The notes beneath the pieces are model-generated. The model did no database searches and was not told the origin of the DNA. It saw only the letters and a list, made by a program, of their open reading frames with translations. Below are positions 1 to 64,000 of a stretch of DNA of 64,000 nucleotides, piece after piece. Position numbers and translations under genes: made by a program. Every line of letters begins with the position of its first letter. Within the stretch, counting starts at the first letter, position 1. The stretch comes from Anolis carolinensis (lineage: Eukaryota): positions 264,646,525-264,710,524 of the forward strand of contig NC_085841.1 in the NCBI RefSeq assembly GCF_035594765.1, given 5' to 3'.

Positions 1-57
1 TGTTGTTTTTTAGTTTTCAACAGACTTTATAGCAGTCCTTGTTCTCTTCTCTTTCAG

Positions 58-135
58 ATGTACAGATTAACGTTACGAACAAGTAAAGAAACTGTTTCCC
101 GAAGGTTATGTGAACTTCTCTCAGAACAGTTCTGA
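58..135 (+). CDS. AP2A2: AP-2 complex subunit alpha-2, last coding exon
   Basis: Polypyrimidine tract and cag acceptor (55-57), then [28 protein letters not shown], matching the alpha-adaptin C-terminus (human AP2A2 recalled as [25 protein letters not shown]). Tail-to-tail position next to MUC6 matches human 11p15.5 order and favours AP2A2 over AP2A1. Confidence 0.93.
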
Positions 136-2723
136 ACAGTTCACAATTCAATATGTTTCTCAGTGTTACGTTGTCCTTGTCCTGCTCAAAAAACATTTGA
201 TACACCAGTGTCTGTAAAACTAACTCCCACCACATTCACATCCCTGCCTTGAATGACCCTCTTTATGTGAAATAAAAGATAACCTGTATCATAAACTTCT
301 GTAAACACAGGGGGAGAAATGGTCTTGTATTTCTGATGAAAAGAGGCTGACAGGTCTCAAGTATGTCAGATCAATTGTACTCCATACATTTTGGCAAATG
401 TTTTTGTTTTGTTTTACTTTTTAAAAACTGTTTCAGCAAGATTCGCTGAAATTTTGTTCAATGAATGTGTATTTGGTCACCTTGTCAGGCTGGTGTGTTC
501 ATCTACTTTACGTGACTCAACTCCCCGAAGGTGTACAAGGGAAAATTTCAGAATATTTGGAGGACAGTTTCTACTACTACTCTGTTTGCTTGTCACTAAA
601 GTCACTTTTTCTGGAGAGGCCTGTGAACACTTGCTTTCTGAAGAACATAAGTAGGCACATATTATGATTCATAGTTTAATATCTTCAAACCTAAAGCTTT
701 AAAAGCTTTAAATCCCACCCCTCCCAAGTTCTGAACTACCAAAGAGTACTTAAGTATTTTGTCAAATGCTTAAGTTTTTAAATTCAGGTTGGGTTTTTGG
801 ATAGTATGAGTTTTTCCAAAGCTCTAGTTGATCCATCTAAACATCTATTCACTTGGGTTGCAAATAATAAAAGAATCACTTGACACATTCTGGCATGCTA
901 ACACTTTCCTATGCTTCTGTAGATCTTACACACCTGCCCCTCCCATCGTTTGTCACTAATGTGGGTTCCCCATTTTTTACTTTCTTGATCACATTGGCTA
1001 GCTTCAATTCTGAATGGGAAAAAATTATGTGGGCTTCAGCAAGAACAAAGATGAGATTATTGTTAATGTCGTCATTATTGGAGTAAATGTTTTATGTAAC
1101 TAATGCACTTTTTGTATTAGGAATTCACTGCTCTGTTTTAAGAAAGCCTAGTAATGGTTCATTGCATTTGTTGCATGACTTGATATATGCATTTGTAACA
1201 TATCATGTAATAGCAGAATATAAGTAGAATTGATATTTGACTAACATCAGCCACATGTCTCTGAAGAGCATCTAAGCAATAAGCAGTCGATATACATGAA
1301 AGACATGGGGGGTGCTCAAATGAGCTAGAATAAGAACTGTGTTGAGCTGATCATAAATTCATTTGGTATTTGAGTTAGCAGGTTTTTAAAAACAAAAACA
1401 GATAAAGACCTCTCCAGGCAGTCTGGAGTTGTCAACATTAGCTGGTTTTCTTTAATATGGGTATTGGGTTAGAATTAGGACCCAGGAGGCTTGTTGTTGG
1501 TTTTGACCAACTTCTTCAGCCAGATTTACAGTATCGACACATTACCTGGCACATAATGATAAAGTAAAAAGGCCAGAATGGTTTTCCTACAAGATCACTG
1601 GGGAAACTGAGCTACCATAATTTCTCCCAGGGTTATTAAGAGTAGTTAAAAACATGAGATCTTCTGAAGCTTGTTTTGTCACATAGCAGGTGCTGTTGCA
1701 ATGATTTGCCATCTTTCTCCTTAACATTGGTCTGACCTTCTGAAGCATGGGGGAGTTACTCTCCTGTCATGTCACCTGACAACACTGTTTCTGTGGACTC
1801 CTCACTGGTACATTTTTGTGTCTGTGTGAAAAAAATGTGATTTATCCACAAAGAGACATGGGACTCTAAATATATAGCTGAATGATTAACTGTATATATG
1901 GGTAATTGTACTTTATGCAAAGGACTTTGTCTCCAGAATGAGCCATATAGGCATTATTTTGAGAGAGAAAACACAGAAAATTCTGTCTTTATTGGGATAA
2001 ATGACTTAATTACCAAAGTTGTGTATCTTTCTCCATCTTAAAGTGAAGTAACAGTTTCTGTGGCTAAAGCAGTATTAGTAATCCAAGTACAGTATTTGTT
2101 ATGTTGATGTGAAAAATACCTGAACAAGAATATTCTGTACTTTTAGGCCTACACTCCAATATGTAATATGTAGTCATTTCACTTGTAAAACAAAGAAGAA
2201 AGAAACACAAGCTTATATGATGGAATTTCATTATTATAACTGCAAATTTTTAAAAAATATATAAATCTAATCATGTTATCTTTAATGGAAAAATAAAAGA
2301 CTAGAAAATCAAAACTTAATTCATTCCCCCCTTCCATTCTTGGCTTCAGAACCATAATTGTATCTTAATTTCACAGATAAACCCTAGTGTAAGAATATTG
2401 TAACATAGCAAATCGAATCAGTCCATTACTCTATCAAGTCCAAGGCTGTCAATTCTGACACTGATTCTTGGGGATTTCCTTAACCTTGAAAGTCCCAAGT
2501 GTTTTCTGATCCAAGTTCAAACAAAGTCTGTTTCTGCTTAGTTTTGAAATAAAATCCAGTGTTCTCAGGGTGGGATGGTAGTCTTGGAAGGTCTTGATTT
2601 GCTGTATAATTTATACTACAATCAAAATTCAATCCGTAAAGAAATTTTGATGCCAATGAGTGGAAAAATGATATTGTAAATTTCAGTGGCTTTGAAGAAG
2701 CAAAAGGAATGGCTTATTTCTAA

Positions 2724-2980
2724 GGAGTTGCGGTGGCGCAATGAGTTAAACCCTTGTGACAGTTGAACTGCTGACCTAAAGGTTGGCGATTCAAATCCAC
2801 AAGACAGGGTGAGCTCCTATCTGTCAGCCCTACCTTCCTATGTGGGGACATGACAGAAGCCCCCCACAGGATTTAACACATCCGGGCGTCCTCAGGGCAA
2901 GGTCTTTAAAGACGGACAATTCTCTCACATCAGAAATGACTTGCCTCAGTTCGCTTCTGACATGATCAAAATTTTTAAAA
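2724..2980 (+). mobile_element. tRNA-derived SINE (Anolis SINE2-like), near full length
   Basis: A-box-like ggtggcgcaatg, B-box-like gattcaaatcc, A-rich tail, candidate TSD ttctaag (2718-2724 / 2983-2989); related copies at 11226-11447 and 12457-12600. Family name from memory. Confidence 0.75.
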
Positions 2981-4478
2981 AATTCTAAGAAACTACTACA
3001 TATGTCTTTTAAATAAAAACAGTGGTGTTTTGACATTTGGATTACCAATATTTTTTATGTACAGACATGCAGAATATTTGTGTGAGGGAATGGGAAATGA
3101 GTTTTTTTATTTTGACATTATTCTAGCCACTAGTAAGTGTCAAGATATTTTTCTGTTTCAGTCTCAACTTTTCCAAAATACTTCAGTCAAGGTGGACAAC
3201 TGGCCCAATTTCAACACCCTATAAATGATCTCAGCTTGCTCCAGCACCCCACCAAGAAAGAAGTAAGATGTAACAGAAATAGGAAATAGGTAGAAGTGTA
3301 GTAGAGTGCCACCACCCAGCGCTAGCCTCAGCTCTGACCATTCCTGAGATGCCAAACAACCCGCTCCCCAAGCATGTTGTCAGCTGAAGCGAGCTGAAAT
3401 ATCCAGAACATGAGATCAGGCTTGGTTTAGTCCTCTGTGTAAAACTGAGACGTCGACTGCTTCCAAGTGTATATTCACATATGAACCTGAGTTACAATAC
3501 TTGTGTAGGGAAACAACACTATAAACTGGGTAAGAAAATGTCTTACACAAGATAATTGTATTTTCCTGTATTGCTTTCTCTTGTACATTTTAGGGCATCC
3601 TGGTTTGGATTAGCTAATACAAGAGAGGTGTCATTTTGACATATGTTAATGTGTCTGGTTTTGTTGGTTGGTGTGACTATTCTGAAAGTGGCATAGACCA
3701 GGTGTCAAAGGTAAAAATGACTCCAGGAGTACGGATGGCGAAATGGCAGAAAAAGCAATGTGTGCCATAAAGAAAGCTCCCCTGCTGGATCAACTTCTGA
3801 CAATATAAAAGGCTTTCCCCACCATCTCCCAACAATGCTGCGAACTGCTCCAAAAATGCCTTATACTGGGAATACATTTCTGGTTAGATTCCAATCCTTA
3901 TCAGCAATGTACTGGTCACACTCTTGTTGAATCATTTGCCGAATGCATTGAAAGCTATGAGAAACGTGGTAAAAGACATTCAGCAACTATGGTGTTTGAC
4001 AAACATGAAACACTTTCTTATAAGGAGCAGAAGCCAGATACACCACTCCGTCTCAAGTTTTGATTCCAAACCAATCTCCTTTTAAAGCCAAAGCCTTTTA
4101 AAAAGTGGGGCAAGCATCTTAGCTTAATCTGTTTATCTGTTGTGTGCAGCATAGTATAAGCCATGTTCCTCCACTTAATTCTTTAACTCCTTTTTAAAAT
4201 ATGTTCTCAACCTGTTGTAGCTGCCCATGATATAAAACTTTCACATTCAATATTTCACAATAATAACTTTTAAAGTGGTTATTTACATTTCCCAACCTTA
4301 ACTACATCGCTTGGTCTGATACAGTTGTCTGATACAGGTGTGTAATTGACTAGATTAAAAATACCAATTGTTTTCTCTGTACTTTACCTTTTTCCTCCTT
4401 GCATGCTCACCACCCTTGCCATATATTAAAACGTATATAATATTTTGGGATTCAGTTCTACCAAATAAGTGTTTATAC

Positions 4479-4613
4479 CAGTGGTTCTCAACCTGTGGGT
4501 CCCCAGATGCTTTGGCCTTCAACTCCCAGAAATCCTAACAGCTGGTAGACTGGCTGGGATTTCTGGGAGTTGTAGTCCAAAACACTTGGGGACCTACAGG
4601 TTGAGAACCACTG
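4479..4613. mobile_element. short palindromic hAT-type MITE
   Basis: TIRs cagtggttctcaacctgt / acaggttgagaaccactg and an internally palindromic body; no matching TSD seen. Confidence 0.7.
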
Positions 4614-5141
4614 ATTAAACCCAATGAATGAGCCTTGAAGGTTGCTGTGTGTTCTCATTCTGGATTTCAGCTGGCAAGTCCTATTCCAAAATACTCCATG
4701 CTGTTCTCCTCCCTCTCTTTCTTTCTGATTCTCCATCACACCCCCACAAGAGTCAGTGCTCCATACTCTGTCCCTATTACACTGTTGTGAGACTAATCAC
4801 TTTTCCCCTACATTTTTGGAGTTGTGAAGGGCATTCTTCCAACAATCCTGGAGGCTATGCCACAAACATACACCATGCCAGTTGGTACCATTTTTGTGTA
4901 TGGGAGTGCTGCTTTAGCAATAGAACGTGAATATCAGCTTGCTGAGAGCCAGCCTGGTATAGTGGTTTAAATATTGGGCTAAGGCTCCTTGCTGAACCAT
5001 GGAAATATTGGGCAATTCACACCCTTTCAGCCTCAAAACAAATTCTATGGGGAGTTTCCCCAAGCTGGAAACAACCTGAAGGCACACAACAATCAACAAT
5101 CAATTGCTCAGCACTACATATCAGAATGACTAGCTAATCTC

Positions 5142-5147
5142 TTTATT
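5142..5147 (-). promoter_or_regulatory. candidate MUC6 polyadenylation signal (AATAAA)
   Basis: tttatt on + strand about 270 nt downstream of the MUC6 stop codon; not verified as used. Confidence 0.45.
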
Positions 5148-5413
5148 AATCCTATTAACTATTTTACAATATAAAAGTAGACATTACTTTGGCAAAAAAC
5201 TTATGAAAATATCAGTTATTTCCTTCATCTTCGCACTCCCAAAATAACGAATAAGTTAACATAGCAAGTTATCTGTATCGGTCTTCTGGTGAGTATGCCC
5301 TGCTTGCCTTCCCAGAGTTTGGATATTTATGCTTCTGGCAGCATAAGTCATAATTTGGTTGTTGTTGGTTTCCTCTAGAAATATCCTTTCATGATCAGCA
5401 TAATTAGGCATGG

Positions 5414-5591
5414 CTAGTGTTTACATTTATCGAAGTTGCAGACACAGTCACCAAATATGATGATTTCTTTAACAAGTGGCTTCAGTGGGTCATCTGGGTC
5501 TGGGCAAGGCATCTTGAATTCCTTCCTGTAGAATGTTTGTGGCATGCAGCACCCACATTCCATGTCTACCGTCATCGTGGCAAGATTCGGT
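5414..5591 (-). CDS. MUC6: MUC6 terminal exon (CK domain C-half, stop TAG)
   Basis: cag acceptor 5592-5594; PNLATMTVDMECGCCMPQTFYRKEFKMPCPDPDDPLKPLVKEIIIFGDCVCNFDKCKH*. Confidence 0.93.
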
Positions 5592-8500
5592 CTGCAAAAG
5601 AGAGCAGTTTTGATTTAGAAATCCCATGCTGTATATGCATATGCTTATTTGTCATTAAAAAAACCAACAACAACAGATTGTTTCCCTGAGAGTAATAAAA
5701 TCCTCTAATCCCAACATGCCACTTATACCATTTGACATATTTGAATGCTCATGCCTGAGGATAAAAATACTATGTGTAGAAGCATAGTACTGAGAACACC
5801 ATGAGAGTTGTAGACTGAGCATCCCTTATCAAAAATGCTTAGGACCAAAAGAGTTTTTTTTTGAGATATTGAAATATCTATGGGTGTATACATACATCAT
5901 CATTATCATCATTGTTATTAATTAGATGTAATGGAGATGGGCCCCAAATCAAAACACAAAATTCACTTAGATTTTTCATAAGTGCCGTATACACATCTCC
6001 CTAAAGTAATTTTATACAAACTATTTTTTAATTTTGTACATGAAACAATGTCAGAATGCAAAGGTGTCACTATCAGTCATCAATGTGTACATAGTAGGAT
6101 TTTGGAAAATTTTGAGGTAAGGGTGTTATATCTGTATCAAAGTATTGTCGTAGGCTTGCACGGCCAGAATTACTGAGGTGTTGTGCAGTTTCCGGACAGC
6201 ATGGCCATGTTCTAGCAGCATTTTCTTTTGATGTTTTGCCTGCACCTGTGGCTGGCATCCTCAGAGGATTTTCAGAAAATGCCAGCTGCAGATGCAGGCA
6301 AAATGTCAGGAGAAAATGCTGCTAGAACACAGCCATGCAGCCCAGAAACCACACAACACCCCAGTATATTTAAAGTAAATTACAAGATTGAATTGTAACC
6401 TAAGACACCTCTTGGTTTCAAACAATTTTACTCTGTCATGGTGATACAGGAATATGGCATTTTTACACTGTATAGACCAGAGTTTCTCAAACAGCTCCTC
6501 CAGATGTTTTGGACTTCATCTTCCCCAATTCCCACAATTTATGTAAGCCTTGAGTCCCCTTCGGGGTAAAGAAAGGCAGGGTAGAAATAAAGTAAATAAA
6601 TAAATTCCTAACATCTGGTAAGCTGGCTAGGATGTCTGGGAGCTGAAATCCAAAACACCTGGAGGAGCACAGTTTGAGAAACACTGGTGTAGACACATCA
6701 CCTAAAACTACATTGCCACATCAGCATGATACAGATCCTTGAGGAACCCTACTGTTTTCTTTAATGCTGAGAACTGTATATTTTATATCACATAATGACA
6801 TAAACATAACTGGATCGAACAATTTGTCACAAGAGTCTTTCTTACGTGGCGGTTGATGGGCACAATCCTGCGCAGCGTGTCAATGTGACATTTGCAACAC
6901 AGCCCTTGTAGACTACTTGGTCGTCATACTCAATAGCATGACATGGGCCTGTGAAATAAAAAAAATGATTATAAAACCAATACTGGCAATGTACTGAATC
7001 GTCTTCTAGCAATTTAGATAATAGATTTTCTAATTCTTAATGACTTATACTAGCCACTACATGTAATAATTTTCAGGGGGATGAAAGAGGGGTGGCAAAT
7101 TTCTGTATTAAGAGCAGTGACTGTTTCACCCCCACCCCCATGATAAGCATAATTTTATTCAAATACAGCTCATGTCAGTTCTCTTGCCTTTATTCTAATT
7201 TTATTATTTGCATATGGGTCTTATGATATGTTTTTCTAATAGTTCATCCATAATTTTTTCTTGGTCATTTGGTGGTTTAAATTCTTTAAATGCAATACTT
7301 TTTTTAACATGTATCTTAATAAATGTAATAGCATCAATATTTTTTCAGCCATTGGTCCTTTTTCTTCCAACCTATTCTTCCAGTAAGTACTACATTTTAC
7401 TGGAGATGTATGGAAAATAATTTGAGCCATCTACTAGAGAAGGCAACTATTTTTCATTGTTAAAAAATATTTTGGCATGACATATAGGGGCAACAGAATT
7501 ATCTAACCTAACAGAATGATTGAGAAAAATATGGCAGACAGCTCTTTTCATGATGCTAACTTCCTCAAGTCGAGATCCTAGATAGGTTGGCGGAACATTA
7601 AGATCTGCCAAATATTACATCTAGCTTCATTTCAGGTGCTTGGATGTACAGTGTAAATATGTCACCCAAAGTGCCAAGGAATAGGTAGATGGTGTGTCAT
7701 GGCTGGAACTGCCACAGCTCAAGGGGGGTGGGCACGACTTCTAAGGTGGCTGTCCATGTTCGGCATAGCCGGCCAGAAGGGACTCGCTCCCACCTCTGAG
7801 ACAGTTAAGGGAATCCCAATGAAAACACCATGAAGCCATACCTGGTGTCTTGGATTGTCTGATAGGAGCTGTATTTTGAAAGGCCCATAGAAAACAAACA
7901 TTTTTATTCAAACTTTGAAATTAAGCCAGTAAATATTATATATTCTCTATGCTTATTGAGTGGAAACTAACCTGATGGTGGTGTTGAGCTTGGAGCAACA
8001 GTGGTTTGAGCTATAGTTGTTGGAGCAGTAGATTTGGTAGTGTGGATAGGCGAAGGAACTGACAAAATAAAAGAAAAGGTGTAAATAGGGAGTAAACCCT
8101 GTAACTATAAATGAATTAAAGTGATGAGCTTTCTGGTTAAAAAGTAACTCAGTGAGGAAACATCAACTTAATCAAAATGAGAGAAGAGAGGAAATGAACC
8201 AGAACAAAGACCATCCTCATTATTTCAGAGAAGAAAAGGAGGAATAATGTAAAGGCAAGAGCTACAGTAACTGGTCAAAGAAGCCTTGTAAGCTTCACCT
8301 TAAAAAGCAAACTAATAAGCAAAAGAACATGCTCAGAAATATCATTTATTGCCAAGGAACTTAATACTGTATTTGCTTTGACTCCTGAACTGAATTTTGT
8401 GAAGCAGGAAATTAGACATTACAAACAGTGGAAGGAAAGGAACAGATATGTTTATGGAATTGCCTGATGCTCACATCAAATTTAGTTTTGAACTTGAACC

Positions 8501-11500
8501 AGAGACATCTATCATACTATAATCTGTGAGTTTCTCCATTTTTTAAACAAAAATGTACATATGCAGCAAGGTAACTTTTGAGTGGATGCAAGAGAATAAA
8601 GATGTTTTCTCCTTATAGGAAGTGGGACTTATTTTCATTTTCGTAGTGCTAGTTGTTCTCATTGGTGTCAACATTATATTTAAATATGAAAAGGAACCTC
8701 CATCCCTAGATACAGGACATATCTGTTCCCTTGAATGGTTTTTTTAAGTTGCTTTTTTTTTCATTTGGCTTTTTTTGGAAGAAGACAAAACTGCGATGAA
8801 GGCAAGCCAGTGGTTGGACTTTTCCAGTTCTATAAATGCATTCGCTCAAAAGGCCTTCTTGCTCTGCTGAAGTGTACTGCTTGGCTTTCACTTCATTTGC
8901 CATTGTTTTGTTTTGTGGGATCCTGGGATATTTAGGGAGGAGGGATGTTTAGAACTCTCAGCCAGACAGCTCTATTGCTTCACAAAACTACAAACTCCAG
9001 AATTCCAAGGATGTTGCCAAGGCAATCCAAGTGCTATAATACGAAGTGCCTTTTGGTTGTTAGATATTAAAAATGGCAAGTTGTGGCAGTGAAGAGCTCC
9101 CTTTTGAAGTAGGTTGCTCTGAAAGAAAATAAAGCTGGGAAATGGTGAGGAGCAATACTCTGAGTAATGGTCCCAGTCTAAAGACTTTCCTCCTGGAGTG
9201 AAGGTGGGTATTTTACCTCCGCTTTGTCTGTTGCAGTGTGTGGGGTGTGCCTGAGATTGATTGCTTATTTATTTTCTGGGGATATTGGGCAATGTATGTC
9301 CTGTGGATACATCTTTTACCAGGAGTCTTTTTTGATATAGTTTTATAATATAGTTGTGTACAGATAGGCCTCTTCCCCTCTCTCACTATAATCAGTTTGC
9401 ACTCTGTGAAATCGGTACATTGTTATGCTTTGTGGAGACAAATCTGGCAGGCTCATATCTCATTCCTCACCCCCCCCCCCCCCCGCCAAGTTACTTGTCT
9501 CTGATCATTATCATCAGATTGGTTATTGTGGAATGGATGCTGGAATGGAAAATAGTTATAAAAATGAGTTCATATTCTAAGGGCCTCATCACACTTGAGC
9601 ATTTATCCACTTTAAATTCGGTTTCTGCCTCCTGCAGAATTCTGGGATTTGTAGTTTGGTGAGGCCCAGGACCTGTCTGGCTGAGCTGTTTAAAGTGGAT
9701 CCAAACTCTCATTTGATGAGGTCATAAGATTCCCCAATTCTATGTTATTCCCGATTATTATCTGATATCAGTGAGATATCCTGCCCTTTTAATGTTTGTG
9801 GAGAAGTAGTAGTTTCAACATGTTTCTTGGCTGTGTGACGAACTATACCAACAGTTCCCTCTTTTTTACAAACATTGAAGGTTCATCAACATTGCTGAAA
9901 AATATAGTGCTGGGTGACAGGCCCGTAGCCAGGATTTTGATTCGGGGGCGGGGGGGGGGGGGGGGCTGGGATTTTGATTTGAATCTGTGAGAGAGGATCT
10001 ACCCTAGCAAACCTTTTGTATCGATATCCCAATACCCCCATGCATATGGGATATATTGAGCATGGTGATCAGATCATGATATGAATAACAGTTTAAATAA
10101 TAAATGTAAGGCCTTCTTGTGGACCACCCTGAGAATTTCGGGCAGGGGGGCTGAAGCCCCTCAAGCCCCCCCCCGCTCCCCCGGCTACATGCCTGCTGGG
10201 AGAGATTTGCCCCTTCCCTCTTTAAACAAAAACAAAATCCCCAAACAATTTTCAGCTGAACAAAAAGCTAGAAGTAGCTTCTGGGTCATCTGAAATGTGC
10301 CAGTGTGACTTGGTGTGAGGCCAAAACTTGGATTCAGCCCAAGCACAATTGCCCATATATGTTTTACATGTTATCTCCAATTATGTGTACTATGTCTTTC
10401 CCTGAGGTTCCCAAGATTTCTTAAGCCTCTGAAGAACTAAGCGCTCGAACCATAAAAATTCACAATACTAGTAAGTCTGTCATGGAAGCTTCACATTACA
10501 ACTTACAGTACTGTGGTTTCACTTTTAACAGCCACTATTATCTCCTGGAATGTGTAATTTTTGGAAGAGTATTATCCTTACCCAGAGGGCTTTTCTAGTG
10601 CCTTGTCAGACTACAAATCCCATTACTCTACAAGATGCAGCTATAGCAGTTAAAGTGGAATCATATTACTAAAATTTTGAAAAGTCCTTAGTTGGGACAG
10701 GGCCCTTTATTGTTTTGTATACACCAGAATAGCACAGCAATTGTGGCAGATAGTTATGTATTATTACTGTATTTCAGTTACAAGAAGAGGAAGCTGTATA
10801 ATGATCTGTCTAGGGGTTCAAAAATATAATAATAGAAGGAGTAATGATAACAACAACAACAATAATAATGTAGGGTCCTATTTTTATTGCAGTACAGTTC
10901 AAGGAGGTTAATTTGCTGTACTGTTGGTTGAGCTTTTTAAAAAGCAAAGCTATACCATTAATTCCTGAATGTGAGTTAAAAATAATTCTAAACATAATTG
11001 TGATCTTTTTTTAATACAATAAACATTCTGAAAACTATTATTAAATAGACTGTCAGGGACAATAGCCTTTTCTGAATAAATAGATGTTAACTTTTCTTTG
11101 AACATCTGTCTATCAATCAAAAAGTCAAAATATGTCTGTCTGTCTGTTGGTACCATAAAAGCTATTGCTAGGCAACAATTCAGTGACCCTTTGTGATGTC
11201 ACTGGATTGGCTGTTACAAGGTGCATTTTTTCCCATGTCAGTAGCAACTTGAGAAACTGCAAGTCGCTTCTGGTGTGAGAGAATTGGCCATCTACTGGAT
11301 GTTTGATGTTTTACCATCCTTGTAGGAGGCTTCTCTCATGTCCCTACATGGGGAGCTGGAGCTGACAGAGGGAACTCATCCACTCTCCTTGTTGATCAGC
11401 AATCCTGCTGGTACAAGGGTTTAACCCATTGCGCCACCAGGGGCTCCTACGAGGTAAATTCTCCTTCTGTGATGTCACTGGGAAAGTTAATATGTGCATC

Positions 11501-14500
11501 AGAGGAAGCAAAGAAGGAAAGAGAGAGCCATGTTGCCATGAAGGCATCATAATACTTTATCACAGCTGGAGAAGGGAGAAAGGTGAAGGGAATGAAAGGA
11601 AGGTAAGAGAAAGAAGAAAAAGAAACTGAAAGGAAGGAGAGGAGAGGGAGGGGGGAAAGAAAGAAAGAAAAATGAGGGAAGGAAGTTATAGGAAAGGAGA
11701 AGGGGAGGAAAGAAAGAGAAAGAAAGGATGAAAGCGGGTGGCAGTGGCCTTCTATGACACCTATGCAACAGTAGGGGCTGTGGGGCTGTTTAAGCCTTTC
11801 TCAAGGTGAAGCAAATGATATGTGACTGAGAGTTGTAGTAAATAATATGAAAATAGTGATTTGGCAATGTGAGGGGCAGTCTTGGGAATATTGATTTTCT
11901 TTTACTCTTTGAGTGCAATGGACTTAAAACTAAGTAGGAGAACTACCAGAAATTCATAATCCAGCCCAACAGTCCTTTTGCCAATCTGTGTTCTCTTCCA
12001 ATACAATCTCAGCTCCATTTAACCACAACAGAGCTGCCTTCATGGAGTTCTGAACTGGAAATTCCTTTTCTCTTTAATCACCAAATGGTCACCAACTCAG
12101 GGCTGATCTTGGGCAGGCAGTGCCAGCATTAATTTCTCTTCAATTATGAAAAGCCATATTTCACAAGAGAGGTAAAAAGAAATATGATAAAAGAGAAGCC
12201 AGGTGAAAATTGAGAGGTTTACCTGTAGGGGATTGTGTTGGAACGGTCGCAGTAGTTTTCGTAATTGCTGTTCCACAAGAGTAGAGAAAAAGAATATTGG
12301 TACTCAAGACAAATAAATAAGAAAGCATCCACACTAAAACTGAATCTTATTTTGAGAAAAGTATAAACTGAGCAAATATATGAAAGTCCCCAGGTTTATC
12401 CAACTTACAGGGATTTATCTTCTGTAAGCAGTGTAACGTATACGTATGTTTTGGGGTTTTTTTTCTTCATGTCAGGAGCAACTTGAGAAACTGCTAGTTG
12501 CTTTAGGTGTGAGAGAATTGGCAATCTGCAAGGACATTGCCTAGAGGACAACTAGATGTTTTACCATCATGTGGGAGGCTTCTCTCATGTCCTCACATGA
12601 GGAGCTCCTTGAAACAAATATCTTTAATAGGCATAAAGAGTGAGAATGCAGGCATATACGTTGCACTCTTCTTTCTTGCACTCTCTCTTTTTTCTCAGGA
12701 AAAAAGAAAAAGAAAACTATTTGATGAAATTATTCATTTTGATTCCTTTTTCTCAAAACAATTCACGAATGCAATAGTTCTCAACTTTTGACCCTTCAGT
12801 TATAGCAAAATCAAATATAATCTAGCAAAATTATTTGCTTCTATCTATTTTTATTAGAAAAAATTCTCTAACACAATGGTTTCCAGCCTTTGTACCTCCA
12901 GTCATTTTGGAGTTCAGCTCCCAGAATCTTTAGTAATTCATTGTTATAGCAGAGGAATCTGGAAGCTGAAGTCCAAAATTCTAGCAAAGCAAAGGTTGAA
13001 AACCACTACAACTGATGTCATAGTGGCGTAGTGGTTTCAGCATTGGACTTTGACTCTGTAAACCAGAGTTAAAATTATTGCTTAGCCACAGAAATCTGAG
13101 AGGTCACATGGAATGAATCCCACAAATTCAGGCCCAGAAAACCCTGTGATAGCATAATGACCTTCAAAAGTCACAAAATATACCCCCGCAAAAAAGCAGG
13201 AAGCCGTACCACTAGTAGAGTTGATGGTTGTAGTAGCCATAGTAGTAGAAGGTGGAGCGGAGGTAGTAGGAGCGGTAGATGCAGTAGTTATGGAGGTGAG
13301 TGTACTTAATGGAGAGCTGGTGGTTGTAGAGGTGGCAGTTATAGGCACTGAAAATGTAGGGATACTCGATATGGTTGTCTTAAAGGTGCTGATACTAGTA
13401 GGGAAACTTGAGGTACTGAGACTGATAGTGGTGGTTGCAGTGTGAGTCCCAACTGAAGTAGATTCAACAGAGGTAGGTGCAGAAGTAGTGGTAGGATGTT
13501 GCACAGGCTGAGGAGGAAAGGTTGTAGGTTTTGAAATGGTAAAAGTGGAAGGAGACCAAGTGGATGTAGAAGTGGCCTTTGAGGTGCTTGAAGATAAAGT
13601 AATTTTTGAAGTGGAAGAGACATGAGTACTTGAAGATATTCTTGTACTGCTGACTGTAGAAGTAAAGACAAAAGATAGGGAGATGAAGTCAACAAGAAAG
13701 CAAAATCTACACCATGAGCATGTACACAATATTGGACCATAAAGTTAGTAAAACATTACACAGGTTTTTAGTACAAGGAGGAAAACACATTTCTGGAAAA
13801 CAAAAAAGGCACAAATGTTTTGGAATACGGAGTCGAATACAGGGTTACCCATCTGGGAGGAACAGTGCAGGTGGCCCTCCAGGCTTTAGAAGGAGTCTAA
13901 AAATTTTCAAAACTATCATGAGGGGGGTAGGGACAGAACTCACATCTGACAATTTTGAGTCAGTTGGGAAAACTTACCTGTGGTGGTGACGGGGTGAGTT
14001 GTAGTCGAAGTTGTCGTTGTGGATGGAGGTGTGGTCGTTTCTGTGGTGGTTGGTGTAGTGGTGGTGGGAGTGGTGGTGCTTAGCGGAGTAGTATAGGTGA
14101 CTGTCGGCGTTGGCGTGGAGGAGACGGGTGTGGGTGTCGTCGGTGGCATCGGAGTGACGGTTGGCAAGGGGGTGATGGGTGATATTGTGGTAGTTGGGGT
14201 GTGCGTGCTTGTTGGAGTAGATTTGGTGGAGGTTGTGGTGGGGGTGGTTGGAGTGGTAGGGTGAGAGGTCGATGTGGTGGAGGGAGATGTGGTCCTGGTG
14301 GTGGGTTTGGGTGTTGTGGGGGTTGGGGTTGTCTTTGGCGTGCTGGCCGTGGACGACTCTGTGGACACAGTGGTTTTAGTAGTTGTGGAGGGTGAGGCGG
14401 TTGGTGTTGTTCTGGTTGTGGGGCTGGGAGAAGGCTTTCTTCTGGGTGTGGGGGCTGGAAAAGAAAAGAAAGAGGGAAGAGCTTTGAAGGCTTTGCAATA

Positions 14501-17500
14501 AGAAAGCACGGGCGTAGCAAATTAATAATTCTAACAAAAATAATAAAGATTGAGTCTTCATTTATATACTTTGTTATCTCCGAAAAGAGATTTATGGTGG
14601 TGAACAACAAAGTCAACAAATATTGAGAGTCAGGAAACATTCAAAAGAGAGGCAAATAAGGATACAGGGGACTTCCCTCCTGAGATAGGTCCTTACCTGG
14701 TGGGGTGTGTGTCGTGACGGTGCTGTGGGTTGTTTCTATAAAGGAAGGGGAAAGCGGATAGAAAAGTTAGAGAAACATAGGGGTGGCCATTAAGAAGAGC
14801 CAGGAGTGAGCCCACTGCAGTCCTGAGATGTGGGAGTCTCAGACCAGTTGGGTGAAGGCTGAGGTCCTGCCCGTGTTCCCCATTTGGGAGGAGCAGTGCA
14901 AAAGGCTTTAGAGGGAGTCCAAACGTTTCCAAAAATGTCATTAGGGGAGCAGGACGGGATTCCCATCTGACGGTACTGAATTGGTTGGGAAAACTTACCT
15001 GTGGTGGTGACGGGGTGAGTTGTAGTCGAAGTGGTCGTTGTGGATGGAGGCGTGGTCGTTTCCGTGGTGGTTGGTGTAGTGGTGGTGGGAGTGGTGGTGC
15101 TTAGCGGAGTAGTATAGGTGACTGTCGGCGTTGGCGTGGAGGAGACGGGTGTGGGTGTTGTCGGTGGCATCGGAGTGACGGTTGGCAAGGGGGTGATGGG
15201 CGATATTGTGGTAGTTGGGGTGTGCGTGCTTGTTGGAGTAGATTTGGTGGAGGTTGTGGTGGGGGTGGTTGGAGTGGTAGGGTGAGAGGTTGATGTGGTG
15301 GAGGGAGACGTGGTCTTGGTGGTGGGTTTGGATGTTGTGGGGGTTGGGGTTGTCTTTGGCGTGCTGGCCATGGACTCTGTGGACACAGTGGTTTTAGTAG
15401 TTGTGGAGGGTGAGGCGGTTGGTGTTGTTCTGGTTGTGGGGCTGGGAGAAGGCTTTGTTCTGGGTGTGGGGGCTGGAAAAGAAAAGAAAGAGGGAAGAGC
15501 TTTGAAGGCTTTGCAATAAGAAAGCACGGGCGTAGCAAATTAATAATTCTAACAAAAATAATAAAGATTGAGTCTTCATTTATATACTTTGTTATCTCCG
15601 AAAAGAGATTTATGGTGGTGAACAACAAAGTCAACAAATATTGAGAATCAGGAAACATTCAAAAGAGAGGCAAATAAGGATACAGGGGACTTCCCTCCTG
15701 AGATAGGTCCTTACCTGGTGGGGTGTGTGTCGTGACGGTGCTGTGGGTTGTTTCTATAAAGGATGGGGAAAGCGGATAGAAAAGTTAGAGAAACATAGGG
15801 GTGGCCATTAAGAAGAGCCAGGAGTGAGCCCACTGCAGTCCTGAGATGTGGGAGTCTCAGACCAGTTGGGTGAAGGCTGAGGTCCTGCCCGTGTTCCCCA
15901 TTTGGGAGGAGCAGTGCAAACGGCTTTAGAGGGAGTCCAAATGTTTCCAAAAATGTCATTAGGGGAGCAGGACGGGATTCCCATCTGACGGTAATGAATT
16001 GGTTGGGAAAACTTACCTGTGGTGGTGACGGGGTGAGTTGTAGTCGAAGTGGTCGTTGTGGATGGAGGCGTGGTCGTTTCCGTGGTGGTTGGTGTAGTGG
16101 TGGTGGGAGTGGTGGTGCTTAGCAGAGTAGTATAGGTGACTGTCGGCGTTGGCATGGAGGAGACGGGTGTGGGTGTCGTCGGTGGCATCGGAGTGACGGT
16201 TGGCAAGGGGGTGATGGGCGATATTGTGGTAGTTGGGGTGTGCGTGCTTGTTGGAGTAGATTTGGTGGAGGTTGTGGTGGGGGTGGTTGGAGTGGTAGGG
16301 TGAGAGGTCGATGTGGTGGAGGCAGACGTGGTCTTGGTGGTGGGTTTGGATGTTGTGGGGGTTGGGGTTGTCTTTGGCGTGCTGGCCGTGGACTCTGTGG
16401 ACACAGTGGTTTTAGTAGTTGTGGAGGGTGAGGCGGTTGGTGTTGTTGTGGTTGTGGGGCTGGGAGAAGGCTTTGTTCTGGGTGTGGGGGCTGGAAAAGA
16501 AAAGAAAGAGGGAAGAGCTTTGAAGGCTTTGCAATAAGAAAGCACGGGCGTAGCAAATTAATAATTCTAACAAAAATAATAAAGATTGAGTCTTCATTTA
16601 TATACTTTGTTATCTCCGAAAAGAGATTTATAGTGGTGAACAACAAAGTCAACAAATATTGAGAGTCAGGAAACATTCAAAAGAGAGGCAAATAAGGATA
16701 CAGGGGACCTCCCTCCTGAGATAGGTCCTTACCTGGTGGGGTGTGTGTAGTGACGGTGCTGTGGGTTGTTTCTATAAAGGAAGGGAAAAGCGGATAGAAA
16801 AGTTAGAGAAACGTAGGGGTGGCCATTAAGAAGAGCCAGGAGTGAGCCCACTGCAGTCCTGAGATGTGGGAGTCTCAGACCAGTTGGGTGAAGGCTGAGG
16901 TTCTGCCCGTGTTCCCCATTTGGGAGGAGCAGTGCAAACGGCTTTAGAGGGAGTCCAAATGTTTCCAAAAATGTCATGTGGGGAGCAGGACGGGATTCCC
17001 ATCTGACGGTACTGAATGGGTTGGGAAAACTTACCTGTGGTGGTGACAGGGTGAGTTGTAGTCGAAGTGGTCGTTGTGGATGGAGGCGTGGTCGTTTCCG
17101 TGGTGGTTGGTGTAGTGGTGGTGGGAGTGGTGGTGCTTAGCGGAGTGGTATAGGTGACTGTCGGCGTTGGCGTGGAGGAGACGGGTGTGGGTGTCGTCGG
17201 TGGCATCGGAGTGACGGTTGGCAAGGGGGTGATGGGTGATATTGTGGTAGTTGGGGTGTGCGTGCTTGTTGGAGTAGATTTGGTGGAGGTTGTGGTGGGG
17301 GTGGTTGGAGTGGTAGGGTGAGAGGTCGATGTGGTGGAGGGAGATGTGGTCCTGGTGGTGGGTTTGGGTGTTGTGGGGGTTGGGGTTGTCTTTGGCGTGC
17401 TGGCCGTGGACGACTCTGTGGACACAGTGGTTTTAGTAGTTGTGGAGGGTGAGGCGGTTGGTGTTGTTCTGGTTGTGGGGCTGGGAGAAGGCTTTCTTCT

Positions 17501-20500
17501 GGGTGTGGGGGCTGGAAAAGAAAAGAAAGAGTGAAGAGCTTTGAAGGCTTTGCAATAAGAAAGCACGGGCGTAGCAAATTAATAATTCTAACAAAAATAA
17601 TAAAGATTGAGTCTTCATTTATATACTTTGTTATCTCCGAAAAGAGATTTATGGTGGTGAACAACAAAGTCAACAAATATTGAGAGTCAGGAAACATTCA
17701 AAAGAGAGGCAAATAAGGATACAGGGGACTTCCCTCCTGAGATAGGTCCTTACCTGGTGGGGTGTGTGTCGTGACGGTGCTGTGGGTTGTTTCTATAAAG
17801 AAAGGGAAAAGCGGATAGAAAAGTTAGAGAAACGTAGGGGTGGCCATTAAGAAGAGCCAGGAGTGAGCCCACTGCAGTCCTGAGATGTGGGAGTCTCAGA
17901 CCAGTTGGGTGAAGGCTGAGGTCCTGCCCGTGTTCCCCATTTGGGAGGAGCAGTGCAAACGGCTTTAGAGGGAGTCCAAACGTTTCCAAAAATGTCATGA
18001 GGGGAGCAGGACGGGATTACCATCTGACGGTACTGAATGGGTTGGGAAAACTTACCTGTGGTGGTGACGGGGTGAGTTGTAGTCGACGTGGTCGTTGTGG
18101 ATGGAGGCGTGGTCGTTTCCGTGGTGGTTGGTGTAGTGGTGGTGGGAGTGGTGGTGCTTAGCGGAGTGGTATAGGTGACTGTCGGCGTTGGCGTGGAGGA
18201 GACGGGTGTGGGTGTCGTCGGTGGCATCGGAGTGACGGTTGGCAAGGGGGTGATGGGTGATATTGTGGTAGTTGGGGTGTGCGTGCTTGTTGGAGTAGAT
18301 TTGGTGGAGGTTGTGGTGGGGGTGGTTGGAGTGGTAGGGTGAGAGGTCGATGTGGTGGAGGGAGATGTGGTCCTGGTGGTGGGTTTGGGTGTTGTGGGGG
18401 TTGGGGTTGTCTTTGGCGTGCTGGCCGTGGACGACTCTGTGGACACAGTGGTTTTAGTAGTTGTGGAGGGTGAGGCGGTTGGTGTTGTTCTGGTTGTGGG
18501 GCTGGGAGAAGGCTTTGTTCTGGGTGTGGGGGCTGGAAAAGAAAAGAAAGAGGGAAGAGCTTTGAAGGCTTTGCAATAAGAAAGCACGGGCGTAGCAAAT
18601 TAATAATTCTAACAAAAATAATAAAGATTGAGTCTTCATTTATATACTTTGCTATCTCTGAAAAGAGATTTATAGTGGTGAACAACAAAGTCAACAAATA
18701 TTGAGAGTCAGGAAACATTCAAAAGAGAGGCAAATAAGGATACAGGGGACTTCCCTCCTGAGATAGGTCCTTACCTGGTGGGGTGTGTGTCGTGACGGTG
18801 CTGTGGGTTGTTTCTATAAAGGAAGGGAAAAGCGGATAGAAAAGTTAGAGAAACGTAGGGGTGGCCATTAAGAAGAGCCAGGAGTGAGCCCACTGCAGTC
18901 CTGAGATGTGGGAGTCTCGGACCAGTTGGGTGAAGGCTGAGGTCCTGCCCGTGTTCCCCATTTGGGAGGAGCAGTGCAAACGGCTTTAGAGGGAGTCCAA
19001 ACGTTTCCAAAAATGTCATGAGGGGAGCAGGACGGGATTCCCATCTGACGGTACTGAATGGGTTGGGAAAATTTACCTGTGGTGGTGACAGGGTGAGTTG
19101 TAGTCGAAGTGGTCGTTGTGGATGGAGGCGTGGTCGTTTCCGTGGTGGTTGGTGTAGTGGTGGTGGGAGTGGTGGTGCTTAGCGGAGTGGTATAGGTGAC
19201 TGTCGGTGTTGGCGTGGAGGAGACGGGTGTGGGTGTCGTCGGTGGCATCGGAGTGACGGTTGGCAAGGGGGTGATGGGTGATATTGTGGTAGTTGGGGTG
19301 TGCGTGCTTGTTGGAGTAGATTTGGTGGAGGTCGTGGTGGGGGTGGTTGGAGTGGTAGGGTGAGAGGTCGATGTGGTGGAGGGAGATGTGGTCCTGGTGG
19401 TGGGTTTGGGTGTTGTGGGGGTTGGGGTTGTCTTTGGCGTGCTGGCCGTGGACGACTCTGTGGACACAGTGGTTTTAGTAGTTGTGGAGGGTGAGGCGGT
19501 TGGTGTTGTTCTGGTTGTGGGGCTGGGAGAAGGCTTTCTTCTGGGTGTGGGGGCTGGAAAAGAAAAGAAAGAGTGAAGAGCTTTGAAGGCTTTGCAATAA
19601 GAAAGCACGGGCGTAGCAAATTAATAATTCTAACAAAAATAATAAAGATTGAGTCTTCATTTATATACTTTGTTATCTCCGAAAAGAGATTTATGGTGGT
19701 GAACAACAAAGTCAACAAATATTGAGAGTCAGGAAACATTCAAAAGAGAGGCAAATAAGGATACAGGGGACTTCCCTCCTGAGATAGGTCCTTACCTGGT
19801 GGGGTGTGTGTCGTGACGGTGCTGTGGGTTGTTTCTATAAAGAAAGGGAAAAGCGGATAGAAAAGTTAGAGAAACGTAGGGGTGGCCATTAAGAAGAGCC
19901 AGGAGTGAGCCCACTGCAGTCCTGAGATGTGGGAGTCTCAGACCAGTTGGGTGAAGGCTGAGGTCCTGCCCGTGTTCCCCATTTGGGAGGAGCAGTGCAA
20001 ACGGCTTTAGAGGGAGTCCAAACGTTTCCAAAAATGTCATGAGGGGAGCAGGACGGGATTCCCATCTGACGGTACTGAATGGGTTGGGAAAACTTACCTG
20101 TGGTGGTGATGGGGTGAGTTGTAGTCGACGTGGTCGTTGTGGATGGAGGCGTGGTCGTTTCCGTGGTGGTTGGTGTAGTGGTGGTGGGAGTGGTGGTGCT
20201 TAGCGGAGTGGTATAGGTGACTGTCGGCGTTGGCGTGGAGGAGACGGGTGTGGGTGTCGTCGGTGGCATCGGAGTGACGGTTGGCAAGGGGGTGATGGGT
20301 GATATTGTGGTAGTTGGGGTGTGCGTGCTTGTTGGAGTAGATTTGGTGGAGGTTGTGGTGGGGGTGGTTGGAGTGGTAGGGTGAGAGGTCGATGTGGTGG
20401 AGGGAGATGTGGTCCTGGTGGTGGGTTTGGGTGTTGTGGGGGTTGGGGTTGTCTTTGGCGTGCTGGCCGTGGACGACTCTGTGGACACAGTGGTTTTAGT

Positions 20501-23500
20501 AGTTGTGGAGGGTGAGGCGGTTGGTGTTGTTCTGGTTGTGGGGCTGGGAGAAGGCTTTCTTCTGGGTGTGGGGGCTGGAAAAGAAAAGAAAGAGGGAAGA
20601 GCTTTGAAGGCTTTGCAATAAGAAAGCACGGGCGTAACAAATTAATAGTTCTAACAAAAATAATAAAGATTGAGTCTTCATTTATATACTTTGCTATCTC
20701 TGAAAAGAGATTTATAGTGGTGAACAACAAAGTCAACAAATATTGAGAGTCAGGAAACATTCAAAAGAGAGGCAAATAAGGATACAGGGGACTTCCCTCC
20801 TGAGATAGGTCCTTACCTGGTGGGGTGTGTGTCGTGACGGTGCTGTGGGTTGTTTCTATAAAGGAAGGGAAAAGCGGATAGAAAAGTTAGAGAAACGTAG
20901 GGGTGGCCATTAAGAAGAGCCAGGAGTGAGCCCACTGCAGTCCTGAGATGTGGGAGTCTCGGACCAGTTGGGTGAAGGCTGAGGTCCTGCCCGTGTTCCC
21001 CATTTGGGAGGAGCAGTGCAAACGGCTTTAGAGGGAGTCCAAACGTTTCCAAAAATGTCATGAGGGGAGCAGGACGGGATTCCCATCTGACGGTACTGAA
21101 TGGGTTGGGAAAATTTACCTGTGGTGGTGACGGGGTGAGTTGTAGTCGAAGTGGTCGTTGTGGATGGAGGCGTGGTCGTTTCCGTGGTGGTTGGTGTAGT
21201 GGTGGTGGGAGTGGTGGTGCTTAGCGGAGTGGTATAGGTGACTGTCGGCGTTGGCGTGGAGGAGACGGGTGTGGGTGTCGTCGGTGGCATCGGAGTGACG
21301 GTTGGCAAGGGGGTGATGGGTGATATTGTGGTAGTTGGGGTGTGCGTGCTTGTTGGAGTAGATTTGGTGGAGGTCGTGGTGGGGGTGGTTGGAGTGGTAG
21401 GGTGAGAGGTCGATGTGGTGGAGGGAGATGTGGTCCTGGTGGTGGGTTTGGGTGTTGTGGGGGTTGGGGTTGTCTTTGGCGTGCTGGCCGTGGACGACTC
21501 TGTGGACACAGTGGTTTTAGTAGTTGTGGAGGGTGAGGCGGTTGGTGTTGTTCTGGTTGTGGGGCTGGGAGAAGGCTTTCTTCTGGGTGTGGGGGCTGGA
21601 AAAGAAAAGAAAGAGTGAAGAGCTTTGAAGGCTTTGCAATAAGAAAGCACGGGCGTAGCAAATTAATAATTCTAACAAAAATAATAAAGATTGAGTCTTC
21701 ATTTATATACTTTGTTATCTCCGAAAAGAGATTTATGGTGGTGAACAACAAAGTCAACAAATATTGAGAGTCAGGAAACATTCAAAAGAGAGGCAAATAA
21801 GGATACAGGGGACTTCCCTCCTGAGATAGGTCCTTACCTGGTGGGGTGTGTGTCGTGACGGTGCTGTGGGTTGTTTCTATAAAGGAAGGGAAAAGCGGAT
21901 AGAAAAGTTAGAGAAACGTAGGGGTGGCCATTAAGAAGAGCCAGGAGTGAGCCCACTGCAGTCCTGAGATGTGGGAGTCTCAGACCAGTTGGGTGAAGGC
22001 TGAGGTCCTGCCCGTGTTCCCCATTTGGGAGGAGCAGTGCAAACGGCTTTAGAGGGAGTCCAAACGTTTCCAAAAATGTCCTGAGGGGAGCAGGACGGGA
22101 TTACCATCTGACGGTACTGAATGGGTTGGGAAAACTTACCTGTGGTGGTGACGGGGTGAGTTGTAGTCGACGTGGTCGTTGTGGATGGAGGCGTGGTCGT
22201 TTCCGTGGTGGTTGGTGTAGTGGTGGTGGGAGTGGTGGTGCTTAGCGGAGTGGTATAGGTGACTGTCGGCGTTGGCGTGGAGGAGACGGGTGTGGGTGTC
22301 GTCGGTGGCATCGGAGTGACGGTTGGCAAGGGGGTGATGGGTGATATTGTGGTAGTTGGGGTGTGCGTGCTTGTTGGAGTAGATTTGGTGGAGGTTGTGG
22401 TGGGGGTGGTTGGAGTGGTAGGGTGAGAGGTCGATGTGGTGGAGGGAGATGTGGTCCTGGTGGTGGGTTTGGGTGTTGTGGGGGTTGGGGTTGTCTTTGG
22501 CGTGCTGGCCGTGGACGACTCTGTGGACACAGTGGTTTTAGTAGTTGTGGAGGGTGAGGCGGTTGGTGTTGTTCTGGTTGTGGGGCTGGGAGAAGGCTTT
22601 CTTCTGGGTGTGGGGGCTGGAAAAGAAAAGAAAGAGGGAAGAGCTTTGAAGGCTTTGCAATAAGAAAGCACGGGCGTAGCAAATTAATAATTCTAACAAA
22701 AATAATAAAGATTGAGTCTTCATTTATATACTTTGCTATCTCTGAAAAGAGATTTATAGTGGTGAACAACGAAGTCAACAAATATTGAGAGTCAGGAAAC
22801 ATTCAAAAGAGAGGCAAATAAGGATACAGGGGACTTCCCTCCTGAGATAGGTCCTTACCTGGTGGGGTGTGTGTAGTGACGGTGCTGTGGGTTGTTTCTA
22901 TAAAGGAAGGGGAAAGCGGATAGAAAAGTTAGAGAAACATAGGGGTGGCCATTAAGAAGAGCCAGGAGTGAGCCCACTGCAGTCCTGAGATGTGGGAGTC
23001 TCAGACCAGTTGGGTGAAGGCTGAGGTCCTGCCCGTGTTCCCCATTTGGGAGGAGCAGTGCAAACGGCTTAAGAGGGAGTCCAAACGTTTCCAAAAATGT
23101 CATGAGGGGAGCAGGACGGGATTCCCATCTGACGGTACTGAATGGGTTGGGAAAACTTACCTGTGGTGGTGACGGGGTGAGTTGTAGTCGAAGTGGTCGT
23201 TGTGGATGGAGGCGTGGTTGTTTCCGTGGTGGTTGGTGTAGTGGTGGTGGGAGTGGAGGTGCTTAGCGGAGTGGTATAGGTGACTGTCGGCGTTGGCGTG
23301 GAGGAGACGGGTGTGGGTGTCGTCGGTGGCATCGGAGTGACGGTTGGCAAGGGGGTGATGGGTGATATTGTGGTAGTTGGGGTGTGCGTGCTTGTTGGAG
23401 TAGATTTGGTGGAGGTTGTGGTGGGGGTGGTTGGAGTGGTAGGGTGAGAGGTCGATGTGGTGGAGGGAGATGTGGTCCTGGTGGTGGGTTTGGGTGTTGT

Positions 23501-26500
23501 GGGGGTTGGGGTTGTCTTTGGCGTGCTGGCCGTGGACGACTCTGTGGACACAGTGGTTTTAGTAGTTGTGGAGGGTGAGGCGGTTGGTGTTGTTCTGGTT
23601 GTGGGGCTGGGAGAAGGCTTTCTTCTGGGTGTGGGGGCTGGAAAAGAAAAGAAAGAGGGAAGAGCTTTGAAGGCTTTGCAATAAGAAAGCACGGGCGTAG
23701 CAAATTAATAATTCTAACAAAAATAATAAAGATTGAGTCTTCATTTATATACTTTGCTATCTCTGAAAAGAGATTTATAGTGGTGAACAACAAAGTCAAC
23801 AAATATTGAGAGTCAGGAAACATTCAAAAGAGAGGCAAATAAGGATACAGGGGACTTCCCTCCTGAGATAGGTCCTTACCTGGTGGGGTGTGTGTCGTGA
23901 CGGTGCTGTGGGTTGTTTCTATAAAGGAAGGGAAAAGCGGATAGAAAAGTTAGAGAAACGTAGGGGTGGCCATTAAGAAGAGCCAGGAGTGAGCCCACTG
24001 CAGTCCTGAGATGTGGGAGTCTCGGACCAGTTGGGTGAAGGCTGAGGTCCTGCCCGTGTTCCCCATTTGGGAGGAGCAGTGCAAACGGCTTTAGAGGGAG
24101 TCCAAACGTTTCCAAAAATGTCATGAGGGGAGCAGGACGGGATTCCCATCTGACGGTACTGAATGGGTTGGGAAAATTTACCTGTGGTGGTGACGGGGTG
24201 AGTTGTAGTCGAAGTGGTCGTTGTGGATGGAGGCGTGGTCGTTTCCGTGGTGGTTGGTGTAGTGGTGGTGGGAGTGGTGGTGCTTAGCGGAGTGGTATAG
24301 GTGACTGCCGGTGTTGGCGTGGAGGAGACGGGTGTGGGTGTCGTCGGTGGCATCGGAGTGACGGTTGGCAAGGGGGTGATGGGTGATATTGTGGTAGTTG
24401 GGGTGTGCGTGCTTGTTGGAGTAGATTTGGTGGAGGTCGTGGTGGGGGTGGTTGGAGTGGTAGGGTGAGAGGTCGATGTGGTGGAGGGAGATGTGGTCCT
24501 GGTGGTGGGTTTGGGTGTTGTGGGGGTTGGGGTTGTCTTTGGCGTGCTGGCCGTGGACGACTCTGTGGACACAGTGGTTTTAGTAGTTGTGGAGGGTGAG
24601 GCGGTTGGTGTTGTTCTGGTTGTGGGGCTGGGAGAAGGCTTTCTTCTGGGTGTGGGGGCTGGAAAAGAAAAGAAAGAGTGAAGAGCTTTGAAGGCTTTGC
24701 AATAAGAAAGCACGGGCGTAGCAAATTAATAATTCTAACAAAAATAATAAAGATTGAGTCTTCATTTATATACTTTGTTATCTCCGAAAAGAGATTTATG
24801 GTGGTGAACAACAAAGTCAACAAATATTGAGAGTCAGGAAACATTCAAAAGAGAGGCAAATAAGGATACAGGGGACTTCCCTCCTGAGATAGGTCCTTAC
24901 CTGGTGGGGTGTGTGTCGTGACAGTGCTGTGGGTTGTTTCTATAAAGAAAGGGAAAAGCGGATAGAAAAGTTAGAGAAACGTAGGGGTGGCCATTAAGAA
25001 GAGCCAGGAGTGAGCCCACTGCAGTCCTGAGATGTGGGAGTCTCAGACCAGTTGGGTGAAGGCTGAGGTCCTGCCCGTGTTCCCCATTTGGGAGGAGCAG
25101 TGCAAACGGCTTTAGAGGGAGTCCAAACGTTTCCAAAAATGTCATGAGGGGAGCAGGACGGGATTCCCATCTGACGGTACTGAATGGGTTGGGAAAACTT
25201 ACCTGTGGTGGTGACGGGGTGAGTTGTAGTCGACGTGGTCGTTGTGGATGGAGGCGTGGTCGTTTCCGTGGTGGTTGGTGTAGTGGTGGTGGGAGTGGTG
25301 GTGCTTAGCGGAGTGGTATAGGTGACTGTCGGCGTTGGCGTGGAGGAGACGGGTGTGGGTGTCGTCGGTGGCATCGGAGTGACGGTTGGCAAGGGGGTGA
25401 TGGGTGATATTGTGGTAGTTGGGGTGTGCTTGCTTGTTGGAGTAGATTTGGTGGAGGTTGTGGTGGGGGTGGTTGGAGTGGTAGGGTGAGAGGTCGATGT
25501 GGTGGAGGGAGATGTGGTCCTGGTGGTGGGTTTGGGTGTTGTGGGGGTTGGGGTTGTCTTTGGCGTGCTGGCCGTGGACGACTCTGTGGACACAGTGGTT
25601 TTAGTAGTTGTGGAGGGTGAGGCGGTTGGTGTTGTTCTGGTTGTGGGGCTGGGAGAAGGCTTTGTTCTGGGTGTGGGGGCTGGAAAAGAAAAGAAAGAGG
25701 GAAGAGCTTTGAAGGCTTTGCAAAAAGAAAGCATGGGCGTAGCAAATTAATAATTCTAACAAAAATAATAAAGATTGAGTCTTCATTTATATACTTTGTT
25801 ATCTCCGAAAAGAGATTTATGGTGGTGAACAACAAAGTCAACAAATATTGAGAGTCAGGAAACATTCAAAAGAGAGGCAAATAAGGATACAGGGGACTTC
25901 CCTCCTGAGATAGGTCCTTACCTGGTGGGGTGTGTGTCGTGACGGTGCTGTGGGTTGTTTCTATAAAGGAAGGGGAAAGCGGATAGAAAAGTTAGAGAAA
26001 CGTAGGGGTGGCCATTAAGAAGAGCCAGGAGTGAGCCCACTGCAGTCCTGAGATGTGGGAGTCTCAGACCAGTTGGGTGAAGGCTGAGGTTCTGCCCGTG
26101 TTCCCCATTTGGGAGGAGCAGAGCACACGGCTTTAGAGGGAGTCCAAACGTTTCCAAAAATGTCATGAGGGGAGCAGGACGGGATTCCCATCTGATGGTA
26201 CTGAATGGGTTGGGAAAACTTACCTGTGGTGGTGACGGGGTGAGTTGTAGTCGAAGTGGTCGTTGTGGATGGAGGCGTGGTCGTTTCCGTGGTGGTTGGT
26301 GTAGTGGTGGTGGGAGTGGTGGTGCTTAGCGGAGTAGTATAGGTGACTGTCGGCGTTGGCGTGGAGGAGACGGGTGTGGGTGTCGTCGGTGGCATCGGAG
26401 TGACGGTTGGCAAAGGGGTGATGGGCGATATTGTGGTAGTTGGGGTGTGCGTGCTTGTTGGAGTAGATTTGGTGGAGGTTGTGGTGGGGGTGGTTGGAGT

Positions 26501-29500
26501 GGTAGGGTGAGAGGTCGATGTGGTGGAGGGAGATGTGGTCCTGGTGGTGGGTTTGGGTGTTGTGGGGGTTGGGGTTGTCTTTGGCGTGCTGGCCGTGGAC
26601 GACTCTGTGGACACAGTGGTTTTAGTAGTTGTGGAGGGTGAGGCGGTTGGTGTTGTTCTGGTTGTGGGGCTGGGAGAAGGCTTTCTTCTGGGTGTGGGGG
26701 CTGGAAAAGAAAAGAAAGAGGGAAGAGCTTTGAAGGCTTTGCGATAAGAAAGCACGGGCATAGCAAATTAATAATTCTAACAAAAATAATAAAGAATGAA
26801 ACTTCATTTATATACTTTGTTATCTCTGAAAAGAGATTTATGGTGGTGAAAAACAAAGTCAACAAATATTGAGAGTCAGGAAACATTCAAAAGAGAGACA
26901 AATAAGGATACAGGGGACTTCCCTCCTGAGATAGGTCCTTACCTGGTGGGGTGTGTGTCGTGACGGTACTGTGGGTTGTTTCTATAAAGGAAGGAAAAAG
27001 CGGATAGAAAAGTTAGAGAAACGTAGGGGTGGCCATTAAGAAGAGCCAGGAGTGAGCCCACTGCAGTCCTGAGATGTGGGAGTCTCAGACCAGTTGGGTG
27101 AAGGCTGAGGTTCTGCCCGTGTTCCCCATTTGGGAGGAGCAGTGCAAACGGCTTTAGAGGGAGTCCAAACGTTTCCAAAAATGTCATGAGGGGAGCAGGA
27201 CGGGATTCCCATCTGATGGTACTGAATGGGTTGGGAAAACTTACCTGTGGTGGTGACGGGGTGAGTTGTAGTCGAAGTGGTCGTTGTGGATGGAGGCGTG
27301 GTCGTTTCCGTGGTGGTTGGTGTAGTGGTGGTGGGAGTGGTGGTGCTTAGCGGAGTAGTATAGGTGACTGTCGGCGTTGGCGTGGAGGAGACGGGTGTGG
27401 GTGTCGTCGGTGGCATCGGAGTGACGGTTGGCAAAGGGGTGATGGGCGATATTGTGGTAGTTGGGGTGTGCGTGCTTGTTGGAGTAGATTTGGTGGAGGT
27501 TGTGGTGGGGGTGGTTGGAGTGGTAGGGTGAGAGGTCGATGTGGTGGAGGGAGATGTGGTCCTGGTGGTGGGTTTGGGTGTTGTGGGGGTTGGGGTTGTC
27601 TTTGGCGTGCTGGCCGTGGACGACTCTGTGGACACAGTGGTTTTAGTAGTTGTGGAGGGTGAGGCGGTTGGTGTTGTTCTGGTTGTGGCGCTGGGAGAAG
27701 GCTTTCTTCTGGGTGTGGGGGCTGGAAAAGAAAAGAAAGAGGGAAGAGCTTTGAAGGCTTTGCGATAAGAAAGCACGGGCATAGCAAATTAATAATTCTA
27801 ACAAAAATAATAAAGAATGAAACTTCATTTATATACTTTGTTATCTCTGAAAAGAGATTTATGGTGGTGAAAAACAAAGTCAACAAATATTGAGAGTCAG
27901 GAAACATTCAAAAGAGAGACAAATAAGGATACAGGGGACTTCCCTCCTGAGATAGGTCCTTACCTGGTGGGGTGTGTGTCGTGACGGTACTGTGGGTTGT
28001 TTCTATAAAGGAAGGAAAAAGCGGATAGAAAAGTTAGAGAAACGTAGGGGTGGCCATTAAGAAGAGCCAGGAGTGAGCCCACTGCAGTCCTGAGATGTGG
28101 GAGTCTCAGACCAGTTGGGTGAAGGCTGAGGTCCTGCCCGTGTTCCCCAATTGGGAGGAGCAGTGCACACGGCTTTAGAGGGAGTCCAAACGTTTCCAAA
28201 AAATGTCATGAGGGGAGCAGGACGGGATTCCCATCTGACGGTACTGAATGGGTTGGGAAAACTTACCTGTGGTGGTGACGGGGTGAGTTGTAGTCGAAGT
28301 GGTCGTTGTGGATGGAGGCGTGGTCGTTTCCGTGGTGGTTGGTGTAGTGGTGGTGGGAGTGGTGGTGCTTAGCGGAGTGGTATAGGTGACTGTCGGCGTT
28401 GCCGTGGAGGAGACGGGTGTGGGTGTCGTCAATGGCATAGGAGTGACGGTTGGCAAGGGGGTGATGGGCGATATTGTGGTAATTGGGGTGTGCGTGCTTG
28501 TTGGAGTAGATTTGGTGGAGGTTGTGGTGGGGGTGGTTGGAGTGGTAGGGTGAGAGGTCGATGTGGTGGAGGGAGATGTGGTCCTGGTGGTGGGTTTGGG
28601 TGTTGTGGGGGTTGGGGTTGTCTTTGGCGTGCTGGCCGTGGACGACTCTGTGGACACAGTGGTTTTAGTAGTTGTGGAGGGTGAGGCGGTTGGTGTTGTT
28701 CTGGTTGTGGGGCTGGGAGAAGGCTTTGTTCTGGGTGTGGGGGCTGGAAAAGAAAAGAAAGAGGGAAGAGCTTTGAAGGCTTTGCAATAAGAAAGCACGG
28801 GCATAGCAAATTAATAATTCTAACAAAAATAATAAAGATTGAGTCTTCATTTATATACTTTGTTATCTCCGAAAAGAGATTTATGGTGGTGAACAATAAA
28901 GTCAACAAATATTGAGAGTCAGGAAACATTCAAAAGAGAGGCAAATAAGGATACAGGGGACTTCCCTCCTGAGATAGGTCCTTACCTGGTGGGGTGTGTG
29001 TAGTGACGGTGCTGTGGGTTGTTTCTATAAAGGAAGGGGAAAGCGGATAGAAAAGTTAGAGAAACGTAGGGGTGGCCATTAAGAAGAGCCAGGAGTGAGC
29101 CCACTGCAGTCCTGAGATGTGGGAGTCTCAGACCAGTTGGGTGAAGGCTGAGGTCCTGCCCGTGTTCCCCATTTGGGAGGAGCAGTGCAAACGGCTTAAG
29201 AGGGAGTCCAAACGTTTCCAAAAATGTCATGAGGGGAGCAGGACGGGATTCCCATCTGACGGTACTGAATGGGTTGGGAAAACTTACCTGTGGTGGTGAC
29301 GGGGTGAGTTGTGGTCGAAGTGGTCGTTGTGGATGGAGGCGTGGTCGTTTCCGTGGTGGTTGGTGTAGTGGTGGTGGGAGTGGAGGTGCTTAGCGGAGTG
29401 GTATAGGTGACTGTCGGCGTTGGCGTGGAGGAGACGGGTGTGGGTGTCGTCGGTGGCATCGGAGTGACGGTTGGCAAGGGGGTGATGGGCGATATTGTGG

Positions 29501-32500
29501 TAGTTGGGGTGTGCGTACTTGTTGGAGTAGATTTGGTGGAGGTTGTGGTAGGGGTGGTTGGAGTGGTAGGGTGAGAGGTCGATGTGGTGGAGGGAGATGT
29601 GGTCCTGGTGGTGGGTTTGGGTGTTGTGGGGGTTGGGGTTGTCTTTGGCGTGCTGGCCGTGGACGACTCTGTGGACACAGTGGTTTTAGTAGTTGTGGAG
29701 GGTGAGGCGGTTGGTGTTGTTCTGGTTGTGGGGCTGGGAGAAGGCTTTGTTCTGGGTGTGGGGGCTGGAAAAGAAAAGAAAGAGGGAAGAGCTTTGAAGG
29801 CTTTGCAATAAGAAAGCACGGGCATAGCAAATTAATAATTCTAACAAAAACAATAAAGATTGAGTCTTCATTTATATACTTTGTTATCTCCGAAAAGGGA
29901 TTTATGGTGGTGAACAACAAAGTCAACAAATATTGAGAATAAGGAAACATTCAAAAGAGAGGCAAATAAGGATACAGGGGACTTCCCTCCTGAGATAGGT
30001 CCTTACCTGGTGGGGTGTGTGTAGTGACGGTGCTGTGGGTTGTTTCTATAAAGGAAGGGGAAAGCGGATAGAAAAGTTAGAGAAACATAGGGGTGGCCAT
30101 TAAGAAGAGCCAGGAGTGAGCCCACTGCAGTCCTGAGATGTGGGAGTCTCAGACCAGTTGGGTGAAGGCTGAGGTCCTGCCCGTGTTCCCCATTTGGGAG
30201 GAGCAGTGCAAACGGCTTAAGAGGGAGTCCAAACAATTCCAAAAATGTCATGAGGGGAGCAGGACGGGATTCCCATCTGACGGTACTGAATGGGTTGGGA
30301 AAACTTACCTGTGGTGGTGACGGGGTGAGTTGTAGTCGAAGTGGTCGTTGTGGATGGAGGCGTGGTTGTTTCCGTGGTGGTTGGTGTAGTGGTGGTGGGA
30401 GTGGAGGTGCTTAGCGGAGTGGTATAGGTGACTGTCGGCGTTGGCGTGGAGGAGACGGGTGTGGGTGTCGTCGGTGGCATCGGAGTGACGGTTGGCAAGG
30501 GGGTGATGGGCGATATTGTGGTAGTTGGGGTGTGCGTGCTTGTTGGAGTAGATTTGGTGGAGGTTGTGGTGGGGGTGGTTGGAGTGGTAGGGTGAGAGGT
30601 CGATGTGGTGGAGGGAGATGTGGTCCTGGTGGTGGGTTTGGGTGTTGTGGGGGTTGGGGTTGTCTTTGCCGTGCTGGCCGTGGACGACTCTGTGGACACA
30701 GTGGTTTTAGTAGTTGTGGAGGGTGAGGCGGTTGGTGTTGTTCTGGTTGTGGGGCTGGGAGAAGGCTTTGTTCTGGGTGTGGGGGCTGGAAAAGAAAAGA
30801 AAGAGGGAAGAGCTTTGAAGGCTTTGCAATAAGAAAGCACGGGCATAGCAAATTAATAATTCTAACAAAAACAATAAAGATTGAGTCTTCATTTATATAC
30901 TTTGTTATCTCCGAAAAGGGATTTATGGTGGTGAACAACAAAGTCAACAAATATTGAGAATCAGGAAACATTCAAAAGAGAGGCAAATAAGGATACAGGG
31001 GACTTCCCTCCTGAGATAGGTCCTTACCTGGTGTGGTGTGTGTCGTGACGGTGCTGTGGGTTGTTTCTATAAAGGAAGGGAAAAGCGGATAGAAAAGTTA
31101 GAGAAACGTAGGGGTGGCCATTAAGAAGAGCCAGGAGTGAGCCCACTGCAGTCCTGAGATGTGGGATTCTCAGACCAGTTGGGTGAAGGCTGAGGTCCTG
31201 CCCGTGTTCCCCATTTGGGAGGAGCAGTGCAAACGGCTTTAGAGGGAGTCCAAACGTTTCCAAAAATGTCATTAGGGGAGCAGGACGGGATTCCCATCTG
31301 ATGGTACTGAATGGGTTGGGAAAACGTACCTGTGGTGGTGACGGGGTGAGTTGTAGTCGAAGTGGTCATTGTGGATGGAGGCGTGGTCGTTTCCGTGGTG
31401 GTTGGTGTAGTGGTGGTGGGAGTGGTGGCGCTTCGCGGAGTAGTATAGGTGACTGTCGGCGTTGGCGTGGAGGAGACGGGTGTGGGTGTCGTCGGTGGCA
31501 TCGGAGTGACGGTTGGCAAGGGGGTGATGGGCGATATTGTGGTAGTTGGAGTGTGCGTGCTTGTTGGAGTAGATTTGGTGGAGGTTGTGATGGGGGTGGT
31601 TGGAGTGGTAGGGTGAGAGGTCGATGTGGTGGAGGGAGATGTGGTCTTGGTGGTGGGTTTGGGTGTTGTGGGGGTTGGGGTTGTCTTTGGCGTGCTGGCC
31701 GTGGACGACTCTGTGGACACAGTGGTTTTAGTAGTTGTGGAGGGTGAGGCGGTTGGTGTTGTTCTGGTTGTGGGGCTGGGAGAAGGCTTTGTTCTGGGTG
31801 TGGGGGCTGGAAAAGAAAAGAATGAGGGAAGAGCTTTGAAGGCTTTGCAATAAGAAAGCACGGGCATAGCAAATTAATAATTCTAACAAAAATAATAAAG
31901 ATTGAGTCTTCATTTATATACTTTGTTATCTCCGAAAAGGGATTTATGGTGGTGAACAACAAAGTCAACAAATATTGAGAATCAGGAAACATTCAAAAGA
32001 GAGGCAAATAAGGATACAGGGGACTTCCCTCCTGAGATAGGTCCTTACCTGGTGGGGTGTGTGTCGTGACGGTACTGTGGGTTGTTTCTATAAAGGAAGG
32101 AAAAAGCGGATAGAAAAGTTAGAGAAACGTAGGGGTGGCCATTAAGAAGAGCCAGGAGTGAGCCCACTGCAGTCCTGAGATGTGGGAGTCTCAGACCAGT
32201 TGGGTGAAGGCTGAAGTCCTGCCCGTGTTCCCCATTTGGGAGGAGCAGTGCACACGGCTTTAGAGGGAGTCCAAACGTTTCCAAAAATGTCATGAGGGGA
32301 GCAGGACGGGATTCCCATCTGACGGTACTGAATGGGTTGGGAAAACTTACCTGTGGTGGTGACGGGGTGAGTTGTAGTCGAAGTGGTCGTTGTGGATGGA
32401 GGCGTGGTCGTTTCCGTGGTGGTTGGTGTAGTGGTGGTGGGAGTGGTGGTGCTTAGCGGAGTGGTATAGGTGACTGTAGGCGTTGCCGTGGAGGAGACGG

Positions 32501-35500
32501 GTGTGGGTGTCGTCGGTGGCATCGGAGTGACGGTTGGCAAGGGGGTGATGGGCGATATTGTGGTAGTTGGGGTGTGCGTGCTTGTTGGAGTAGATTTGGT
32601 GGAGGTTGTGGTGGGGGTGGTTGGAGTGGTAGGGTGAGAGGTCGATGTGGTGGAGGGAGATGTGGTCCTGGTGGTGGGTTTGGGTGTTGTGGGGGTTGGG
32701 GTTGTCTTTGGCGTGCTGGCCGTGGACGACTCTGTGGACACAGTGGTTTTAGTAGTTGTGGAGGGTGAGGCGGTTGGTGTTGTTCTGGTTGTGGGGCTGG
32801 GAGAAGGCTTTGTTCTGGGTGTGGGGGCTGGAAAAGAAAAGAAAGAGGGAAGAGCTTTGAAGGCTTTGCAATAAGAAAGCACGGGCATAGCAAATTAATA
32901 ATTCTAACAAAAACAATAAAGATTGAGTCTTCATTTATATACTTTGTTATCTCCGAAAAGGGATTTATGGTGGTGAACAACAAAGTCAACAAATATTGAG
33001 AATCAGGAAACATTCAAAAGAGAGGCAAATAAGGATACAGAGGACTTCCCTCCTGAGATAGGTCCTTACCTGGTGTGGTGTGTGTCGTGACGGTGCTGTG
33101 GGTTGTTTCTATAAAGGAAGGGAAAAGCGGATAGAAAAGTTAGAGAAACGTAGGGGTGGCCATTAAGAAGAGCCAGGAGTGAGCCCACTGCAGTCCTGAG
33201 ATGTGGGAGTCTCAGACCAGTTGGGTGAAGGCTGAGGTCCTGCCCGTGTTCCCCATTTGGGAGGAGCAGTGCAAACGGCTTTAGAGGGAGTCCAAACGTT
33301 TCCAAAAATGTCATTAGGGGAGCAGGACGGGATTCCCATCTGATGGTACTGAATGGGTTGGGAAAACGTACCTGTGGTGGTGACGGGGTGAGTTGTAGTC
33401 GAAGTGGTCATTGTGGATGGAGGCGTGGTCGTTTCTGTGGTGGTTGGTGTAGTGGTGGTGGGAGTGGTGGCGCTTCGCGGAGTAGTATAGGTGACTGTCG
33501 GCGTTGGCGTGGAGGAGACGGGTGTGGGTGTCGTCGGTGGCATCGGAGTGACGGTTGGCAAGGGGGTGATGGGCGATATTGTGGTAGTTGGAGTGTGCGT
33601 GCTTGTTGGAGTAGATTTGGTGGAGGTTGTGATGGGGGTGGTTGGAGTGGTAGGGTGAGAGGTCGATGTGGTGGAGGGAGATGTGGTCTTGGTGGTGGGT
33701 TTGGGTGTTGTGGGGGTTGGGGTTGTCTTTGGCGTGCTGGCCGTGGACGACTCTGTGGACACAGTGGTTTTAGTAGTTGTGGAGGGTGAGGCGGTTGGTG
33801 TTGTTCTGGTTGTGGGGCTGGGAGAAGGCTTTGTTCTGGGTGTGGGGGCTGGAAAAGAAAAGAATGAGGGAAGAGCTTTGAAGGCTTTGCAATAAGAAAG
33901 CACGGGCATAGCAAATTAATAATTCTAACAAAAATAATAAAGATTGAGTCTTCATTTATATACTTTGTTATCTCCGAAAAGAGATTTATGGTGGTGAACA
34001 ACAAAGTCAACAAATATTGAGAATCAGGAAACATTCAAAAGAGAGGCAAATAAGGATACAGGGGACTTCCCTCCTGAGATAGGTCCTTACCTGGTGGGGT
34101 GTGTGTCGTGACGGTACTGTGGGTTGTTTCTATAAAGGAAGGAAAAAGCGGATAGAAAAGTTAGAGAAACGTAGGGGTGGCCATTAAGAAGAGCCAGGAG
34201 TGAGCCCACTGCAGTCCTGAGATGTGGGAGTCTCAGACCAGTTGGGTGAAGGCTGAAGTCCTGCCAGTGTTCCCCATTTGGGAGGAGCAGTGCACACGGC
34301 TTTAGAGGGAGTCCAAACGTTTCCAAAAATGTCATGAGGGGAGCAGGACGGGATTCCCATCTGACGGTACTGAATGGGTTGGGAAAACTTACCTGTGGTG
34401 GTGACGGGGTGAGTTGTAGTCGAAGTGGTCGTTGTGGATGGAGGCGTGGTCGTTTCCGTGGTGGTTGGTGTAGTGGTGGTGGGAGTGGTGGTGCTTAGCG
34501 GAGTGGTATAGGTGACTGTAGGCGTTGCCGTGGAGGAGACGGGTGTGGGTGTCGTCGGTGGCATCGGAGTGACGGTTGGCAAGGGGGTGATGGGCGATAT
34601 TGTGGTAGTTGGGGTGTGCGTGCTTGTTGGAGTAGATTTGGTGGAGGTTGTGGTGGGGGTGGTTGGAGTGGTAGGGTGAGAGGTCGATGTGGTGGAGGGA
34701 GATGTGGTCCTGGTGGTGGGTTTGGGTGTTGTGGGGGTTGGGGTTGTCTTTGGCGTGCTGGCCGTGGACGACTCTGTGGACACAGTGGTTTTAGTAGTTG
34801 TGGAGGGTGAGGCGGTTGGTGTTGTTCTGGTTGTGGGGCTGGGAGAAGGCTTTGTTCTGGGTGTGGGGGCTGGAAAAGAAAAGAAAGAGGGAAGAGCTTT
34901 GAAGGCTTTGCAATAAGAAAGCACGGGCATAGCAAATTAATAATTCTAACAAAAACAATAAAGATTGAGTCTTCATTTATATACTTTGTTATCTCCGAAA
35001 AGGGATTTATGGTGGTGAACAACAAAGTCAACAAATATTGAGAATCAGGAAACATTCAAAAGAGAGGCAAATAAGGATACAGAGGACTTCCCTCCTGAGA
35101 TAGGTCCTTACCTGGTGTGGTGTGTGTCGTGACGGTGCTGTGGGTTGTTTCTATAAAGGAAGGGAAAAGCGGATAGAAAAGTTAGAGAAACGTAGGGGTG
35201 GCCATTAAGAAGAGCCAGGAGTGAGCCCACTGCAGTCCTGAGATGTGGGAGTCTCAGACCAGTTGGGTGAAGGCTGAGGTCCTGCCCGTGTTCCCCATTT
35301 GGGAGGAGCAGTGCAAACGGCTTTAGAGGGAGTCCAAACGTTTCCAAAAATGTCATTAGGGGAGCAGGACGGGATTCCCATCTGATGGTACTGAATGGGT
35401 TGGGAAAACTTACCTGTGGTGGTGACGGGGTGAGTTGTAGTCGAAGTGGTCATTGTGGATGGAGGCGTGGTCGTTTCTGTGGTGGTTGGTGTAGTGGTGG

Positions 35501-38500
35501 TGGGAGTGGTGGCGCTTCGCGGAGTAGTATAGGTGACTGTCGGCGTTGGCGTGGAGGAGACGGGTGTGGGTGTCGTCGGTGGCATCGGAGTGACGGTTGG
35601 CAAGGGGGTGATGGGCGATATTGTGGTAGTTGGAGTGTGCGTGCTTGTTGGAGTAGATTTGGTGGAGGTTGTGATGGGGGTGGTTGGAGTGGTAGGGTGA
35701 GAGGTCGATGTGGTGGAGGGAGATGTGGTCTTGGTGGTGGGTTTGGGTGTTGTGGGGGTTGGGGTTGTCTTTGGCGTGCTGGCCGTGGACGACTCTGTGG
35801 ACACAGTGGTTTTAGTAGTTGTGGAGGGTGAGGCGGTTGGTGTTGTTCTGGTTGTGGGGCTGGGAGAAGGCTTTGTTCTGGGTGTGGGGGCTGGAAAAGA
35901 AAAGAATGAGGGAAGAGCTTTGAAGGCTTTGCAATAAGAAAGCACGGGCATAGCAAATTAATAATTCTAACAAAAATAATAAAGATTGAGTCTTCATTTA
36001 TATACTTTGTTATCTCCGAAAAGAGATTTATGGTGGTGAACAACAAAGTCAACAAATATTGAGAATCAGGAAACATTCAAAAGAGAGGCAAATAAGGATA
36101 CAGGGGACTTCCCTCCTGAGATAGGTCCTTACCTGGTGGGGTGTGTGTCGTGACGGTACTGTGGGTTGTTTCTATAAAGGAAGGAAAAAGCGGATAGAAA
36201 AGTTAGAGAAACGTAGGGGTGGCCATTAAGAAGAGCCAGGAGTGAGCCCACTGCAGTCCTGAGATGTGGGAGTCTCAGACCAGTTGGGTGAAGGCTGAAG
36301 TCCTGCCAGTGTTCCCCATTTGGGAGGAGCAGTGCACACGGCTTTAGAGGGAGTCCAAACGTTTCCAAAAATGTCATGAGGGGAGCAGGACGGGATTCCC
36401 ATCTGACGGTACTGAATGGGTTGGGAAAACTTACCTGTGGTGGTGACGGGGTGAGTTGTAGTCGAAGTGGTCGTTGTGGATGGAGGCGTGGTCGTTTCCG
36501 TGGTGGTTGGTGTAGTGGTGGTGGGAGTGGTGGTGCTTAGCGGAGTGGTATAGGTGACTGTAGGCGTTGCCGTGGAGGAGACGGGTGTGGGTGTCGTCAA
36601 TGGCATAGGAGTGACCGTTGGCAAGGGGGTGATGGGCGATATTGTGGTAATTGGGGTGTGCGTGCTTGTTGGAGTAGATTTGGTGGAGGTTGTGGTGGGG
36701 GTGGTTGGAGTGGTAGGGTGAGAGGTCGATGTGGTGGAGGGAGATGTGGTCCTGGTGGTGGGTTTGGGTGTTGTTGGGGTTGGGGTTGTCTTTGGCGTGC
36801 TGGCTGTGGACGATTCTGTGGACACAGTGGATTTAGTAGTTGTGGAGGGTGAGGCGGTTGGTGTTGTTCTGGGTGTGGGACTGGGAGGAGTCTTTGTTCT
36901 GGATGTGGGGCCTGGAAAAGAAAAGAAAGAGCGAAGAGCTTTGAAGGCTTTGCAATAAGAAAGCATGGGAGACGCAAAATAATAAATAAATAAATAAATA
37001 AATAATTGAACTTTATTTATCTACTTTCCTATCTCCCCAAACTGATTCAGGTTGTGAATAACAAAGTCAACAAACATTGAAAGTCAGGAAACTTTCTACA
37101 GAGTGGCAAATCAGGACAAAGGAGACTCTCCTCCCGATACAGGTCTTTACCTGATGGGGTGTGTGTTGTGATTTTGTGGTGGGTTGTTTCTTTATATGAA
37201 CAGAAAAGCAGATCGAAAATGCAGGGTGGCAATAAAGGAGAGCCAGGAATTACCCCACTGCAATCCTGAGATATGGGTATCTCGGGCCAGTTAGGTAAAT
37301 GCTGAGGTCCTGCCCAGGCTCTCAATTTGGAAGGAGCCATGCAGATGGCTTTAGAGAGAGTCCAAACGTTTTCAGAAATATCATGAGTGGGGCAGGGATG
37401 GTATTCCCATCTGACCGTATTGTGTTGTTTGGGAAAACTTACCTGTGGTAGTGACAGGGTGAGTTGTAGCTGAAGTGGTTGTTGTCGATGGAGGCGTGGT
37501 CGTTTCCGTGGTGGTGGGTGATGTGGTGGTGGGAGTGCTGGTGGGTTTAGGTGTTGTGGGGGTGTGGGTTGTCTTTGGCGTGCTGGCCGTGGACAATTCT
37601 GTGGACATAGTGGTTTTTGTGGTTGTAGGGGGTGTCGTGGTTGCTGTTGTTCTCAGTGTGGTGCTTGGAGGAGGCCGTGTTCTGGGTTCCGGTGCTAAAA
37701 ACGACAAAAAAGTTGGAAGAGTGGTGAAGGATGTGAGGTTAGAATTGGAAAATCAAAAGAGAGAGAAGTCAGGCCAAAGAGGACTGACAGATGTCTTTAC
37801 CTGGTGGGCTGTGTGTCGTGATTGTGCTGGTGCTTCGTGTTTTTTCTGCAACGGGAAGAACACAGGAAATTAAATTTAGAAAAATGTGAGGATGGGAATT
37901 AAGCAGAGCCAGGTCTAAACCCGCCTTCCGAAGATGTGGGGGTTTCAGGAAAATTACTTAATTGGCAACTTGCAATGTTAGGAATTAACAAAGTATGTTA
38001 TAAAAATTCTTTAGAAAAGTGCAACATTTTGCCATGCTAACCATTCAAATATGGTTATTTACCAGAAGTGGTCACAATGGTTATTATCTGATGAGATGTA
38101 GTGGATGGAGTAGCAGTCTCTGTAACACTGTGGGTAGAAGTTATTGGAACCGTGCTTGGAGTTGTTTCTGTAGTTGGTGTAGTACTGGACTGAATAATTT
38201 TAGATGTGCTTGAAGTATCTGATTCTGTTGATACAGTAATTCTTGAGGTTGTGGATAGTGAACTGGTTGCTGTTGTTTTCGGTGTGCTTGTGGAATGCCG
38301 TGTTTCTGGAGTAGTTCTAGCTGAAAAAAAAGGCCCAGTGGTTATCTGGACAGTTGTTTGAGAAGGGGAAAGCCAAAAGAAGGTTGGCCAGTTGAACCAT
38401 TTTGTTCATACTTCCAGATTCAAATACTTACGCTGAGATGTTGAGGTTGAGACTACAGTGGTAGTTTGTGTTGCTGTAATAGAAAAATGAAGTATTAAAA

Positions 38501-41500
38501 TTTTTCCCCATGATATAGTAAAAAGGTAGTGAATCCTAAGTTCATCATATATCATTTGAGCCACTGAGGAGAAACTTGCAGTTTTATTTAACCAAACAAA
38601 GCTCATTGTTTTTTCAATAGTTTCTAGTCAGGGAATTCGAAGTGGCACTAAAGGTGTTCTTTGGTGTTTGTGTAGCTTGTAAACATTTCTCAAAAGATGA
38701 TGAAATTATCTGAGAACCCATCTACACTACCATATAATTCAGCATCTGAATCCAGATTATTTGCTTTGAACTGGATTATATGGCATTGTAGATAATGCTG
38801 TTCAAAGTGGATAATCCGGAATCAGATACTGGATTATATGGCAGTGTAGATCCAGCATGAGATGCAAGCTCTGAGTGTAACGAGCAAACCACTCATTATT
38901 TTGATGGCTACAGTCAGAGATATTGGTAGTGAATATATTAGTTGTTTCTGTGTTACTAGAGATAGTAAGTAGAGAATTGTGCTGGGAATGGAGATAGGTG
39001 TGGTTTTACATTTGACATAGTGAGAAGGATTGTCATTATTTTGTAAGGAACCAGTGGGTTTCATAACGGTTAATATGACAAACACCTCTCACTCCCCAAC
39101 TGGAGAATGTATCCCTAAAACGAGTGCAGTCTTGGAATGGAATTTTTAAGCCTTCTTTTCTGGTGGTTTATAATTTCCATTGTAAACTGTGGTCTACTTA
39201 GGAAAGAACTTACTTTTCTATTCCATTCTGGAAGTGAACTATTGGACCAAACAACATTTTAACCACCATAGCAAATCCTATAGAATCCAGGGGTTATTTT
39301 TTTGGCATGACACTTGACCTCTCTGCTTGAGAATATTAAGAATCCTTCTGAACTACAAATCCCAACTCTATATAATGTAGCTATGGCAGCTAAAGTGGAA
39401 CCCTAGCACTATAATTACCATATATAGTGTGAAAAGCCCCTTGGTGTTGATGAGTTGGGGAGGGAAGTAAACCAGGGCAAGAGAACATGTTCCCATTTTC
39501 CACAAAAAGAGGGTGTCAGGTGAAACTTTCAAGTCTCCTTTGAGCCAAAGGCTGCCATTTTAAATTTTCCCCTTTGGAATAAGGATCTTAGTGATGATCT
39601 GGCTGCATTTTGTGATCACCATCCTCCTTCTACATTAGTTCTTCATAGTGGTGTCTCCAGCTTACAGGAAGATGGAGGACTCTGAATCTCCAAAACTGTA
39701 GCCTAAATATTGAGCTGAACAAATGTGGGAATGCCACTTTATCGTTTTTTTTAGATTATCAGTTGTTCTTAGTGCTATTCAAGCCTTTGAAAGGTGAAAA
39801 GTTTAGTTCAAATTGAGGGAGGGTTCAATGCTGAAAGAGGAGTATAATATATCTGTAATGTTAGTCAAATCAATTTGCAACACAAAACAAATCAAATGAC
39901 AAGTTTCAAAATTATATCAAAGGATTCAAAAATCTCAGTTTGAGTACATTAAATGGGCTGAGATTAGTATGGGAGTCAGATCTGAGAATAAAAATAGAAG
40001 AAAAACTATGGAATTTAATTTAGAAAACCCCATCCCATAAATCAATATCAGCACGACTGAGAGAAAATATATTGAAAATTACATAACACTAATAAAGTAG
40101 AAATTGTGGAGAAATTGGGGTTAGAGTCATATGTGGCTAACATGTCCCAAAGTATGTTCTTTTTAGATAAGTCAAATAGCGGGGTAAACAGTTTATCTTA
40201 ATGCGGCACTACTAATAACTCTTTATTCAAGAAGGCGAATAAAGATTATCAAATAAAGACCTTATATCAGTTATGATATGTGCAGCGAGGGTAGTAATTT
40301 CCAAAACTGGGGAAAATAGATAATTTATCAGTAAGGAATTGTTTATACAAAATATGAGCTATAGCCCTATTGGAAAAGTTAGGAAACAAGATAAAAGTAA
40401 CAAAAGATGAAATAAAAAAGACTTATTTTACATTACATGGAAACCATTTTTAGTTATATGTGTCAAAACAATGACAAATCAAACCATCATATGGTCAAGT
40501 GAAATTTTGGATCCACAACTAGATAAAGCACCATTATTATAATGTGCAATGGAAGATATTGAAAAATGCAGGTATAAAAAAATTGATGGAACTGTATATT
40601 AAAATGTATGATGTATTGGGGGAGGGTGAGAATGGGTGGTTTTGTTTGGAATGAAAGAGATAACTTGTTGCATTATAAATATTGTATTAATGTTGACAAT
40701 AATTTTAACATTAAAAAAATAAAATAAAAAAGTTTGACAGCACTGCTGAGTTTTCACTTTGGCTAGTCCACACAAAGTATTATTTGGCTAGTTCATGATT
40801 ATGTGCAAAGCAGAAAAAGATGTACGTAACAAGGTATGGACAATTCCTAAATTATGTACAACTAGTAACATATCTGTATGACCCATTGTGCATTATTATT
40901 GGACAGTATTGGCAAATGGACACTTTCCTTCGCTGTACAGACTGTGGATTTGGATCAAATATAGTTCTTCTCAGGGGATACTTCTGCCAGTGGGATGGAG
41001 GGAGATATAATTGATATAGTGATTCCCAATTCCCAATTTCCCATGCAGTTCATTGTGTCTTCTGATAGATTTGCAGATCTTCTATAATACAGTAGAGTCT
41101 CACTTATCCAACATAAATGGGCCGGCAGAACGTTGGATAAGTGAATATGTTGAATAATAAGGAGGGATTAAGGAAAAGCATATTAAACATCAAATTAGGT
41201 TATGATTTTACAAATTAAGCATCAAAACATCATGTTATACAACAAATTTGACAGAAAAAGTAGTCCAATACGCAGTAATGCTATGTAGTAATTACTGTAT
41301 TTACGAATTTAGCACCAAAATATCATGATGTATTGGAAATATTGACTACAAAAACATTGACTACTAAAAGGCAGACTGTGTTGGATAATCCAGAACATTG
41401 GATAAGCGAGTGCTGAATAAGTGAGACTCTACTGTATTATAAAAGAAGGCGTGGAATGAGGCGAGAAGAATTAGGGGAAAAAAATCTTCATATTTGGGAC

Positions 41501-44500
41501 TTTTTTTTTTACTGTATCAAAAGCCTTCTATGATCAGACCTATCCATCTCATTCATGTAAGACTAAAACTAGGACTCGTAAGCTAAAAGGTATCATGCAA
41601 TTTTAGCGTACATTTGAAAACATTGTACTCACCTGTTGGTGTCGGTGTCAATGTTGGTGTGGGTGTTGGTGGTGTAATACCTGAAAGATAAATATGTGAG
41701 AATAATGTGGAATACACACTGTTTTATAATATTAAGGGTTTGGAGGACAAAAGTATCCACTATTTTATTTTCTTTATGTGTGTGATTTAATGGCAGGAGA
41801 CTATTGGAAAATATCATATGCTGTTAATTGAAAAAGTACAGAAAATTGTGGTTAGCCATATAAACAAAGGTTATATAGTTTCTCTATGCAGAAGAAGAAG
41901 AGAGGTCATCAGTAGTGACCAACTAATTGTTGGTGGTATTGTTAGGGTAAGCTGTGTTTAAATAATTTATAAACAATACTGTACCAACTTTTCCTTGATG
42001 AGGATTTCTTGATTTTAACAAATGATATTTATTTCCATCATTTTTTCCCATTATTTCTATCCCACCCTTCTCACCTGAAGGGACTCAGGGCGGCTTATAT
42101 CCTTTGTCTTATCTTTTTTGTAATTCTGTGATGAAAGCAGTTGCTTGCTTACAAAAACATAAGCAAGAATACTAAGTCCTATACAAATGGAGAAGTGTTT
42201 AGCTACTAGAAAATGTTTTTCATAAACATGGATACATTTTCAATGTTTTAAGGACTGTGTGATTACCTTTTTACTGTAATGTATACAGCAGTGTCTTAAA
42301 ATGCAAGTCTGCAAGACTTGAGAAGCACTTATGATAAATGGGTAATTTAGAAATTTCTCATTCATGGGATCCCCACAAGTTGATTTCAACTTGATGATAT
42401 TTGACAACAATGACTTAAATCACTATAATGGATACTACACTTCTTATAGTGCAGCAAATTGTACTGCTTGCTTGCTTGATTTGATTTCCCAAACTTTTCT
42501 CAATATGAGATCTAAAGCTGTTTATAATATGAAATAAACATAATAGCAAAAACAAAACATAAGACTAGATAAAATAAATATTCAATTAAATTAAAACATC
42601 AATTTAAATACTAGATGCATATCCCTCTTCAATATGACTTTTTGGTGCTTAATATTAGGATCAAAACCCATCCTTTGTCTAAAGTAAACTTGATTGCAAA
42701 AGAAGGCTGCAATCATATTAATTTTATGCACAGTAAGGAAAATTTTATTTACTTTGTTTCTACCCCATTCTAACTCACCCGGAGGGAAAAAAAAGTCCCA
42801 GTGGAATCGGTAAACAAGAATATAATTGACTTGCAAATGCATTTTCTAAGTTCTAGAATTATTCCAAGCAAGATATCTGAAAGTGAATGTTTTTCCTTAC
42901 CACAGGGCACACAGGACTTTGTTTTAGGATTATAGTATTCATCCCCTGAGCAGTTGTAACATCCTGTGAGTAAGGAAAAAATACATTTATTGTCCAGAAG
43001 GCATGCAGCAAATATTTTATGTAGATTTAAGGATCAGAAAAAGATTCAATAAAGCCCACTTTCCATTTGTAAAGACATACTGAAGATCTAAAGATACATG
43101 TTTTCAAGCATGCAAATTTAGTCCCATTTTTTCTATGAAACATATAAAAGTTTTTAAAGCATCTTATCCACTTTCCCCTAGCTTCCTGGACATATTTGGA
43201 TGGAACAGGATAAATAGTATATGAACCCCATATCAGTAGGAGATATGTATCTGGATTTTGCATGGATATGTGAAACTGTAGATAATAGTGAAAGTTATCA
43301 TTTTCAATAAGGCAAATGGCAGATGTGTTGAGAAGAGGGCATAGGTTGCATGGAAAATCCTGAGTGAATAATTGAAACCACATACATTGGTTCCATGGAT
43401 ATGGGGTCATTCAGTATTTTTTTTAAAAAACTGTAATTTTATTTAATTATTTTGTCTATGAATTAGTAAGGAAGGCATGGTGACATCTTCTCAAGACAAA
43501 GAGTGAATCAAAGGTTTAATTTCCTGCATTTCAGATCATAGTCTCACACTCTGTTTGAAAGTAGTAGTTGAATAAGAACAAAACAAAATAGGCTTCTGGT
43601 TCATAATGAGAGATGTGAGGGGAAATCTGACTAAATGATTTGTTTTCAACAAAATAGTCTGAAGAGAGTTGATTCACTCTGCGGCTTCTCACAATCAGCA
43701 CAAGAAAGATATAATGGTATTGAGATCTCTGCAATTAATATATTGCATCAAAATGAACAGGACAAAAAGACTGAGGGCAGAAATACTTAAGAGAAGAATT
43801 GTTAGACAATTTTGAACTGATATTAAGTTGACAGTGAATAGTTTCAACATGTTGCCTGCCAGCAGCCAAAATTATATTTGAAAGACTTCCATGCACAATT
43901 CTTTGTTGTTGCTTAAACAATTATCCAATCTGAGTTTGCATTTTTAAAAGAAAAATAAAGATTGTTACCTTCAATATTGACACCTACTGATGTTGACATG
44001 TTTAGACATTTACAGGGCCGATAATGCCAGGTGCAATTTAATTCATTAACGTAATAATAATAGGTGCCAACCATGCCACTCTTCTTATGGGAGTTGAAGT
44101 AGTCACAATAAACAGCTAAGATAGAAGAGAATGTGATTGTTACTATGAATATTACATTAGTCAAAGACAAAACACTAAATCAAAAACATGAAGAAAGCAT
44201 GCTGTTGAAACATCTTCATCCTTCATCATCGGACACATTGGCAAGGGCTAATGAGAAAGAGATCAACAACATCTGGAATCCAAGAAATTCATGTTTGTTG
44301 TCCTTAACAGAAGACAAGTTACCTATGGTCTAATTGTTCATCACTACAATCTTTTCACCAGATAGCACTAATAAGCTTTTGAGACATACAAGAGATCTTT
44401 AGGACATAGTTTCAAAATATTGCTCTAAACACATACTAAATATTTCTCTTTTAGTTTCTGAAACAAGCAAACTTAAAAAGTATCATCTAGTTCTGCATAT

Positions 44501-47500
44501 TATTATATGAACATATAAAGCTCCTACCATAGTTTTAAAGTGATAATAAGAAACTTACGACAGAAGTCAGGGGTTCTCCAATCAATGCATACGCCAACAT
44601 CTAAGCAAGCTTTTGCATACACTGCAATGGCATCGCACATGCATTCACAATCTCCTCCAGTGTCACATCCACATGAATCACGGACACAAGCTTCATAATA
44701 TGGCATCCGGTGTACCTAGAGCAAAGACAGAAACAATAAACTGGAAATTATGTGCAAGCAAATATTTAATTTCAAACACAATATGAGCCCCCGACCCAAC
44801 TGGTATCTGTGGGGAAGATATCTTTCCAAGTTTTGCATGAATATGTGAAACCATGGATAATAGCAAACTCTATTGAAATGAAAGACCTCTAGAATCATAT
44901 AATCAAAGAGTTGGAAGAGACCACAAGGCAGGGGGTTTGACTGGATGGCCCTTGTAGTCTCTTCCAACACACAACCAAAGCACCCCCTGGCTCAAGAATG
45001 CCATAGAGTCATACTGGAGATCCAGGAAATGCCTACAGATAACGTATTTTTTCAGTTACAGAACTCAGTCTAAATTGTGTTTTCAGTCTCCATATTGAGA
45101 CTGTATTTTATTGCTCACAGTGCAAGTACAATGTCTTAAATCACAATTTAACAAAAATAAATTTTGTACTTTGTACATTTTGTACATTAATTCAATTGAT
45201 ATCTTTTAGTTGGGACTTTCAACAGGATATAGGCTGGAGTGGGCAGCCCCATAAGACACAAGTACACTCTTGGGGCCTCAAAAAACCTTTGTTTTATGGA
45301 CTTTGTTAGTTTTATGGACTATAGTTTGTCATTCAGATGAACAAGAACGTGGTCAGGAAAAACACATTTCCTTCTCAGATGTTTATATATAAATCAAAGA
45401 TTGCAGTACTGAAATTATCAATGCTTTCAATATACGTAGTACCCAATGGTACAGTTAGAGTCTAAAAAGTGTGGCTCACATAGAAAGCCATACTTTTTGG
45501 TCAGTATATTTTACTGACCAAAACGTGTAGCTTTCTATGTGAGCTAAAGTCAACATCTAACAGATTTGTTGACATTTAAAATAATACAAAGAAACCTGGA
45601 GTTTGAAAGGCTATACTGTATAGGGAAAATGATTGTGTCTTATACTACTAGAAAATACTGAAACCAATGAGGGTTCCACTCTCTGCTTTACCTTACTGTG
45701 GCAGGCAGCAAATACTTGACTGTTGATAATAGAGCACTTTTTCTCTGCCCAGGCTTTGCGATAAGGATTCCTGTTGCATGGGTCAGCCACAAAGAAGACA
45801 TCTCCACACAATGGGTTCTCCTTCCAGGAATTCACAAATTCCAGCTCATTGGATGCCACATATCGAGTTCGGGTTTCAAAATCATCTCGTATATTTCCAT
45901 TGTAATTACCACATAGACCACAGAGGTTATCCTAAATTGCATCAAAATGAATCATGGACATTTTATTAGCTTACAAAAATAGGGTTAATAAAGTACATAG
46001 CAGTCATGAAGCATGAGTGAATGATCCAGAAGAGGCATCTGAGAAGGTAAGCATTGTAAATTCAAAAAATAAAATACACATCTGCTTCTACACCCCCATT
46101 TCTTTAGTAGGAGTAGCCGTTTGTCTTCCTGAAAGTTTGGGTCTTATGCAATCTTCTCCAATGACTGTGATATGAAACATATAGGCAAAAGTATTTTTGG
46201 TGGCGGTGGTGGGGTGTATGGGAGTATGAATGTCTCCATTTGACAGGGATTATCTTAATTAATCATCTGCTATTCTGCCTTTTCAGCATGCTCGGGCACA
46301 AGCAAACCACTGCAACTTCTGTTAGCTTGTGTGTTCTTCCTTATTAATAACTTTTGTGGCCTTGACCACACTCTAATGTTGCTTGGCCACATGTACTTAG
46401 ATTTTCATCCATAGAACGTATACACAGAAGCTAGGGTATAAGAAGGTTGTATCTACTACATAGGCTGTGCTTCCCTCATCTGAAGGGTTTGGTTGTCATC
46501 AAGAGGCAGCATGCAGTTAGTAATTTAAGTTATTGTGCATGTTTCCAATATATAATAACCCTAAGGCCAAGCTATCACAACGTTTTATTGGCAAGGTTTG
46601 CCCAAGGTGTGCCTTTGCCTTCCTCTGAGACTAAAAGAGCGTGACTTGCCCAAGGTCTCCCAGTGGATTTCCATGACCCTTTTGTAAATGATGAAACATT
46701 TTTAAGAGAAGGGAAAGAGACAGGCACATGCCCAGGACAGGAGGTGTGGTTGACATTAGGGAAGGGAGCATGAGGGGAAGCGGAAATACATGCACACACT
46801 TGGAAGAGGAAGGGTGGGGGACAGTGATAGTTACCCCATTTGGAGTCCTGACCTAGAAGCAGTGATGTAGAGGAACATTGGATGGATTGGGAGGAGTTAT
46901 CCATTAGCCATGTGATCAACCAAAAAGCCTTATTTTATAAGATATGGGAAGGAGAGAGTTGCAAGTGTGATCTAGTCAGTATGTATACAGTAAGTATACA
47001 TAAAAGTATACATAAAAGCTACTAATTGTCTACTGGACTTTTGCTTTATGTGTAGTGGGGTTCTAAATGTTCAATTAGAGTTTTAAATCATTGCAGTATG
47101 ACAGAAAGTTTCATTTCGACATCCAAATTCATATTTGCATAATGTTATATCCACATTTTACCTCAACCCCACCATAGCAACAATCCTGAGATTATGGTAC
47201 TGTTACGATCTTTTCATTTTCACCCATTTGCTCATCAGCAATGCATTTATAGATTTCAACTATTAATTTTTAATACCTTTGTTATTTAATTCTGTTTTAA
47301 CATTTGTATATTTGTAGGTTTTACATTGTATTGAAATACTTTTAATGTAAGCCACTTTGCGTCTCCTTGTGAAGAAAAAAAGCAGGATATAAATAAGAAT
47401 AAGAATAAGAATAATTCATTAGAAAATGACATTACCTTTGTTTCTCTGGAAATTTTGATGAATAAGTTCATGTGTCTGTTCCAGACAAGGATTATATCAT

Positions 47501-50500
47501 ATTTGTCAGTTATTGTGATCTCAGTATACAGGAAGAGGGCATTTTCTTCTATGAAAAACTCCGTTTGAGGATTCCAACCAGACACAGTGTATGTTCTATC
47601 TGCCAAAGTGATAGTCAAATTCTGCAAGGAAAACTATGCGTAAGTAGAAAAACCATTTAACAGAAACTATGAAATAGAAATACAAATTATTACAGTGGGC
47701 CCTGAGTAGATCCAAGAACACTGTCAGTATGTGGTCATTTTCTCCCCCAAGGAGAATGCAACAAAATGTCTAATCAGCTTTTCAAATGAAACAGACAAGA
47801 TAAAGTGGCTATTGTCTTGTGTTGAATTGCTTGCTTGCTGACATTCCACTGTGGAAAAAGTGAGGAAATCTCAGCACTGCATTGCAAGCACTACACATTG
47901 TCCTTACCCCAAGGTGAATCTTGAATGCCCTGGTACAGGTGATTCCAGTGTTTCCACAGACAACATTCTCAGTCACTATTTTAAAAGTGTGGGGAGAGCC
48001 ACCCATGCCACAGCCATCCTAAGGGGAGAAGCACAGTCAGATAATAATTAGATTGATCCAGGTAGCAAAGCATCTGTGTGGATTTAAAATGCACAATAGA
48101 AATTCCTAGGCTTCGAGTCAAACATAACATTAAAATGTTATTGGACTTAAAGGGTTTGTGCAGAGTGTCATGGCTTAATGCCAGATTCAGCTATGGTGAC
48201 CTTAAGTCATGCAATCATCAATTTGAAGACATCTTTTTTGAAGGTCTGTTGCAGTTTTCTAGGGTTAATCATAGAATCATGGAGTTGGAAGAGACCTCAT
48301 GAGCCATCCAGTGCAACCCCCTGCCAAGAAGCAAGAAAATCTCTTTCAAAGCATCTCCGACAGGTGGGCATCCAGCCTCTGTTTAAAAGCCTCTAAAGAA
48401 GGAGCTTCCACTAGGTTAGTGCAAATATAAATGAGATAGGCTTTCTAAGCATACTATAAATAGTTGGAGAGATATTACTTGAGACAGCTGCCTCAGAGTT
48501 TTAGAGATCAGCCCACTGATGTGGGTTAGCTTACTTAATGGACTTTGTAGTTCAGCCTGCTGGACGAAATCAATGCAAGGGAGTGATGTCCTTAAGCTAT
48601 GTGTTTCTGTGACAGTTTGAATACATTTATTATGACATGCATAATAATGATTTTCAGGGGAAACAAGAAAACAGAATAGTGTTAAATTCTTAGATAAAAT
48701 TTTCTGTGGAGAAGTCACATAATTTTATTCCAAAGGGGTGGCAATCTTATCAACAAATGTGCAGTGCATTTTATGAAATGAGAGTAAGAATGGAAAGGAT
48801 GGTGAATAATTTTTCATCCTTGATTAAAAATGGAGTTTCCTGACCATCAGAAATTCTTGCAGAGAAAAATCTGGACATGGCAAGGCACTTGCCTCAGGTA
48901 CTTCTGTGCTGAATCTTAACTCCTATGCCTAAAACAACAGGAAGTAGAGGAAATCTACTCCTAGAAAGGGATACTTACTCCTGTAAGAGTTATCATGGGG
49001 AAAAGGTCTCTCTATTGATGCTTTATTGCCAATCTTTGTGTCCATGACACCCCGAAATGTTCAAATTCCAATTGTCACAGAAACAGAGAATGAGGTGAAA
49101 TCTTCTGAACAGGGGCATAGATTTAGCAAAACAAACATTACATGGGTGTTAACCCTTCTTTATGCTGTTCAAAACTAAAAATGTTTAGCTGGAATTACAC
49201 TTGAAAAATGTACATGTTCTGACTTACATAGAAGTTCAACTTAAGAACAAACCTACAGAACTTATGTTGTCGTTAATGTGGGAACTGCCTGTATATTTGT
49301 TTTAACAAATAGTACATTTGCAAGGAAATCAATCATATTCTGGATTATAATGTACCAATATAATAAGGTTACCATAGCTAAAATGTATTCACAGTTGCCA
49401 TCAAATACAAATCGCTGTCCATCAAATGTGTTGATATGCCCTTCCCCATAGAGACTGCATGTTGATGAGCATTTGGTATTTTGGATACATTTCCATTTTC
49501 CTCTGGCACAGGTGCTGAAGAGGAATAAAAACACTTGTGAGAAACTTACAAAGTTTACTTTCTTCCTTGAGGCCTTTGAGTGATGCCAAATTAATTTTCA
49601 GATGTTACATGTTAATCTTAACTATGTTTTGGTACAAATTTAATAGTGGACAATAGTAGTGTACATAATTAATTTTGTTTTGTTTTTTCTAGGTTTATTA
49701 ATGGCAATTTGAATGGCATACACACACAGTTTGATCAAGGATACTCAAGGGCAGAACCCCAGCAGTCTTACCAGGTCTTGCATTCAGTCTGAATTTGTTC
49801 TCCTTTTTCATATGAGATGCCACCATATTCACAAGGGCACTCATCAGGTGGTACACATGTACCATCCAGTTTCTCATATAGTCCGGCATCACAAACACAC
49901 CCTGACTCACATTTGCTGGGGACCTGGAAAAGAACAACCAAATTCTACATGTTGAAAGCTGAATGTTTAATACACCTGGCTTTATTGAACAACACAGTTC
50001 AGTACTTCTGATCTGCGACATCCAGGGAAACAAATTGCTCTAAGGCAGAGGTAGAAAATGTGCTGTTGCACTGCTTGTCTCATCACTCCTTTTAGTAGAT
50101 ATGGTGACTACGTCTGCCACCCAGTACCTGGAGGTTCAAACAGTCTTCATTTATTGTTCAAGCTCTTGTGCAATAACTGTAAACATCAAACATGATGAAA
50201 TGCAGATAATTTAGTCTACTTTAGAAAGAAAACAGTTAAACACACTCAATAATGTAGTTGTCCTACAGTTATCACAAGGTACATGTTTTGTGAAGCACCT
50301 TGGAGATTCTTTGCTGGGTTGACACCTTCCTTGTATTTTTGTGAAATTAAAAAGTATATATGTTGTTCTAAATATAGTTTTAGGACTGGGTTATGAGATT
50401 TTTTGTCTAAACCTTTGTAATAAAATCACATTTTTAAAAAAAATGCTATTCAGTCAAAGTTCCTTAATTTTTGGGAAGTATAGTGCTGTGGCTGTTTGAT

Positions 50501-52014
50501 TCCATTATGCTGTTGGGAAAATGTATTATTAGTGGAAATATGTCAAAGTAAAGAGTTGTTTAAACATCCTTCCAGTTATGTAGGTGCTATTTCTGAATGG
50601 ATATGTGGATGGAAGGATATAGATAGTGCTACACTTGAACAGTAGCACAATCCCATGCATGCCTACTCAAAGGAATGACAACAAATTCAGTAAGATTATC
50701 TTCCATGTAAATGAGCATTAGATTATGTCCTAAATGATCTAAACTTCTGGTCAGAAGAAATAGTTGCACAGAACTGGCATTCTACCAGGAGTACTAATTC
50801 TATAGAAAACACTCGGGGTGATTGCTTTGTTCACATAATTGGGTAATTTGGGGTCCTTGTTTGTTTTGTGGAACCTGTTCCTAGACAAACAGTTCCTCCA
50901 CATTTGGGAGAGCATTTGTATGTATGTTTATTTGCATGTGTGTATGTTTAGGATCCAGATATTTCTGTTGCATAAGCATTAATTGGGTAATAGCTGTGAA
51001 GTGCAAGTTTAAAAGAAAGATGCATAATGAGACCCGATGTAAGTCAGTTCCCAGTTTGGCATTTTACATATGTATAATTCTTGTTAAGTTTAGTTGAACG
51101 TTCTCCTGGAAAAATGGGGATAGAAGTGTAGCCTCATCTCTTCATTCACAGAGCTCTAATTGTACGTTGGAGCTGGAGAATGGAAACTGGGAAGGAAGAA
51201 TCTCCTTTGTTTGTGATAACCATGTTGCTGCTCCCATAGTGTGTATTCTCCAGAGCTGTCATCTGGCAAAAGTGTGTCTCCCAATGTTGTGGAAGATTCT
51301 CTGTCACATAATGTCACTGTAGTCAGCACGTTTTGGTATTGTGAAGAATGAGCAAACAATTACGGTAATCCCAAATGCATGAATATTCTATTTTTATTCC
51401 TAGTGGAGGAGTTTTTTTTTTTTTGCATTGGCTGCCAAAATGACTTGGTAAAAAATAAATACATTCTATGAATGAAATAAAGCAACTTCTTGCATGGGTT
51501 TGATATCACAGCGATTACTGAAAGTGTATTGAGCTCACACATTGAATTCCAGTAGCCAGCATTTGGCAAGTTGGTGCACATGCAGCTCCGTACTTGCTTC
51601 CTGAGTTGGAGGAACATGAAATGTATTTTTTGGGGGGCCTGCAGTTTTCTAAGGAAGAAAAAAGAGATACACACGTGTGAAGTGATATCTTTGCAACGTA
51701 AGAGGAAGTAGATTCCCCAGGAAAAAATACCATGATATTCATACCTTCAGGATCTATAGGTCTGCCAGTACAACTCAGATTCCCATTAATGCAGTAGCTA
51801 GAAAAGAAAAAGTGTATTAGGGTACATGAAGTAAATGCATGGTGCTAAGTATTCTAATTTAAACTCTGAGCTTGCATAGTTTCCAAAAGAACAGTCTTTT
51901 TTCTTTGGGCTGATGTTTCACAGCCAGGGTTAAACAAACATGTAATTTAATTGACCCAGATCCTTGGGAGGGTATAGTATAGTAAATGAACTAAATTGGA
52001 GTGCAAAGATAATG

Positions 52015-52050
<36 letters not shown>

Positions 52051-55000
52051 TACATTTATATCCCATCCTTCTCACCCCGAAGGGGACTCAGAGTGGCTTA
52101 CAAATTAAATTTACATACAGTATTATTATATTAACAATAGCACAATACTGGCAATAAATTATTATATTGTAGTATATAAATATATTGTAATATTATTAGT
52201 AATATTACATTTAATATATAATATATAATTAATATTATTATAATGTATTATTATTAGTATAATATTGTATTACATTATAATATTATCATTATTATATGTA
52301 TATACAATATATTATATATTCTAGGAATAGTACACACAATAAATTACAAGTACAGTAGAGTCTCACTTATCCAAGCTAAACGGGCCAGCAGAAGCTTGGA
52401 TAAGCGAATATCTTGGATAATAAGGAGGGACTAAGGAAAAGCCTATTAAACATCAAATTAGGTTATGATTTTACAAATTAAGCACCAAAACATCATGTTA
52501 TACAACAAATTGGACAGAAAAAGTAATTCAATACGCAGTAATGTTATGTTGTAATTACTGTATTTACGAATTTAGCACCAGAATATCACAATATATTGAA
52601 AATATTGACTACAAAAATGGCTTGGATTATCCAGAGGCTTGGATAAGTGAGGCTTGGATAAGCGAGACTCTACTGTACCATGTTTTTCCTTCTAGACTTG
52701 CTATGATAGTTTGATAGAAAGAACATGGAAAGGCAATAGATGAAGAGTGTTAAATAATAAATTAACAAGGAGAACATCTAAAAGGATCTTATAGGACCTT
52801 AGAGACTAACTGAGCTAGTATAAACTTTCATAGACTTAAGTCTACTTCCTCATATTTAATGAATGAACTCAGTTAGCATTGACATGGATCGGATTAAGGC
52901 TTTTGCACAAGGTCTGATGGATGATTGGTATATATATATATTTGGTGTTGCATTGTTTTAAATTTTTATATATTGTATTTTACTATGTTATTTAATTATT
53001 TTAACTGTTTTATTCTTATTTTATTGTATTATGATGTACTGGTAGTGATCCTACCAGTTGTGTAAGCCGCCCTGAGTCCCCTAATATGTTTAGCCCCCCA
53101 TATGTTTTACTAAACACATGCTACTAACTTTGTTCTCTCACTTAGTCTCTAACATACTACAAGATCCCTTTGCATGCTGATATTCCAAATAAAGATGGGT
53201 TTGTCTTTGAATTTAATACAGAAATAATCAATATTTAGTTTTTCAGTTTCTATTTTTGATTGTGCTCCATTTATCTCCTTTCCCTGATAAAAAGTATACT
53301 TTCACTTATTACATTTACATCTCACTTTTTCTGTTTAGAAACTCTGGGATATATGTCCTTCAAAATAAAAAGTTCCACCCATGTTTACTTTTCTTGCAGG
53401 ATCTGGAAGAGTGTGCTTTTTAGGAAAGGAAACTTTAATATGCCAAGCAAGCCCACAAAGGTTTGTAATTTTGAACAGATACTTACCAGGTGATTCCACC
53501 GATTATGGTTGACTGGTCTGCCTGAATAAACTTCCTGTCTTTCAAGTAGCAAGGACACTGGGATTTACGGACACACTGATTTCTGTAGTTCAGGTAAGTT
53601 CCTTTGGGACAATTGCAGCCATCAATGGGGATGTCAGCAGAATGGCACTCTAATTCTCGATTGGAAAGGGACAGACATGTCCGATCACAAGCTTGAGTGT
53701 TGTAGCTGAATGTCTGATTACCAGTACATGCAATGGCTAGCAAGAGGAAGAAGAATATAATTATGCTTTGGTATTCAAAAACCTTGTATCCAAATATTCC
53801 TGTGCCACCTTTTGTTGGGTGGAAGGGAGCAGAAACCAAGTAGCTTCTCTGGGAGAGACACTCATACTGATCTTTTACTAGGTGAAGTTCAGATTGTGGA
53901 GCATCTGGAAGATCTTCAGACAGTCCTTGGGGAACAATTAAATTTGTTTTAATCCCTTCAGGCACACTATTCCATACTTAAGTGCTTATTAGAATAGAAT
54001 AATGTGAGTACATGAAACTCACAGTAATTCATCTTTTTGCTCTTTATGAATTTTAAAATAAAATTTCTCATTGTTTGTAAGAGTAAACTGCTCAAAGTGC
54101 ATATCATTAAGCAAATAAAACTAAATGTCTGTATATTTTTATGAGGACTATACTGATCATAGCTCACATAGTGTGATCTTAAATTAATGTTTCCTTAGAT
54201 ATTGCCCAGGACAACATGTGTATTAGACTCAGTAATCAAAATATGATTGTATGAGAAGGATTCTGCCACTTATCATGGGACGATGAAGAGTTGTTTTGCC
54301 CTTGTGCTAGAGCTCGGGAATGTATTTATACTACACATTTACAGCAGTTTTATTGAACTTCAGTTGTCTTAGCTTTGTGTATTCCTACTTTGGCTTTCTG
54401 TATTTGTTGTCTAATCAATCATAGAAGGACTTTAGATTCTGCACCAGAGTGCTCTAATGTCCTCCACTGAACTGTAGCACTAGAGCTGTCTGTCAGAGAG
54501 AATTCAAAGTGCTTAACCACATACAGGATTCCCTAGGAATCATGGTAATCAAAGTAGTATCAAACTTCTGTAAGTGTCTAGATTTTAAGAATCCTACAAA
54601 GTATGATAAAATAGTTAATTTAATTCAAATTGTGCTAATAGTGATGACAGCTTGTACAAAGGCCTGGTAGCAGTTAGAGTGTACTTACTACAGTTGTCTA
54701 CAGTACTCCGCCAGTTCCCAAGAAGCAGTCCCATTGAAGCACATGCGTGAGCGTATGATGCCAGGGCAGAGCAAATGTATGGAAAAGTCTCTTCATAGTT
54801 ACAGGCTTGGTAGACACATCTCTAAAATAAATGACAAGATGTGTTATTTTAATATTATTAGGCCAAAATACTAAGTAGTGGAGTGTAAGGATGGGTTTCT
54901 ACATCCATGGGGACCACTTGTGTGACCCTCACCCCATTTTATTTAAGCTTTGACCTGAATGTTCTGTTTTTAGGCTTTGATCTTTGACATCTTATACATA

Positions 55001-58000
55001 TTCAATAGTTACTGTCTGAAGATTCAGTTATGAAATGATGGCAATGCATGTGTCAAATAGTTATTTACTACTGCATAAATTAGGATAGGTTATCAGTTAT
55101 AACTATCACCTAGGTAGATGGAAGCCATGTTTTTTTCTTTCTTTTCCTTGCTTTGTATTTTATTTTGCATCTTGTATTTTAGTGTTGTATCCCAGCCACA
55201 GGCTGGCCAGATTCTAGATTAAGATGGAGGGGATTCTGGGGATTCTGGATTTGGGATTCAAGATCAGCAGTCTGAGGCAAAAGTTAGCTCAGACATGCAG
55301 TTGCAGGATGAGCTGCTGATCCCAGGAGAAGCAGATAACGGTCAAGCTGACATGAGAAATATTGAGGGAGAGACTGCAGCCTTGGAAAATAATGAGGATG
55401 ACGGTTTAGCTTCTGACCAGCAGGTGCAAGATAATGAGGACTTATCTAGAGAGGACCGTTTGTCTTGGATGGGTTCCCAGGTCCGTAGAAGTGAGCGTTT
55501 GGCATGCAAATGTGAATCTAGCTGTGGGAAGAGGAATGCATTCCTAAGTTGTTATTAAAGTATGCTTTCACAGACTATTCTTTGTCAGTGCAATTTTCAT
55601 CGCTTCATCTGTATGGAAGTTCTACCTAGCCAGCGTTCTTGGATTCTTGGGCCTTGTTCTTTGGACTCTTTGCCTTGTGGTTTATCTTGGATTCTTGGAC
55701 CTTGTTCTTGGACTCTATGGACTAATTCTTCACCTTGTGGATTATCTTGGATTCTTGGATCTTGTGCTTTGGACTCTATGGACTAATTCTTTGCCTCATG
55801 GATTATTGTTCCTGCTATGCTCTTTGAACCCATGGATCTAGCCTTTTGGATTAAATAGACATTTATGTACTTTGTGAATCTCTTGGACCCATTGACTCTT
55901 TCACTACAACTTTGAACTACCTTTTGATTGATTGCTTGATTTATATTCTGCTTTGCTTAATAAAAACTTCAAAAGTCTATCTGTGTGTCTGACTGGGTAT
56001 CTATAGCAAGGTGAACTTAGCCTGAGGTGCGACATTTAGTCTTTTGTAATGTAGTTTAGTTATAAGTAGTTTTATCATCATGTTGTTTGTGTCTATGCCA
56101 TTTCTCTTTATATGTTATTATATACCGTATATACTCAAAGATAAGCTGAGTTTTTTATCTCTTTTTGGGGGCTGAGAAAGCCTTCCCCGGCTTATAATCG
56201 GGTCAAGGTTAAGCCAGCAGTGGAGCCTGGAGGCCACACTAAGTTTTCTTTTCCAAAGCCTCGCTTCTCCTCCCAGGATCGAGTTATCTTATTTTTTAAG
56301 AGAGAGAGGGACAAGGACGGAATGTTTTTAAAAGCGAAAGGAGAGTGAATGATAGAACCCCTTGCAAGCCAGGAAGAAGAAAAAGATTGCATGGTGGAAG
56401 GGGAAGAAAAAGAGAGACTCTTGCAAATTTGCAGGATTTATTATTATTATTACTATTATTGCAAGAACGTTTGAGTCAAAAGGGAGGGAAAGGAGAGCAA
56501 CAGAAGGTGTGTATTTCTTTTTATTCCTAAGGAAACAAAAACGGAGTAGGTTTTTTTGGGAGAGGGAGGGAAGTTTTAAAAAGCCTTTTCTGGATACTTT
56601 TAGAGTTTGAAAGAGGGAGAAATAAAAGAGGTGGGAAAGGGGAGGAGAAAAGAGGCCAAAGTTGTTTTTAGGAGGGCTTTGCTTGCATTTCTTCCTTGGG
56701 CAAATGCATGCCCCAAAGCTTGTAAATAATATATAGATTTCTCCCTACAAATACATGAATTTAATATATGAATTTTCCCCTCATATGTTTGCAGGTCTTT
56801 GAAAATCCTATATACATATAGATATCTAGAGATATCCATGTACCTGTATATCTGTACCTACCTATAAGTATACATTAATTTTATATATGAATTTCCCCTC
56901 ACATGTTTGCAAGTCTCTGTAAGTCCTATAAAGATATAATTCTCTATATATAGAGCAATGTCTAGATCAGGGGTCCCCAAACTAAGGCCCGGGGGCCAGA
57001 TGCGGCCCTCCAAGGTCATTTACCTGGCCCCCGCCCTCAGTTTTATAATATAATATTTTTATATCAGTTTTAATAATATAATATATTGTATATACATATA
57101 ATATTGATTATAATATTATGTTATACAATATAATACTAATAATACCACCATATAATAATATTAATTATATGTTATATATTACATATTATCTAATAGTATA
57201 GTGGTATAGTTCAATATAGTAATCTACAATGCTAATATTGTGCTATGCTAATAATATAATATATTGTACTAGCTTTGTCCGGCCACGCGTTGCTGTGGCT
57301 TATGGGAATCCTTTGTTGGCCAGGTGGAATAGCAGTGAATAGCCTTGCAGTCTCAAAGCCTGGCTGTTTTCTGGAGTAGCTGGAGCTTTTTGTTGTATGA
57401 ACGTAGAGGCATGGATGAGGGGTTGTGCTGCCAAGTTTAGTGTTTCTGGGGTGTGTAGTTTTGTAGTTTTGTCCTAGGCCGAAATTTTATTACGCTTTTA
57501 TATATATAGATGTACATACAGCTGCTCTGAGTCCCCTTCAGGGTAAAAAGGGTGGGATATAAATGTAGTAAATAAATGCAGTAAATAAATATTTAATTTT
57601 AGACTTAGGCTTGGTCAAAGTCTGAAATGACTTGAAGGTACACAATAACAACAATCCTAATTAACTTGACTTTCTCATTGGCTAGTAGCAGGCCTACACT
57701 TTCCATCGAAATCCTGACAGGTTTATGTTGGTCAAAATTGTTTTCATTTTTAAACATTGCATTGTTATTTCGTTGTTGTTGTTGTTGCACTACAAATAAG
57801 ACATGTGCAGTGTGCATAGGAATTTGTATTTTTTTTCAAATGATAATTCGGCCCCTCAACAGTCTGAAGGATTATGGACCGGCCCTCTGCTTCAAAAGTT
57901 TGAGGACTCCTGGTCTAGATAGATAGATATTAATATAGATATAGGCCTTTTAAATATGCACACACACACACACACAGATGTCTAGATAGATGTAAACACA

Positions 58001-61000
58001 GATAAATGGGACTTGCAAATATTGCAGGAGGGAAATGCACATACAGTAGAATCTCACTTATCCAACACTCGCTTATCCAACGTTCTGGATTATCCAACAC
58101 ATTTTTGTAGTCAATGTTTTCAATATATCGTGATATTTTGGTGCTAAATTCGTAAATACAGTAAGTACTACATAGCATTACTGCATATTGAACAACTTTT
58201 TCTGTCAAATTTGTTGTATAACATGATGTTTTAGTGCTTAATTTGTAAAATCATAACCTAATTTGATGTTTAATAGGCTTTTCCTTAATTCCTCATTATC
58301 CAACATATTCGCTTATCCAACGTTCTGCCGGCCCGTTTACGTTGGATAAGTGAGACTCTACTGTATATATAGAGAGGAATTGCAAACTTTTCAGGGGGGA
58401 AATGCAAATGTGAAATTAGTATATATAATTGTAGAGCTATATCTAGCCCTGCATTGTTTATATAGGCATTGAATGTTTGCCTGTTACTATGTTGGAAGCC
58501 GGCCTGAGTCCTCATGGGGAGATAGATAGAGCAGGATACAAAGGAAGTTGTTGTTGTTATTGTTGTTGTTGTTGTTGATGATGATAATGATTATGATTAT
58601 TATAAAGTTATTGTTGGTACCATATTGTTTTTGTTCAGTAGTTCTCAATCACATCATGACAGTAAACATTTGACAGAGGAAGAAATATCCATGTGGCATT
58701 TCAGAGAAACAAAGTACTCATAATTATCTTCTGGAACAGACTCTTCTTCCTATTTCTTTTCACTCTTATGAATGGATTTCCTTGGTGGGGTTGGCTTCTT
58801 CTCTGCCTTATTTGCTTAACATTTATATCCAGAACATGTTTAGCAGCCCAAGCAAAAAAAACAACAACAAACTTATCATAAGGCAAAGGTGGAGACGCCA
58901 ATTTGAGTAGGCTCAAATCCACAGAGTTTCTATGATTAGAAATATGAATATGCTTTCTCTGGCCCCCTTCTTTCAGGAGTAGTGTTACTTCTTTGTTTTT
59001 CTATAAAATGCTGTTGTGTATTTCCTCCTTTCTTAGCTGCTGCCTTGGCTTTCTTTTCATCCACCTTACTTTTCATGTCATATCAAATGGTAGTAGCAAT
59101 AGGCTCCTGACATTAGTAAAGCGAAGGAGTTGTTTTAGGTTTTAGCATGAGCTGTCCAAGGTGCTGAATACATTTTGAGGTTAGGGTTCAGTGGCTCAGA
59201 TAACTTATTTAAAATTTGAACTAAAACTGCCTTCATCAACTGACTGGTATGGAAACCACTTAGCTACTAAAGTCTTTAAACACAAAAATGAGAAAGAAAA
59301 GGTGAACTGATCAGGTTCCAATGAACAAAATATGGGTCTCCCAAACCATACAAATCACCCACCCAATTAAATGTTTTTCTTTTTCAGTCTTTTTGCAAGA
59401 AATCCTTACCTTGTAAAATGGAATAGGATTCACAGCGATATGACATTTTGCAAATATTGTATCCTTCTTTGTAAGAACGGAGCAGTGGGTTTCTGCACAC
59501 ATTTCTAAACAAGAAATACAATCAAAGGTATTAGGAAACTCCATGTATTCACATCACAGGGAAAAATCAATTTAAAATCATTGTGGGAATAGTCTGAAAA
59601 GCGGTAATGTTTTGTAATCATTTTTGTGTTCTGCCTATCCTTTTTTCTGAATACTCATGACTAAGGTTATAATGTTATTTGCTTTTCATGGATATCCAGA
59701 AGGACAAGCCAATCTCATTTAATTTTCATTAACAAATAAAACATGTTTTTCAGACAGCAAGAAATTGCTACCGTTTGCACATTTTGATCCTCTCCAGAGC
59801 AACTTTCTTCTCTCTTTTATGGTAATATCTGAAAGCTCACCTTCTTCCTCTTAACTTACAGCTCACAAAGACTGCTTGTGTAATTTAGCATTAACCGTTT
59901 GCTTGTTTTGATCATAGAATTGGCAATAAAATATTGCTCATTCTGATAAACATTGTATTTGCAGCTACGCTGAAACCTTTTCCCTAAATAACAGAGCTTA
60001 ACTTCCCTAGAGAAGTATATGCAACCACATTTACTCATATCAGTTTTGGGATGAGACTACATGTAGTGGTTTTGAGCATTCAACACAACTTTGAAAATCA
60101 TCTGATTCCTGACTTGGTAAATGAAACCAACTGGGTGATCTTGGGCAAGTTACATACTCTCAGCCCAGAAAACCCCATGGTAGGGTCACCTTAGGGTATC
60201 CATGTGTCAAAAATTAATAGAAGGCACAAAATAATGACTGCTTGAAACAAAAGTCTAGTGTTTGGGGGAGAGTTGTGTTTGTGAATAGTGCAACTTCTTC
60301 CGTGGATTGGGAGTGTGAATCATAGAGCATGTAGGCCATATTTACTCCATGGAGGCCATTTCTATGCACCTTGACCTCTCTCAAATCACTCCTGTACTCC
60401 AGCCTCTGTCAATTAATCCATCCTCCATGTGGAATGAAAGTTCCAACAGCCTCTATGACATGCGATTCTCCTATAGGGCATTGTCTGCACCTTTTTAAAA
60501 GTTTTTTTAGAGGAGGTAACTGTAAGTTCATATGGTTTTCTTATGCCAATAATAGAGGTAATTTTGCAAAATCCTTCAGATGGCTGGAAGGCACACGTGT
60601 ACACGCATATCTGGAAGTGATCTTCTTGTGGTCACTTTCTAGTTTTGCCTAGTACAGTGGTGATAGGTAATTCCCGTTTCTCATCCTCTGCACTTGCCCA
60701 CTTCTACATCCGGTTATAGGTAGGAACACCAGTAAATTAAGTTGTGTTTACATATTCCTGTAGCCATTAAAAACTTCAGGTAAGATAGTATTCAGGTAAT
60801 TTCCACCATATGATGACCCTGTTGTGGGGTTTTCTTGGCAAGATTTGGTCAAATGGGGTATGTTGACCCATTCTTCTGAAGCAGAAAGAGTGTGATTTTC
60901 TCATGGTTACCCAGGGGTTTCCTTAGATGAGCATGAGTTTGAACCCTGGTCTCCCAAAATCCTATTCCAGCACTCGAACTATTACACCATGCTGATTCTC

Positions 61001-62819
61001 TTAGGTAAGATACATGAAGAAAATGTCTCCTGAAACATGGCAAGGTTTTTAAAAGTAGTTGCTCTTATAAAAAAAAGGAATGACAAAGAAAACTTTTTAA
61101 AAAAAAAAAAGTCCATAACATGCACTGAGGCTAGAGAAATTCTCAAAAAGGAATGTTCCAAATTTTTAATAGAAATTTTGTATGTGGTGTTTGTAGATAC
61201 ATATTCTCAACTGATGCAGAGCTGAATTAGATATCAAGCTATCTGAAGTACCCTGTTTTTCTGGGTGTAAGAAGTATAAAATGGATTTGGTATAAACATT
61301 TAACTGATTTCCTGAGTTCTAGAGGGACTATTTTGAAGAAACGGGATAGTGTAATGTTTTTATTTATTCATAATAAAGGTAAAGGTTTCCCCTGACATTA
61401 AGTCCAGTCATGTCTGACTCTGGGGGTTGGTGCTCATCTCCATTTCTAAGCTGAAGAGCCGTTGTCCATAGACATCTCCAAGGGTCATGTGACCGGCATG
61501 ACTGCATGGAGCGCCGTTACCTTCCCACCGGAGCGGTACCTATTGATCTACTCACATTTGCATGTTTTCGAACTGCTAGGTGGGTAGGAGCTGGGGCTAA
61601 CAGCGGGCGCTCATTCCGCTCCTGGGATTTGAACCTGGGACCTTTTGATCTGCAAGTTCAGCAGCTCAGCGCTTTAAAACACTGAGCCACCAGGGTCCCT
61701 ATTTATGCATAGTGGCCAGTATATGGATGGAATTTATCAACTGCCAAACCACTTATTTCCTGCAGGTGGGGCAATTTCATAGCAAACCAAACAGTAGAAG
61801 TGGGAAATAAATGAATTGGATTTCAAGAAGTAATTGTTTTGCACCTCTCCAGACTGGTAGCGACACAAAAAACACATTTTCTTAAAATCCTTCGCTTTTT
61901 GACATTTATAATGCATTTTGGGGGAAGAAATCTGCTAAAATTAAGTATATGTTTCAAACATGGATACAACAAAAAATCGGAAATTTCAAAAAATGTGTAC
62001 ACATATGGTTGATAAAGGTAGAACTCATGCAACATGTTTATATAAGGGAATGATGCACAAAAAGCTTTGCAACCCAGAACAGAAATAGGAATGGAAGAAA
62101 ATCAATGAAAGAAAGTCTGTCAGTTTTTTACTTCACTAGTGTAAGTTCATCCAGCATCTTATTACCCACTACAAACAGTGGATAAGGTCTAAACTCTTAC
62201 CACTGACTTGTATAGGGAAGTTTTGTGGTGAATTGCAATCAAGTCAGCTTTGACTTATGGCAACTCTTTCAAAGCCCCATATCAAAACAGTTCTGCTCAG
62301 ATCTTGGAAACTTGAAGCAACAACTTCCTTAATTGAGGGCTAAATTAGATGTAACAATGGTTATCACCTCAAAATGAATAAGTTGTGTGTGAGAGAGTTT
62401 AATTTGTGGAATTTAACACCCCTCCGCCCAATACTCCAGTTCTCTGATTTTCAGACTAGAGATGCCAATCAGTCAAACAAAAACCAGGAAGTGATACTAA
62501 TTACAGGAGCTCTCATTCATAGACATTCTTTCTGACCTATCCAAACTGAAATCTTTTTAAAAAATCTAGCTCAGACTAAGGATGCTATCATGGCTGTGGA
62601 TTTGTGCATTTATTAGTAATTGTCACACACATATCCCAAAAAAGGTATCATACTTACTATTTAACTGGCTCATAGAACAAGGATCTGTGTCTCTTTCAAT
62701 GGCAGGGGAACAATGTCCCGCCCTCCAAGAATCCACAAAAAGTGGTGCTGTTCCTTCAATAATATCCATGCTTGTCATAAAGTCATCCGCTGTTTCTCCG
62801 TTGTAGTTACCACACAGCC
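5414..62819 (-). CDS. MUC6: Mucin-6 (gel-forming mucin), 5'-partial multi-exon gene: VWD2(part)-C8-TIL-D'-D3-PTS-CK
   Basis: 14 Cys-rich exons, 54 PTS exons and 2 CK exons join in one frame with consistent phases. Peptides such as RCVYQACNYEETFP, DPCSMSQLNK, CTWHY, NIEGCYNCS and YKGCVANVTLTRC closely match recalled human MUC6. The PTS runs directly into the CK with no D4/VWC domains, which is diagnostic of MUC6. AP2A2 is the neighbour. Confidence 0.95.
6171..6367. mobile_element. inverted pair of Penelope-like retroelement terminal fragments
   Basis: Two ~95-nt inverted arms (…gatgcaggcaaaatgtcaggagaaaatgctgctagaaca… and its reverse complement); family assignment from recalled lizard Penelope ends. 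Confidence 0.55.
6478..6686. mobile_element. hAT-type MITE with nested LINE-like 3' tail (~6538-6604)
   Basis: TIRs cagagtttctcaaac / gtttgagaaacactg; 8-bp TSD gtatagac / gtgtagac (1 mismatch); internal gagtccccttcgggg…(taaa)n tail. Confidence 0.65.
6846..6948 (-). CDS. MUC6: MUC6 penultimate exon (CK domain N-half)
   Basis: cag…gtaag; GPCHAIEYDDQVVYKGCVANVTLTRCAGLCPSTAT; phase 1 in, phase 2 out, matching both neighbours. Confidence 0.93.
7972..8058 (-). CDS. MUC6: MUC6 PTS exon (87 nt, phase 1-1)
   Basis: ttttgtcag acceptor, gttagt donor; PSPIHTTKSTAPTTIAQTTVAPSSTPPS. Confidence 0.85.
9918..10195. mobile_element. hAT-type non-autonomous element
   Basis: TIRs caggcccgtagcc / ggctacatgcctg; subterminal poly-G and poly-C tracts; 8-bp TSD ctgggtga / ctgggaga (1 mismatch). 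Confidence 0.7.
11226..11447 (-). mobile_element. tRNA-derived SINE, same family as 2724-2980, internally deleted
   Basis: Reverse-complement similarity to 2724-2980, including the head ggagcccctggtggcgcaatgggttaaaccc and the tail. Confidence 0.7.
11570..11735. repeat. purine-rich (GA) low-complexity tract
   Basis: Almost exclusively G/A on the + strand. Confidence 0.7.
12223..12267 (-). CDS. MUC6: MUC6 PTS micro-exon (45 nt, phase 1-1)
   Basis: ttctttttctctactcttgtggaacag acceptor, gtaaac donor; ITKTTATVPTQSPT. Confidence 0.75.
12457..12600 (-). mobile_element. 5'-truncated copy of the same tRNA-SINE
   Basis: Matches the 3' half of 11226-11447. Confidence 0.65.
13210..13653 (-). CDS. MUC6: MUC6 non-repetitive PTS exon (444 nt, phase 1-1)
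   Basis: tctacag acceptor, gtacgg donor; open Ser/Thr-rich frame SSTRISSSTH…TTTINSTS. Confidence 0.85.
13978..14454 (-). CDS. MUC6: MUC6 repeated large PTS exon (477 nt, phase 1-1); representative of 23 copies
   Basis: ttcttttcttttccag acceptor, gtaagt donor; PTPRRKPSPSPTT…TTTHPVTTT. Copies: 13978-14454, 14999-15472, 16017-16490, 17035-17511, 18056-18532, 19077-19553, 20098-20574, 21119-21595, 22140-22616, 23161-23637, 24182-24658, 25203-25679, 26224-26700, 27245-27721, 28267-28743, 29288-29764, 30309-30785, 31330-31806, 32351-32827, 33372-33848, 34393-34869, 35414-35890, 36435-36911. All are open in the ORF track. Confidence 0.92.
14697..14735 (-). CDS. MUC6: MUC6 repeated PTS micro-exon (39 nt, phase 1-1); representative of 22 copies
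   Basis: cccttcctttatag acceptor, CAG|gtaagg donor; (E)TTHSTVTTHTPP. Copies begin (+ coordinate, each 39 nt) at 14697, 15715, 16733, 17754, 18775, 19796, 20817, 21838, 22859, 23880, 24901, 25922, 26943, 27964, 28986, 30007, 31028, 32049, 33070, 34091, 35112, 36133. Confidence 0.82.
37151..37189 (-). CDS. MUC6: MUC6 diverged 39-nt micro-exon
   Basis: aag acceptor, gtaaag donor; (E)TTHHKITTHTPS; homologous to the array micro-exon. Confidence 0.7.
37443..37694 (-). CDS. MUC6: MUC6 diverged, shorter PTS cassette exon (252 nt)
   Basis: ttttag acceptor, gtaagt donor; PEPRTRPPPSTT…SATTHPVTTT. Confidence 0.88.
37801..37845 (-). CDS. MUC6: MUC6 PTS micro-exon (45 nt)
   Basis: ttgcag acceptor, gtaaag donor; (E)KTRSTSTITTHSPP. 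Confidence 0.78.
38063..38320 (-). CDS. MUC6: MUC6 PTS exon (258 nt)
   Basis: tttttcag acceptor, gtaaat donor; RTTPETRHSTSTPKTT…ITVSTESDTSS…IVTTS. Confidence 0.85.
38432..38473 (-). CDS. MUC6: MUC6 PTS micro-exon (42 nt)
   Basis: ttctattacag acceptor, gtaagt donor; TQTTTVVSTSTSQ. Confidence 0.8.
38717..38853. mobile_element. palindromic MITE-like repeat
   Basis: atctacactaccatataat … attatatggcagtgtagat inverted ends, with an internal duplicate of the right arm. Confidence 0.5.
39800..40730 (+). mobile_element. degraded L1-like LINE 3' fragment
   Basis: Remnants resembling the ORF2 C-terminus (CGE…HMWLTCPK, later WKPFL) and an A-rich 3' tail at 40711-40730; left boundary approximate. Confidence 0.45.
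41090..41434. mobile_element. Tc1/mariner-type MITE
   Basis: TIR cagtagagtctcacttat / ataagtgagactctactg; TA TSD; same family at 52353-52675 and 58044-58363. Confidence 0.85.
41633..41680 (-). CDS. MUC6: MUC6 first PTS exon (48 nt)
   Basis: tttcag acceptor, gtgagt donor; ITPPTPTPTLTPTPT. Confidence 0.85.
42901..42963 (-). CDS. MUC6: MUC6 exon, end of D3 assembly
   Basis: CYNCSGDEYYNPKTKSCVPC; cag / gtaagg. Confidence 0.92.
43969..44115 (-). CDS. MUC6: MUC6 exon (D3)
   Basis: VYCDYFNSH…LNCTWHYRPCKC…NIE; tag / gtaac. Confidence 0.92.
44559..44715 (-). CDS. MUC6: MUC6 exon (D3 C8)
   Basis: VHRMPYYEACVRDSCGCDTGGDCECMCDAIAVYAKACLDVGVCIDWRTPDFC; tag / gtaagt. Confidence 0.95.
45692..45931 (-). 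CDS. MUC6: MUC6 exon (VWD3, CGLCG motif)
   Basis: DNLCGLCGNYNGNIRDDFETR…FAACHSK; tag / gtaaag. Confidence 0.95.
47436..47621 (-). CDS. MUC6: MUC6 exon (VWD3)
   Basis: NLTITLADRTYTV…LVWNRHMNLFIKISRETK; cag / gtaatg. Confidence 0.92.
47908..48018 (-). CDS. MUC6: MUC6 exon (VWD3)
   Basis: DGCGMGGSPHTFKIVTENVVCGNTGITCTRAFKIHLG; tag / gtaagg. Confidence 0.94.
48268..48412 (-). mobile_element. CR1 LINE 3' end fragment
   Basis: aatcatagaatcat tail and gagttggaagagacc…; reverse complement of the 63655-63877 family. Confidence 0.7.
49373..49514 (-). CDS. MUC6: MUC6 exon (start of VWD3)
   Basis: TCARGKWKCIQNTKCSSTCSLYGEGHINTFDGQRFVFDGNCEYILAM; cag / gtaacc. Confidence 0.95.
49772..49923 (-). CDS. 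MUC6: MUC6 exon (D' TIL/E)
   Basis: VPSKCESGCVCDAGLYEKLDGTCVPPDECPCEYGGISYEKGEQIQTECKT; cag / gtaaga. Confidence 0.94.
51539..51648 (-). CDS. MUC6: MUC6 exon (D' TIL)
   Basis: NCRPPKKYISCSSNSGSKYGAACAPTCQMLATGIQC; tag / gtgagc. Confidence 0.93.
51745..51797 (-). CDS. MUC6: MUC6 small exon (53 nt)
   Basis: YCINGNLSCTGRPIDPE; tag / gtatga; supplies the phase 2-to-1 link required between its neighbours. Confidence 0.9.
52353..52675. mobile_element. Tc1/mariner-type MITE
   Basis: Same TIR and TA TSD as 41090-41434. Confidence 0.85.
53487..53736 (-). CDS. MUC6: MUC6 exon (TIL of D2)
   Basis: IACTGNQTFSYNTQACDRTCLSLS…CPCYLKDRKFIQADQSTIIGGIT; tag / gtaagt. Confidence 0.95.
54689..54821 (-). CDS. 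MUC6: MUC6 exon (C8 of D2)
   Basis: RCVYQACNYEETFPYICSALASYAHACASMGLLLGNWRSTVDNC; tag / gtaagt. Confidence 0.95.
55183..56034 (+). mobile_element. solo LTR (852 bp)
   Basis: TG…CA termini (tgttgta / tgcgaca); perfect 5-bp TSD tttag (55178-55182 / 56035-56039); AATAAA at 55959-55964; internal tandem repeats ~55635-55800. Confidence 0.72.
56968..57912. mobile_element. hAT-type non-autonomous transposon
   Basis: TIRs caggggtccccaaact / agtttgaggactcctg; perfect 8-bp TSD gtctagat (56960-56967 / 57913-57920). Confidence 0.85.
57269..57510 (-). mobile_element. short non-autonomous Helitron nested in the hAT element
   Basis: Minus strand starts TC and ends CTAG, inserted between A and T with no TSD; subterminal hairpin gccac…gtggc at 57282-57299. 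Confidence 0.72.
58044..58363. mobile_element. Tc1/mariner-type MITE (opposite orientation)
   Basis: Same TIR family with TA TSD; the body is the reverse complement of 41090-41434. Confidence 0.85.
59410..59504 (-). CDS. MUC6: MUC6 exon (C8 of D2)
   Basis: MCAETHCSVLTKKDTIFAKCHIAVNPIPFYK; tag / gtaagg. Confidence 0.93.
61374..61699 (-). mobile_element. Sauria SINE, full length
   Basis: On the minus strand: head gggaccctggtggctcagt, B-box ggttcaaatcc, body cctagcagttcgaaa…aataggtaccgctccgg, (accttt)n tail; candidate TSD tatttattcata / tatttatgcata. Confidence 0.82.
62658..62819 (-). CDS. MUC6: MUC6 exon (end of VWD2); most 5' exon in the window
   Basis: LCGNYNGETADDFMTSMDIIEGTAPLFVDSWRAGHCSPAIERDTDPCSMSQLN; cag / gtaagt. 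Confidence 0.95.
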
Positions 62820-63654
62820 CTGGTGATATGGGAAAACATGCATGGAATGAAAAACCGCCAGAATATTTTTCAAAAATGAAAAGTTGACAGGTTAATCATG
62901 TGACAGGCCAGTGCATTACAATTGTGCTATTGTCCTTTGCTAAAGATAGTAATGTATACAATGTGTTCTGTGCCTTTAAAGGTTTGATGGACCCTGGAAC
63001 GAACAAGTTCTGATGTGTCTAATCTGTGCCGAAATGTAGGGGCCAACATTTTTCACAATCTACTCTAGCTGCTGCAGCAGCCTTTGTCTAAACATTAAAA
63101 CATGTACCGTAGCATGTCTCCAAAGCTTACACTGAAAAGCAAATCAATCAGTGATATATATGATCTAACATAGTTCCAATGCCCTTTGTTCCAGTATGGA
63201 GAAACCTTTTTGTAGATGATCCCAGGCCATACATGCAAGAATCCCACCCATCCCAGCAGAAGCCTAGACTCAAATCTACTTATTGGTGAATTTGACAAGA
63301 ATTTGTGTGGGTATTACAGATAGATATTAAAACAATGCGTATTAAAAAGCCCCTGCATACACAGAGCATGTTAACTTAGCTACCTTGAGTCCTCTCTGGG
63401 ATGGAGAAAGGCGGGATAGAAATGAAGTAAATAAATAAGCATGTTAACTTTATGGCAGGAGAACATGAACAAATTTTATCTAGCAAGGCAATGAATGAGG
63501 ATGTGCATTTTTCATTCCCATTCATACAAGTATGGCAGAAAGATGGCAATCACAGCTGAATCTAATGAACCCAGCCTATATTTTGTGTGACAGCCCCCTA
63601 ATTCAGGAAGGGATACCTTTGTGGATATCTGTTACCATATCTGCTCCCCACTTA

Positions 63655-63877
63655 CAGGAAAGGAGATTCCACCTGAACATCAGGAAGAACTTCTTCACTG
63701 TGAGAGCTGTTGGGCAGTGGAACTCTCTGCCCCAGACTGTGGTGGAGGCTCCTTCTGTGGTGGAGGCTGGATGGCCATCTGTCGGGGGTGCTTTGAATGC
63801 GATTTCCTGCTTCTTGGCAGGGGGTTGGACTGGATGGCCCATGAGGTTTCTTCCAGCTCTACTATTCTATGATTCTA
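63655..63877 (+). mobile_element. CR1 LINE 3' end fragment
   Basis: RRFHLNIRKNFFTVRAVGQWNSLP, typical of the CR1 ORF2 C-terminus, followed by an attctatgattcta tail. Confidence 0.85.
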
Positions 63878-64000
63878 GAAGGCTACATTAACCATAGTGG
63901 ATCAACTCTGTTGGTTAACACTATGCAACAAAATTTGGAAAATTTTCTGTTCCTGGTTTATAAGTATTATTCCTATTTGATTGTGTGGTACTTTGAGGGT

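What the first reader, a model, noticed from the sequence alone, without database searches (positions are those of the whole stretch)
7972..41680. All 54 PTS exons are symmetric phase 1-1: a possible splice-tunable mucin length system
Seen: every predicted PTS exon (39, 42, 45, 48, 87, 252, 258, 444, 474 or 477 nt) is a multiple of 3 and bounded by phase-1 introns, totalling 13,083 nt (~4,360 aa). Any subset can be skipped or duplicated without frameshift. Inference: one allele could yield a ladder of mucin lengths by exon skipping, which a single-exon VNTR cannot do. Repeated identical introns could also favour circular or mis-ordered splice products.
Basis: partly seen in the sequence, partly recalled or inferred. 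Interest (0 to 1): 0.75.

Follow-up and report, generated by a model that had tools for sequence, protein, structure and literature searches.

The report
Lizard stomach mucin in 54 pieces
The green anole's mucin-6 gene splits its sugar-bearing backbone into 54 frame-preserving exons where humans use one giant exon, and public transcript assemblies show at least one exon skipped in frame, but the 23-fold repeat likely changes length mainly by DNA duplication rather than by a splicing ladder.

Summary
Observation confirmed exactly: 54 PTS exons, 13,083 nt, all 3n and phase 1-1. They join 14 D-domain and 2 cystine-knot exons into one open frame of 5,120 aa. The gene is Anolis carolinensis MUC6; the RefSeq model (1,278 aa) stops after the first PTS exon. 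The symmetry is not 54 independent facts. Forty-six exons are 23 copies of one 1,021-bp unit (two exons, two introns), and 49 descend from one module. Any exon added between D3 and the knot must be 1-1. Contigs from public runs (RNA by guess, but spliced at GT-AG) show the 39-nt exons spliced in. They also show the unique 444-nt exon both included and skipped, the skip in two studies. Whole-unit skipping was neither seen nor excludable with short-read contigs. Nothing supports circular RNA. The idea is in print for chicken Muc13 (PMC1552070). New variant of a known kind: a multi-exon MUC6 with one shown in-frame cassette; the ladder remains unproven.

The parts
42901..62819 (-). 14 exons of the MUC6 D2-D3 region inside the window (62819-62658 to 42963-42901); mixed intron phases; last exon ends in phase 1
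   Evidence: the 666-aa chain is found letter for letter in P0001 (mucin-6, A. carolinensis)
41633..41680 (-). PTS exon, 48 nt, phase 1-1; the RefSeq model reads through its donor and stops
38432..38473 (-). PTS exon, 42 nt
   Evidence: included by length in X7; the following 111-nt intron is unspliced in an X15 contig
38063..38320 (-). PTS exon, 258 nt, old homologue of the long array exon
   Evidence: acceptor used in X7 contig 16
37801..37845 (-). PTS exon, 45 nt, homologue of the short array exon (predicted; no spliced cover)
37443..37694 (-). PTS exon, 252 nt, homologue of the long array exon (predicted; no spliced cover)
13978..37189 (-). Array of 23 units of about 1,021 bp: 39-nt exon, 242-nt intron, 477/474-nt exon, 263-nt intron; 516 coding nt (172 aa) per unit; first unit diverged
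   Evidence: 23 hits at this locus only; short-long and long-short joints in contigs
13210..13653 (-). Unique 444-nt PTS cassette exon, alternatively spliced; weakest donor of the 54 (5 of 9 consensus letters)
   Evidence: skip joint 13978-12267 in X7 and X11, exon-bearing contig with flanks in X7
12223..12267 (-). PTS exon, 45 nt
   Evidence: joints on both sides in X7 and X11
7972..8058 (-). Last PTS exon, 87 nt
   Evidence: joints on both sides in X7 and X11
5414..6948 (-). Two cystine-knot exons (6948-6846, 5591-5414 to the stop), directly after the PTS region with no fourth D domain
   Evidence: weak Pfam Cys_knot hit below cut-off; 49% identity to the chicken MUC6 C-terminus

Best explanation
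This is the anole MUC6 gene, whose PTS backbone is 23 near-identical copies of a two-exon unit plus eight other exons, all phase 1-1; the array likely grew by unequal crossing-over of whole exon-intron units and is likely spliced mostly in full, while the unique 444-nt exon is both included and skipped in frame. Shown: the exon anatomy, the single open frame, short-exon inclusion, and two isoforms at the 444-nt exon. Inferred: PTS exons arose inside a phase-1 intron between D3 and the cystine knot, so each had to be 1-1 to keep the knot in frame. One short+long pair was then amplified with its introns. Large length differences would therefore be allelic, as in human MUC6, with splicing adding a modest step of 148 aa at the weak-donor exon. 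The full form would be about 5,700 aa, and every in-frame skip product would keep both polymerising ends.
For: Introns are as alike between units (97.9%) as exons (98.3%), and there are two-unit higher-order blocks (units 2/4/6 and 3/5 differ by 1-4 letters), as expected of DNA-level duplication. A dispersed-repeat relic sits in the same intron of all 23 units. In 20 long exons there are 17 synonymous and 16 non-synonymous variants, pN/pS 0.42, p=0.01, so the copies are under coding constraint. Array donors match 8-9 of 9 consensus letters in 45 of 46 exons, with acceptor pyrimidine share 0.85-1.0; the 444-nt exon's donor matches 5 of 9. X7 contigs give short-to-long and long-to-short joints at depth 332; X6 also shows short-to-long (2.87). 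The X7 path is nearest internal units 15, 16 and 20. Skip of the 444-nt exon at GT-AG ends appears in 2 of 4 runs laid, from two studies (X7 82, X11 4.83). Inclusion appears in X7 (503-nt contig, exon plus 29-30 letters each side, depth 12.5); X3 has a contig that leaves the genome at that donor. A. sagrei gene models carry the same short and long pieces.
Against: Short-read contigs cannot see whole-unit skipping: long exon n to short exon n+k gives the regular junction, and 100 of 231 such 150-nt junctions also occur in the full mRNA. The last 30 nt of the long exon are the same in 19 of 23 units, so the joints to the 444- and 45-nt exons could come from almost any unit. 76 and 75 further joints were not shown. 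Array depth in X7 (332) is below the 558 that a crude decay model gives for 23 units and fits about 13-14, though contig depth cannot be used quantitatively. Five units have weaker long-exon donors (3 GTAAAT, 2 GTACGT). No run is on record as RNA, and tissues are unknown.
Confidence: 0.66

Rival explanations
1. Splice-tuned ladder: a sizeable share of transcripts from one allele skip whole 516-nt units or leave the array early for the 444- or 45-nt exon, giving mucins of many lengths, perhaps set by tissue.
For: The anatomy permits it. One PTS exon is skipped. The exit joint cannot be assigned to unit 23. Array depth is below the crude 23-unit expectation. Five units have weaker donors. Frog FIM-C.1 is described as highly polymorphic by alternative splicing (PMC7177656, one passage).
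Against: No long-to-long or short-to-short joint among the 15+15 rows shown. Splice sites are strong and introns are 242-263 nt; that such short introns favour pairing across the intron and little skipping is recalled, not tested. Array depth is about 3.5 times the 3' flank and 44 times the 5' flank in X7, so many units per transcript is the simpler reading (weak). Symmetry is explained by origin alone.
Confidence: 0.22
2. The 444-nt skip is not a regulated choice but splicing noise or an allele effect at a decaying exon with a weak donor; mucin length is set by DNA alone.
For: Weak donor. No homology of this exon to the array module. The runs come from different animals, and no DNA run was laid on this stretch.
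Against: Both forms occur in one run (X7) and the skip recurs in a second study. The exon is open over 147 codons. This rival differs from the best explanation only on whether the skip matters.
Confidence: 0.08
3. Identical introns drive circular or mis-ordered splice products.
For: A 'goes back 779' joint at depth 332 in X7.
Against: That joint is what regular tandem units give when laid on a single unit. None of 8 inverted pairs of 20 nt or more has an arm in the array; two weak pairs (22-23 nt, 78-86%) flank the whole block. That back-splicing is favoured by inverted, not direct, repeats is recalled.
Confidence: 0.02
4. The array or its exons are an assembly or prediction artefact.
For: An older gene model (P0095) holds one unit only, unit 1's long exon followed by unit 23's flank. 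Some units are nearly identical.
Against: 21 of 23 spliced units are distinct. A DNA run covers the unit at depth 125-142 against 8-13 on single-copy contigs. Spliced joints match the predicted sites exactly. An A. sagrei model holds four repeat copies. The exact copy number may still be off.
Confidence: 0.02

Closest known systems
Human MUC6 (exon 31 VNTR)
   Same: Orthologous layout D1-D2-D3, PTS, cystine knot. Similar scale: 24 units, mostly 507 bp (169 aa), in the allele of PMC6269512 (passages), against 23 units of 516 coding nt (172 aa) here. Edge units are more diverged here, as reported for several human mucins (PMC13345508, passage).
   Different: The human repeat lies in one 12,294-bp exon; here each unit is two exons with two introns. 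Homology of the repeat units themselves was not tested.
Chicken Muc13 multi-exon PTS (Lang et al. 2006, PMC1552070, main text read)
   Same: PTS repeats on separate near-identical exons; the authors propose length control by alternative splicing within one individual.
   Different: Membrane mucin, one 20-aa repeat per exon, at least 12 repeats, and the splicing idea is raised only as a possibility. Here it is a gel-forming mucin with a two-exon unit and an observed in-frame skip.
Xenopus tropicalis Otogl (PMC5789918, passages)
   Same: Gel-forming-type mucin with a multi-exon central domain (34 PTS repeats).
   Different: PTS repeats are mixed with Cys-rich repeats; not a MUC6 orthologue; no PTS skipping in the passages seen.
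Xenopus laevis FIM-C.1 and FIM-B.1 skin mucins
   Same: [quoted passage not shown] A 1990s report of alternative splicing of repetitive units in FIM-B.1 is recalled only; searches did not find it.
   Different: Different proteins; there the splice variation is the reported rule, here it is shown for one exon only.
Chicken MUC2 (Jiang et al. 2013, PMC3549977, passages and one section)
   Same: PTS repeats span exons 32-45; one in-frame 495-nt PTS deletion isoform was found.
   Different: PTS is interspersed with CysD domains; the isoform uses internal splice sites; no massive alternative splicing was detected.

Membership tests
MUC6 gel-forming mucin | Three VWD-C8-TIL units at the N-terminus | tested here: met
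   3 VWD, 3 C8, 3 TIL stretches in P0001, whose residues 581-1246 are the window's exon chain
MUC6 gel-forming mucin | PTS region followed directly by a cystine knot, no fourth VWD, no CysD | tested here: met
   Spliced joint from the 87-nt exon to the knot exon; no Cys in the 4,360-aa PTS; 49% identity to the chicken MUC6 end. The Pfam Cys_knot hit is below cut-off (E 0.028).
MUC6 gel-forming mucin | Closest sequence relatives are MUC6 proteins | tested here: met
   93 hits; every one with a specific name is mucin-6 or MUC6, the rest are hypothetical, uncharacterized or unnamed; 100% to A. carolinensis mucin-6. No tree was built.
MUC6 gel-forming mucin | Lies next to, and opposite in direction to, MUC2/MUC5 genes | tested here: inconclusive
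   A CysD-like+PTS mucin lies on the opposite strand about 145 kb beyond the window; it was not typed as MUC2 or MUC5, and the DNA between was not read.
Single-exon mucin VNTR (mammalian type) | Repeats in one large exon | tested here: not met
   46 exons; stops in every intron; spliced joints
Multi-exon PTS mucins (chicken Muc13, Xenopus Otogl type) | PTS repeats encoded on many frame-preserving exons | tested here: met
Splice-polydisperse mucins (FIM-C.1 type) | In-frame alternative splicing of PTS exons | tested here: met
   444-nt exon included and skipped
Splice-polydisperse mucins (FIM-C.1 type) | Variable number of repeat units among transcripts of one allele | not testable with these tools
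   Only short-read contigs were served; unit skips mimic regular junctions.

The most novel reading that the evidence does not exclude
One anole MUC6 allele yields a ladder of gel mucins from about 1,500 to 5,700 aa: the spliceosome leaves the array at any unit for the 444- or 45-nt exon, or skips units, and tissues set the rung, tuning the spacing between the polymerising ends without any DNA change.
Probability: 0.2. Interest if true: 0.72.

Novelty: new variant of a known kind. Interest (0 to 1): 0.45.

Why it matters
It gives a clean test of a 2006 proposal that multi-exon mucin domains let one individual vary mucin length by splicing: the array is fully assembled, 21 of 23 units are distinguishable, and one in-frame skip is already visible. 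It also shows the same gene reaching nearly the same design (about 23-24 units of about 170 aa) with and without introns in lizard and human. Practically, current protein models of this gene (1,211-1,596 aa) miss about 4,000 aa or more.

Tried and rejected
No RNA holder was listed on record. 7 of the 24 listed runs were laid (X3, X6, X7, X9, X11, X15, X16; X7 twice). X9 gave next to no cover on the 5' stretch, X16 behaved as DNA, and X3, X6 and X15 showed much unspliced cover. The exons at 37845-37151 had no spliced cover in X7, X9 or X15, which is no evidence either way. Depth arithmetic (model; X16 ratio of about 13-14 against 17 expected for 23 units, my own division) is kept as a weak hint only, since contig depth is not a copy number or expression measure. 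The 'goes back' joint was rejected as evidence of circles. My first D-exon chain had one acceptor off by a base and was corrected. Alternative acceptors and donors from the scan (for example a 513-nt version of the long exon) were dropped because the RNA joints use the 477-nt sites. Weak alignments of the long exon to Rhineura MUC6 (z 7) and read-through ends of other squamate models are low-complexity hints and were not counted as evidence of exon structure. PMC2042186 was not held. Earlier-findings look-ups returned nothing. Paper searches listed no paper on lizard MUC6 exon structure; the library holds only open-licence PMC and bioRxiv, and supplements and the mucin web databases cited in PMC1552070 and PMC4948705 were not seen.
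Full report
Identity. The window holds the 3' two thirds of a gel-forming mucin gene on the minus strand. A D-region exon matches von Willebrand factor and MUC2/5AC/5B chains in the PDB and is 100% identical to A. carolinensis mucin-6, XP_062822100.1, among 93 hits whose specific names are all MUC6. That protein has three VWD-C8-TIL units. After the PTS exons come two exons 49% identical, over the last one, to the chicken MUC6 end, with no fourth D domain. A CysD-like+PTS mucin lies on the opposite strand about 145 kb away, as in the MUC6/MUC2 cluster described in PMC1552070. The RefSeq model reads through the donor of the first PTS exon and stops at 1,278 aa. An older model holds a single repeat unit. 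The full frame predicts about 5,700 aa.

The observation. All numbers check: 54 exons, 13,083 nt, each a multiple of 3, each between AG and GT, open in the phase-1 frame. With 14 D-region and 2 knot exons they give 5,120 codons and one stop. In the D region only 3 of 14 exons are 1-1, so the pattern is specific to the PTS block and its two upstream neighbours. It is still not 54 coincidences. Forty-six exons are 23 copies of a 1,021-bp unit (39-nt exon, 242-nt intron, 477-nt exon, 263-nt intron). The 45-, 252- and 258-nt exons just upstream are older copies of the same pair, with homologous introns (z 6-34 for exons, 13-132 for introns). That leaves seven exon types and eight independent introns; all phase 1 has p of 1e-4 to 1e-3. 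The ordinary explanation is origin: an exon that appears in a phase-1 intron upstream of an essential knot must be 1-1 (inference). Runs of symmetric exons in disordered regions, often from tandem duplication, are a known genome-wide trend (PMC3632108, passages).

How the array grew. Among units 2-22, introns are 97.9% alike and exons 98.3%. Units 2/4/6 and 3/5 form an alternating block differing by 1-4 letters, and the first unit is the most diverged. One intron carries a relic of a dispersed repeat in all 23 units. This is duplication of DNA, introns included. Variants in 20 long exons give pN/pS 0.42 (17 synonymous, 16 non-synonymous; p=0.01). A. sagrei models contain the 48-, 45- and long-exon peptides in order, and, in a shifted frame, four long-exon repeats with three short-exon pieces, each directly after a long-exon end. 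The design is therefore likely shared by both anoles; these are gene models, not RNA evidence.

Splicing evidence. Twenty-four runs were listed, none on record as RNA; seven were laid as assembled contigs. X7 behaves as spliced RNA, with joints at GT-AG ends and mostly empty introns. It shows knot-to-knot, 87-to-knot and 45-to-87 joints (depth 111), short-to-long and long-to-short joints (332), and a D3 exon joined to the 258-nt exon with 90 letters between, the sum of the 48- and 42-nt exons. So the short exons are spliced in. It also shows the long exon joined straight to the 45-nt exon, skipping the 444-nt exon (depth 82), beside a contig holding the 444-nt exon with 29-30 letters on each side (12.5). 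The loose ends at the long-exon donor are a letter-by-letter mix of exactly these two targets (30 of 30). X11, another study, shows the same skip (4.83); X3, a third, has a contig leaving the genome at the 444-nt exon's donor; X6 showed neither. That donor is the weakest of the 54 (5 of 9 consensus letters). In-frame PTS skipping is thus real here, but it moves 148 of 4,361 residues. Depths hint that skipping is the commoner form in X7, but contig depth cannot quantify this.

What was not seen. No long-to-long or short-to-short joint is among the 15 rows shown in each call; 76 and 75 rows were hidden and contigs drop rare forms. Whole-unit skipping is largely invisible to such data: 100 of 231 skip junctions equal a regular junction over 150 nt, and 19 of 23 long exons share their last 30 nt, so the exits from the array cannot be assigned to unit 23. 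A crude model with 3'-biased decay from 95 to 7.5 predicts array depth 558 for 23 units and 311 for 13, against 332 seen. This fits many units per transcript and does not separate full inclusion, a shorter allele and partial skipping. For circles, the repeats are direct, no inverted pair touches the array, and the 'goes back' joint is the expected image of tandem units on one copy.

Mechanism and odds. Most likely (0.66) the array is a DNA-level variable repeat that happens to carry introns, is spliced mostly in full through strong sites and short introns, and has a true cassette at its 3' edge. A real unit ladder gets about 0.2. Pure noise at the 444-nt exon, circles and artefact share the rest.

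Known and new. Lang et al. 2006 (PMC1552070, main text read) described a multi-exon PTS in chicken Muc13 and proposed length control by splicing within an individual; their chicken Muc6 had a gap in this region. Xenopus Otogl is multi-exonic (PMC5789918), FIM-C.1 is splice-polymorphic (PMC7177656) and chicken MUC2 has an in-frame PTS deletion isoform (PMC3549977), all seen as passages. Human MUC6 keeps 24 units of mostly 507 bp in one exon (PMC6269512, passages). PMC4948705 and PMC13345508 (passages) gave nothing on lizard MUC6 exons. Nine searches listed no account of this gene's structure, within a library that lacks most subscription papers. New here: a MUC6 orthologue with a two-exon repeat unit, missed by annotation, and direct evidence of one in-frame PTS cassette. 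Verdict: new variant of a known kind, interest 0.45.

Noticed in passing
window 8475-8897 (- strand): An X11 contig (depth 9.4) runs through this intronic stretch and leaves the genome at a GTGAGC donor at 8474, with 30 letters lying elsewhere. If joined to the 87-nt exon it ends in an in-frame stop: a possible poison or alternative exon. The partner was not shown.
   Followed up: partly
window 38321-38431: The 111-nt intron between the 42- and 258-nt exons is unspliced in an X15 contig whose upstream exons are spliced. It holds an in-frame stop, so retention would give a knot-less form or decay; it may be a splicing intermediate.
   Followed up: partly
window 13978-37189: Unit size and number (23 x 172 aa) are close to human MUC6 (24 x mostly 169 aa) despite opposite exon designs; common origin or a length constraint is untested.
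   Followed up: no
L001 1106-1840, 4366-5586, 7884-8663 (G000:C1:264851000-264860999): The neighbouring mucin has repeated CysD-like+PTS exons; two end at phase-1 donors, so phase-1 modules may be general in this cluster.
   Followed up: partly
window 41586-41680 and P0001, P0094, P0095, P0096: Public models of anole MUC6 are truncated, collapsed to one unit, or read the repeats in a shifted His/Asn-rich frame.
   Followed up: yes
window long-exon donors of units 4, 6, 13, 16, 18: Five units carry variant donors (GTACGT at 33372 and 31330; GTAAAT at 24182, 21119, 19077): first candidates for unit-specific skipping.
   Followed up: no
P0003 residues 1214-1245: The A. sagrei model goes from the 48-nt-like piece straight to the 45-nt-like piece, with nothing like the 42- and 258-nt exons; absent, skipped or unannotated.
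   Followed up: no
window 55635-55807: Degenerate 21/60-bp tandem repeat in a D-region intron.
   Followed up: no

What the first reader, a model, noticed from the sequence alone, without database searches (positions are those of the whole stretch)
13978..36911. Mucin VNTR built from whole exon-intron cassettes (23 x 1021 bp, two exons per unit)
Seen: the repeat unit is a genomic cassette with a 39-nt micro-exon, a 242-nt intron, a 477-nt exon and a 263-nt intron, with intact splice signals in every copy and introns about as homogeneous as exons. Established: human MUC6, MUC2 and MUC5AC/B encode their PTS repeats within one very large central exon. I recall multi-exon PTS regions being reported for some chicken mucins, so the principle is not unprecedented, but I know of no description of this two-exon cassette array in a squamate MUC6. 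Inference: copy number varies by unequal crossing-over, in frame-safe steps of 172 aa.
Basis: partly seen in the sequence, partly recalled or inferred. Interest (0 to 1): 0.85.

Follow-up and report, generated by a model that had tools for sequence, protein, structure and literature searches.

The report
Lizard MUC6 repeats include their introns
In this lizard the gene for the stomach-type mucin MUC6 builds its long sugar-coated middle from 23 near-identical 1-kb blocks that each contain two exons and two introns; the same layout turns up in every lizard and snake checked, whereas humans and a turtle use one intron-free stretch.

Summary
Observation confirmed to the base: 23 large exons (477 nt; two 474) alternate with 22 micro-exons (39 nt), introns 263/242 nt, all GT-AG, all phase 1-1; one stop-free frame, 81% Thr/Pro/Ser; introns as homogeneous as exons (about 2%). 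The gene is MUC6 (D domains, PTS, cystine knot without VWD4/CysD; best hits MUC6; AP2A2 next door). No two units are identical, there are A/B dimers and recombinants, and an independent public run shows the 1021-bp tandem joint, so it is not an assembly artefact. It is not peculiar to this species: garter snake, Zootoca and Rhineura carry 11-12+ copies of the same two-exon cassette (Phrynosoma: copies either side of a gap); birds use one-exon cassettes (already in RefSeq); a turtle and humans have intronless repeats. Best reading: an ordinary mucin repeat domain whose unit is an exon-intron cassette under concerted evolution. Multi-exon mucin domains (chicken Muc13/MUC2, Xenopus Otogl) and two-exon homogenized cassettes (LPA KIV-2, Argiope MaSp2) are known; I found no paper on squamate MUC6. 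Splice junctions and length polymorphism remain unshown (no usable RNA run). The scan noted this same stretch before, not on other DNA.

The parts
13978..36911 (-). Array: 22 complete 1021-bp cassettes (477-nt exon, 263-nt intron, 39-nt exon, 242-nt intron) plus a final 477-nt exon; 172 aa per unit, 3940 aa in all
36435..36911 (-). First large exon (477 nt, phase 1-1), its 5' part the most diverged
36172..36434 (-). Example of the 263-nt intron (large exon to micro-exon)
36133..36171 (-). Example of the 39-nt micro-exon (phase 1-1)
35891..36132 (-). Example of the 242-nt intron (micro-exon to large exon)
30786..35890 (-). Units 2-6: alternating A/B dimer (every second unit 1-4 nt apart, neighbours 20-23 apart)
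17512..25679 (-). Units 12-19: second family of two alternating types (2-6 nt within type, 12-14 between)
36912..37845 (-). Older cassette copy outside the homogenized zone: exons 37845-37801, 37694-37443, 37189-37151; exons and the two nearest introns 79-85% identical to the array consensus
38063..41680 (-). Upstream PTS exons 41680-41633, 38473-38432, 38320-38063, all phase 1-1; still older short+long pair
7972..13653 (-). Downstream PTS exons 13653-13210, 12267-12223, 8058-7972, phase 1-1
5411..6948 (-). Two cystine-knot exons (6948-6846, 5591-stop at 5411); best hits are MUC6 proteins
42901..62819 (-). 14 exons of the D2-end/D'/D3 assembly (VWD, C8, TIL); exon sizes match bird MUC6 exon for exon
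52..280 (+). Stretch 74% alike to the 3' end of AP2A2 in the garter-snake locus, tail to tail with MUC6

Best explanation
This is the MUC6 gene of an iguanian lizard. Its heavily O-glycosylated Pro/Thr/Ser domain is encoded by a tandem array whose unit of duplication is a whole genomic cassette of two phase-1 exons and two introns. Misaligned recombination between units (unequal crossing-over and/or gene conversion) adds, removes and homogenizes cassettes with their introns; since the exons are symmetric, any in-register exchange keeps the frame and changes the protein by 172 aa. Splicing removes the 44 introns to give a roughly 5600-aa mucin, much like human MUC6 (24 x 169 aa, 5534 aa). The layout (about 45-nt micro-exon, short intron, about 450-nt exon, 260-310-nt intron) is old in squamates and is kept while the sequence is replaced lineage by lineage (concerted evolution). 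Shown: anatomy, open frame, gene identity, homogenization, recombination signal, presence in other squamates. Inferred: splicing as modelled, O-glycosylation, present-day length polymorphism, tissue.
For: Anatomy and frame. Identity. Variants shared across exon and intron boundaries, A/B dimers, chimeric units (1/9, 7/14), similarity falling with distance (Mantel rho 0.42, p 2e-4). Four-gamete conflicts 5% for sites under 100 nt apart against 22% over 400 nt. Older 80% copy at the edge. Same two-exon cassette in Thamnophis (12 copies, 99.4-100% alike), Rhineura (11 or more, 96-98%), Zootoca (12 or more micro-exons, 95-99%), Phrynosoma (copies both sides of a gap), always stop-free in phase 1, while most between-species intron comparisons are at shuffle level. 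All 16 length variants of large exons seen (474, 273, 423, 441, 447/456) are multiples of 3 whereas intron lengths vary freely. Independent contig with the 1021-bp joint.
Against: No splice-junction evidence was obtained (contigs only, genomic-looking). Protein-level constraint inside the array is weak: nonsynonymous/synonymous 0.48 (p 0.005) falls to 0.56, not significant, once CpG sites are set aside, and nonsynonymous changes are not significantly rarer than intronic ones. The snake micro-exon is not Thr/Pro/Ser-rich and one copy is 46 nt. One haplotype only, so 'variable number' is untested.
Confidence: 0.85

Rival explanations
1. The same array, but its point is splice-tunable length: cassettes or micro-exons are skipped in regulated fashion, so one animal makes a ladder of MUC6 lengths.
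For: All 54 PTS exons are phase 1-1. Zebra-finch RefSeq isoforms carry 8, 6 or 5 of the 444-nt exons. The idea was proposed for chicken Muc13 (PMC1552070); Xenopus FIM-C.1 is called polymorphic through alternative splicing (PMC7177656).
Against: Symmetric phase is also required for frame-safe duplication, so it does not discriminate. RefSeq isoforms over near-identical exons may be read-mapping artefacts. Splice sites are near consensus and near identical in all copies, giving no obvious handle for regulation. No RNA evidence here.
Confidence: 0.2
2. The micro-exon is not used: each unit has one 477-nt exon and one 544-nt intron, as in the one-exon bird cassettes.
For: Skipping keeps the frame; no junction reads; birds have one exon per unit; the snake version is not PTS-rich.
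Against: A 39-45-nt stop-free phase-1 segment with pyrimidine tract, AG and GT sits at the same place in five squamate lineages whose intron sequences mostly no longer align; comparable 42-48-nt exons are annotated upstream of the bird arrays.
Confidence: 0.1
3. The array is an assembly expansion of a few real copies.
For: Long near-identical repeats are error-prone to assemble; exact copy number was not verified with spanning reads.
Against: No two of 22 units are identical, 64 variants are shared in a nested pattern; three public runs from three studies show array contigs far deeper than the single-copy flank and one shows the 1021-bp joint (depth is not a copy number); other species' independent assemblies hold similar arrays.
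Confidence: 0.04

Closest known systems
Human MUC6 (PMC6269512, PMC9712336)
   Same: Orthologue; long-unit PTS repeat of similar size and number (169 aa x 24, 5534 aa, against 172 aa x 23, about 5600 aa); no CysD; varies by loss or duplication of units.
   Different: Human repeats lie in one 12-13 kb exon (exon 31); here every unit has two exons and two introns.
Bird MUC6 in RefSeq (zebra finch, pigeon)
   Same: PTS domain split into phase 1-1 exons with a tandem run of 441-447-nt exons at about 0.95-1.5 kb period.
   Different: One exon per unit, 8-9 units; zebra-finch introns only 76% alike against 96% for exons, though a pigeon sub-array has 99.6% alike introns.
Chicken Muc13 and MUC2, Xenopus Otogl/MucXS (PMC1552070, PMC3549977, PMC5789918)
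   Same: Mucin domain encoded by many exons; in Muc13 one exon per repeat; chicken MUC2 repeats span exons 32-45 with repeated flanking DNA.
   Different: Other mucin genes; shorter repeats (20 and 69 aa); no two-exon homogenized 1-kb cassette described.
LPA kringle IV type 2 copy-number repeat (PMC6314250)
   Same: Coding tandem repeat whose unit is two exons plus introns, 1 to over 40 copies per allele, changing protein length.
   Different: 5.6-kb unit encoding a folded kringle; length polymorphism is proven there, inferred here.
Argiope MaSp2 and flagelliform spidroin genes (PMC9779670)
   Same: Core unit of two exons and two alternating intron types, introns 94-99.7% homogenized within a gene and diverging fast between genes; authors knew of no other gene with two alternating homogenized introns.
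   Different: Spider silk; arose within a genus, whereas this layout is shared across distant squamate families.

Membership tests
MUC6 (gel-forming mucin) | N-terminal VWD-C8-TIL assemblies | tested here: met
   Exon-by-exon Pfam hits VWD, C8, TIL; D3 exon matches mucin structures; only D2 end to D3 lie in the window
MUC6 (gel-forming mucin) | No fourth VWD and no CysD; PTS followed directly by cystine knot | tested here: met
   54 PTS exons with 0 Cys, then two CK exons and the stop; criterion from PMC4948705, PMC6269512
MUC6 (gel-forming mucin) | Best sequence hits are MUC6 orthologues | tested here: met
   Last exon: Phrynosoma 74%, then bird, alligator, snake, mammal mucin-6; exon sizes equal to bird MUC6
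MUC6 (gel-forming mucin) | Synteny: AP2A2 downstream, MUC2 head to head upstream | tested here: inconclusive
   AP2A2 side supported through the snake locus; the 5' end and MUC2 lie outside the window
MUC6 (gel-forming mucin) | Expressed, secreted, O-glycosylated in gastric/oviduct glands | not testable with these tools
   No RNA holder on record; laid runs looked genomic
Exon-intron cassette coding repeat (LPA KIV-2 / MaSp2 type) | Unit includes introns, homogenized within the gene | tested here: met
   Intron difference 2.1-2.2% against exon 1.8-2.6%
Exon-intron cassette coding repeat (LPA KIV-2 / MaSp2 type) | Frame kept on gain or loss of a unit | tested here: met
   All exons phase 1-1, 516 nt per unit
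Exon-intron cassette coding repeat (LPA KIV-2 / MaSp2 type) | Signature of unequal exchange / concerted evolution | tested here: met
   Dimers, chimeras, distance decay, four-gamete gradient; within-species 95-100% against 63-78% between species for large exons
Exon-intron cassette coding repeat (LPA KIV-2 / MaSp2 type) | Copy number differs between alleles or individuals (true VNTR) | tested here: inconclusive
   Contig depths are not copy numbers; counts differ between species only
Exon-intron cassette coding repeat (LPA KIV-2 / MaSp2 type) | Junctions spliced in mRNA | tested here: inconclusive
   No splice joint among those listed, but the runs were genomic-looking contigs and 172 joints were not shown
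Mammal-type mucin VNTR | Repeats within one large exon | tested here: not met
   Introns with stops in every unit; unit length not a multiple of 3

The most novel reading that the evidence does not exclude
MUC6 has switched between intronless (mammals, pig-nosed turtle), one-exon (birds) and two-exon (squamates) repeat units, with dozens of introns gained or lost at once through concerted evolution, and the squamate layout has been kept because skipping of symmetric cassettes lets one animal tune the length of its gel-forming mucin.
Probability: 0.2. Interest if true: 0.68.

Novelty: new variant of a known kind. Interest (0 to 1): 0.46.

Why it matters
Reviews treat the single giant exon as the rule for MUC6 and its cluster mates; here the same gene reaches the same protein size by three different gene layouts across amniotes, a natural experiment on mass intron gain or loss by concerted evolution and on whether mucin length can be set by splicing (proposed in 2006 for chicken Muc13; I found no test of it in the papers searched). 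Practically, the RefSeq models examined for Thamnophis, Zootoca and Rhineura break or stop at this array, so squamate MUC6 is misannotated as short or split proteins; the cassette model repairs that annotation problem. It is a second-kingdom-branch parallel to the alternating homogenized introns of Argiope MaSp2.

Tried and rejected
Tandem Repeats Finder misses the 1021-bp period (limit 500). Read-through of the introns rejected (stops, length not a multiple of 3). MUC2/MUC5/ovomucin rejected: no CysD, no VWD4, long PTS, MUC6 best hits (the D3 exon hits MUC2 first in the structure bank only because no MUC6 chain appeared; CK exon no hit). Purifying selection in the array: signal not significant after CpG control. 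RNA junction test: the single run search gave no holder on record as RNA and the single lay gave genomic-looking contigs dominated by interspersed repeats. Loci for chicken, alligator and Kemp's ridley MUC6 were not on record; the snake C-terminal query found only itself; Lang 2007 was not held; literature searches for squamate/lizard MUC6 gene structure found nothing relevant. The spliced model was searched exon by exon by reference; the joined protein was not searched or folded. N gaps in the Phrynosoma and opossum loci were left unfilled. First-pass boundaries for snake, Rhineura and Zootoca were off by one base and corrected.
Full report
Observation. The array is real and exactly as described. 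A k-mer scan gives a 1021-bp period from about 13,980 to 36,900. On the minus strand there are 23 large exons (477 nt; units 21 and 22 have a shared 3-nt deletion, 474) and 22 micro-exons (39 nt), separated by 263-nt (once 264) and 242-nt introns, all GT..AG. The array exons joined in a script give one frame without a stop over 3940 codons (Thr 47.7%, Pro 20.6%, Ser 12.9%); the other frames have 23-25 stops, both introns contain in-frame stops and the unit length is not a multiple of three, so the stretch can only code if spliced. Mean pairwise differences are 1.8% (large exon), 2.6% (micro-exon), 2.1% and 2.2% (introns). The unit has no Cys and no N-glycosylation sequon.

Gene identity. Seventy exons between 62,819 and 5,411 form one open frame of 5120 aa ending in a stop after the cystine knot; the 54 Cys-free PTS exons (41,680 to 7,972) are all phase 1-1. 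Searched exon by exon, by reference (the joined model was not searched), the upstream exons hit VWD, C8 and TIL and the downstream one Cys_knot weakly. The last exon's best hits among 1.8 billion representatives are MUC6 proteins of Phrynosoma (74%), birds, alligator, garter snake and mammals. Exon sizes upstream of the PTS match bird MUC6 one for one. There is no fourth VWD or CysD, as expected for Muc6 (PMC4948705). The window's first 300 bases match the 3' end of AP2A2 in the snake locus. Introns align with Phrynosoma at 65-80%, so the animal is an iguanian lizard; an anole is my guess, not tested. Adding the roughly 530 aa outside the window gives about 5600 aa, close to human MUC6 (5534 aa, 24 units of 169 aa in one exon; PMC6269512).

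How the array evolves. No two of 22 complete units are identical (1-38 differences, mean 20); 64 shared variants run across exon-intron boundaries, units 2-6 and 12-19 form two separate families of alternating types, units 1/9 and 7/14 share only part of their length, and similarity falls with distance (Mantel rho 0.42, p 2e-4). Four-gamete conflicts rise from 5% for close sites to 22% for distant ones. This is what unequal crossing-over and conversion of whole cassettes leave behind. At the 5' edge lies an older copy, 79-85% alike in exons and introns alike, and beyond it a more decayed short+long pair. Constraint on the protein is weak: 26 synonymous and 28 nonsynonymous variants (ratio per site 0.48, p 0.005), not significant after excluding CpG changes (0.56, p 0.18); no nonsense or frameshift variant occurs.

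Is it an artefact? Twenty public runs from seven studies hold the stretch. Of four laid, a 2023 run has a 922-bp contig that continues from one unit into the next (joint 'goes back 1021') at depth 389 against 30-60 on the flank, and two older runs also show array contigs far deeper than the flank. The tool warns that such depth is no copy number, and the 2023 run could be related to the assembly sample, so the count of 23 and its variation remain unverified, but multi-copy status is supported. No splice joint was listed; the contigs run through introns, so the RNA test is inconclusive.

Other species. Garter snake: 12 cassettes of about 906 bp (45-nt micro-exon, 110-nt intron, 447-nt exon, 290-308-nt intron), 99.4-100% alike, stop-free in phase 1. 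Rhineura: at least 11 (45, 107, 462, 273) and Zootoca at least 11-12 (45, 104, 447/456, 273), 95-99% alike in all parts, both cut by the end of the fetched locus. Phrynosoma: 45-nt micro-exon and 112-nt intron on both sides of an assembly gap, left unfilled. Large exons are 63-78% alike between species; introns mostly not above shuffles except Rhineura-Zootoca. Their database models stop at, or are split by, the array. Birds: zebra-finch RefSeq MUC6 has 15 phase 1-1 PTS exons including eight of 444-447 nt at about 960-bp period, exons 96% but introns 76% alike; pigeon is similar with a recent 1509-bp sub-array whose introns are 99.6% alike. Pig-nosed turtle: an 864-bp repeat, 98.7% alike, within a stop-free frame of over 3000 codons, so intronless. 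An opossum model has one 1547-nt PTS exon. The two-exon cassette is thus shared by iguanians, a snake and lacertoids, lineages that split well over 100 million years ago (own knowledge); geckos, skinks, tuatara and crocodilians were not sampled, so gain against loss cannot be polarized.

What is known. Single-exon PTS in human MUC2/5AC/5B/6 (PMC9712336). Multi-exon PTS in chicken Muc13, with the suggestion of splice-controlled length (PMC1552070), chicken MUC2 (PMC3549977) and Xenopus Otogl (PMC5789918). Two-exon cassette arrays: LPA KIV-2 (PMC6314250) and Argiope MaSp2 (PMC9779670). Searches found no description of squamate or bird MUC6 PTS gene structure; the library lacks most subscription papers.

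Verdict. A genuine MUC6 whose repeat unit is a two-exon, two-intron cassette under concerted evolution: a new variant of known kinds, apparently undescribed for this gene, general among the squamates sampled rather than unique to this genome. Splicing and polymorphism are inferred. Interest 0.46.

Noticed in passing
L009 77753-86863 (Carettochelys): Turtle MUC6 repeat is intronless: 864-bp (288-aa) units, 98.7% alike, stop-free over 3037 codons to the locus end; the database model stops before it.
   Followed up: partly
L003 33348-40510 (zebra finch); L005 47631-52601 (pigeon): In zebra finch the array exons are 96% alike but introns only 76%, suggesting exon-limited homogenization or older duplications; a pigeon sub-array shows the reverse (introns 99.6%, exons 97%).
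   Followed up: partly
L003 (P0034-P0041): Zebra-finch and Hawaiian-crow RefSeq list about 20 MUC6 isoforms; two mapped finch isoforms differ by whole 444-nt exons (8, 6, 5 copies).
   Followed up: partly
L004 1-24311; L007; L008: Squamate MUC6 database models are split in three (Thamnophis) or truncated at about 1450 aa (Rhineura, Zootoca) at the array.
   Followed up: yes
window 35770-38774: Runs X1 and X3 (256 and 325 million letters of contigs, guessed RNA) cover introns and exons without joints, with uneven depth (one intron type about 1100, the other about 120 in X1); library type unexplained.
   Followed up: no
window 35891-36132: The micro-to-large intron is 242 nt here but 104-112 nt in the four other squamates and 106-111 nt in the two oldest upstream pairs, so it lengthened before the present array expanded.
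   Followed up: partly
L004 6286-6331: First snake micro-exon copy is 46 nt (frame-breaking or a sequence error); the snake micro-exon peptide is not Thr/Pro/Ser-rich.
   Followed up: no
window 55635-55807; 38740-38860; 41088-41436; 52300-52670; 58050-58360: A 60-61-bp minisatellite and several copies of abundant interspersed repeats in MUC6 introns.
   Followed up: no
L007 88288-97523 and 98000-106000: Rhineura MUC6 has a 9-kb intron before the PTS region and dispersed older cassette copies 1.9 and 6.8 kb apart upstream of its array.
   Followed up: no
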